From assembly GCF_032854445.1 (NCBI RefSeq), contig NC_088300.1:74576302-74640301 (forward strand): DNA of 64,000 bases. The letters are read 5' to 3'. The notes below the pieces were generated by a model, which made no database searches, was not told the DNA's origin, and saw only the letters and a program-made list of their open reading frames with translations. The translations under genes were made by a program, and so were the position numbers. How positions within the stretch are numbered: position 1 is the first letter of the stretch; the number at the start of each line of letters is the position of its first letter. This DNA comes from Liolophura sinensis. Its lineage: Eukaryota. Shown piece after piece: positions 1 through 64,000 of the stretch.

Positions 1-87
1 CATTTTTTAAACTTGTGATTTTGATGTTACTTGCAGCTTATAAGGACAGTTATTTCTTGTTGTAAATAAGAATCTATTGCATTTCAG

Positions 88-190
88 AGGGTATGGATTT
101 ATTGAGTATGAAACGCCTCAAGCCGCACAGGATGCTGTCTCTTCTATGAACTTGTTTGACCTCGGGGGCCAGTACCTCAGAGTGGGCAAG
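88..190 (+). CDS. PUF60: PUF60 exon, C-terminal part of RRM2 ([34 protein letters not shown])
   Basis: cag acceptor at 85-87 and gtaacc donor at 191. The peptide matches human PUF60 RRM2. Phase 2 in, 0 out. Confidence 0.8.
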
Positions 191-661
191 GTAACCCACC
201 ACTGGCTTACAGCGTACTTTCAGTCTTTTCCTTTGTTGTAATTGGGTGCGGTAAAATATTAAGGCTAAGACCAGCTGCTACAAGATTGTAACATATGAAT
301 TATTTATCTAATCTTTATATTACATTTATTCCCTCCCCACATAAAACTGATGGTCCTCCAATAAATGTCTTGAGAATAACATTAAGCAACAATCAGGTAA
401 ATAAATAAATATTACATTTCTGGTAAATACACAAGTAACATAGTTACATGTACACATTCTCGTACGTGTGTTTACTTGAATGCAGAATTCTACACACAAT
501 TATGTGCTCATTCTATATTTACATGAAGCATTTTATGTTATTTTGCCTCTTGTGTTCCTTTGAAAATGTAAAGGTAATATGTAATGAAAAGTTTGAAGCG
601 TGACACTTTTACATTAAGTATTGTGAACACTCCTTATAATTGCGTGATGTTGTTCTTGTAG

Positions 662-790
662 TGTATCACTCCACCCAATGCTCTCCAGCCTCCTGCCGGC
701 CCCAGCAGTATGCCCACAGCCGCTGCAGTAGCAGCTGCAACTGTGACGGCCAAGATAACGGCTATGGATGCTCAGCAGGCTACAACTGTG
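662..790 (+). CDS. PUF60: PUF60 exon (ITPPNALQPPAGPSSMPTAAAVAAATVTAKITAMDAQQATTV)
   Basis: tag acceptor at 659-661 and gtaagg donor at 791. It matches the human AVTPP...AAAVAAA...AKITA linker. The frame is offset from ORF 640..918 and was checked against that ORF's coordinates. Confidence 0.8.
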
Positions 791-978
791 GTAAGGGGAA
801 TCCTATACTCAGAATCACACTTGAGACAATTGGTTTGTTCAGTGTGTTAGACTCTTCTTCACTGCACTTGAGATTGATGTACATGTTCATGACAAACCTG
901 GAGATATTCTTGACTTGATATTCTAACCTTCCTTTCTGTTGTTCTCTAGCCGGTACCCAATGTCTGCATTTGTTTCAG

Positions 979-1198
979 GCTCCCCCAGGGCTGGCTATCC
1001 CCACAAAGTTAGGGTCTACCCCAGCCACCCCTGAGAGCAGAGACCTGACACCAGTTGCAAGGGTCCAGCCGGTGCCTCCATTGGCCACGCCCCAGTCCAT
1101 GGGGATAGCAGCAGCCATCGCTGCCCCGTTTGGTGTGGGCAATCCAGCACTCCAGGCAGCACAAGCCTCAGCAGCCATATTGTCAGCACAAGTCACAG
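979..1198 (+). CDS. PUF60: PUF60 exon, Ala/Pro-rich linker
   Basis: tttcag acceptor at 973-978 and a gt donor at 1199. Same frame as ORF 970..1212. Phase 0 in, 1 out. Confidence 0.75.
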
Positions 1199-1605
1199 GT
1201 TTGTGGCCCTAGTCATAAGAACTATGATCTAAACTGTACGAAAACAACCATCAGTTCTTTCTTGTTCCGAGGATTAAAGCATATTTATTATTAACGCAGT
1301 TGATGGAAGAAAAAAAAGTTGTCTAGAAATCAGTCCTCGAAATTGGTTTGTGAAAAAGTATTTTCTCTCCCCTCACTTACAAGCTGATGTGACTACATCA
1401 TTAAAATCAGTTCATTTAGTCTGCATTTAATTATAATGTAGAATATGTGCTTACTAATTAATTTTAGAAGTGGTTATTTTCTCTTAATTATTCCTGCTTG
1501 TCACTCTTTGTGATTGAAGTGAAGCAAACATTACTGTTGATCCTCTGTATACAAACCATGTGGTGTGTGTGGGCACTGATAGTCAGGTTTGTCTGTACCT
1601 TACAG

Positions 1606-1823
1606 CGGCTTCCTTGCACAACACTGTGCAGACTGTGCCCATCCCTCCCCCCACTGTGGCTGAGCCTGTCCTCCATGAGCCGAACAATGTGCAGCTAACA
1701 GAGGCTCAGCAGAAGCTAGTGGATGAAGACCCTGCCCAGAGCTTAGACCAGCAGGAGAACATGAAGATCAGCGGGACAAATGCCAGGCATATGGTCATGC
1801 AGAAGCTTATGAGGAAGTCAGAT
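1606..1823 (+). CDS. PUF60: PUF60 exon (…QENMKISGTNARHMVMQKLMRKSD)
   Basis: acag acceptor at 1602-1605 and gtaaga donor at 1824. ARHMVMQKL(L/M)RK is conserved with human PUF60. Confidence 0.85.
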
Positions 1824-2411
1824 GTAAGACATTTTGTTCCCTCATGGTTACAGCATTGGCACTCCATTATATTGACTCTAGAAGCTGAAGTTTACCAGAC
1901 ATACCATTGAAAACTTGGAACGATACAGAAAGTTCATCAGTAACTTGTCAGAGGTCCTTGGTTTTCCCTGCAGTCTTCGGGTTTCTCTGTTCATAATACT
2001 TCCTGCCACCATACAAGTGAAAATCTCTTGAGAATGGCGTTAGACAGCATTCAAACAAATAAATGTTCAGGTAGCCGACTCGTTATGATATGGTTTTACT
2101 GCAGCCAAAGAGCACTAGTTTGTTCTTTTCTAGGTGTGGCTTTGTCTACATGCAGGCAGGATTGTCAAATGTCTTTGTAAGTGCTCTATCTGGTTTGCCC
2201 CACTCAACTTGAACCTGACTGTGGCTTTGTGGATGATACATATTCTTAAATGTGGTGTTTATATCCCAGTGAAATAAATGGAGAGATCAAAAGTACTAAT
2301 TGTTAGGGAAATGGGAAGCAATTGCAACAACTGATTCGAATTGTGTAAGGCAATAAGGATTCCGCATCCGTAAATCCAAATGAATTAAAGTGTTGATGTT
2401 TGGGATTTCAG

Positions 2412-2601
2412 AATCGAGTGCTGGTGTTGAGAAATATGGTTGGCCCTGAAGATCTAGATGATGATTTAGAGTCAGAAGTGACAGACGAGTGTGGAAAATA
2501 TGGCAGCGTTAACAAAGTCATTATATATCAGGAAAAACAGAGTGAAGAAGAAGACGCAGAAGTCATTGTTAAAATATTTGTAGAATTTACATCACAAAAA
2601 G
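2412..2601 (+). CDS. PUF60: PUF60 exon, start of the C-terminal UHM/RRM3 ([31 protein letters not shown]...[12 protein letters not shown])
   Basis: tttcag acceptor and gtgagt donor at 2602. Near-identical to human [29 protein letters not shown]...IVKIFVEF. Confidence 0.85.
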
Positions 2602-2842
2602 GTGAGTAAAGAAATATACAGACATAAGAGGTATGTTCATTGAAATTGTTACTTTTATGATCAGTTTGTAACCCATTGAACTTCTCCCTGTGGCAAGTAT
2701 TGTCCCAGGAGTATTGCTATGTCAAGAAGGCAGCTTCAGCAGGACGATAGTATTTGCCAAGGCAGAGGGGTGTAATATTGACTTCTGTCAATATTCATTT
2801 AATAAAAACTAATGATTTTAATTTTTTTTTTTTTTTTGACAG

Positions 2843-2952
2843 AAGTGGAACTGGCCATCAAACATTTAAATGGTAGGTTCTTTGGTGGAAGAATAGTTAG
2901 AGCAGAAAAATACGACCCCGATTTATATGAAGCTAATGACTTGTCAGGCTAG
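2843..2952 (+). CDS. PUF60: PUF60 terminal coding exon (EVELAIKHLNGRFFGGRIVRAEKYDPDLYEANDLSG*), TAG stop at 2950-2952
   Basis: poly-T tract plus gacag acceptor. It matches the human C-terminus [29 protein letters not shown]. The 3'UTR continues downstream, and an AATAAA candidate lies at 4590-4595. Confidence 0.8.
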
Positions 2953-5619
2953 AATGTGAATATAAACTTCCTCCAGGACTATTAACAGTGAGCAACTCTC
3001 GTGAAAAACGTTGGTGAACATTGGACACTATAGAAAGAGGAACTTCAGGATATACTATTGTGAGAATGTCTGATGAACAGAAGACAGGACAGCCACAGAT
3101 CAATCCGGATAACATCATGCTGGATGATTGATGCTGGCAGCAGTTGACAATGGCCTCATCAAGCTTGCTTGTTGACTGTCGATCTCGTTCACAAGGGAAG
3201 AGTGGAGGTTTGTTTAAGTGGAGGTGTTGTATGGAGACAGTCGACCGATTGCCTGCCCTTTCATTGGGAGAATAGTGGGCCTTGACAAGGCGTTAACTTC
3301 TCTTCATCATACTTGCTTATACAAGGCGCTGGTGATTTGTATCATACATAATGCCTCGAACGAAGCTGTAAATATTCGACCATAGATGAAGTGAAAATTG
3401 TTCAGTTCATGTTATGGCTGTAAGGGAGAAATACTTCAACAGTGTTGTGTTAAATGGCGAATTCAGTGACTTCATTTCTACATCAACAGCGTTACAGATT
3501 TTCCTGGGAGGTGATGTTCTGTGACGCCATGTGGCATGCAATGAGATCATGAACAGTCCATGATTAGCCATACCTGGTATGGAAGCTGGTCCATATTGTG
3601 TACTTCGAGTGAATGAAACTGCCGCCTCGTACATGTATTGTGCTCATGACTAACGCCAATACAAATCATATCTTATGTACGACATTCTTGTGTGTGAAGT
3701 GCAACAGTACTCATCATGCTCAGCATTACTTATTACATGTATGCACTCGCGCTCTCGTGGTATCAGCTCTATGCTGATTAAGTGCTATAATATCAGAATT
3801 CCAGATTCATTGTCCTGATTAAAGTGAAGTTATGTATGATACAAAACAGTTATGTTCTTAAAATATTCCCTTCAAAGAAGAAATGCAGGTGTTGTGTTGA
3901 AATTCATCCCTTCCAATGATTTTCTCAGGCAAGTTAATTTCTAACTTGTCAAATGTTTGTAAACCCGTGATTTTCCTTTCTTTCAGCAAAATGTTAACTT
4001 TTTTTTTTTTGTGAAAAAATGTGCACTAATTCAGTTTAGTTCTTGACGAGGTTGAGACAAGTCTTTTACTCCGAGAAAGCACAAGTTCATATTTCATGTA
4101 AATGTGTGAAAGTTGTATTTCTATATTATTCTCTCATTATATTGTATGTTCATTTACCAAAAAGATTTGTTCCTTGTTCAAGTTTCCAAGGAACATCACA
4201 TGTATATGGTCGATAGTGTTCATGATTATATGAGCACGCAGGCTTGATCGAGAAGAATAATTCTGAGACACCTTGAAAAAACATCAGATATTACTCTGTA
4301 ATGAACAGTGGTTGAATGAGGTTGTGTATCTCATTTGAACTGCTCCATATTTCCCTGGATCCAAGACATACTAAAATTAGGTAGAAGACCCCTCAATCAA
4401 TTAACTATGCTCATTTTCACTTCTGTATATTTACTACGCATATACACATGTACTCAATATTAACTAGAAACATCTATTATTACATCCTGATGATGATAAT
4501 TTGATACAGGATATGTTGGATTAGACTTTCCATTGAGTTGCTTTAAACTGATTGTGACAGATAAAAAATTAAAAGAAAAGACAACAGGTAATAAAACTTC
4601 AGGTATTTCAGAAGAGGGATGGAAACAGACCTAAACTACCGCCCCCATTTTGTTGTGAATTACTTGGTACTGTAATTTTATGAATCAACTTTCAACCTGG
4701 AATTTTTATGATACCATTGGATACGTTAGATATATTAGGGTATGTTAGAGCAACTGTAAACACAAAGTCCCGTTATCCATACCCCAAGCTCATGGCTAAA
4801 AGGGGAAACAGTGTTTGCAAGACCTCAGTGGATACAGGTGCTTTCTTGAGATAAAAATTACTAGCACTCCATTAATTGAAGTTGATAACTTGATAGCACT
4901 TTTTATTTTGTTAGTGTTTGCATTTTGGCTAAATTTGAACTGCATTATCTTGGTTATGCAACATCACAAAAATAAAAATGAATGCTTTTTAAACATTGTG
5001 TGGGATACATGTATTTTATCAATGCATTTGGTCATTTGCATGTAAATTTGGGCTAGTGGGGTCTTTCATTTTAATTTTTTCCCAAGGTCTCGTGGGTTTG
5101 TGTTAATCCACAGACTTTCGCTGCACAGCGGGCATGCAGATGTAATACAACAGGTAAAATAAATTTCACAGAAGTTTTTTTTTTCTCTCTGTATTCTGTC
5201 TGAATACTCCTTTTATAAAATAGCAGACATTTCAGAAATTTTTCAATATTGAAAGTATTTTTTGCTTGACATAGTCATTTTAGTGATCAAAGAAATGAAA
5301 ATAATTGTTCCAGATATTGGGTGAGAACATTTGATATCACAGGTAACAATCTGTATGCACTCTGTCAGAAACAAAAAGTCAAGTATAGGGTACTCCATGT
5401 AGTGTACTCTACGTGCAGGGTGATTGAATTGAATGATGTACTGGGCTGGTATTATTGGAGGTTCTCAAGGATTCGTCAGACATTGTATTATTATCCACCC
5501 TATAAACCTTGACATTTTGTAATACATTGTTGACAACATGTACAGTGGTCAATAAAGCCTCTTTCTTGTCCATTTGAAAAAAATGTTGTTATATCATATG
5601 CTACAGTGTCCGTGTGGCC

Positions 5620-5835
5620 TAAACACACGTATGGTATCTGTGACCAAAGCACATGTATGGTGTAGAAGAGACATTATCACATGATATCATGGTGCCTGGC
5701 ATGATCACATGCTACAGTGTATGTGTGACATTATCACATGCTACAGTGTATGTGTGACATTATCACATGCTACAGTGTATGTGTGACATCACATGCTAGA
5801 GTGTACGTATGACATTGTCACGTTATAGCGTAGGT
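5620..5835. repeat. Degenerate tandem repeat of about 29 bp (gtgtgacattatcacatgctacagtgtat), about 7 copies
   Basis: Periodicity seen directly in the sequence. A related copy lies at 6950-6990. Confidence 0.7.
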
Positions 5836-6236
5836 AGGACACTATCACATACCATGAAGTAGGTGTCAGTCATCATATGCTATGTTGTCTGTTTGACATA
5901 AAAACTAAAGCCACCTTGACACTTGCACGATTTTTGTCCCCGTGATGCTGCGCAATGCGTAGAGGCAAGGCGTGCCATTTCGGTGTTACGTGGTGGAGCA
6001 TGAAGATGTGTTCGCACATTGTACAGGCATAAGTTACGCACTGTCTATGCAATGCATGGCCAAAAATGCATTGATGCGCAATAGCACTACTTGTATACGC
6101 ATAGGTTAAGTATTCACGCATTGTTCATATCTACCATACCGCTCTGTCCAGCGGTGTCACGCACGACATGCAGAGTTCCCGCTGTCTTCCTGCATCCCCA
6201 CGCATTGTGCATGTGTGAAATCGTGCAAGCGGCACG

Positions 6237-6240
<4 letters not shown>

Positions 6241-6270
<30 letters not shown>
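6241..6270. repeat. (AT)15 microsatellite
   Basis: Seen directly in the sequence. Confidence 0.95.
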
Positions 6271-6273
<3 letters not shown>

Positions 6274-6469
6274 ATGTTTCACACCTAGCTCCATTCCTCG
6301 ACTCGATGTGGGCCATACAACATGCTGAATGCCAGAGACATTGTTATTCCAAACAGAGGTGTATGTATCTGGCAGCTGCAGGGCTATTACTTCTTGATGA
6401 GCTAGAGAAAAGGCAGAAGGAACATGGGAATGAAAGGACGCTTTCAGTAAAGGTAGTAAAAGAAAATGA

Positions 6470-6660
6470 TAAAAAAAGACACCACCCCCATTCCAAAAAA
6501 AGAAAAAAATGAAAAATAAAAAAAATAATAACCAAAAGAAATACCCCCCCCCCAAAAAAAAAGAAATGAAATAAATGACGAAAAGAACACCGCAAAAATT
6601 GGTGTTTGGGGGAAGGGGAGGGAATAAGAAATCAAAAATAAACTGATGGAAGTTCCCTCA
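6470..6660. repeat. Poly-purine A-rich low-complexity tract
   Basis: aaaaaagaaaaaaatgaaaaataaaaaaaataa… The ORFs here, 6157..6555 and 6344..6595, are artifacts. Confidence 0.8.
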
Positions 6661-6974
6661 GATTTTTTTTCTCCCTACACCCAATTTTTGGGTGTTTGGT
6701 CCATTATATATATTTATGGCATGACGTATGCGCGTGTAGTGGATCTGCAGGACACCCTCCGTCGGCAATGTTCACGCTGAGTTCACTCAGTGTTCACACA
6801 TGGTTCATGCAAGTGGCACGCACATGGAACAAACATTGATGTATGCTGAATTTTTTAATATTTCAACATTTTCTCTACGACATGGCACGCTGAAGTGCGC
6901 GCCATTGCGGGAAGGAAAATCGTACAAGTTTCAAAGTAGCTTTACAATGGTGTAGGTGTGACATTATCACATGC

Positions 6975-7135
6975 CATGATATCTGACATACCCTGGAGCC
7001 TCCCATCAACGCCGTCGCTTTACGTTGAAGTCAAGCTCGTACGGGCAGACCTTCCCGCTCACGACCGGAAAGGTCTGCCCGCAAGCTGCCGATGATCGCA
7101 AGTTTCCGGCAGGCTCACTTTGTCAGAAAGTATGT
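6975..7135 (+). mobile_element. Divergent SINE-like element carrying a perfect 11-bp stem hairpin (gggcagacctt…aaggtctgccc)
   Basis: gagcctcccatcaacgccgtcgctttacgttgaagtcaagctcgtacgg resembles the SINE head region seen at 33650. Confidence 0.4.
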
Positions 7136-7600
7136 TCTTGAAGAAACCATTGTACCGATATATAATCTCCATATATCATTCGACAGCAATATTTCATTGT
7201 CAGCAACACTGACACGCACATTATGTGAGCAAAAATAGTGCATGGTACAGCATGGAGATTTCTTGGAGGCCAGAGTTGTGTCTAACAGTGTGTATTACAC
7301 TGTATATATGACCTTAGTTTGACTGAAAACACTCAGAGCCCAGCTGATCTCACATCATTTGAAGGGAATTCTGATTCACTCAGCCACTGGGAATGGCAGA
7401 ATTTTCACGGTGGAACCGACATTATCCCAGCCATGGGGAGATCTGGAACAGTGGAATGAGGCTAGTGCTGACCTTGGCAAGTCTGATGGAAAGTGACATA
7501 TAGTATATGCACACGAGATTGGAGTTCAACAAACGTCAGACCGCGCAAATCGGCCACCCAAGCGTCGATCGATTCTCATGAGAACTGGAAAACCTACAAA

Positions 7601-8830
7601 TTCCCTGTCTACAACAGGGATACCTGCCATACCTGACAATCATATCATCTGCGTTCTGCCTGTGACTATATAGTCTGTCGGATACCTGCCATACCTGACA
7701 ATCATTTCATCTGCCTGTGACTATAGTCTGTTGGTTACCAGCCATACCTGACAATTATTTCCTCTGCACTCTGCCTGTGACTATATTGTCTGTGGGATAC
7801 TAGCCATACCTGACAATCATTTCATCTGCCTGTGACTATATTGTCTGTGGGATACCCGCCATACCTGACAATCATTTCCTCTGCACTCTGCCTGTGACTA
7901 TATTGTCTGTGGGATACCCACCATACCTGACAATCATTTCATCTGCCTGTGACTATATTGTCTGTGGGATACCTGCCATACCTGACAATCATTTCATCTG
8001 CCTGTGACTATATTGTCTGTGGGATACCCGCCATACCCGACAATCATTTCCTCTGCACTCTGCCTGTGACTATATTGTCTGTGGGATACCCGCCATACCT
8101 GACAATCATTTCATCTGCCTGTGACTATATTGTCTGTGGGATACCCGCCATACCTGACAATCATTTCCTCTGCACTCTGCCTGTGACTATATTGTCTGTG
8201 GGATACCTGCCATACCTGACAATCATTTCATCTGCCTGTGACTATATTGTCTGTGGGATACCCACCATACCTGACAATCATTTCCTCTGCACTCTGCCTG
8301 TGACTATATTGTCTGTGGGATACCCGCCATACCTGACAATCATTTCCTCTGCACTCTGCCTGTGACTATATTGTCTGCGGGATACCAGCCATACCTGACA
8401 ATCATTTCATCTGCCTGTGACTATATTGTCTGTGGGATACCTGCCATACCTGACAATCATTTCATCTGCCTGTGACTATATTGTCTGTGGGATACCCACC
8501 ATACCTGACAATCATTTCATCTGCCTGTGACTATATTGTCTGTGGGATACCCGCCATGCCTGACAATCATTTCCTCTGCACTCTGCCTGTGACTATATTG
8601 TCTGTGGGATACCCGCCATGCCTGACAATCATTTCATCTGCCTGTGACTATATTGTCTGTGGGATACCCGCCATACCTGACAATCATTTCCTCTGCACTC
8701 TGCCTGTGACCATATTGTCTGTGGGATACCCACCATACCTGACAATCATTTCCTCTGCACTCTGCCTGTGACTATAGTCCGTTGGATACCAGCCATACCT
8801 GACAATCATTTCATCTGCACTCTGTCTGCT
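7601..8830. repeat. Intergenic minisatellite with alternating units of about 56 and 65 bp (ggatacctgccatacctgacaatcatttc[ctctgcactctg]cctgtgactatattgtctgtg), about 21 copies
   Basis: Seen directly. ORFs 7949..8365, 8472..8771 and 8768..8992 are repeat translations. Confidence 0.9.
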
Positions 8831-9315
8831 TTCCTCCACCCATCAACCTGGTCATCAAGTGAAAAATTCTTTACTACAGCCATATCAATGTCCAGAAAAT
8901 TACACAAATTGGCCCAAAACTTAAACTTTGTCTATAACTTTGTCTTTGTAAAACCCTGTACTAATTTTCAACTCAGTATGATAAAATGTTAAAAAAAAAA
9001 ATCAGTAAAACTCCTTGAAAAATTCCTGAGAGACTGATGGATCTGTCAGATTGATAGACCCCATGTTCTCAAACAGTCAACAACTCCTGCCTGCTCTGTT
9101 TTATCTAGGTGATTTGAACATGGCAAGCTACATTTGAATTCTTCACTATGTACAGCAACACTTGAACACTTGTAACAATGATGGAGTCTTCTACATATAT
9201 ATCCCTATTTGCTAAAATATGTAAGTATTCAAAATGCATACATAGTGAATAACGAGATAGCAATCACGATAATTCATGAAAAATAACCAGAACATTCATT
9301 TAAAAAACCCTACGT

Positions 9316-9321
9316 TTTATT
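9316..9321 (-). terminator. TEP1: Candidate TEP1 polyadenylation signal (AATAAA on - strand)
   Basis: It is the first AATAAA downstream of the stop codon on the - strand, about 570 nt away. Confidence 0.3.
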
Positions 9322-9886
9322 TTACCTAATATTTTTATGCCATATCAGTTCATGATACCACTATAGTAAATATGTCTTGAGAAGACTGTGATAATATTTT
9401 CCAAATATAACAACAAACTTCCTTTCAGGTCAGTTTTTAAGAATGTTGAATACTTCACAATCCTCATAATCCTTTTATACACTCTGATGAGTATCGATGT
9501 AATACTGCTTCGCTAAAGTACACAGGTCTACACAGTGTTTCCAACCATCATAACAAGAACATAGGTAAAGTGTATATTAATAAACCACTGTCTAAACTTT
9601 CATCACAGTCTTCCCAAATTATTCAAAATTCTATCAAAAATGCTATTCAACTTGATCACACTTAAGAGTGCTATACTCTAGCAACTGATAATTTTGTAAC
9701 TTGTAAATATACTTCAAAAACACAATAAAGTCAAGCAAATTAGTAATCAGTGTCACATGAGTGCATGATAACAACTGAGAAATATACACAATGTTCAATA
9801 GTCCAAGATTAAATTAAATTCTAGTGTTTCGCAAACAATATAACAATGTTCCCCTAAACATTTAAATCCCAGAGGCTTGATAGTGA

Positions 9887-10024
9887 TCACATGGTCCAGG
9901 TAAGGAAGTAGACATTGCCCAGCTTGTCACCACAGATCAGGCCATGGCTGTCTCCCACTTTCTTCACTGACTGGCTGCTGCTCCTCAGACAGGTAACTGG
10001 GGAGGGGCAACAGAACTGACCAAC
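9887..10024 (-). CDS. TEP1: TEP1 terminal coding exon (…ICGDKLGNVYFLTWTM*), TGA stop at 9889-9887
   Basis: acatag acceptor. Matches the human C-terminus AVGDVQGNVYFLNWE*. Anchored to ORF 9927..10199. Confidence 0.8.
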   Translation of the reverse strand, partial: VGQFCCPSPVTCLRSSSQSVKKVGDSHGLICGDKLGNVYFLTWTM

Positions 10025-10114
10025 CTATGTAAGTCAGAAGCAAGCAAACATGAGAAAAACGCAATGGAATAAGCTTCAAACTTGGTAAATAATTCAAAAA
10101 CTTTTGACTGAGAT

Positions 10115-10335
10115 TTGTAAATAGGGCTCGACTGAGCATTATGAGGACATCAGAGGATACCCATGACCATCCGCAGGTTGCTAGATGGCCTTCCCACATG
10201 CCACCGGAGAGGAAACCAGCATGAGCTAGACTTCAACTCAACACTTATCCCATTGGTTAGAGGCTTCTGGGTCATGTGCTGCGCCAGCAAGCTAACCACT
10301 CGTCCATGTACCTGTATACTACAATACCAGCTTTC
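10115..10335 (-). mobile_element. tRNA-derived SINE copy
   Basis: Shares the core …ccatccRcaggttgctRg…ccttcccacatRc…ggagaggaaRccagcatgagctRgacttgaactca with the other copies in the window. Confidence 0.7.
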
Positions 10336-10368
10336 CGTGCGTTACAAGTTTCAACTACATTCACTCAC

Positions 10369-10470
10369 CTGAGTACCATCATGGGTCCAGACTTTAATGG
10401 TGCTGTCAAGAGAAGCTGTGAACACTAAATGCTTGGTGACCACAACAGCTGATATAGCTCCATCATGGAC
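10369..10470 (-). CDS. TEP1: TEP1 exon 54, WD40 (VHDGAISAVVVTKHLVFTASLDSTIKVWTHDGTQ)
   Basis: ctgtttag acceptor and gtgagt donor. Anchored via + ORF 10163..10372. Confidence 0.75.
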
Positions 10471-11304
10471 CTAAACAGGAAAAGAGGAAATGCAGAAAAT
10501 CTAGTTCCACCACGTAACAGTCTTCCATTCACTATTCTGTAACTCAGACTTTCCGAGTGCACTGTCCCTAATATGTCGAAACTGTATGCTACAAAAACCT
10601 GTTTCCTTTAATCCTTGGGTAATACTGACTTTATATCACCTAGTTAGTCTTAACTTTAATATGTGTTTCAAAAATAAACACAGAGAACTGTAAGCTACTA
10701 CTGTAAAAAAAGATGATCTTAATTTTGAGACGAGCTTTAATGGCTTTAATTATTCCTGCATAATGAGGTGATGTGAATTTAGAATTACAGGAAACCTGTT
10801 TTTGTCTCCTTCATCTTTGACACTTTGAGGACAGTGCAAGTGACAGGACTGAGTTCCAGGTATGACGTGAGTATAAGCTTAAGGCGTATTTAATGTGGAA
10901 GCTGAGCTGAGAACTTGGCCAACCAATCTCAGAGCTGCATGCAGTCGGCTTCCTACTCTTATGACAGGTGCACTGCAGTCTTCTGGATTACTGCAGAACA
11001 GTTATGAGGTTTGATATTCATGGGATCAGCATGCAACTACGTGTAGAAATGTGTCTGACATTGTTAATAAAAGTTCAACAAAACACAAATAATGAATGAG
11101 GCAATATGGCTGTGTTGTGAACAGGGATGGTGTTAAGAAAAATTTTCTGACAAATGGAAAAGTTTATTTCTCATGGGCAGTTAATACACACGCCTGTATT
11201 ATGATAAGTAAATAAACAATTATGCACAACAGACAGCATATATACATTCAGGTAATGCGCAGAATATGTACATGTAAACATTTTTGCCTAATGAGAACAC
11301 CTAC

Positions 11305-11487
11305 CTTGTTTGTGTTGAAAAGCTCCACAGTCACAGGAAGACCCTGCTGGTGAGTGGACTGTACCCACTTGGACAGATAACCCTCTGAGTTACCCACAAA
11401 GCACTCCTTTCCACACACGCCAACATCAGAGAGGCAGGCCTTACTGTTAGACTCAACAGTTGCCAGAGCTTGGCATTCTGGGAAAAT
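11305..11487 (-). CDS. TEP1: TEP1 exon 53
   Basis: ctgaag acceptor and gtaggt donor. 61 codons in a single open frame. ±1 nt. Confidence 0.5.
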
Positions 11488-11884
11488 CTTCAGTTGATTC
11501 TATTCAAAGTAAACATTAGGACTTACCTATAGGCATAGAATTGGAGATCCATAACAATGGTGAACTGTGTACCTAATCATCAGCTGGGTGTAAGGTGATG
11601 TATAAAGTCACAACCAAATTACAACCTGCTTCAGTTTGTCAAACTTGGAATTTTCAAGAAAGAAACATGTAAAGTTCGATCTGAGAAGCTATCCTCCACT
11701 TGCTTGTATTGAAACCTGGACGAACCAACCTTTTGATCATTAGTAACGTCTGTGTATGACAAAACAAGCCTGGACCTATCAGGAAACCTGCTTACAAGTG
11801 ACTAGACCACTGTATACTGATTGGTCAGGAGAGGGCAGTCTCCACAAACAAAACCTTTACACCAATTCTATGCTAGCCTGAAAC

Positions 11885-12060
11885 TTACATCCTTGCTTCC
11901 AATCCGGCTGTACATGGGAAGGTCAGCCAGCAACCTGCGAATGGTCTTGGGTTTCCACTCCAGTCTTTGGGCTCTGCTTGGTTTCCTCCCACCATAATGC
12001 TGTTCACCATTGTACACATGAAATATTCTTGGGTAGGGCGTAAAACACAAATCAAATAAA
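11885..12060 (+). mobile_element. SINE copy, 3' part (…catgggaaggtcagccagcaacctgcgaatggtcttgggtttcc…ccaccataatgct…)
   Basis: Family consensus. Confidence 0.7.
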
Positions 12061-12299
12061 TCAATACAATCTTGACTAAGTTCCTCATTTTGCCTTATTG
12101 TGAGAGCTCAATCGATCTTTGAAACCTGTTTTGGTTTATTTATCCTTTTGGAAGGTAAGATGATATCCTATTTAGAAAAATGTTTCTGCTCCAAAAATGA
12201 TATTAATTTACCTCTAAAAACATACTTTTTCAAACAATTTTCATTACAAATGCAGTCAGTAAGTTAGATTGGCTCCATCATACAGATATGGGAATAATA

Positions 12300-12590
12300 C
12301 GGTCTGCTGTTTTGATTTTTTCAGTGGATTACATCTGAGAAGACCAGAACTGTTGCATCTGAGAGGACCAGAACTGTTATATCTGAGAGGACCAGAACTG
12401 TTACATCTGAGAGGGCCAGAACTGTTATATCTGAGAGGACCAGAACTGTTACATCTGAGAGGACCAGAACTGTTATATCTGAGAGGACCAGAACTGTTAC
12501 ATCTGAGAGGACCAGAACTGTTACATCTGAGAGGACCAGAACTGTTACATCTGAGAGGGCCAGAACTGTTATATCTGAGAGGACCAGTAC
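12300..12590. repeat. 30-bp tandem repeat (ctgagaggaccagaactgttacat…), about 10 copies, in a TEP1 intron directly after the exon 52 donor
   Basis: The unit length is a multiple of 3, so both strands stay open. ORFs 12256..12714 and 12269..12658 result from this. Confidence 0.9.
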
Positions 12591-12594
12591 TCAC

Positions 12595-12730
12595 CTTACT
12601 CCTGGTATTGAGGTGCCAGAGCCCCAGTTTACCGTCCGCTCCCACTGAGAACAGGTAGGAGGAGTACTGATTATGGCACTTCATGCTTGTTACCCAGTCA
12701 CCATGGCCCGGCACTGAGCCAACTTTGGAG
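12595..12730 (-). CDS. TEP1: TEP1 exon 52, WD40 (…GHGDWVTSMKCHNQYSSYLFSVGADGKLGLWHLNTRSK)
   Basis: ctgacag acceptor and gtgagt donor at 12594. ORF 12256..12714 reads on into the intronic 30-bp repeat. Confidence 0.75.
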
Positions 12731-12899
12731 CTGTCAGAAAAAACAAAGGCGTTAAATCATAATAAACTATGCCACAGATCTACTTTTTAATGACTTACAT
12801 TATGTGAAAAGAATGAGTTTCACAGATTAGGTTTTAATGATTTTTAACATTTCATACATCATGACAATGAATGTCATTATCCCTGCTTGTTGCTTAAAA

Positions 12900-13235
12900 T
12901 AAAACTGCAGTTAAAGGAAGATTACCTGTTGCAGGTGAGGAGGTTCCCACTGTCAAGGTTTGTTAGTAAGTTACCTGTTACAGGTCAGAAGACTCACATT
13001 ACCCTGGTGTGTTGATAACTTATCTATTACAGATGAAGAGGTTCCAATTATCCAGGTGTGACGGACTTATCTGTTACAGGCTAGGAGGCTCACATTATCC
13101 AGGTGTGCTGATAATTCTCCTATTACAGGTTAGCAGGCACACATTATTCAGGTGTGCTGATAATTCTTCTATTACAAGTGAGGAGGCACACACTGTCCAG
13201 GTGTGCTGATAACTTACCTGTTACAAGCGAGAAGT
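12900..13235. repeat. Degenerate repeat of about 56 bp (ttacctgttacaggtgaggagg…ccaggtgtgctgataa), about 6 copies, intronic
   Basis: Seen directly. Confidence 0.7.
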
Positions 13236-13364
13236 TTGTCATTATCCAGATCCAGATGCCAGACTTTAACTTCCCCAGTCCACTCTCCTGACACCAAGGA
13301 GCCAACTGCATGGTGTGCCAGGCAGCTAATCGGGCTATCTGTCCTCAGCTCTAACAACATTCGC
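13218..13364 (-). CDS. TEP1: TEP1 exon 51, WD40 (…VGSLVSGEWTGEVKVWHLDLDNDKLLACN)
   Basis: tttaccag acceptor and gtaagt donor. Confidence 0.65.
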
Positions 13365-13783
13365 CTGGTAAATTGATCACAGAACACAGATCATAAAATC
13401 GGGAACAACATCAAACCTCGCCTTATAAGTCCAGTAAAACAATACATGTACCAATAAGTATTATACACTACTTGAGCATTCTGTTTCTTAGTGACCATGA
13501 ATACAGAATGTAATGCCTCACAACACTAGTCCAACTGATACTGTATTGGCAGATAATCTGAAGCAAGGACACTGGTACTAATATGCATGTATTACATGTA
13601 ATAAGCTGCACACTGAGTCACAAATATAGGGAAATGCACAGCTAAGATCGATTTAGTTGCCAATTTTCTTCTTGCACATATTTTCAATGTATCAGGTATT
13701 CATTTTGTCTACATCTTTACAGAACACTCGCATTGGTGTCATTAAACTGACAAGGTTGTGTGTAGAATGATGTTCTTACTGAC

Positions 13784-13902
13784 CGCAGACACACATTCCC
13801 TCGCCTCAGGATCCGCCAGAGGTTGATAGTGCCGTCATCCGACCCTGTGGCCAGACTGTCCTCCCTCACAAAACAGATAGCGTTCAGCGATTTACCATGA
13901 GC
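13784..13902 (-). CDS. TEP1: TEP1 exon 50, WD40 (AHGKSLNAICFVREDSLATGSDDGTINLWRILRRGNVCL)
   Basis: ttcccag acceptor. The gtcagt donor was chosen for phase 2. An alternative gtaaga donor ends the exon at 13780. ±1 nt. Confidence 0.55.
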
Positions 13903-14469
13903 CTGGGAAATACAATGGTCACATTTATTTATTTATATTATTTGACTCTTGCTTGACACAACATCCACGAATTTTGATGGTTGGAGGAAATCAGCGTTCC
14001 TGGTGTGGTAATGACTGACGAACTTCCTCATGTGATGAACAGATGAGTACACCATGCTGGTGGTCTTTAACGAATGTCAACCACTTATTGTCACCAGGCT
14101 TCTTATTTTCACAACCAGTGCAAGTTGGGAATCTAAAAAGTCCTTGTCAAAAGGCTGGGTTTGAACCCCTACCTAGTGTGCCCAAGTGAATGAAAGGTTA
14201 GTTCCTCTAAAGGCTCGCTCCCATGTAATGTTTCCAGCACCTTCCACTTAAACACGACAATTTACGAAGAGGTACACATCCAATGTCCTTCATAACTGGG
14301 CCAACTGGAAGACTTCACACTGCCATATCAGCTGTAAACATCTATTTAAAGTACATGTATGAACAATTATCAATTATGAACAATTATTTTCTCTGAAACC
14401 AAACACTGGTTGACTTATATTGTAAAATAAGCCTAAGCAGCATTTTAGAATTTATTAGATTGATGTTTT

Positions 14470-14700
14470 ACAGCGTACTCAACAATATTTCACTTCTGAG
14501 ACAATGGCCAGAATTATGGTGGGAGGAAACTGGCCAGAGCCAGGGGCGAAACCCACTGCAATTCACAGGTTGTTGGTAGACCTTCCAACATTCGGCCAAG
14601 CATTTCAGGAATGAATGAATGATTTTGGCTTAATGCCACACACTGGCAATATTTCAGCCATATCGTGGCGAAGCATTTCAGGAGCCTGACATGTTCAGTT
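14470..14700 (-). mobile_element. SINE copy, partial
   Basis: Family consensus (attatggtgggaggaaactgg…). Confidence 0.6.
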
Positions 14701-14866
14701 ATATGCAAGTTTAGGTGACACCAGATGGGGGCTCTTTGAAATCAACACAACTGTTAAAAAGATGTGACTTTATGTTGATGTCATAGGGAACCATTGATCT
14801 GACAGATCCCACCATGCAAGATGTGTATTCAATGTAAAATCATGTATATTAGGCTCTACTCCTCAC

Positions 14867-14945
14867 CTGTACAGACACAGCCAGTCTGAAGCTCTGACTG
14901 GCCTCCTCTGTCTGACCTTTGACCCAGACCTTCAAGCAGCCATCT
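14867..14945 (-). CDS. TEP1: TEP1 exon 49, WD40 (RDGCLKVWVKGQTEEASQSFRLAVSVQ)
   Basis: cattgtag acceptor and gtgagg donor. Anchored via + ORF 14919..15149. Confidence 0.65.
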
Positions 14946-15559
14946 CTACAATGTCACAACAAGCATGCTATAGACATGTTAGGAAAGGAAGCCCTTTTCA
15001 AATCAGGGGTGTGTAACATTATCGAATATATGACCAATGCTAAGGAGGACCAATACACTGATGTGGCAGATCCTCTCAAATTCACAGAGGTTTATGAGAG
15101 ACAAAGAGGGCAATATCGCAACCTAATACAGATGAAAGATGTGATTTGACCGTAACTGCTAGATTGATCATAAATGGACCCATCAACTCAATGTTTCTTA
15201 TATCAACTACCATAAAATCATGCCTATCAGCATATTAATACCCCAACATTATTAGAATCCTGAAATGCCCATATGGTTTATACCAAAAAATTTTGTTTAT
15301 GACATTATATTTGTGTAACTTGATGCTATACTTAATAATTTTTCATAACACAGTTGTAGTTAGCCTAAGCTGTAGCCTAATTATCATGAGTTGGATTTGA
15401 ACCTGGGATCTCAATGAGCAGGGGTCAATCTGATATGACAAGCTGACCAAGCAAAAAGAGAATGAATACTAGGCACATTCAGTGTTAAACACAAACTACA
15501 GAACTTGTTATACAAGCTTTTCCCACAATTTCTTTCAGAAAGACATTTTAGCAGCTAAC

Positions 15560-15771
15560 CTGCTGCCTGTAGCAACCAATGCCTCATCCCACGATGACGC
15601 TACACATGTAACCTCTCCATTGTGTTGACCAATCACATCCCCAGATCTCACTTGTCCAGCCCATAATTTCACAGACTTGTCAAGGGAACTGGTGCAGATA
15701 GTTCCAGATTTAAAACAGTCCAGTGAAACTACTCGGTCTGAATGACCAGTCAGACAGGTCACTTCATTTGC
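15560..15771 (-). CDS. TEP1: TEP1 exon 48, WD40 (…TCLTGHSDRVVSLDCF…SLDKSVKLW…)
   Basis: ccacag acceptor and gttagc donor. ORF 15535..15762 frame. Confidence 0.7.
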
Positions 15772-15789
15772 CTGTGGAAGGTATGGATA

Positions 15790-15900
15790 TATTTATTTAT
15801 TTTATTTCATTTCATGTTTAATGCCGTATTCCAGAATATATTACTTTGACGATGGCGGCAGCCAGCATTACGGTGGGAGGAAGTATGGATATAACTGTAT
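15790..15900 (-). mobile_element. SINE fragment
   Basis: …gcggcagccagcattacggtgggaggaag. Confidence 0.45.
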
Positions 15901-16235
15901 AATATACATTAAAGAATCATTCATACATTACTGATAGGACTGTGTTTCAATCAATAATCTGTAATACTTAGGTGCCAAAAATGAGTTTGAAAAACTTGCA
16001 AGATTATTTTGTTAACCATATTTCATCCACATTGAAGGTTGCAGTAAGCCATGTTTAGGTCAGAAAATTAAAACTTGGCAGTGAAGCATTCTAACCATTG
16101 AAGTCCAGTTCTTCCACAGATTAGTTTTGCCTTTCTGCTGTATTGCAAACTATGACAACTATGCCCTTAATACTCAGAGTTACTTTCCTTCCATTTTAAA
16201 TGAAGCCTAAACCAAATACTTTTTGCAATTTATAC

Positions 16236-16390
16236 CTGGAGGGGTTTCCACAGTTTGATAGAGCCAATGTCATCACAGGTTACAACAACAACCTCCTCAA
16301 ATGACACAGGAGGAGCTTTCTCCTTCTTGGACTTCTCCAGTTCCTCAACCTGATCTCCCCAGCTTGGCTCAGATTCCTTCTCTTCTTCCT
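16236..16390 (-). CDS. TEP1: TEP1 exon 47, acidic linker plus WD40 end (…VTCDDIGSIKLWKPLQ)
   Basis: ttaatcag acceptor and gtataa donor. ±1 nt. Confidence 0.55.
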
Positions 16391-16722
16391 CTGATTAAAC
16401 AAAGATGAAATCACTTTAATATGTGAACTTACTTTTAGTTTCACCTAAAATAAATTTTACGCTTTCCTATTATGAATGAAGATGAAGTTAAATACTAAGA
16501 AATGACAGAAGATAGTAGTTTTTCTTGCTATGGTACTTGAAAATACCTTATGTATAAACTTTCAGCATGTCGATTTGATGAAAATGTAACTGTGGCCTAC
16601 TTATTAATGCTCCGATTTACTGCACTACACATGGTAAGTATTTTTTTAAAGTACTGTAAAATTCTTAAAACTGCCTTTACTCACCACATCTGTATAATTC
16701 ATTATTGTTCACATATACACAC

Positions 16723-16855
16723 CCTTTGTGACCTTGACAAGCATGTCACAGGCCAGCACACGACCTTGATGTCCATACAGGGTGGTGATCTCTGTACCTT
16801 TATGGGACCACACCTTGGCTGTTCCATCACTGGACGCAGTGACCACACAACCATA
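16723..16855 (-). CDS. TEP1: TEP1 exon 46, WD40 (YGCVVTASSDGTAKVWSHKGTEITTLYGHQGRVLACDMLVKVTKG)
   Basis: tgtttcag acceptor and gtgtgt donor. An alternative donor is at 16732, with a matching phase-0 acceptor for exon 47. Confidence 0.6.
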
Positions 16856-17279
16856 CTGAAACACAACAAACAAGCGGCAATAGAAAATCCCCACATCATT
16901 CTTCACTCACCAATACACAATTGTCTAATATAAAATGTATATCTATCTTTACTAAAATGATGACCAAACTTATAAAACATATAATCATATAATAATATGA
17001 AACTTTCAGATTAATTTATACATACTTATAATTTGTTTCTGGGGACTACATTTCAAGACTACATTGGTTGGATTGGCCACTTTCAGGGCTTCACAACAAT
17101 TATAATCGTGTCAAACTACACAGAATAATGTCTTCAGAATATGCTTGAATAAACACCTGGCAAACAAGCGAAAAGGTTAAAGAATTACAGTACATGTTTG
17201 CAAAGGTAAAACAGTGTATTAGGATGCTTTTAATATCTGCCCACTATGGAAGCTATATCTGCTTACAAACTGCTGATGT

Positions 17280-17525
17280 CGAACAAAGGCAAAGTGATCG
17301 AGTAACAAGTGATCAGATCTGATTGGTGGCCAGCATTAAGGTGAGAGCAAAACGGACACAGCCGGGGGAACACACAACCATCCACAGGTTGCTGCAGACC
17401 TTCTGACGTGTGACCTGGAAAGGAAGCCAGCATAAGCTGGACTTGAACTCACACTGACTGCATCTGTGAGAGGCTAATGCATCAGTGTGCTATAGGGCAC
17501 AGTAACCATTCAGCCACGATGGCCT
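17280..17525 (-). mobile_element. SINE copy
   Basis: Family consensus. Confidence 0.7.
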
Positions 17526-17548
17526 CTTAAGTGATCATAGGTACCCAC

Positions 17549-17656
17549 CTTGTAGGCTAAGCCATTGATGGTTGAGGAATGACCAATCAGAGATGTCCTC
17601 TCTTTCTCAGCATTGATGTCCCAAACCTTCACATTGAAATCATTGGAGGAGGTGAT
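17549..17656 (-). CDS. TEP1: TEP1 exon 45, WD40 (ITSSNDFNVKVWDINAEKERTSLIGHSSTINGLAYK)
   Basis: cccacag acceptor and gtgggt donor. ORF 17510..17704 frame. Matches human LLISCSSDGSVGLWDPESGQRLGQFLGH. Confidence 0.8.
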
Positions 17657-17964
17657 CTGTGGGCGATAATTTATGTGGGAAACTTTATCTACATAGATGT
17701 ACATGACGACAAAACTTAAGATTAACCCAGGCGAATCAGTTTAGCTCCACAAACTAGTTTTAACTTTAAGATAGTATGAAAAAAAAATTTCTTTGTAGAA
17801 ATACAGATTAATATATGATCTTTGAACAAATTCTTCAAATATTTCCATTTAATAACACGCTGCTTTCTGCTTTTGTTGTATTCCATAATCATATTGATTG
17901 AAAGCAAAACCAGAAATGTGATAAAAGTTTGGGGTTTTAATAATTACATGCATTTAATACTGAC

Positions 17965-18085
17965 CAAGAAATCTCCAATGTTGGACCATTTACAATCTGT
18001 GATCCAATCAGCATGGCAGGCATGCAAGATTTTGATTGGTTCAATGTCAGTTAGGTCAAGGTCAATGGTGGTCATATCCCAGATC
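17965..18085 (-). CDS. TEP1: TEP1 exon 44, WD40 (IWDMTTIDLDLTDIEPIKILHACHADWITDCKWSNIGDFL); the 5' end is uncertain
   Basis: Matches human FPACHRDWVTGCAWTKDNLL. gtcagt donor at 17964. The phase-consistent acceptor is tctgtgag, giving a start at 18085. The better-looking ttgttccag acceptor would give a start at 18093. Confidence 0.5.
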
Positions 18086-18339
18086 CTCACAGACTGGAAC
18101 AAATAATACATGTACACGTATACAATGTATACAGATAAATTCTGTGATGCATCAATAGGCATTTTACACCCAAACCACCAACAAATATTGCTTAGTGTAG
18201 GAATAATTTCTATCACTTCCCCAATGTTTCTTACAGAATGATAAAACTAAATGACGTTCAGCTTGATTTAAGCACTTAGTGAGTGGAATTAATTCATATT
18301 CTGCACAACAGTTACATGAGATGTTTTAAACTGACAGCT

Positions 18340-19960
18340 ACCTGTCTCTTACAATACCACCACACTGCCATTGGTTTACAGCACAGAACTGACAGCTACA
18401 TGTCTTTTATAATACCACCACAATGCCATTGGTTTACAGCATGGAACTGACAGCTGCATGTCTTTTATAATACCACCACACTGCCATTGGTTTACAGCAT
18501 GGAACTGACAACTACATGTCTTTTATAATACCACCACACTGCCATTGGTTTACAGCACAGAACTGACAACTACATGTCTTTTATAATACCACCACACTGC
18601 CATTGGTTTACAGCATGGAACTGACAGCTACATGTCTTTTATAATACCACCACACTGCCATTGGTTTACAGCATGGAACTGACAGCTGCATGTCTTTTAT
18701 AATACCACCACAATGCCATTGGTTTACAGCATGGAACTGACAGCTGCATGTCTTTTATAATACCACCACACTGCCATTGGTCTACAGCACGGAAATGACA
18801 GCTACTTGTCTTTTATAATACCACCACACTGCCACTGGTTAACAGCATGGAACTGACAACTACATGTCTTTTATAATACCACAACACTGCCATTGGTTTA
18901 CAGCACTGAACTGACAGCTACATTTTTTTTATAACACCGCCATATTGCCATTGGTTTACAGCACGGAACTGACAGCTGCATGTCTTTTATAATACCACCA
19001 CACTGCCACTTGTTTACAGCACAGAACTGACAGCTACATGTCTTTTATAATACCCCAACACTGCCATTGGTTTACAGCACGGAACTGACAGCTACTTGTC
19101 TTTTATAACACCACCATACTGCCATTGGTTTACAGCATGGAACTGACAGCTACCTGTCTTTTATAATACCACCACACTGCCATTTGTTTACAGTACGGAA
19201 CTAACAGCTACATGTCTTTTATAATACCACCACACTGCCATTGGTTTACAGTACGGAACTGACAGCTACATGTCTTTTATAATACCACCACACTGCCACT
19301 TGTTTACAGTACGAAACTGAAAGCTACATGTCTTTTATAATACCACAACACTGCCATTGGTTTATAGCATGGAACTGACAGCTACCTGTCTTTTATAATA
19401 CCACCACACTGCCACTTGTTTACAGTACGGAACTAACAGCTACATGTCTTTTATAATACCACAACACTGCCATTGGTTTATAGCATGGAACTGACAGCTA
19501 CATGTCTTTTATAATACCACCACACTGCCACTTGTTTACAGTACGGAACTGAAAGCTACATGTCTTTTATAATACCACAACACTGCCATTGGTTTATAGC
19601 ATGGAACTGACAGCTACATGTCTTTTATAATACCACCACACTGCCACTTGTTTACAGCACGGAACTGAAAGCTACATGTCTTTTATAATACCACAACACT
19701 GCCATTGGTTTATAGCATGGAACTGACAGCTACATGTCTTTTTTAATACCACCACACTGCCATTGGTTTACAGCACAGAACTGAAAGCTACATGTCTTTT
19801 ATAATACCACCACACTGCCACTTGTTTACAGTACGGAACTGACAGCTACATGTCTTTAATAATACCACCACATTGCCATTGGTTTACAGCACGGAACTAA
19901 CAGCTACATGTCTTTAATAAAACCATCACATTGCTATTGGTTTACAGCAAGAACAAGTGA
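18340..19960. repeat. 58-bp minisatellite (ctgacagctacatgtcttttataataccaccacactgccattggtttacagcatggaa), about 28 copies, in the TEP1 intron between exons 44 and 43
   Basis: Seen directly. Confidence 0.9.
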
Positions 19961-20524
19961 CCTTTAATCATAAAAACATAGCATTTCCAAATATTTAACA
20001 GCCCGTATGTGAAATTACAGGCACTGTTACCACAACGTCAATTTACAAACTGACCATGTCTCTGCTAGCAGTGGCCAATCTAGTCTCTGAGGGGTTGAAT
20101 GAGCAGCTGGTTACCGGTGCAATGTGGCCGGTCAGAACCTCTATGGGTGAAACACTGTAAACAGGTAAAGCACACAAAACACATCACTGATATTTTCACC
20201 CCAAAAATATATTACTGTAAATCTTCAACCATTCAACCACTGAAGCAATTTTTCGAGTGAAATTTATGCACACACTTATTATAAAAAAAATAATGCCAAA
20301 ATTGATCAGTAGGATATTATCCTATCTCCCAAAAGAATCTTACTACACATTTCTATTAAGATCAATAGAACTCTTAGAATTTGGTAAAATGAGTTGTTTA
20401 TTCCTGGACAAAACATCAGTTCCAACACAGCAGCTGATTAATCCAATGGTCGCTTGCCTGAGAGCTTATCAGAAAGTATTTGACTTTATTAGCATGATAA
20501 ATGCTACACGTAGTACACGTGTAC

Positions 20525-20694
20525 CTTTTATTTTCCGTGATCTTGAGTTTATAGGGTGTCTGGTATCTGAAGAGACAACATGTAAAGTCTTCTGATGTGG
20601 AGGATAGAAGCGTCTTTCCTGCCGTGACACACAGGACAGGCTTGCTGTGACCCATCAGCTTGTACAGCTCATTCCCTGTCCCACTCTCAAAAAC
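20525..20694 (-). CDS. TEP1: TEP1 exon 43, WD40 (VFESGTGNELYKLMGHSKPVLCVTAGKTLLSSTSEDFT…); the 3' end is uncertain
   Basis: ccacag acceptor. The only canonical donor downstream is gtacac at 20524. The WD motif would instead favour ending after …SEDFT at 20581, which has no GT. Confidence 0.45.
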
Positions 20695-21180
20695 CTGTGG
20701 TCAGCAAATCAACAGCAAACATAAGATGAAAATATACAAGTTCGTAAAACGTTGAAAAAGGGGCCACAAATAGTAAAACAGTAAAACAGACCAAAATTAA
20801 CGTCCCACGCTTTTTGTGAAAGCATGAAATAAAACACATCCCAGGTGTTACTGTGGTCAGAAAGATTTTCCACATTTTATTTTTCATCTGGTATTAGTTC
20901 AGAACACCTGATTAATTTAGCACCTTGATTAGGAGACAAGCTATGCTTAGCCAAATTTCTCCTAGCAGGGGCTATCCACGAACCTCTTTCACAAAACTTC
21001 TAAACTCAGTTTTTCAGAACTTTTCTTGTATTTCACGCTGCCTTACAGCCTATTATCTATACAGCATCCTTCACAAGAAAAGTTACGAGAAAATATGTCT
21101 TACAAAGTGTTGTAAAAGTTGGCCCATGTTCTTCATTAACAGGTATGATAAAAGTGAATGTAAGTGAACATGTCGCCGAC

Positions 21181-21287
21181 CTTGCTGGTGGAGTCCTCTG
21201 AGCCTGTGATGATATTCTCCCCACTGATAGTGTAAGTAATACACCTGACTGGGTCAGCATGCGCAGCTATTTCATAGTTCAGCAATC
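21181..21287 (-). CDS. TEP1: TEP1 exon 42, WD40 (…ITGSEDSTSK)
   Basis: cccag acceptor and a weak gtcggc donor. Phase-consistent with exon 43. Confidence 0.55.
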
Positions 21288-21825
21288 CTGGGCGGCAATA
21301 AATTCACAAAACTTATGTATCATCGTACAGATATCTCTTTGAACACAATCATTTAGAAATGCTCATAAAAAACATGCAAAATAAGAGCTTTCAGGGAGAA
21401 AGTTTTAAACAAATGTACTTTTTGCTGATCACAAAACATAAGACTGCTGGAAAAACATACATCTGTTACCTGGATGCATGTTTCATGCTATGAGAATCTC
21501 AATACTGAATTCAACCTGTAAAGTCATGCATGTGTATGGATAGGATAATCTGGATAGATACTTGAGGAAACTATTACCAGCCCTGAAAAGGTAGCTGACA
21601 CACTTTTTATGAAGTACAGTAATACTGTGTAAGCTATTGGTTTCCACCCAGAAGACAGTCATCAAAAATAAAACAACATTTACCAAATACTTGTACACCT
21701 GAAATAACAAGGATTTGAGCCGTTTGTGATAAACTTAAGGAAACAGTTTATAATAGTTAAACTTTATAAATAAATAATACAATGCCTACAATATATGTAA
21801 AATATGTATAGTGGTATATACCCAC

Positions 21826-21967
21826 CTGATTCCACATCAAACACTCGGACCTGACCTGAATGGTAACCCACGGCAACACTAGTGCCATCTGGTGACAGAG
21901 CGACCGAAACTGGGATAACTTCATCCTCCAAGCTGTGCAGCAGTTTACCCAGATGAGCAGACCAAAC
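21826..21967 (-). CDS. TEP1: TEP1 exon 41, WD40
   Basis: tttgtag acceptor and gtgggt donor. Anchored to ORF 21757..22056 with a +1 frame offset. Confidence 0.7.
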
Positions 21968-22204
21968 CTACAAAAGAATGGCAATGAAACATCTGGAGAT
22001 GTATAAACAATAACAGCTGTACAATTTGTCCTGACCATTCCACTGTAACAGATCAATGCCTTTCTACATGTACTAGTGTGTTCAGTGTAATGCTTGATGC
22101 TGGAAACAATAGGCCAGCATACATGCTCTAAAGCAGAAAAGCACAGGCCTACCTACATGTATGCTGTATCAGAAGGTCTTGCCACTGTATTCAGGGTTAA
22201 ATCT

Positions 22205-22445
22205 ATATTTAGTTATTCACTTGATGGGTGTTTCACACCATATTCAAGGATATTTCACTTTAAATATATGATTGCAGCCAGCATTATGGTAGGAGGAAAC
22301 TGATCAGAGCATGGGATAGAACCATGACCATCTGCAGGCTGCTGCAACACCTTCCCACGTACGGCCAGAGAGGAACTCCGAACTGAACTCACAGCCACCA
22401 CATTTGTGAGAGGCTCCCGGGTCATTGCGCCGTGCTGTGTTGAAT
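22205..22445 (-). mobile_element. SINE copy
   Basis: Family consensus. Confidence 0.7.
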
Positions 22446-22684
22446 CTATACATATCGTAGTCATTGTTTCCAACCAAACATTATACAGTTCTCAGGTTTA
22501 CCATTTTCTTGATAAACTTCTTGACACTTCTGTAGCAAGACAAACCACAAATATCAGGCAAATCTGTCAGCAACATTCAGTCAAAGGAATTACATAAAAA
22601 TCACTTCCTGACATACTTTCAAAAAGGTCAAAAATGCACTTTGCATTCCTTCAAAGTACAGCCAAATGTATATTTATAATTTAC

Positions 22685-22783
22685 CTTAACTTTCTGATCA
22701 TCGCTGACAGTGACTAGTTCCTTGCCAGAGGGAGTAAAGACCAGCTTGTTGATTGGCAGAGAGTGGCCCTGAATATCACCCAG
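22685..22783 (-). CDS. TEP1: TEP1 exon 40, WD40
   Basis: gtttcag acceptor and gtaaat donor. ORF 22628..22810 frame. Confidence 0.7.
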
Positions 22784-22989
22784 CTGAAACAAGGACAAGT
22801 CATGAGCCATTTAACATCCAACAATTTACACACCAACCAAGTACACTGCTAAATCATAAATCTTCACACCTAACTTAATTTTTCAATCTTTTCAACTACC
22901 TGTGCAATCAATATTTTGATTTATTTACTTAGTTATTTATATTTTATAGAAACAATCAATATTTTACATTTATTTATTTAGTTATTTAT

Positions 22990-23100
22990 TTGACTGATGT
23001 TTCAAGAATATTTCACTTATACAACAGTGGCTACCATTATGGTGGGAGGAAACCGGGCAGAGCCCAGGGGAAACCCACAAGCATCTGCAGGTTAAATACT
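22990..23100 (-). mobile_element. SINE fragment
   Basis: Family consensus. Confidence 0.5.
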
Positions 23101-23455
23101 AGAGCGTGAAGGACCAAGTAACAAATATGCTTTTCATGACAAGACTGTGACAAATGTATGTGTTTGTATTATTTGCTTCATCCAGTGAACCAAACTTGCA
23201 ATGTGTGTACATGTAGGTATACAAGCTATTATGTGTTTTGGGACGCAAATGAGCACGTGAGCTCACTGTTTAGCCTGATCAGTCGTGTGGAGTTTCTTTA
23301 TCATTATCTTTCCATGGTTGTTTGAAACCAGTTTTTCTATATAAGAGTAAGCAAGCTGTTATTCTTTTATTTTCCCACTCACAAATCTTAACCTTCAGCT
23401 AGTTTAGCTGTTGTTTAGATGTAAAATACAGATGTGCGGTACATAGCTTTCTCAC

Positions 23456-23575
23456 CTGTGCTCCGTTCAGAGCTGACCAAAGCTTGACCTCTCCATCCAA
23501 AGCTGCAGACGCTATGTACCTGCCAGACGGTGAAAACCTTGCCTCTCTGACAGAACTCTTGTGGCCACGTAAAAT
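23456..23575 (-). CDS. TEP1: TEP1 exon 39, WD40 (ILRGHKSSVREARFSPSGRYIASAALDGEVKLWSALNGAQ)
   Basis: tgtcag acceptor and gtgaga donor. ORF 23399..23599 frame. Confidence 0.75.
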
Positions 23576-24236
23576 CTGACACAAACACCAAATCACCAAA
23601 AATAGTTTGTGTATTTGGGATGGGGTGTGGTGGCTTGCAGGGTAGCTTGGGGGATTATAACTGGGTATAATAGATGCATGGGTACATCTACAATCTTATT
23701 AGTCCCATCACTTTAAATACATACCGCTTTACTAATATCAACAAAACATGCACTGTACTTACATATACATACACTTTATGCATATCTACATGTATAACAC
23801 AGTGGCTGGGTTTATGGGTGGAGAAAACTCTGGCCCTCAGCCAAGTACATGAACAACCCCTGACAAAACAGCAGCCAGTGATGCAACATGAAAGAAAGCA
23901 AATACACCACAATGATGTGAACTTGTGGACTATAATGTACATGTATATTAACCGGGGGAGGGAGGGGGGAGGGTCTAAGTCTCTTTAAGACACCCTATTC
24001 TGACAAAACTAACATGGGAGAGAAAGGGAGAATTGGAGAAAATTGGACATGAAACATCATGACTTCAAGTTTTGGTTAAATCTATGATGTGCCAGCAGTT
24101 ATTTAACTATATACATGTCTATACTGTAACTCACACAACTTCACTACTACTTCACTATCAGGTTTGTACATGTAGAGCACATGTACAATGTATTTGTAAA
24201 GAGTAAACATTGCAAATAGTGCTCTCTAATTCTCAC

Positions 24237-24345
24237 TGCTTTCCGTCTTCTGTTGAATATGTCCCATATCTTAAGGGTTGAATCCCAGCCCCCAGTAACT
24301 ACACTCTCGTCTTCAGGATGGAAGGACACACAGTTTATAGGCTTT
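24237..24345 (-). CDS. TEP1: TEP1 exon 38, WD40 (KPINCVSFHPEDESVVTGGWDSTLKIWDIFNRRRKA)
   Basis: ttttcag acceptor and gtgaga donor. Matches human KSLNCVAFHPEGQVIATGSW. Confidence 0.75.
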
Positions 24346-24529
24346 CTGAAAATAATGAACAAATTTGTGTCAACAACTTCTTTGTCTGCAATGAAAGATG
24401 CACAGTTTGTTTGACTTTATAAAAATTAGCAGCTAAGAATTTGTCAACAACTTAACAATTGTCTGTAGTTAAAAGGATTTCTAAATGTAACCAAACAGTA
24501 GTGTGTCAACAACTTTGTTGTCTGTGCCA

Positions 24530-24960
24530 AATAATCCATACTGTATCTGTACATAGATACAGTGAAAGGATGTGGGTTTGTGCAGATACAGTGAAAGGAT
24601 GCAGGTTTGTGCAGATACAGTGAAAGGATGTGAGTTTGTGCAGAAACAGTGAACGGATGTGGGTTTGTGCAGATACAGTGAACAGATGTGGGTTGGTGCG
24701 GATACAGTGAACAGATGTGGGTTTGTGCAGATACAGTGAACGGATGTGGGTTTGTGCAGATACAGTAAATGGATGTGGGTTTGTGCAGATACAGTAAACG
24801 GATGTGGGTTTGTGCAGATACAGTGAAAGGATGTGGGTTTGAGCAGATACAGTGAACAGATGTGGGTTTGGGTAGATAAAGTGAACGAATGTGGGTTTGG
24901 GCAGATACAGTGAAAGGATGTGGGTTTGTGCAGATACGGTTACAATGAAAGTATTCCATG
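24530..24960. repeat. 30-bp minisatellite (tgcagatacagtgaaaggatgtgggtttg), about 14 copies, intronic
   Basis: Seen directly. ORF 24444..24959 is a repeat translation. Confidence 0.9.
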
Positions 24961-25063
24961 TTCTGTATTCATAGCAAATGTTTTTGTCTCAAACACTCCG
25001 TACATCACTGGAAAAATAACTGTACAATATCAACAATACATGTTTTTTGTTGATTGCCCTTAC

Positions 25064-25204
25064 ATGTCCTTGAACTCGCAGACTTCCTTGCCGTCCTTGA
25101 CCGCCCAGACCTTTACGTTACAATCCCAACCTGCCGATGCGATAAGGCTACCATTCGAATCACAAGAGTTGACAGATCGGCCATGGCCCTTTAATGTGGA
25201 TACA
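25064..25204 (-). CDS. TEP1: TEP1 exon 37, WD40 (VSTLKGHGRSVNSCDSNGSLIASAGWDCNVKVWAVKDGKEVCEFKD)
   Basis: ctccag acceptor and gtaagg donor. ±1 nt. Confidence 0.65.
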
Positions 25205-25628
25205 CTGGAGTTGAATGAACAGACATGGGTCAGACATCAAAGCACAGAAAAGAAGAGACAGTCTTTAATATAATCTAATGCATACAGATTCTCACTCTGA
25301 AACTAACATGTCCTCTAAACTGTTAAGGCGAAGTCAGTCAAAAAAATTTACTAAAATTCCTAACAAGGTTACCTAAGGGTTTTGTCATGTAGTTCTGTCG
25401 CAAACTGGACAATTATATCTGTTCATGCTAATCCTGGATGTTAGAAAACCTTATCTTCAAACTACATGTATACATGTACGCGCTAAAATGGAAGCCTTTG
25501 TCATAAAGCTATGCCACAAGTACAGTCAGACATTCAAAGATAAAATTTACCACATTTTGCTTTGCATTTATGTAAATTAATTTAAGTATGACAGAACAGA
25601 ACAAATTGAAAAGAAAAGTTTTCCAAAC

Positions 25629-25753
25629 CGTTGTCCAGATGCCACATCCCAGAGGAACATCATTTTATCTTTGGAGGATGACACCAGACGTAACTCATTC
25701 ACAAAACATAGGTCGGTCAGTTTGTTACTGTGGCCATGGAACGTCCTCAGCTC
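25629..25753 (-). CDS. TEP1: TEP1 exon 36, WD40 (ELRTFHGHSNKLTDLCFVNELRLVSSSKDKMMFLWDVASGQ)
   Basis: ttgacag acceptor and gtttgg donor, chosen for phase 2. ±1 nt. Confidence 0.55.
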
Positions 25754-26502
25754 CTGTCAACAAACACAACAAAATATGCTGAGATCTTCATTCAACTCTA
25801 AAACCTGAAAACATAGAAACCAAACAAACTACATAAATAGTTGGCGATACTTGATACTGCTAGACCATCTCTATCTACCAAGGACAGAAGTAGAAACTGT
25901 TATCAGATCACCACAAAGTTTGGTATACCTAATTCTTCTAATTTTTGGGAAAGGTATTAGTAGTGCTGAAAACAGAATATTACATTTCTTTCCCGCTTTT
26001 TGAAAAAGTAAAGATGTGAGTAAGTCGTTCATTAGATGGTCTAACCATGTGAGCAGAAAAGAAACTAAATACCCCTGCTACAATTACACGTATATTTGTT
26101 AAAAAGAGCAGACCAATTGTCCCAAAAACTAGACGAAATACAGAAATGTGGAGGATATCTGCATTTAAGCAAGTATATGTATGGTATATGCCCTTCAATT
26201 TAGTTGAAAGCAAAAACTTTCACTCATTCAGAGTTGGCAGTGAGCTGACAGATGGGAATAATCAGCTCACTGAAATTCCAGTCCACTGATCAAAGACATG
26301 GCCACAATAATCAAGTACAAATGAAATATTTTGACAAGACTCTTCAAAATCACGCCAAAGTGAAATTTAACTTTTGGCTTAGTGTGGCAGATGCAAGTGA
26401 GTAGACGTCGCTTTTACCACATTTTGACAACTTCCAATACCATAACCAGGTGTAACAACACATACTTGTAAGGATATATTATACACATGCAGAACACTGT
26501 AC

Positions 26503-26598
26503 CTTTCCAGAGGTGGTGTCATAGAGCTTCACCATACAGTCTGCGTCCCCACAGGCCAAGATCCTCTCACAGGGAGACACGGCCACACAAAGCACCGC
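26503..26598 (-). CDS. TEP1: TEP1 exon 35, first WD40 repeat (AVLCVAVSPCERILACGDADCMVKLYDTTSGK)
   Basis: catgtag acceptor and gtacag donor. ±1 nt. Confidence 0.65.
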
Positions 26599-27385
26599 CT
26601 ACATGGACAGACATTCAGTGCAATTTATGCCAATTATTAACTTGATTTTCGAGACACAGCTACATTGGTTGGACTGGCCAGTTTCAGGGCTTCACAAAAA
26701 GTATAATTTTAGCTGTCCACACAGAATAATCCCTTCAGTATATGCTTGAATGAACAACTTGCAAACATGTGAAAAAGAATTACAGTGACCTTAAATTTCA
26801 TCAAACACAGTGCATTTTTGAACGTGAATAAATATCATAAAATATTACTTTTGGACAGTGTTGAAACTTACAGTTTACCAGTGTGATATCTCCCTACCAT
26901 AAAACTTAGAGCTATCTTTCCCAGATCAATAGAATTACATATATCAGAATCAGGTAAAATGTGCAATATAGCCGCGGAGGAAACTTTAGATTTTACATTA
27001 TCTTAATTTGTTCATTACACACATGGTATACCACTAAGATATCTGTTTTTAATATATTTCAAACAACAGACAATGCTTTAGTGAACAAAAATTAATAAAA
27101 CGTTACACATTACACTCAATGAGCTCAAAACATAGACCCGTGTCAATATGTTACATACCAGATTTATCACCACAAGGCTTCCTGTGTAAGTTTCAGAAAT
27201 TTGGAAAATATCATGGAGATCAGAGGTCAAAAAAGTTTTCATGACCAAACAATTACAACAATGAAATAAGCGAAGACAAATTACACAGTATTGGAATTAC
27301 TATCATTTTAATTTATTTGCTGTGATCCATGTGCGGATTTTGTATAGGTACATTTAAAAAGTCTACAAGAAGAAGTACTACTCAC

Positions 27386-27563
27386 ACTGGGTAGGTCAGC
27401 AATGGTCAGCATACACTGGTCAGGGGTCAGGGGTCTGTTGTTCCACCTGATGGTGCCCGAGTTCTGACCCGCTGGACGTGCCTTTAGAAGTCGCTCAGCA
27501 TCCAGGGCTGGCTGGGAATCAGTGTAGTCATTGAGGGCCTGTTGGAGAGTCAGTCCTGGGTGA
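27386..27563 (-). CDS. TEP1: TEP1 exon 34
   Basis: ctgccag acceptor and gtgagt donor. ORF 27308..27685 frame. Matches the human pre-WD40 segment QYPRLLPQQAANQPLDSPL…. Confidence 0.7.
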
Positions 27564-28669
27564 CTGGCAGAGGAACAACAGGGAGAATGATTCGACCGAA
27601 AGAGGTTTAAGTAATGATGCATTTTGCCATTACCAAATAAGTAGAAATAGACTGGGTAAAATGTGCCTTTAATATGCATATACATTTAGGAACGTCTAGG
27701 GCAATTAGCATGACTGTCTTATGTAGATATATTGTACTAACAGCGTTATAATACAGCCAGCTGTATGGACAGGGTATAAATAAAGCGTACATTTTTACTG
27801 GCATACCACTCTTTGTTTGATTGCTTGTTTGAGGCTTAACATTGCTTTCAACATTATTTTGTTTATATCACAACAGGATTTCCAAGCCACACCCAATGCT
27901 GATATATTTACAGAGCTGCCTCACTCAAACACCATGCCCCAGACATCAGACACCACCCTCCACCCAGTCACATTATAGTGACACCATGCCAAGCAGTACT
28001 TGGCCCACTCTTGCGCTGAGCGAAAAGCAAGGTAGTACCAAGATCACTGATGCTGAAGTCTTGATCGGGTACTGAGCCTTTGATCTACCATTTACAAGGG
28101 ATATCCTTTTTCCACAGTGTAAAGACAACCAATAGAGACAGACTTATACAAAGTAGGCAAGCCAGCATTTGCTTCAGGTGAGGCTATCATAAGATATGTG
28201 TAAATTTCTTTAACACACATACCTGATTACAGGCCAAAAGCAATAGTGCTGAAAATACTTTTACAGTTTTGCTTTTGGACCAGTCCAGTCTCACGATTGC
28301 AATCAAAATATTATTACAAAATTGATGAACACTGTAATGGCATCCTAATGGGATTTGACTGTGCATTTTTAACCTTTTGTCTGCTACACAATTACTGAAA
28401 GTCTGTGAAGCTTTTAAGTAAAATTATTTTTATTTTAACAAATTTGATTTTCAAAGAAATCCATGGTGTTGTATGTCTTCAAGTTTGTAATTTATTCCAC
28501 TCTGGATGCCACTAATTTCAAATTGCTACAGGGTTATTCCTGCCTTAATTTAACAAAACGACTGGCATGTAATTTCCATACAACATATATCAACTTTCTT
28601 AATTTGGTGTTATAATTGTGCACATATACTGTACAATGTATGCATGCATATGGAGGAAAAGAGCCTTAC

Positions 28670-28775
28670 CGAGCCAGGATGTGAGCATGGCGGGACACAA
28701 AGTACTTGTACTCTTTCACTTTCTTCTTCTCCAAGAAGTTCTGCTGGTTTTTCTTGCTGGACTTTCTCCAGGAAT
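28670..28775 (-). CDS. TEP1: TEP1 exon 33 (DSWRKSSKKNQQNFLEKKKVKEYKYFVSRHAHILAR)
   Basis: ttacag acceptor and gtaagg donor. The frame was chosen for phase continuity. It is offset from ORF 28610..28828 and anchored to that ORF's coordinates. Confidence 0.6.
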
Positions 28776-29654
28776 CTGTAAGAGTGATGAACATGTTTCT
28801 TTCTCCATGTAATCTTTACACTAACCACAAAAATATACTCTCATGTTTTTCATCTTCACATACTTTATACTTATTTTCAGAATGTTCAAAACAACCTAGG
28901 CAAAGACAACATATCATCATGCTGTGATAATGTCTGACAGAATCCATGCTTTACATACACATTAATCAAGTTTGGGGCAATACCTTAAAAGAGAAGAAAA
29001 CTTAAAAACATGACACTATAGGCTAAAAAGAGCACATTTTTTTTTCTATCTGGTGGTGCCTGCTGCATGATTTTGCGATTTTTCCTTGCCATACATGTAA
29101 AGCCTGAAAACGGCAAAGCTGGCATAAATCGTTGAGTCCATGGCGTCCTCCATCTTTAACACCCTGTTATTTATGCCGGGGGTGTCTTGCCTCTCAGCCA
29201 ATGAGAGTCATTAAAACTGCCAGCTTTTATGTGTAAACTTGGAACCTACGATCAACAGTCCGGCTTCCCGATTGTCAAGTGGAAAATGAACTGTACTGTT
29301 CGTTACCTTCTGGGAAGAAAAGTTCAACCGAAAATGTACAAGCTGCACTTCAGTGGTTTCCAACAGCAATTCTCCTCCTAACACAGAGGACTTCAGGCTA
29401 GTACTTAGGCAAAATGGAGTCGCTCATAGCAGATTTTGGCGCTGACTTTATTTATAAATTATCAACCTGAGGTACATATATTGGAATTTTTTTTATGGCA
29501 TGCACCTGCAAGGAAATACATACTCTTTTCAATGCTGTGTGATTGATTTTAAATTTTCTTCTCCTTTAATTATCCCACTTATGATAAAAGGACAAAATCA
29601 TATCCACTATTATTAAGGGATTAATAACAATGATGACAAATAAAGACCACATAC

Positions 29655-29769
29655 CCCTGATGGAGAAGTCCTCTATCAGCTGAGTTATCTGCCCTTGTCT
29701 ACACTTCATCTCTAAGAAGGTTAAGTCACAGAGTATTGTCTCCAGTTCTTGAAAATGGCCACTACACAT
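29655..29769 (-). CDS. TEP1: TEP1 exon 32
   Basis: catgcag acceptor and gtatgt donor. ORF 29566..29775 frame. Confidence 0.65.
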
Positions 29770-30047
29770 CTGCATGAAGGAAAAGGCACATCTTATTTTC
29801 TTTCTAAAAAATACACTGGGTCTCCTGTGAGGTCAGTTATCTAAATTGTAAGGAAAATGGCAAATAAAGGGAGAATTTCTTCCCTGAGAATCTGACAAAG
29901 ATGGTAAATACAATCAGCTAGTGCATGTTGAGATAAAGGAAATGCTTCATTATTCACCAGCAATATATCAGCATTTAGACAGCCAACAATTAGACATAAT
30001 CAGTCCTGCTTTAGACTCGAACAAATGAGACAAATCCTGTCACTCAC

Positions 30048-30136
30048 CAGGTGGTATGGTAGTTCCGAAAACGCCTTCCCATCACCCCCCTGCCAGGTAC
30101 TGTCAGCCTTGGGGTCAGCCACATGCCAGAAATAAC
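30048..30136 (-). CDS. TEP1: TEP1 exon 31 (GYFWHVADPKADSTWQGGDGKAFSELPYHL)
   Basis: ccccaatag acceptor, chosen for phase, and gtgagt donor. ELPYHL matches human DLPYHLLQSG. Confidence 0.7.
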
Positions 30137-30446
30137 CTATTGGGGATAGCACAGGGACACTGATTGAGGTCATAAGATGGGGTTTTAAAATGCACAATTG
30201 TGTTGTATTTTAGTCCATGTGCCGATCAAGTTATCAAACGGTCTGTTATCTGATCACGTATATTCACAAAACAAGCACATTACCAAACTGGCTCTGCTAC
30301 ACGTACATACGACTTGGCTGGAAAGTCAAATAGATTATTGTCAGGAACGTGAAATAAATTGTCAGGAAACCGAAACAGATTATTGTCAGGAAAGTAATAT
30401 AGATCATTGTAGGTAAAGCGAAATAGAAATATTGTCATAATCTGAC

Positions 30447-30556
30447 CTGAGAGAAGCTTATGTAGTTGACGTTGCACCTCGTCAGAATCATGGCTCATGT
30501 ACCTCTGTCGTACTGCCTGCTCCATCCCCATGTGAGCCAGGCAGAAAGTTTGATTC
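30447..30556 (-). CDS. TEP1: TEP1 exon 30
   Basis: gttgtag acceptor and gtcaga donor. ORF 30280..30594 frame. Confidence 0.6.
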
Positions 30557-31053
30557 CTACAACACAAGGCACACACACGATTCAGACAATGCACTAATTA
30601 TAACACTCCCCTCTAAAATGAATCAAAACCCAAATTTATAGCTTGTTTCAATAATCAAATAAAGAGAAAGAAAGCACCACATAAATTAAAAAAAAAAAAC
30701 AGAATAGAACAATAGAATAGCTTACAATTACTGAATTCTACAAAATACTGCATTTCATCCAAAGTTAAACATTACAGTTGATATTCAAAATGATTCATCT
30801 ACCTTATAGGGCCACTCAGAAGTTTTCTGCAACTTCTGAAAAAGTATCAAAAGCCTTTGTGTTCTACTAAAAGTGTATGTTTACCTACCAAACTTTAGGT
30901 GAAATACAGTACTACTAGTTCATCATTCCACTCTGTTTACAAACAATTCTGAATTAATAGTTTATTAACTACCATAATGCTGATAATTTGCTACTCTGCT
31001 TTTACACTGGTCCAGGAGGTAAAATAAAAGTGTTTCAAATGTTAGTCTTTTAC

Positions 31054-31255
31054 ATAAAATAACAAAAATCTACTGACGCAGAGTCCAAGGGCCGCAGGAA
31101 AGCATGCAGCGCCCTCTGTAGGCGAAGGAAGGTGGCTGCCGGTAGAAGTTTGCTGGCAGGTAGCTCTGTTTTAGCCAGTTCCTCTACACTGCAATCATAT
31201 TTCTCCATCTCTCTGTGCAAGCTGAGTAAATCATGTAGCTCTGTTTCTCCAAGAC
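31054..31255 (-). CDS. TEP1: TEP1 exon 29
   Basis: ctgtag acceptor. The phase-compatible GTAAAA donor is at 31053. An alternative GTAGAT donor would end the exon at 31074 but breaks phase with exon 30. Confidence 0.55.
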
Positions 31256-31493
31256 CTACAGCATGACCACAAAAATATCTTCTAAAAGCAGTTAAGCCAT
31301 AGATAATAATGCATGAACAATGTCCAGCTATGGACAATGTCCAGCTATGGACAAAACTCCATTACAAGCCACCCAATCTCCATGGCATTGCCAAGTCTAG
31401 ACATCATACATGTAAGCACACTTGATCAAATTTTCCTCAGCATTTGCAATAAACAAATTTCTGACGCTTATGACAACAACAACAGTAACGTAC

Positions 31494-31626
31494 CTGTTCT
31501 GGACGTGACCAGCAGACACAGTGAGGTGCGCGTCAATCCCTTCCCCACATCTGTCTCCATACGGCTCAGAATGTCTCCAAGTAACTGACTTACAGTATGG
31601 GGCAAGGACCTCAGTTTTCCAGTTAT
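31494..31626 (-). CDS. TEP1: TEP1 exon 28 (ITGKLRSLPHTVSQLLGDILS…)
   Basis: ttttctcag acceptor and gtacgt donor. Matches human VSERLRTLPATVPLLLQHILS. The frame is offset from ORF 31397..31651. Confidence 0.75.
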
Positions 31627-31883
31627 CTGAGAAAATAAAGACAATACTCACAAATCAGCAAGACAAATCAACAAAGTTATCTCTCCATCAGTTGGAAGAC
31701 ATACTTTCACAAACACTATAAAATTTTTTCAAAGATCATTTCTCAATAAAGTCTGTTCTAAGAAAAAAATGCTTGTGGCCTAATGCCACTTTAGCAATAT
31801 TTCAGCCATACTGTTGTGAAAACTGCATGTTTGCATCCAATGTGCTGTTATTGCAGCAGTATAGAATCCATGACACAACTTAC

Positions 31884-31976
31884 CTTCTCAAAGACACTGT
31901 ACAGCCTTAGCTCTTCACAGGCCAATGTCAGGTACAGAGGGTTGGAGGCCTCTCTCTTGGACAATAGGATCTTCAT
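31884..31976 (-). CDS. TEP1: TEP1 exon 27 (MKILLSKREASNPLYLTLACEELRLYSVFEK)
   Basis: ttttgtag acceptor and gtaagt donor. Matches human MRLLLVKRESGRPLYLRLVTDHLRLFTLYEQ. Confidence 0.85.
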
Positions 31977-32507
31977 CTACAAAACACATACACCACATAA
32001 CATGCAGGTTTCAAGTTACAGCATTACAACAACAACAGAGTAGTGTCTCCCTGCACAGGATAATGTTTCCTTACCAATGACAAATTATTGCTGTTTTTGC
32101 AATATTTGACACCCAAACCCGCCCCAAAACATAATTCAGAAGACTGATGTATCCTGTTTAGTTACATGTAGGTTTCTATACTCTCTATATCATGCACTTC
32201 AAAACTGGTATAATGACACTAAAGTAATGACATGCCATCTTGCAGCATTTATCACTATTATAAAGGAAGGTGAAATGCTGGAATTGTCCATGTGAATAAT
32301 TTACTTTCACAAATCACATATTTAATCCAAATTAAAGTTCTTAGTCATGGATTTATCATAAATTGTTTTGTCACAAGTTCAAATGAGTTTCCAAGCTGTA
32401 AATCCCTGATAAACATTGCAGGTTTTTTTTTTTTTTTTGCTTCAGTTTAACACATGTACATGGCTGTAGCACAAATCAGTCACAGTGCTATGCATGAGAT
32501 CACTCAC

Positions 32508-32684
32508 CTGGTTATTGAAGGCAGACTCCTCCAGAGACTTACGGTGCATGGCTAAGGTTGACCTCACCACCTTGGCCTTATCTAGGAGGTCCAGTGACCC
32601 CACATTAACCTCAGCTACACGGTGTTTCTCTAAGGCCCTGTGGCAGCGCCCATGCTCCAAACAGGTCAGCACAAATAGCACATT
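32508..32684 (-). CDS. TEP1: TEP1 exon 26 (NVLFVLTCLEHGRCHRALE…HRKSLEESAFNNQ)
   Basis: ttgcag acceptor and gtgagt donor. Matches human HVLALGPLEASARARLVREELALYGKRLEESPFNNQ. Confidence 0.85.
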
Positions 32685-33135
32685 CTGCAACAAAGTTAAA
32701 TCATATTAAAACATCACTAACTTCTACAAATTATCCACCTTTAATGTACATAAAGTTTACATGCGACAACAACAACATTGTTTTATTACAGTTTGTTAGA
32801 GTATTAGGCTTTGGGCACATCTACCGCTCGTTCTGGATCAAAGCTGCACCAGAACAAAACAGAGCAACGTAGTTAGTTTTACACAGTATTCATGTAACTT
32901 CCAAACTACATGGAAGAATATTTGCCTTCTAAAAAAAGATTAATCTGTGCATTATATTTACACTGGGCAATCACACTGTAGTCAGTTCTAGTAGATGTTC
33001 CCTAAATTCACTAACTAGTGTATAGGGACATGTCAGTGTAGGGACTGGCTACTTGACTACTTGATACCTCGTGCCGACCAAACAAACCAAGGTCTATCAC
33101 AGATTTGTGACTTAGCTAGTCACATGACTACCTAC

Positions 33136-33283
33136 CTGTGGGATGGGCTGTGGCAGCCACTCCATGTTGGAGGGTTGATGACTGTCATCCATAGAGTCTA
33201 TCCCATCTATAAAGACTACCACGGGACCTGCACTACGCTTCCCACACTCTTTCAGTACATCATTGAACTTGGGTACAAGATTT
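33136..33283 (-). CDS. TEP1: TEP1 exon 25, NACHT Walker B region (…GPVVVFIDGIDSMDDSHQ…)
   Basis: ttttcag acceptor and gtaggt donor. Matches human TQVLIIDGADRLVDQNGQ. Confidence 0.8.
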
Positions 33284-33589
33284 CTGAAAAACAGAATTTC
33301 ATATGACCTGCATTGAGTACTCAGAGGAATAGGCTGGAAGAATACTAAGATAACTTTATAGGAAGTTTCAGTTCAAATATTATTTATTTAATTACTTGAT
33401 TATTTGATTGGTGTTACACACTGTAATCAGGAATTTTTCACTTCATGTGTAAAGGAGACTGGAGTGCCTGGGGTAAATCATGCTCATTTACAAATTTCCT
33501 GACTGTCACGTCCTAAGCGACATCATGTATAAAATCATTGTTGACATGTTTACAACACTGCATTGAGCAATATAAAGATCTACATTGTA

Positions 33590-33800
33590 TGCAACGCAGA
33601 TTGCAGAGCTTCTATCAGTGCACCAGGGGACCTCCGTGACTGAGGGGCTTAACAGCAGCATGGTACAATGACCCATGAGCCTCCCATCGATGCAGTCACT
33701 GTGTGTTCAAGTCCAGCTCATGCTGGCTTCCTCTCCTGGCCGTACATGGGAAGGTCTTCTAGCAACCTACAAATGGTCGTGGGTTTCCCCTAACTGAAAT
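33590..33800 (+). mobile_element. SINE copy with a tRNA-like head
   Basis: …gtgttcaagtccagctcatgctggcttcctctcctggccgtacatgggaaggtcttctagcaacc…. Confidence 0.7.
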
Positions 33801-34285
33801 ATTTGTGAGTACAACGTAAAACACCCATCGAACCAACAAATATCAGTGCACCATAATGTGCCTTGCAAATTTGATCGCTTCAATAGGCTTATCACCAAAA
33901 ATGAAAGGTTACATACCTGTGGAAAGTTTTAAATAAGTGAAGCAGTTGAGTTGTAAGCTTCGCCATGATATATCCAGCGTGTCCTACAAATCTGATACCC
34001 TCCCACACCAATTCCACCCACTCACCCAAACAACCACCACCTCATCCACTCATCCCCACCTACCGCAGGGGCCATTCTTTACAGGGTGTGATATTCAGAC
34101 ATCATGCTTTATAGTGAGGCTTGAGTGTAACTCCTGCTAACGTGTCAGTCCTCTCATTTTGAAGGCAATTCATGTTGAGAGGCGGCATTTCTCATCACAT
34201 GAACTGTATCCCCCTGAAATGATCCAGTACTAACTGACACGACAAAGAATTCCGACACTTATATTTTAGAGTTTACGTCTCTTAC

Positions 34286-34458
34286 TTGTACTCCTGCGGC
34301 ACATCTGTTGGCAGGGAAAACCTGTGCTGCAGCTCTGTGCACAGCCTCCTAAGGGTGGGGGTAAGGCTGGTAGAACCTGGGGCAGATCCCACCACATGCT
34401 CCAGTACACTGTCAGGATCCTGACATACTAGACTCTTGTACTCCTCATGAACTGCAGC
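34286..34458 (-). CDS. TEP1: TEP1 exon 24, NACHT (…TLRRLCTELQHRF…)
   Basis: ctctcag acceptor and gtaaga donor. Matches human LTLLRRLCTYLRGQL. Confidence 0.75.
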
Positions 34459-35039
34459 CTGAGAGAGAAGCAAACTAGGGTTAAGATGAAAATCTCCAAA
34501 ATATTGTGATTCATTACCAACAACTCGCTGGACTAAAACTGCTCATACAACTTTTCACTTTACACACAATTTCTCAAATCTTAAAATATCATGATTTATC
34601 ACTGCATAAAAATGCACTAAGGAAGCACAACTACTTCAACTGTATCATTACATTATTGAATTTCCAGCATAAAATGTATTAAATTTTTGCCTCTGTATAA
34701 TCTCTCATGATAGATATTAGCAGTCCACATGCGGGATGTTGGAGTGCCCTTGTTATGGTTTTGGCAAAAAACTGACTACAAAGCAAATAACTTCTTAACA
34801 AAAGTATTTGACAATGCATGCTGTTCCAAATTTTTAATTACACAACTTAAGTTTCCCATTAACTACTTTTCATGATGATAACTAAACAGATTCAATTAAT
34901 CAAGGCAAATATATGTATTCGTCACTACTAAAAATCAAAACATAATCAATAACATGAGAAACAGTGTTTCAGCAGAATCATAAACAACCATTAACATCTC
35001 ATGACAATGACATGTACCACTCATTAGAGAAAGCCTTAC

Positions 35040-35222
35040 CAGCAGAGCAGATTTCCCTGTCCCAGACTTCCCTGTAAGGATAAGCACCCCTGATTGGTTG
35101 TCAGCCATCTTACTCAGGCACTGTTTCACCTGGGATTTTCTTCCCACAAACTTGGCTGTGTGCATGGCTAATGCAGCCTGATGAAGTTTGTTGATGCGTT
35201 GTTCTTCATCCTGGGTTATCTC
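35040..35222 (-). CDS. TEP1: TEP1 exon 23, NACHT P-loop (…GVLILTGKSGTGKSALL)
   Basis: cattgcag acceptor, chosen because it is phase 0 and consistent with exon 22, and gtaagg donor. The Walker A motif matches human RLSLVTGQSGQGKTAFL. The ORF 34935..35306 frame extends further 5', but that stretch is likely intronic. Confidence 0.75.
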
Positions 35223-35520
35223 CTGCAATGTCAGTTTAAACATCTTCATTATAGCTTCAATCAGGTAACAGATGCCTTCACAAGTAAAATATCTGGTTCC
35301 ATTCATTCATCATTTTCAAATCATAAGCTTAATATAAACAATCAACACAACGAACACTGTCAAAAAGTATTGCAACTTTCAATGGTAGAGAAAAATGCAT
35401 TTTGAAATATGACAATAAATTAGCAAAATTCACAAATATCTAACTTCATAAGGTGACAACATAAGTTGTCATTCACAAAGCATGTATTAACAGAGCAGTC
35501 AGTCTCTCTGTGCTTTGCCA

Positions 35521-36690
35521 TGGGGCATCAGTGTACAGACTGACAACACCAGACCAAATCTATACATGTATCAGTGTACAGACTGACAACACCAGACCAA
35601 ATCTATACATGTATCAGTGTACAGACTGACAACACCAGACCAAATCTATACATGTATCAGTGTACAGACTGTGAACACCAGACCAAATCTATACATGTAT
35701 CAGTGTAAAGACTATGAACACCAGACCAAATATATACATGTATCAGTGTACAGACTGACAACAACAGACCAAATCTACACATGTATCAGTGTACAGACTG
35801 ACAATACCACACCAAATCTATACATGTATCAGTGTACAGACAGACAACACCAGACCAAATCTGTACATGTATCAGTGTACAGACTGATAACACCACACCA
35901 AATCTATACATGCATCAGTGTACAGACTGACAACACCAGACCAAATCTTTACATGTATCAGTGTACAGACTGACAACACCAGACCAAATCTATACATGTA
36001 TCAGTGTACAGACTGACAACACCAGACCAAATCTACACATGTATCAGTGTACAGACTGACAACACCAGACCAAAATCTATACATGTATCAGTGTACAGAC
36101 TGACAACACCAGACCAAATTTATACATGTATCAGTGTACAGACTGACAACACCAGACCAAATCTTTACATGTATCAGTGTACAGACTGACAACACCAGAC
36201 CAAATCTGTACACGTATCAGTGTACAGACTGACAACACCAGACCAAATCTATACATGTATCAGTGTACAGGCTGACAACACCACACCAAATCTATACATG
36301 TACCAGTGTACAGACTGACAACAACAGACCAAATCTAGACATGTATCAGTGTACAGACTGACAACACCAGACCAAATCTGTACATGTATCAGTGTACAGA
36401 CCGACAACACCAGACCAAATCTATACATGTATCAGTGTACAGACTGACAACACCAGACCAAATCTATACATGTATCAGTGTACAGACTGACAACATCAGA
36501 CCAAATCTATACATGTATCAGTGTACAGACCGACAACACCAGACCAAATCTATACATGTATCAGTGTACAGACTGACAACACCAGACCAAATCTATACAT
36601 GTATCACTGTACAGACTGACAACACCAGACCAAATCTATACATGTATCAGTGTACAGACTGACAACACCAGACCAAATCTGTACATGTAT
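35521..36690. repeat. 43-bp minisatellite (cagtgtacagactgacaacaccagaccaaatctatacatgtat), about 27 copies, in the TEP1 intron upstream of the NACHT exon
   Basis: Seen directly. ORFs 35617..35973, 36004..36189 and 36384..36662 are repeat translations. Confidence 0.9.
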
Positions 36691-37722
36691 ATGTATGGAT
36701 AAAGTATCCCACATACTCATGTAGGTACACAACTGAGATACAGCAGTCCAAGGTAATCAAAAAAAGTAATCCCAAGGGCCATCTTGTCTTTGGTTAATTT
36801 AACCAACTAGGCACGACTTATTTCTACATTTATAACCCCGAGGATACAGCTGTTTTTGCTTACTTCGCCCGAACCCTGTTTTGCCTGTAAACAATATGAA
36901 CACAGGATACAAAACATTGTGTTTTCTAACACTGCACATCTCATAGTCTTGATTGCAAAAATTTCAATTCAAAGTTATCAAGCACACCATAAAAAAATGG
37001 GTGTGGCCATCTAGGTCTGTTTCCTAAGCAACTGAGGTTATATTTGACAGTTTATGCTATCCTAGAGGGACACCTTTTGAAATCATTAAGATTATTATTA
37101 TTCTCAGTCAGCTTAGTCACTGCAATATCTTGAAAACTGGAGTTTTAATAACAGGCCTATGAAGTAATTTTTAACATTACTGTCAAAACAAAACATTGCT
37201 GAGAATATCATGACCTTTGGATTATGAATTTCAAAGCATTAAACAATCGAGCTTTATGCAAGACTGCCCATATAAAAAAATGCCTTGCGCTCTTGGGATC
37301 GAATCCAGTAGGCTACATTCCTTTCCATCTTTTCACATTTTTTGTCCATATCTTTACTATACAGCATATAATTTATGCAGAGCACCCAGAGCTGATCCCT
37401 TAAATTGCTGTCCGTGACAGGTTCATGTAACCCAGCACTGCTATCTGAGAGCAATGTTAATTTTCTTTTCACTGATCTTCACATAAATTCTGAAGGACAT
37501 TGTATCTAGCTGCCATTAATTCAAATCCAGATAATTCCTGCCAACCTTTTTTCGCCTTTTCCCCATTATTATGAAGTTTCTAGACATCAGGCTATCAGAA
37601 GTGGTAAAATACTAGTAGCATGGATCCTAGCAATGCTGTTGGATAACAGCTTTAATATGTTTTGTTTTGACTGTGGCTACCGCCCCACTCTTCCACCACC
37701 CAATCACCACCGTCACTTTTAC

Positions 37723-37843
37723 CTCATCTGGGTAGAGCATCAAAATGCTTCCCCACAAGTCATTCAGGACCTTCCACCCAAACGCAGACAGGTTGCCAGT
37801 AAAGGGCTTGCCATCCACCACTCCCTGCCAGCTACATGGATAA
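37723..37843 (-). CDS. TEP1: TEP1 exon 22 (YPCSWQGVVDGKPFTGNLSAFGWKVLNDLWGSILMLYPDE)
   Basis: gttacag acceptor and gtaaaa donor. Matches human [39 protein letters not shown]. Confidence 0.8.
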
Positions 37844-38326
37844 CTGTAACAGAGAGGGCATAAGCCATTTCACACAAATCACTACATTCATAAACTACAC
37901 TAGATAACAACAAATTATTCTTTCATTTATTAACGTGCAGTTCACGATGTGTACTGACATACAAAATGCCATAAGGTTTAGTTTTACAAGGGCGAAAATG
38001 GCTTTAAACTGCAGCTTGGAAATTAAGCAGCCTGACCTGCTGACACCAATGGTGACAGCTTTCAAAACAACTCTTTGGACTGAAGAGTCAGCATGGGAGG
38101 CACTAAGATGGTCGAATTCCCACAGAGTTCATGATGTCATTTTCGAAAATTTTGGGAAAATATGCTTAAATTAGACATGTTCTTAAAGGATGTAAAAATG
38201 AAAAAATATTTTTATCATCTTTTTAATTTTATAAGCTTATGGTTAAGACCTTTAAGACAAAATATGACTCAACTTTCTGAACTACAATCACTTTGAAAAC
38301 TTTTCGCTTTGATCACCTTTTGTCTG

Positions 38327-38440
38327 AGCAGAGTCCTGATTGCCTCACTGTCTCCTTCAGTTCGTCCATTCTGTTCTTACTCACGCTGTTCTCCGACTCA
38401 AAGTCACTACGGTAACTCTCTGGCACATCACTTAGTGTAA
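38327..38440 (-). CDS. TEP1: TEP1 exon 21 (SDVPESYRSDFESENSVSKNRMDELKETVRQSGLCSDK)
   Basis: cactaag acceptor and gtgatc donor. Matches human [33 protein letters not shown]. ±1 nt. Confidence 0.7.
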
Positions 38441-38479
38441 AAAAATGAAAACAAAGAACACTTTCAAAAAATATTCAGC

Positions 38480-38800
38480 AAAAAAGAATAGATATTGTGT
38501 CCTTAATGCGTGACAATATAAACGAATATGATAACAAAACATTAACATGATAATACAGATGAATAACAAAACATTAATATGACAATATAGACAAATAACA
38601 GAAAATTAACATGACAATATAGTTGAGTAACAAAACATTAACATGATAATATAGACCAATAACAAAACATTAACATGACAATATAGACCAATAACAAAGC
38701 ATTAACATGACAATATAGACGCATAACAAAGCATTAACATGACAATATACATGAATAACAACACATTAACATGACAATACAGATAAACAACAAAACATTA
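38480..38800. repeat. Repeat of about 33 bp (ataacaaaacattaacatgacaatatagacca), about 9 copies, intronic
   Basis: Seen directly. Confidence 0.8.
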
Positions 38801-50912: not shown

Positions 50913-51279
50913 CTGAAAACAACATAGACATTTAAACAAAACATAATAATAATAAAAAAAAAAAACAGAAGAGCAAATGCATAAAGCCAACTTAACATCT
51001 GAAATAGAATTTAATTCTAAGACTGGAGACAATGTTTCTGTACAATTGTTTATACCCCACAACAAACCACACCACAACAAACCACACAACTTATTCTGAC
51101 TCCTGATGCAGCAAAACCTGTATGAGGAAAACTAAACACCATTTCTACAATCTCTTAAAAACTCAGAAAAACTAGCCCAACAGCTTCAATACTAACAGTA
51201 AGTTTTAATGTATGTACACATGGTACAGTTTCAATGAAATGCAGGTATGAACTTAAGTGAGGCCCATTTACTGACGTAC

Positions 51280-51376
51280 CTAGCTGATATTTATCAAAAT
51301 CAGGAAACTTTGTGACCATGACTCGTCTGAGAGCAGCAGGAAGTGATCCATAGTTGATGGACTTGTCATAAAATGC
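51280..51376 (-). CDS. TEP1: TEP1 exon 6, TROVE (AFYDKSINYGSLPAALRRVMVTKFPDFDKYQL)
   Basis: tgtttgcag acceptor and gtacgt donor. Matches human LPACLRTAMTDKFAQFDEYQLAKY. Confidence 0.8.
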
Positions 51377-51630
51377 CTGCAAACACCCAAAATGTTCCAG
51401 AATTAAAGACATTTGTGACAAATTCTTGTTTCTCTCATTGACACAGCTCCTAACTGGGTAGATGATTTGTAGAATATAACTAATTTCATGTTAACGAGAA
51501 TCCTACTGTAGCCTTACCCCAGCTATTACACTATGCAGGCTCATTCTTAGCCCTGAAATCATTGCAATAGTCACTTAATCAGTTCATCTGTGTTCTATTT
51601 TTCATTTTTCTACATTGACAATTTACTCAC

Positions 51631-51792
51631 CTGATACAGCTCTGCCACATCAATCCAATCTGATGGTAAACATATGGCTGCCTTAAAGTATTTTTTCAGG
51701 AAAGTCCGACAAGGATGGACATTTGACGCCAATGCCAGCAGAAAGTTGGCAGGAGTCCGGATGTTTAGCTCTCGTCTTGTATACAAGGCAGT
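51631..51792 (-). CDS. TEP1: TEP1 exon 5, TROVE (TALYTRRELNIRTPANFLLALASNVHPCRTFLKKYFKAAICLPSDWIDVAELYQ)
   Basis: tttctcag acceptor and gtgagt donor. Strong match to human TEP1 TROVE (…YFCAIVQLPSDWIQVAELYQ). Confidence 0.85.
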
Positions 51793-51904
51793 CTGAGAAA
51801 GGCAAGAATATTCAGAGTGAATCCTACTTATAAAATTAACAAAATGTATATCAAAGAAAAACGGACTTATGAGCAAAGTTTGGAATATTAACACCTATGC
51901 TCAC

Positions 51905-52039
51905 CTTCAAAACAAATTCTGGATCATACAGGGCTATGTTTTCTGCGAGGGCCATAAGCTGAGCCCGAGATTCATCCTTGACATCCTTGAAGTTTGGTGA
52001 ACAAATAAGTGAGGAGCTGATGGCATTCAAAAGCGCCAT
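51905..52039 (-). CDS. TEP1: TEP1 exon 4, TROVE domain start (MALLNAISSSL…LYDPEFVLK)
   Basis: tgttgtag acceptor and gtgagc donor. Matches human MALLSLLCSTL…LLEPEFILK. Confidence 0.8.
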
Positions 52040-52357
52040 CTACAACAGTCATTAGGACAAACTCATAAATGGAATGATTATCAGTCATTCAACAATATTA
52101 TCAGTCACAGACTCAATCAAAACAACAAAAATCTCAATCCAACCAAAAAAAAAAAAAAAAAGAGCACAACACATTTTCACTACAAGATTAAAATCTAACA
52201 TAAAATAAACTTCATGATATACTTTTGATGTGCATGTCGTGTGTTTTTGGCATTTATTGTCATCAAGTTAGAGATGAGAACTAGATGTCTGCTACAAAAT
52301 CTGGGTCATTCTCTGAGGAGTTTTGCTAGTACTGTTTTCTCACATGCTGATGAATAC

Positions 52358-52674
52358 CTTTTTGCTGGAAGTATCTAGCACAGGTATGGGGACACTAGTG
52401 GAGGGTGAGAATGCCGGCATCTGCACAGCCTTATCCTCACTCAGTTTGATAAACATCTCATACTTTGGGGCTCCTATATCTTTGTCTCTACTTCCTTCCT
52501 TGAGATGAGCCTTCTCTGGGCTATTCATTTTCTTTGATCCAACTGGAGCACTGGATCTCTTCTCCGTTTTCTCCCATTTCTTGAGTTTTTGTGTGACAGA
52601 TGAGGCTGTTTTCTGAATCTTCACACCAGGTTTGATCCAACGGTTATCTTCTGTCATGTCCCAACCCTTCGTAC
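52358..52674 (-). CDS. TEP1: TEP1 exon 3 (…TKGWDMTEDNRWIKPGVKIQK…SSKK)
   Basis: acaacag acceptor and gtattc donor. ORF 52340..52657 frame. Confidence 0.6.
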
Positions 52675-52982
52675 CTGTTGTACTTGTGTACTTCAGAAGA
52701 TTTGAATCTAGAAGAACAAATCAAATAACTGGACACCTGTAAATGAGTACATTATCTTAAGTCTGAGGTTAAACTCTGTGGCATAAGGTTATTCTCTGAT
52801 AAATGTTCACAAATCCATGAAGCAGTTAGTGAAATTAATATTTCAAAACATATCAATTAAATACAATGTAGTATGTTGTAATCATGCCAGTGGCCAAATA
52901 CAGCTCAATAATTTAATACCATTCAATATAAATAAAGCATAAATGGCCAAAAACTGAGATACATGTAAAACTGAATATGTAC

Positions 52983-53708
52983 CTTTGGTCAGACTTGGAG
53001 ATGGGCCATGTCCTGCAGGAGTCTGTGTCAGCAGGGACAGGGGAGAAGAGAGAGCACTGCTGCGTAATCCACTCCCAGTGGTAGACAGAAGAAGTTTGTT
53101 TTCCAGGCCTGCTGGACTACTCAAGCTCTTCAGTTTGGATGTAGTTACAGGTGTTGAATACCTGCAGGGAGTGGTGACTCCCAGGGTGGGAGTAGCACTC
53201 TTCATCTGAGGAAAGCTGTTCAGTAGGGCAGACTGACAAGTCAGCAAACTAGATGAAGTCTTTGTTAGGCCTTTATCCATCTGCATCAGACCTGGTGTCA
53301 GCTTTGTCTGCCTAGGTGAGGCTGTCATTAAACCAGGTGATGCCTTCACTAAGCCAGGTGAGGTTTTCTTTAATCCAGGTGAGGTGACTACCAAGCTTGA
53401 ATCAATAGTTTTCAATAAAACATTTGAACACTTAGATGCTGATAGGACAGGGGTTTTACTTTTCTTAGAGGCAGCCCTCTTCTTCTTCAAGATCATTTCT
53501 TTTTTCTTCCTTTGAATATCAGGGGAAGACTGTAGACGCTGGAAGACAGCTGTGTCAAGTCGTCCTGCAGAGGTTCTCTGGGGTTGCCCACAGATTGAGC
53601 TATCCAGAACTTGTGCATCGTTGTTAGATAACAGTAGAGCATGACTGCTGGACAGGTATGATTGATAGGACTTTAATCCAATCACTGGGGTGGAACTCTT
53701 AAGATTAC
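52983..53708 (-). CDS. TEP1: TEP1 exon 2, a large Ser/Thr/Pro-rich low-complexity N-terminal region (SPGLKKTSPGLVKASPGLMTASP…)
   Basis: ORF 52882..53823 frame. ttgaaag acceptor and gtacat donor. Phase 1 in, 1 out. Confidence 0.65.
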
Positions 53709-54065
53709 CTTTCAATGTTGAAAACACACAGAAAGTACATATACAGTACATATATAAAGAAACTCTGATAGCTAACGACATCAGAAAACATAGGCTACTG
53801 CCGGTCACTAAATCTACAGTCAAAAATCAAATGAAAGTAAAAGGTTGATTTCCCAGCATTAATAATTTAGTAATACATCTATTAATTATGATAATAATTC
53901 CTACATTAAATTAAATTATTACTGCAAATTAAATCTCAATAAACATCTCAACACTGCATATCCATTCCTAACAATATAAATATCTCATAAGTATTGGTTG
54001 ATGAGGAGTCAGTATTTGATGATTTCTTTCAGTTGACCTATGCTATTTCAACAATACAAACTCAC

Positions 54066-54129
54066 CAGGCTTAGAGGATAATCCCAGTGTCCCTGCTCCC
54101 AGCTGAGGATTGGATAGCGTTGGAGGCAT
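54066..54129 (-). CDS. TEP1: TEP1 start-codon exon (MPPTLSNPQLGAGTLGLSSKPG)
   Basis: ATG at 54129-54127 with an in-frame TAA three codons upstream. gtgagt donor at 54065-54060. Confidence 0.6.
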
Positions 54130-54611
54130 TGTGTCTTACAACTGCACACTCATACATATAACTGATACAAGTTCTAGCTCAGGATTACTGTATAGGTCTG
54201 CAATCACCACCAACAAGGACATATGCAGAAATCGTGTATGTCACCACCACCTAAATAAAAACAACATACGTATTTCTCCCAATTTCTGGCTAGCATTGTC
54301 ACAATGTATTTTCAGAAGAACAGTGGGCCTACCGGTACAGGCATGAAATGATGCCAACACTTAAGTCTTTCTCATAATAAATTTGTCGTTTAATTAAATT
54401 AAACGCTGAAGCCTATTGAAATATTAGAAATCGATGACCTCGGGGTTTAATTTTAGAATTTAGTTCAATTAACTTCCAGCATAAGATGGATTCGAGCGCT
54501 GGCTGTAAGAACGCCCAGTTAGCTGGCCTGCAACAACATGTTCATGTGGACAAGAAGATTGTATGTTTCCGCATTATTAAAAACTGCTATTTTGCAGATA
54601 ACAGACCTTAC

Positions 54612-54740
54612 CTACTGCTTGTGGATCAACGCATGAAGTGACAAAATGTTGCAATCTATTGAAACTCGACGAAACCTAGCCCGAAAATGCTGACACCGCC
54701 AGTAGAAATGTCTGTCGCAACACTGAGAAATTGTTTACAT
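54612..54740 (-). other. TEP1: Candidate non-coding first exon (5'UTR) of TEP1
   Basis: The - strand gtaagg donor sits at 54611-54606. A gtgtgcag acceptor lies just upstream of the ATG exon, near 54145. The 5' extent is a guess. Confidence 0.3.
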
Positions 54741-55842
54741 GTAGACACTCTCCACTATTCGGATCATGTCAAGATTGACCCATAATACTATTGAGTTTAT
54801 GTTATCAAATGGAAAATGCCGGCTGCATGGGGTGTATACATAAGTGAGTTGCCGAACACGTCCAAACTACCCACAGCCCATGAACCACCTGTCATGCACC
54901 TGAGGTGCATACACATACATATTTTTGCCAGCGTTTGTCCGTCTGTCTATCTATCAGCAAATTCTCGGGAAAGGATACACAGGGATTTGAATGGAATCGG
55001 TGCACATGTTGGCAGTTTAGTCTTTACATTTTGGTCTGGATCCGGATCACCCGTGCCAGACAGGAGACAATTGCAGAGTAGTTCCCCTTTGTTAGTCGCC
55101 AGAGCTGGGGTGGAAATTAGAGCTAATGATAGCTATAACTGAAATGTTTCTTTTTTGCAAATTATTCAGATCAGGTACCATTGTATTTCTCACAGTGTTT
55201 AACTATTGATACAGCTATAATTGCTAAGTATATTGTGGCAAATTGGGATTTGATTTAGTATTTTACCATATATTTGATTGCTGCTGTGTGTAAATGTACC
55301 TCTACGTTCAGAAAAAATGTATTGGGTCCGTAACAACGACATCCCTCCTCTTCCGTTTAAAGTGCATTTTTTTGGATGCAAGATACGTGTAAATCCAACA
55401 AATAAATGGGTAAACTATGCATCAATCTGTCAATGCCATGGAAATATGCCAGGAGAACAATTTTGTTTCGCTAATGGCATCCTTCCCCAGCCATCTTCTG
55501 CTATGTTTATTATAACGGCTTACATTTAATGGTATATCCCGGTGCATAATGAGACAGATGCACGAAAATATAAAAGAACAATGTAAACAGTTAATCTCCT
55601 AATGAATGAGAAATTAAGGTATACTTAGGCTACATATCTAGAGTTTATGGCGTACTCGCGGTAGAACCACTGTACCACTAGTGAATCAAATGCTGAATCA
55701 TTGATTTTGGACACCGCCATCCATGATTTTATTATACATGTATATTTATTACCTTTGGAGAAATTTCCTGTCGTTGAAATTTACTATTCCAATGACTAAC
55801 AATGCGTACGAACAAGCTATTCCAACACTAGCAAATATGTTG

Positions 55843-55866
55843 TTTGGAACTGAACAAAGTTAATGA
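55843..55866 (+). promoter_or_regulatory. Perfect CRE palindrome TGACGTCA immediately followed by a TATA-like tatatag
   Basis: gttaaTGACGTCAtatatagatactcgc. A downstream segment ends in a consensus gtaagt donor at 56103. Confidence 0.4.
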
Positions 55867-57649
55867 CGTCATATATAGATACTCGCTTCAAGCGGTCCAT
55901 TATCTTCGTCTTAAAATTTGAACATTCGTCTTCATTGTTTGCCTTTTGTGTCAGACTGTGCTACCGCCGTGTGTCAGTCAAATTACGTTCACCTACAATA
56001 AAGGTTTACCCTTGTCTGTTCGCACTTTAGCTGCATGATAAACATGGTCACAATTCCAGAGACTCTGAAAGACCATGCTTAAAAAAATGTTTGTTGTGGG
56101 TAAGTTCAATCTTTTTTTTTTATTTCGGGAAATGTGAGAATTTCTTTCTTCGGGAGACAAATATTGCCGTGCACAAACCACTGCACTGCTCCGATTTACA
56201 GAAATTAGTTTCGGCATTTGTCAGAGTAAAATTCATTTCAATCACTATGTTACAGCACATTCATCTTCATCCCATGAATATTGGCCCTAAAAATCTAACC
56301 ATAACATCGTTTAAAACCTAATCTTTTTGCAGCCGATAGTCACAGAACGGTTTAATATACACCACATTAGTCAGTGTGGTTCGGTACTACTCGTCATCGT
56401 CAGAGCAGCTGACCCACAGTTGTGTGGTTAATACCTTATAATCACCCTGCAATTGCACTGCACAAGAACCAGGTCCCTTTCCAAACTCATGGGTTCTAGT
56501 TTTTAGTTAAAATAGGCTTTCGAAAAGAGGAAGAAAAGACAGACCTACATGTAGTATTGGATATATACGCTCATACTTCATTTTCTATGTGTATGTGTAG
56601 CTAGGCTACCCTTTTCCACTACAAAAAATAATCATGGTTGCTGGAATGTATGAAATATTAGCAGTTCTTAGTTGGGTTTGCGTGTGTGGTATACCGGTTC
56701 AAATGTGAATTACACATTAATAGTTAGTATCAGGACTGCCGCTGAACAAATGATAACGAATTTGGTATCCACTTCGATAAGAGGTTTCTGTACTTATCAG
56801 GAAGATTTTATCCGCCAATGTGTGCTGTATGAAGTGGCAATAACATGTGCGCGAGTAAAAAAAAAAAAAAACACTTGTGTGACGCAATGTACGTGCAACT
56901 AAATTTACAACTGCGTGTATGCATATGCATATAGGCTTTTACTGATCTTATATATAGAGTAAGTATTACATCTTCACAGTTTCAAGGTCGCGTTAACTTA
57001 TATGAGGGACAGAGGGTTGTTGCAAGGTTTGTATTACAAATGCTGATTCAGAATGGTCAGGGCGGCCTGGTCGACACGCTTACAGGTCATGCTGTTGGGG
57101 GCAAGAGAACTTCAGACTGTGCTAGAACTGATAGGTCAGCTTGACTCGCCCAAAGGCGGGGCTGGGGCGTTCTTCTGTACACTGAGATCATCGCGCGACC
57201 TTCATTAAACCCGCTAAACATGAAGTTTTCATGTGCATTGCAAAGATGAGACGACTTCAGATACACCGACGGCAAGCACGGCTATAGGGCACACATATGA
57301 CTGACGAATTCATGCATGAAGAATGCATGCAGTCAAGGTTTGAAAATCTTTTCTTCCACTGAGAATGCAATAATATGCTTATATGCACTCCTACTCCTAC
57401 TCGCCATGTGAGTCTACAACCGGCCAACGGAAACATGAATGCGTTCCACTATCTTCAACTGCATGCGTTCAACTTGCCTGAATGTGCTAAACACCAGAGG
57501 ATGTCATGCCAACAAACTGACATTGACAGTGCAGGAGTCGCTATTTCCGTCGTGGTAACAGAGCCTTACTAACAAATCTTTTATGTGTGCATGATTGCAT
57601 GCATTAAATCACAAACCATATGTTTGCCGGTCGTATACTGTCGAATACA

Positions 57650-57900
57650 TTGCAAATAAGAGGAGACCATCACAACCTAGTGGTTAGCGTGCTATGGCGC
57701 TGCACAATGACCCAGAAGTGTCACGAATGCGATCGCTGTGAGTTCAAGTCCAACTCACGCTGGCTTCCTCTCCGCTCCTATGTGGGAAGGTCTTCCAGTA
57801 ACCTGCAGATGGTCGTGGGTTTCCTTCCACCATAATGCTGGCCGCCGTCGTATATAAGTGAAATATTCTTCAGTGCAAGGTAAAACCCCAATCAAATAAA
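57650..57900 (+). mobile_element. SINE copy, full length
   Basis: tRNA-like head …tggttagcgtgctatggcgctgcacaatgacc…gtgagttcaagtccaactcacgctggc plus the core and tail. Confidence 0.8.
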
Positions 57901-59679
57901 ATACCGCAATCAAGAGAAGTTTGGTCCACACACGCATAAACTGCCACGAGCGATTTTTTTCCTTTTCATATTAATAATATATGATGATGCATTAGTGGTG
58001 TTATAAAATATGTAAAATACATATAAAATAAATATAAAGTATAAAATACATATATCATATTCAAAATGCTATCAGAGACGAGAACTGTTATGATCATGGA
58101 TGATGCTTTCGCTGTCCAGCATCTGAAGTATAGATCTTCATATAGTTACAAACCAAATTCAGTCGATTTTGATTTCTATCTATTAGCTTGAAGTCTAACT
58201 TATACAGATTGTAGATTTTGGAGACTTTCCTCTGGTACCAGATCAACTTTGTAATTTTACTAGGAATTTTGTTCCCTAATTAAAATATGTTCTAAAACAA
58301 AAGGGGGCCGTCTACCAAATACCCATCGAACTGGTATAAGCCAAGTTACCGCTTCGGTGGCATAATGGTTAGAGTATCTGCCTATAAGTCAGGAGATCTA
58401 GCTGGGACTTACCAAAGACAAAGAAAATGGCACTTGTTGCTGCCTCACTTGGCGGGCAGAATCATGATGTAGGCCAACACACACCTGCAATGAATCCTCG
58501 ACATCATATGGCTGAAAATTGCAAAGTAGGACGTAAAGCTCCAAGTGTACATATGTGCATATAAGCCGGGATGAAAGAGACAGTGGGAATGTCTATAAGG
58601 TAACAGTCACAGAAACAACGACCTTTCAAAACATGTCAAGGTGAGTTAAAAAAAACAAGGTTTCTTGTATACACGACCAGGTGTGTATGTGATACAAATT
58701 CGATAAAAAAAATGCCACAAAGGGATTGTGTTTATATAAGCCTGGTACAAGCCAAAATATAACTTAAATGTCCCCCAGTGATCGATGAATAGGATTTTTC
58801 CAAGCGTACTTGTGGTATAAATTTGTTTATAGTGGTTACATGCCTTCAAGACTCCAAGTGTTTACTTGATATGGACAAATCGTGACGGACATACAAACGC
58901 TATACGGCAACATACCATACAAGCCAAGTACGTTTGTGTGGTTTTACGCTTGATTAAAAAGTAATGAAACAGCCAAATTTAAACGAAAAGCCAAGGTCTC
59001 TCTAGGCCAAAACTTGATAATCCATATGGCCCATCTGCATGCCTGGCGTTCGTCAGTATCTTCGATCATAGTTTTCGAGTTTTAATCATATAAGGTTTGG
59101 TTCTCTTAACTAGCCTTAAACATGTCTGTCTGTTTTATTTCATTTTGAATATTTTCATTATCACATCGAAAACCATTCACGGCTTCCTGCATGGTGCAAA
59201 TATGTTCTCGCCACGACATGGCTGAAATACTGACAATGTGGCGTTAAGCCATAATCATTCATTCATTCGATTACTGCTCTTTTATTGAATAGTTCTTTAA
59301 TTAACACATTTGAAATTTTGGCATACATATGTGTGTTTTCCGCCGTATTCATTTGATTCTATTACATATTCAGGCCTACAGCATGGTCGTTGATACTTCT
59401 TAGTTATACAGGACATGCAAACTTCACTGGAATCTGAAGAGCAAGCCAAACATGTATGTGGTATTGCACAGATTATATATATATAAGTGCATGCACGCAT
59501 GCCTTTGTACGTCAGAGAAGAGCTATTCAGTTACTAGTCAGATATCCTTATAATATCAATGGCCATGCTTATGGAAGGCTTTGAATCTCCCCGATGAATA
59601 TATATTTGTTCGTATACATAGGAATGGCATGTTTTTCCCCATTGTTCCATTAATTGGTGACGAACATTTTATGATGCTG

Positions 59680-59830
59680 GCCATGGAAGGTCTCCCAGCA
59701 ACCTGCGGATGATCGTGGTTTTCCTCCGGGCCCTGCCCAGTTTCCCCCCACCATAATGCCAGCCGCGGTAGTATAAGTGAAATATTCTTGAGTACGGCGT
59801 TAAACAACAGTCAAATAAGTAAATAAATAC
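59680..59830 (+). mobile_element. SINE fragment, 3' half
   Basis: Family consensus. Confidence 0.55.
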
Positions 59831-61139
59831 ATATTATGATGCTATAAGTATGTTTAGATCTTATTCTGGGCGAGAAGGTATACCATATGCGTGCATTTAA
59901 GAAGACATCAAACGGAATTGTCCTGTTACGGTGTAGGCCTACAGTGCACAAATATGCTATAATTTAAATGCGTTTTAAAGATGTAGCATATATACATGAG
60001 GTATACATGAAGGATTATGCATACAGTATGCTCTTTTCACAGCTGGAACTTCATGTATAAAACACATGTAATTCGTCATAAACATGCATATACGTGAAAT
60101 ATGTACTTATTTATTGATTGATGTTCAGCGCTGTACTCGTGAATCTTTGAATGGCCGCAGCCTGGTTTATATGCCTGGCATTACACTGAACTCACGATAG
60201 AAACTGAAGCCAAACGATATCAAGGTTTGTAATTTTGTTAAACCCAATATATGACCACATATGTGTATATGTTTAAACACCATGCAGAACGTAAAATGTA
60301 AAAATGAAAACAAAAAAAAGTATAAAATGTGTCTAAATTGGGAATATATATTGTGAAATTATGTATTCACTAAAATTAATCTGTAAATGAGCACTAAGCG
60401 AGTGTATGCTAACTATTTGTTTCACAATAACTGAGGGTATATTAATCAGTCTTACACTCCGTTGTTGTTGATTATTCCCAAAAAACATTACAAACGCCTA
60501 CATACAGCTGGAGTAGAACACACACCTAATGTATACCATCTATGCTATTAAGACTAATTAAGTATTAGTACATATACGTCGATAGAGTTACTTGAATTTG
60601 TAACCACATCATTTATATATGACATTAACACAGATGAAAGTAGGCTTGGTCGCACTGCTACCGGGTGTAAAATATAAAGGGCTCGCCTGTAGAAGACACA
60701 TATACCAACTCTGAATGTAAAAATTTCATTTCAATACAATTAAGTGCATTTACCTTGATATGGCGTGGATGTGTGAAAAACATGAACTCTGTGGTTCCCA
60801 TACCTACTCTTTCCGATATTTGCCTTATAACACTTACAGCTATAATGATTCTAATACTCGAAAGACTAAATAATGAGTTTTGTAATTCACGATAAATGTG
60901 CGCATGCACCACACAACAGGAACCGAGAACTGGGAACAAATTTACTTTCTGAATGTCTAACCGGGGACCTGGAACTGGGAGCTAACTTCACGGGTATACA
61001 CACGACATCAACGCTGGAATCCTTATATATAGGCAGATGTGCAAAACTTGAGTTCAATATACATACAATACTTGTGATGACATCATCATTAACATATATT
61101 ACTTTCATATGGATTCTAAGGTATAAAATATTTACCGCA

Positions 61140-61340
61140 TTTATTTATTATTTAACTCCTGTTTTACGCCGTATTCAATAATATTTCAATTTATATGACG
61201 GCGGCCAGCACATGTAATGTGGGACAATGGGCAGAGCCTGGGGGAAAGTCACGTCCAACCATGCATCCGTATCTTGCTGGCCTATCTTCACACCGACTAC
61301 GGACGGAGAGAAAGCCAGCATGATCTGGATTTACACGAAC
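61140..61340 (-). mobile_element. SINE copy
   Basis: Family consensus. Confidence 0.6.
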
Positions 61341-61519
61341 CACAAATACTAAAAAAAAGCAAAAACGAAAGTGTTATGAAGCTTTGCTTTAATTAAATGC
61401 CGTATTGGACTCCAAGGCATACTGTACAAAAACTACCGGTAAAACGAACATCCAGTTGGAATTTTATTTAATAAATTAAAGGTTTACATTTATTTATGGA
61501 ACGAGGTAAAACTCCTAAG

Positions 61520-61520
<1 letters not shown>

Positions 61521-61580
<60 letters not shown>
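61521..61580. repeat. (AT)n microsatellite, about 30 units
   Basis: Seen directly. Confidence 0.95.
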
Positions 61581-61583
<3 letters not shown>

Positions 61584-62022
61584 GGGTAGTTAAGTTGTAT
61601 TAGACTGAACAGCCTTCTATACGAACAAAGGCGCTGTACAAAGGCTATTAATATCGTAGGATATATAACGTATTGTAATATACAGCATGCACATGTAGCT
61701 CTGCATATGCTCAAACAACAGTGTCCTAGTGCAGACTGAGCTAAAGTCACAACATCCTTTAATCGATGGCTTTGAATTGACAGCTTCCATAATTATCTAC
61801 CTAACGTAACACGTCTTTCAAACGAGCAAATATGACAAACAACGGCTTGAACGCACTTATATATACACAGGTATGTATATATCTTTCCTGCGCGGGGAGA
61901 GCTACGGTTAAGGACCCCAGAATAGCGGCAAGGTGGCCACATCAGCCACATAGTCAGCTGTGCTCAGCCAAACACTCGCGAGGAAAAACAACACGGTCAA
62001 GGTGACCGAGATCTTTGACCTC

Positions 62023-62035
62023 CAGCATTGACCAA
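62023..62035 (+). promoter_or_regulatory. CCAAT box (gaccaataagagc), about 210 bp upstream of the 62244 ATG
   Basis: Sequence motif only. Confidence 0.3.
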
Positions 62036-62243
62036 TAAGAGCATAGGAAACGGGTCATCTGACTAACCGAGATTTGCCGAAGTTGCGTTAAAAATTTCAT
62101 GTCTGTTTTGTTGTGAGTATCGTTTGTTCACGCTACACCACAGTTTTGTTGAGCTTCCTCTGCTGACTTGTAAGCCCCGTGTCTCTTGCAACAGAGAGTT
62201 GGAGTTTTGTTCAGGGTAATTCTGAAAGAAGCTTTGAGAGATA

Positions 62244-62550
62244 ATGGAGGTTGTACAGCAGCAAGGCAACATCAACAACAAGCACCAGGCGGTCGAAAAT
62301 GGTGAAAATGGCGAGCTTAGGTTTGACGACTTCAACGGAAACTTGCCGCGGTCTACAACGGACTCGGCGTTGCTTGACAGTTCCAAAAGTAACAGAGTTA
62401 TTAAGAAGGCAAAACGACCAAGCAAGCAATTGATGAGGTCTGACTCTGATCCCGAAGGACAAACTTTTAGTTCTCTTGGAAACCGTGCAGCATTTTCTAA
62501 AAATAGTCGAAAATCCCGAAACGGAAGAGGCCGAGGTTTGCCGAAGAAAG
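62244..62550 (+). CDS. First coding exon of an unidentified + strand gene (MEVVQQQGNINNKHQAVENGENGELRFDDF…SRKSRNGRGRGLPKKG)
   Basis: ATG at 62244 in ORF 62244..62609. gtattg donor after codon 103, phase 1. ctcttgcaacag acceptor-like site near 62200. Basic RG/K-rich tail. Confidence 0.5.
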
Positions 62551-64000
62551 GTATTGATCACGATGATGTCATCTTGGTTTATTTGACAAAATCCTTATAT
62601 TATTTCTAATTTTGTAACCGACGGTTAGACGTTTATAATTTCTATAAGCTTTCAGGTGAGGGAAGATAGGTGTAGTTAACTCACGGCTTTTCCTCTGAGA
62701 GAAATGCAGGAGTCGGCATGAGGCTTTTAATACACCCAGTACCACGTGGTATGCGGCAGAATGGTTTGTTTGTAAACAAGCAGTGCATTGTGAAAGTGAA
62801 GAATTCACACCTTTGTTTTCATTTATAAACTAACATCCGTGTCTGGAGAACTTTGTTGTTTTCTGCACTGTCTGCATTTGGTATATGACAAAGGAAACAT
62901 GTGGGTCTGCTAGCAGGGAAACAAAACCAAACTGTTAATTATAATATTATTATTGTGACCTAGTAATGCATCCACTGATTCAGTGTTATCCAGATTCCCC
63001 TGTGTAAACATTTTTCACATTCTGTATACATTGCCCTGGCCCATTTGTTAGTAAAATATTGTGATTTTTTTTTAAATTTTAGTTTGAAGGGTTGACATTA
63101 CTGATTTTGAAGAAAAAAAAAGAAAAAGAACGAGTGTATATGTTCCCATGTTTTCAGTTGATATTGAATTATGATTAGTATTTATGGTAGTATGTTAAAG
63201 TGATATTTACATGTTAATTGGACATGGATGATCCTTTGGAATGAATCTAGTCACCCTTAACTCACTCACATGGAACGTGGGTTGAGGAGCTAGGGGACAA
63301 ATAAGATGGAGAACCTTCATATGATTGTGCCCGCAATGTAATTGCATAAATTCCTGATCTAGCAGGCTATCTTCCTCATTTTTAATATCAGAAACCTCTC
63401 AGATTTTTCAGATAATAATCTCACCAGATGAAAATCTTACAAAAGCTTGGGACAAAAGCAGGCTTTGTTCCTCTAGAAAGCAGCTGTTTTCCATGGGTAG
63501 ATCCCTGGAACCTCCCTTAACTTAATACTAAGCAACCTCCATCTTACGACCCCCCCACCCCCACCGCCACCCCCTTGTGACATCAGCATGTCTCATTGGG
63601 AAGCTCTTCAGAATAAGCTAACTGTAGTAAGAAATTCTGATAAATAAAATACTCAAGTACATTTCACAGTGCAATAATTAATGATTTTTGCACAGTTCAT
63701 TGCTTATAGATTATACATTAGGAATAATTATATTCATGGCCAAATTTACACAAACGCGTGCTTGTTACTGTAACCGGATATACATACATGTACATGTCAA
63801 TTTTTACCTAGCTATGGAGATGAAAGGGTTAATGCATGTAGTTGGTGAACATTAAATTGTATTGAAAGTGTGAGGAGACATTTTTCTGTTTCTTGACTTC
63901 AGATTCTTTAGAAAGCTCAGCATCTAATGCATTTTACCTTTTGTCATCCTATGTAAAGAATCTCGAAACAGCATGTTATAATGTACTTTGGCTTAGACTG

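Follow-up and report, generated by a model that had tools for sequence, protein, structure and literature searches.

The locus raises the question of whether this 64,000-nt stretch of Liolophura sinensis DNA (hereafter the window) harbors a complete and intact TEP1 gene, and of how far its exon-intron structure is shared with other animals. By tblastn and spliced alignment (with six full-length TEP1 proteins as references) a colinear TEP1 gene was traced on the minus strand, on which all features given below are located, from the ATG at 54129 to the stop at 9887. The resulting model has 56 coding exons and 55 introns, all GT-AG (median ~530 nt, with minisatellites in many), and after a 1-nt correction in exon 16 its exons join into a single 2774-codon open reading frame (ORF) devoid of internal stops (2774 aa). 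We count 56 coding exons plus or minus 1 (the earlier note had claimed 55), a few boundaries being uncertain and those of exons 2/3, 7, 22/23, 42, 43, 51/52 and 54 having been chosen on weak grounds. We consider it highly probable that the locus is a single-copy invertebrate TEP1 ortholog (a vault-associated TROVE protein), with the structure, homology-based mechanism and reading of the frame break set out below; the gene family is a known one, and an ordinary ortholog of it is a routine finding.

The order of the Pfam matches (TROVE-DUF5920-DUF4062-NACHT-HTH-APAF1_C-WD40) is that of the full TEP1 architecture, with TROVE (E 7e-108, 362 bits), DUF5920 (44.6 bits), DUF4062 (50.6 bits), NACHT (27.9 bits, cut-off 26.7) and two TEP1-specific propeller families (Beta-prop_TEP1_2nd, 268 bits, cut-off 89; Beta-prop_TEP1_C, 151 bits, cut-off 32) all exceeding their cut-offs, and with HTH_NWD1 and APAF1_C matched as well. 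All of the best database relatives bear the name TEP1 (‘telomerase protein component 1(-like)’), and none is NWD1 or APAF1, the possibility that the earlier note had raised against its own identification. Among 1.8 billion representatives the top matches were the TEP1 proteins of Mizuhopecten, Branchiostoma, Anneissia, Lytechinus and Mya, with those of vertebrates next; molluscs supply the closest relatives (scallop TEP1: 46.7% identity, 2615 aligned residues; Solemya TEP1: 51.7% identity, 1111 aligned residues). NACHT, HTH_NWD1 and APAF1_C modules also occur in other DUF4062/NACHT/WD40 STAND proteins (NWD1, NWD2, NPHP3) and in APAF1 (Pfam; PMC13174449), but it is exceedingly improbable that the locus encodes one of these, which are devoid of a TROVE domain, whereas here TROVE (at 362 bits), DUF5920 and both TEP1-specific propeller families lie in one colinear ORF, and the top full-length matches with an informative source name are all TEP1. 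The identification as a TEP1 ortholog is thus borne out by the domain architecture, the TEP1-specific families and the names of the best relatives. The notion that the TROVE exons form a separate gene was rejected, since splicing across the TROVE-to-TIR junction is frame-consistent and the intron positions there match TEP1 of other phyla.

The integrity of the gene hinges on coding exon 16 (42324..42470), which measures 147 nt where 3n+2 is needed (phase 0 to phase 2). Its 5' part (VDNLINLWSG...LLDDFL) is read in one frame and its 3' part (KYRRIVYPDLLFVSVALAG) in the next, the switch falling between ‘LLDDFL’ and ‘KYRRIV’, whereas the equivalent exon of Solemya (167 nt, 3n+2) reads ...SDFLKKYRQTV. 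The apparent 1-nt insertion lies at 42389..42396 (CTTCTCAAAATAT) and is most simply described as an extra A in the A4 run 42392-42389; with one base deleted at 42396-42389 the 2774-codon ORF is restored, while an intact ORF otherwise requires two non-conserved splice sites. The gene, described as ‘complete’ in the earlier note, is essentially full-length (the model lacks no block of at least 8 residues where at least 4 of the 6 aligned TEP1 proteins have sequence), but its conserved ORF is interrupted as assembled, and this 1-nt break undermines both that description and the proposed value of the locus as a ‘useful invertebrate reference model’. The intact and conserved state of the ~1800 codons that follow makes it most likely that the extra base arose in sequencing or assembly, or that it marks an allele carried by the individual sequenced.

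Were the extra base genuine, the locus would be a TEP1 that lost its function recently, as a pseudogene or a loss-of-function allele, and that yields at most a ~970-aa product comprising TROVE and part of the vWA-like region but none of the TIR-like, NACHT and WD40 parts. With the conserved splice sites the assembled frame indeed runs into a stop at codon 972, and a search for a near-identical protein, or a transcript fragment, of the same species that would contradict the assembly found none; we nevertheless regard inactivation as unlikely, given that ~1800 downstream codons in 40 further exons contain neither a stop nor a second frameshift, that this region is still 44-55% identical to scallop TEP1 and that all splice sites are intact, so that only a very recent inactivation would fit. 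Short homopolymers, moreover, often acquire single-base length errors in assembly. It is decidedly improbable that the sequence is correct and that splicing is shifted instead (donor after 42909, acceptor before 42429), even though this path, picked by the scallop-guided spliced alignment, is open and in frame and gives a 2770-aa ORF without correction: it replaces VDNLINLWSG... (homologous to VDNL(I/L)FL of scallop, Solemya and amphioxus) by unrelated sequence, its acceptor tract is purine-rich (TGGGATTGATGACAG), and it gives up intron 15, which follows coding exon 15 (42937..43023, ending ...LRDRVQ, donor GTAACT, three references) and keeps both its column and its phase in opossum, paddlefish, crinoid and Solemya.

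On the preferred reading of a frame broken by error or allele, the predicted protein (~2774 aa) would start with an S/T/L-rich N-terminus. TROVE and a DUF5920/vWA-like module come next (in vertebrate TEP1 the two form the part that binds RNA), then DUF4062, which is TIR-like, and then a NACHT ATPase of the P-loop type to which winged-helix and APAF1-like helical domains are joined; a long series of WD40 repeats closes the protein, its last element being the TEP1-specific C-terminal propeller. By homology, it may be located inside the vault particle (PMC13174449), use TROVE to bind a small RNA, and work as a switch of the STAND type whose oligomerisation would be governed by the WD40 and NACHT parts. 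For the TIR-like domain, an alignment was obtained with that of human TEP1 (PDB 11gz_A, E 3e-67), of which R908, R954, R976 and E1008 are reported as the NADase residues (PMC13174449); all three active-site arginines are kept, and the catalytic E1008 aligns with Glu1155 here (codon 39658-39656). By homology, the domain would hydrolyse NAD(P)+ (PMC13174449).

Intron positions were compared by alignment column and phase, with the TEP1 genes of opossum, paddlefish and crinoid (55, 54 and 45 coding exons) mapped accordingly. Exact matches were found for 36/55 introns in opossum (the mammal thus matching about two thirds of those here), 34/55 in paddlefish and 35/55 in crinoid, against ~0.4 by chance; 46/55 match exactly in one or more of the three. 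Against Solemya, 16 of 20 introns match exactly, and the remaining four have the same phase at no more than 6 columns' distance. On the other hand, the opossum gene offers no exact partner for ~14-19 of the introns here, nor does the present gene for 18 of the opossum introns. Human TEP1 does have 55 exons (PMC10531829), as the earlier note stated, and so does the coding part of the opossum gene; its suggestion of an ‘anciently fixed exon-intron structure’ holds insofar as many ancient introns are common, and fails in view of the introns left unmatched on either side of the opossum comparison and of the mere 45 coding exons in crinoid. Since these differences indicate a non-identical structure, in which shared ancient introns are combined with lineage-specific losses or gains, the near-equal exon count with mammals is in part a coincidence. 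Most of the introns that an intron-rich ancestor of the bilaterians had are probably kept in this gene.

At the 5' end, coding exon 1 (54066..54129; MPPTLSNPQLGAGTLGLSSKP; donor GTGAGT) opens the conserved N-terminus (MPPTLSNPQL...) at 54129, 9 nt downstream of an in-frame TAA; it carries the motif ‘LSNPxL’ seen in urchin and amphioxus TEP1 and ends in phase 1, as in Solemya. The gene start at 54740 proposed earlier is not a coding start, the minus strand reading ATG TAA there. The stretch 54612..54740 has no coding potential, and could at best, speculatively, be a non-coding 5' exon (donor GTAAGG at 54611; acceptor ...GTGTGCAG before 54142). Exon 2 (52983..53708, 726 nt) encodes the S/T/L-rich low-complexity N-terminal region and sits inside a 314-codon open frame; its phases fit, and the divergence of the references in this region leaves its boundaries less certain. 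The Pfam TROVE match (residues 376-809) begins in exon 3 (52358..52707, N-terminal region, spliced alignment) and extends to 44.85 kb through exon 13; the TROVE exons predicted at 51.2-52.0 kb are indeed there (TROVE sequence at 52039-51280), namely exons 4 (51905..52039), 5 (51631..51792, also intron comparison including Solemya) and 6 (51280..51376), all from tblastn and spliced alignment. Intron 3, downstream of exon 3, is common to opossum, paddlefish, crinoid and Solemya, introns 3 and 4 are present in every species compared, and intron 6 is common to crinoid and Solemya only. An acidic/basic TROVE insert occupies exon 7 (50758..50912; three references agree, the donor GTAAAC being less certain), whose intron is also in opossum. 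TROVE continues through exons 8 (50261..50391), 9 (49981..50138), 10 (49062..49171) and 11 (48423..48513), all from spliced alignment and intron comparison, and through a variable basic insert in exon 12 (46087..46234; scallop-reference spliced alignment; intron 12 common to opossum, paddlefish and Solemya), to exon 13 (44768..44948; spliced alignment, Pfam, intron comparison), where it ends and the DUF5920/vWA-like region starts. DUF5920 exon 14 (43939..44085, spliced alignment) is followed by an intron of the same phase, at most 1 column off, in all three deuterostomes.

Spliced alignment and intron comparison (the latter including Solemya) place exons 17 (41844..41909) and 18 (41068..41238; YSDQILRFVAERG..., linker), after which the TIR-like NADase domain (DUF4062) starts in exon 19 (40490..40666; spliced alignment, Pfam, PDB alignment), continues in exon 20 (39576..39818, with Glu1155) and has its C-terminal part in exon 21 (38317..38430, weak AAG acceptor). 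Exon 22 (37723..37843) is given by four of six references, an alternative donor 12 nt downstream combined with acceptor 35210 giving the same frame; intron 22 is common to crinoid. The NACHT motifs lie within the 33.1-35.2 kb predicted for them: the P-loop GKSGTGKS (35072-35049) in exon 23 (35040..35222) and the Walker B VVVFIDGID (33222-33196) in exon 25 (33136..33283), with NACHT exons 24 (34286..34458) and 26 (32508..32684), as well as exon 27 (31884..31976), placed by spliced alignment and intron comparison. The winged-helix region (HTH_NWD1) is in exon 28 (31494..31626) and the APAF1_C-like helical domain in exon 31 (30048..30136), both from spliced alignment and Pfam; exons 29 (31078..31255) and 33 (28670..28775) come from spliced alignment, and exons 30 (30447..30556) and 32 (29655..29769) from spliced alignment and intron comparison. 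Intron 29 is common to crinoid only, and intron 33 has no counterpart among the three deuterostomes.

The WD40 array, as anticipated (~27 kb to 9.9 kb), gives WD40/propeller matches from ~27.4 kb to 9.9 kb, beginning with a linker in exon 34 (27386..27563; spliced alignment, Pfam). Spliced alignment and intron comparison define exons 35 (26503..26598), 36 (25629..25753), 38 (24237..24345), 39 (23456..23575), 40 (22685..22783), 41 (21826..21967), 44 (20055..20154), 45 (17965..18093; TEP1 second propeller, also Pfam), 46 (17549..17656), 47 (16723..16855), 48 (16236..16390, with an acidic insert), 49 (15560..15771), 50 (14867..14945) and 52 (13218..13364), all WD40. WD40 exon 37 (25064..25204, spliced alignment) precedes an intron without counterpart in the opossum, paddlefish and crinoid comparison; for WD40 exon 42 (21181..21287; amphioxus and crinoid references; intron 42 common to crinoid) the acceptor was preferred to a 21-nt micro-exon alternative, and WD40 exon 43 (20525..20694) has an alternative donor 6 nt downstream. 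At WD40 exon 51 (13784..13902, spliced alignment) the alternative junction 13752|13338 leaves the exon count unchanged, and intron 51 is found in the same phase, at most 2 columns off, in paddlefish and crinoid. WD40 exon 53 (12595..12730) has donor GTGAGT; a 24-bp minisatellite directly follows it. Exon 54 (11305..11499), a divergent propeller blade placed by the amphioxus reference, is frame-consistent, and its acceptor is the least certain boundary of the model. The TEP1 C-terminal propeller in exon 55 (10369..10470; tblastn, spliced alignment, Pfam, intron comparison) leads to exon 56 (9887..10024; tblastn, spliced alignment, Pfam), which reads …GDKLGNVYFLTWTM up to the stop TGA (9889-9887) and contains the predicted GNVYFL motif as GNVYFLTW (9919-9896), after which only TM precedes the stop. 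No Rfam family was found within the window. The end coordinate 9316 given earlier is the final base of a candidate polyadenylation signal AATAAA (9316..9321), the sole AATAAA or ATTAAA in the 900 nt that follow the stop, from which a putative 3' UTR of ~570 nt may be drawn.

The window gene is an ordinary member of the known TEP1 family, and the identity proposed in the earlier note is borne out both by the full domain set (from TROVE to the propellers) and by best matches that are TEP1 over their full length. Minus-strand stop-free segments between 54 kb and 9.9 kb encode clear TEP1 peptides: a probe combining a few such peptides matches TROVE, DUF4062 and P-loop/NACHT-type families in Pfam and, in the PDB, a human 'Telomerase protein component 1' fragment of known structure (11gz). 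When 1.8 billion representative proteins were searched exhaustively with HMMER, the best matches were full-length proteins (2300-2900 aa) named telomerase protein component 1 (or 1-like), with Mizuhopecten, Branchiostoma, Anneissia, Lytechinus and Mya at the top and opossum, lizard, caecilian, frog and fishes lower in the list. Furthermore, full-length TEP1 proteins searched against the window (tblastn) gave one colinear minus-strand series of HSPs.

In the model corrected for a one-nucleotide frame break in exon 16, the Pfam TROVE profile (PF05731) matches residues 376-809 over positions 16-442 of its 442 (362 bits, E 7e-108), a stretch carried by exons 3-13 (52.37-44.85 kb), and is followed C-terminally by a DUF5920 / vWA-like module (PF19334, 44.6 bits, cut-off 27, using the frame-corrected exon 16). 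Pfam searches of sub-segments recovered the TIR-like domain DUF4062 (PF13271, 50.6 bits) and NACHT (27.9 bits against a cut-off of 26.7), with AAA_16, HTH_NWD1 and APAF1_C also exceeding their cut-offs; both the Walker A (GKSGTGKS) and the Walker B (VVVFIDGID) motifs of the NACHT P-loop NTPase are intact. C-terminally, the corrected model has a WD40 array (324 bits) together with the family-specific propellers Beta-prop_TEP1_2nd (267.6 bits, cut-off 89) and Beta-prop_TEP1_C (150.9 bits, cut-off 32), and a search of NCBIfam gave sub-threshold STAND/AAA matches only. NWD1, NWD2, NPHP3 and APAF1 have just the central STAND module in common with TEP1, and no TROVE; since a full TROVE and DUF5920 are here spliced in frame upstream of DUF4062-NACHT, and the best matches are TEP1, these identities are ruled out, including the two (NWD1 and APAF1) against which the earlier note had set its claim. 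Ro60 (TROVE2; TROVE plus vWA, approximately 540 aa) is likewise ruled out by some 1700 further residues, in which the TIR-like, NACHT and WD40 domains lie, and the PDB searches (with probes holding the first 131 TROVE residues or the TIR-like domain) gave human TEP1 only and no Ro60.

The gene model was built with a protein-to-genome spliced aligner written for the purpose (GT/GC-AG introns, three phases, affine gaps) and six full-length TEP1 references, which came from the exhaustive representative search (the word-indexed protein search yielded only fragments of up to 750 aa). A loose spliced alignment with a cheap 'jump' state produced 72 blocks, many of them spurious short matches, and was replaced by stricter settings. 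The core exon set was identical with each of the six references, and disagreements among them were settled by the better splice consensus, without micro-exons; those proposed at 21698-21678, 20403-20344, 10700-10699, 53647-53646 and elsewhere were each called with one reference, and a single exon aligns equally long. The resulting model has 56 coding exons (median 134 nt) on the minus strand, from an ATG at 54129 to a TGA at 9889-9887, separated by 55 introns that are all GT-AG (median 531 nt). Two features support the start codon, namely an in-frame TAA 9 nt upstream of it and an N-terminal 'LSNPxL' motif that urchin and amphioxus TEP1 have as well. No exon appears to be missing, since the model lacks no block of at least 8 residues at positions occupied in four or more of the six aligned TEP1 proteins. 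Less certain boundaries are those of exons 2/3, the exon 7 donor, the exon 42 acceptor, the 51/52 junction, the exon 54 acceptor, the 22/23 junction (a 12-nt alternative) and the exon 43 donor (a 6-nt alternative); the exon number is unchanged by any of them, and our count is 56, with an uncertainty of one exon in either direction. What the earlier note observed is largely right, although its exon count (55), its coding start and its description of the gene as complete need correction. Its start at 54740 is non-coding, the sequence there being ATG TAA (about 54740-54612 could be a 5' exon without coding function), while its end at 9316 coincides with the end of an AATAAA at 9321-9316 on the minus strand, the sole AATAAA within 900 nt past the stop. 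Neither a nested protein-coding gene nor a transposon ORF was found in the TEP1 introns, where the long open frames are minisatellite artefacts.

As for completeness, the exons concatenated as assembled do not form an uninterrupted open frame, and the conserved reading frame is broken by a one-nucleotide excess in exon 16 (42470-42324). The start of this exon has an intron position and phase common to opossum, paddlefish, crinoid and Solemya, and its end is common to opossum and crinoid; with both flanking positions and phases conserved the exon must measure 3n+2 nt, and it measures 147. Its 5' part reads VDNLINLWSG...LLDDFL in one frame (homologous to scallop VDNLIFLSGG...STFL) and its 3' part reads KYRRIVYPDLLFVSVALAG in the next (homologous to KKYREIVNPNLLYVNISFAG), the switch falling inside CTTCTCAAAATAT (42396-42389, minus strand). 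Removal of a single base (in the simplest case an A from the A4 run at 42392-42389, taken as A4 instead of A3) yields DDFLLKYRRIV and turns the whole coding sequence into a stop-free ORF of 2774 codons; the homologous Solemya exon (167 nt, i.e. 3n+2) reads SDFLKKYRQTV.

We consider that the extra base most likely stems from an error in the sequence or assembly, or from an allele of the sequenced individual, and hold this with reasonable confidence, as the approximately 1800 codons downstream are intact and conserved. The same codons speak against a recent pseudogene, a minor alternative with which the uncorrected translation, stopping at codon 972, would agree. Shifted splicing is a further minor alternative: a donor after 42909 joined to an acceptor before 42429 yields the sole uncorrected intact TEP1 ORF (2770 aa), at the cost, however, of the conserved VDNL peptide and of the conserved intron position. 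Protein searches found no near-identical same-species protein or fragment across the frameshift. We think it very improbable that the insertion is genuine and fixed, in which case TEP1 would be a truncated TROVE-only RNA-binding protein, or lineage-specific shifted splicing would rewrite part of the vWA-like module. Truncation would separate the TROVE RNA-binding part from the TIR-like/NACHT/WD40 effector half, and a genuine, fixed insertion would amount to a natural experiment uncoupling vault RNA-binding from NADase functions. Returning to the favoured error or allele, the curated model flags a probable one-nucleotide assembly error that would otherwise lead to a 'low quality' or split prediction.

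The earlier note had taken 55 exons, the number also given for human TEP1, to suggest an anciently fixed exon-intron structure, and human TEP1 is indeed cited with 55 exons (PMC10531829). We mapped the TEP1 loci of Anneissia japonica (L001), Monodelphis domestica (L002) and Polyodon spathula (L003), together with a partial Solemya velum gene (L004), by aligning every annotated protein to the locus that encodes it (without gaps along the entire protein), and compared introns on a MAFFT alignment, on which an exact match denotes the same column and phase. Exactly shared introns amount to 36 of the 55 in the window gene for opossum (55 coding exons), 34 for paddlefish (54 coding exons) and 35 for the crinoid (45 coding exons), against a chance expectation that we estimate at approximately 0.4 matches per pair (55 x 54 / 8322 positions); 46 of the 55 match exactly in one or more of the deuterostomes, and a further four are within 2 columns. 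The within-mollusc comparison is with the partial Solemya gene only (scallop and Mya arenaria loci not being included), which has 21 coding exons and in which 16 of 20 introns are exact, the other four being of the same phase and within 6 columns. As the exact matches far exceed chance, many TEP1 introns are ancient, and to this extent the proposal stands. Fixity does not: 18 opossum introns have no exact partner in the window gene and 14-19 window-gene introns have none in opossum, introns 2, 33, 37 and 53 are without counterpart in any compared gene, and the sole partner of intron 1 is a nearby same-phase Solemya intron. On account of the unpartnered introns, we regard the similarity of 55 and 56 exons as partly coincidental and no sign of a fixed structure. 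The comparison thereby corrects the reading of equal exon counts as identical structure, and shows a familiar pattern, with differential loss from an intron-rich bilaterian ancestor.

DUF4062 has been reported to be a TIR-like NADase by two 2026 preprints (one of them PMC13174449). Human TEP1 is reported to hydrolyse NAD+/NADP+ inside reconstituted vaults, an activity that depends on E1008 and is lowered by R908A and R976A, while R954 extends into the active site with no mutation of it reported (PMC13174449). The TIR-like domain of the window gene aligns to the human TEP1 crystal chain (PDB 11gz_A, E 3e-67), and R908, R954, R976 and E1008 all fall on identical residues (chain position being residue number minus 893, an offset under which each of the three named Arg positions is an Arg); the counterpart of E1008 is Glu1155 (codon 39658-39656). 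Homology, together with these conserved Arg/Glu residues and the intact Walker A/B motifs, points to a vault-associated protein with three linked functions, in which TROVE would bind RNA, NACHT and WD40 would exert a STAND-type control of oligomerisation, and the TIR-like domain would hydrolyse NAD(P)+. By homology only, the 2026 reports on TEP1 NADase can be extended, through the conserved active-site residues, to a lophotrochozoan-type sequence. An Rfam scan found neither vault RNA nor any other Rfam family in the window.

The closest full-length relative is the 'telomerase protein component 1-like' of Mizuhopecten yessoensis (XP_021378535.1, P0121 in our protein set, 2701 aa), the top representative-library match (E 1e-141 with a 427-aa probe), which is colinear over its full length with the same domain order and 46.7% identity over 2615 aligned residues (60% in TROVE, 55% in DUF4062), but divergent in the N-terminal low-complexity region and in several loops. 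The partial Solemya TEP1 (KAL5022413.1, P0129) has 51.7% identity over 1111 residues and all 20 of its introns find a same-phase partner in the window gene; it has one large exon in place of exons 2 and 3, and its annotation ends past the TIR-like domain. Identity is 44.5% with amphioxus TEP1, 42.6% with the crinoid and 29.9% overall with opossum (XP_056665943.1), which has the same architecture. Hundreds of bacterial DUF4062-NACHT proteins (defence NADases of the Swarozyc/Evangelion type) match the central DUF4062 and STAND ATPase module (E 1e-35 to 1e-68), and the NADase chemistry is reported as common to them and TEP1 (2026 preprints, including PMC13174449); however, they lack TROVE, the TEP1 propellers and introns, and are thus related to one module and not to the gene.

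The Solemya TEP1 model stops at 1190 aa, and three RefSeq models of Branchiostoma (P0026, P0030 and P0266) measure 656, 505 and 1340 aa. These agree with the remark of the earlier note that TEP1 annotations are fragmented; public invertebrate ones are often truncated or split. As automated pipelines often treat long, many-exon TEP1 genes in this way, the curated 56-exon model is useful for this genome, and outside annotation the finding matters little.

The window (approximately 39% G+C) gave no match in either the Rfam or the tRNA scan. On the plus strand, downstream of TEP1 and in convergent orientation, is a PUF60 (poly(U)-binding splicing factor) ortholog, of which the window has the 3' part (44 to about 2952; PDB PUF60 matches to E 1e-35), including the RRM2 end, the linker and UHM domain, and the last exon, which ends ...NGRFFGGRIVRAEKYDPDLYEANDLSG*. 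At this position opossum has a gene of the PARP family (domains WGR, PARP_reg and PARP catalytic; 51103-51430 of its locus), tail-to-tail directly after TEP1, so that the TEP1 neighbourhood is not conserved. Upstream of TEP1, a conserved plus-strand open frame of 123 codons (62238-62606, …KNSRKSRNGRGRGLPKKG) has no Pfam match, and has a 97%-identical 120-aa protein in a Logan assembly (P0279) as well as relatives at approximately 50% identity; it probably represents a genuine exon from an unassigned gene that is transcribed divergently from TEP1.

A dispersed repeat of about 100-180 bp occurs in both orientations, mostly inside TEP1 introns, with copies 77-88% identical (10154-10300, 11981-12070, 14450-14587, 17364-17488, 23002-23093, 33665-33790, 45629-45837, 48605-48685, 57679-57900 and 59684-59829); it has no Rfam or tRNA match and is probably a SINE or MITE family. 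The intergenic stretch 7617-8828, between PUF60 and the 3' end of TEP1, is a satellite whose unit measures 117/406 bp (some 10 and 3 copies, matching at 91-93%), and near 6.2 kb there is a microsatellite of the (TA/ATATAC) type. The TEP1 introns also carry seven minisatellites (units of 24-58 bp in 5-37 copies) at 12329-12591, 18329-19949, 24555-24937, 35527-36690, 38531-38800, 41280-41473 and 46874-48403. A 24-bp array starts a few bases past the exon 53 donor and keeps the frame of that exon open for more than 100 codons, by which ORF-based exon calling could be misled.
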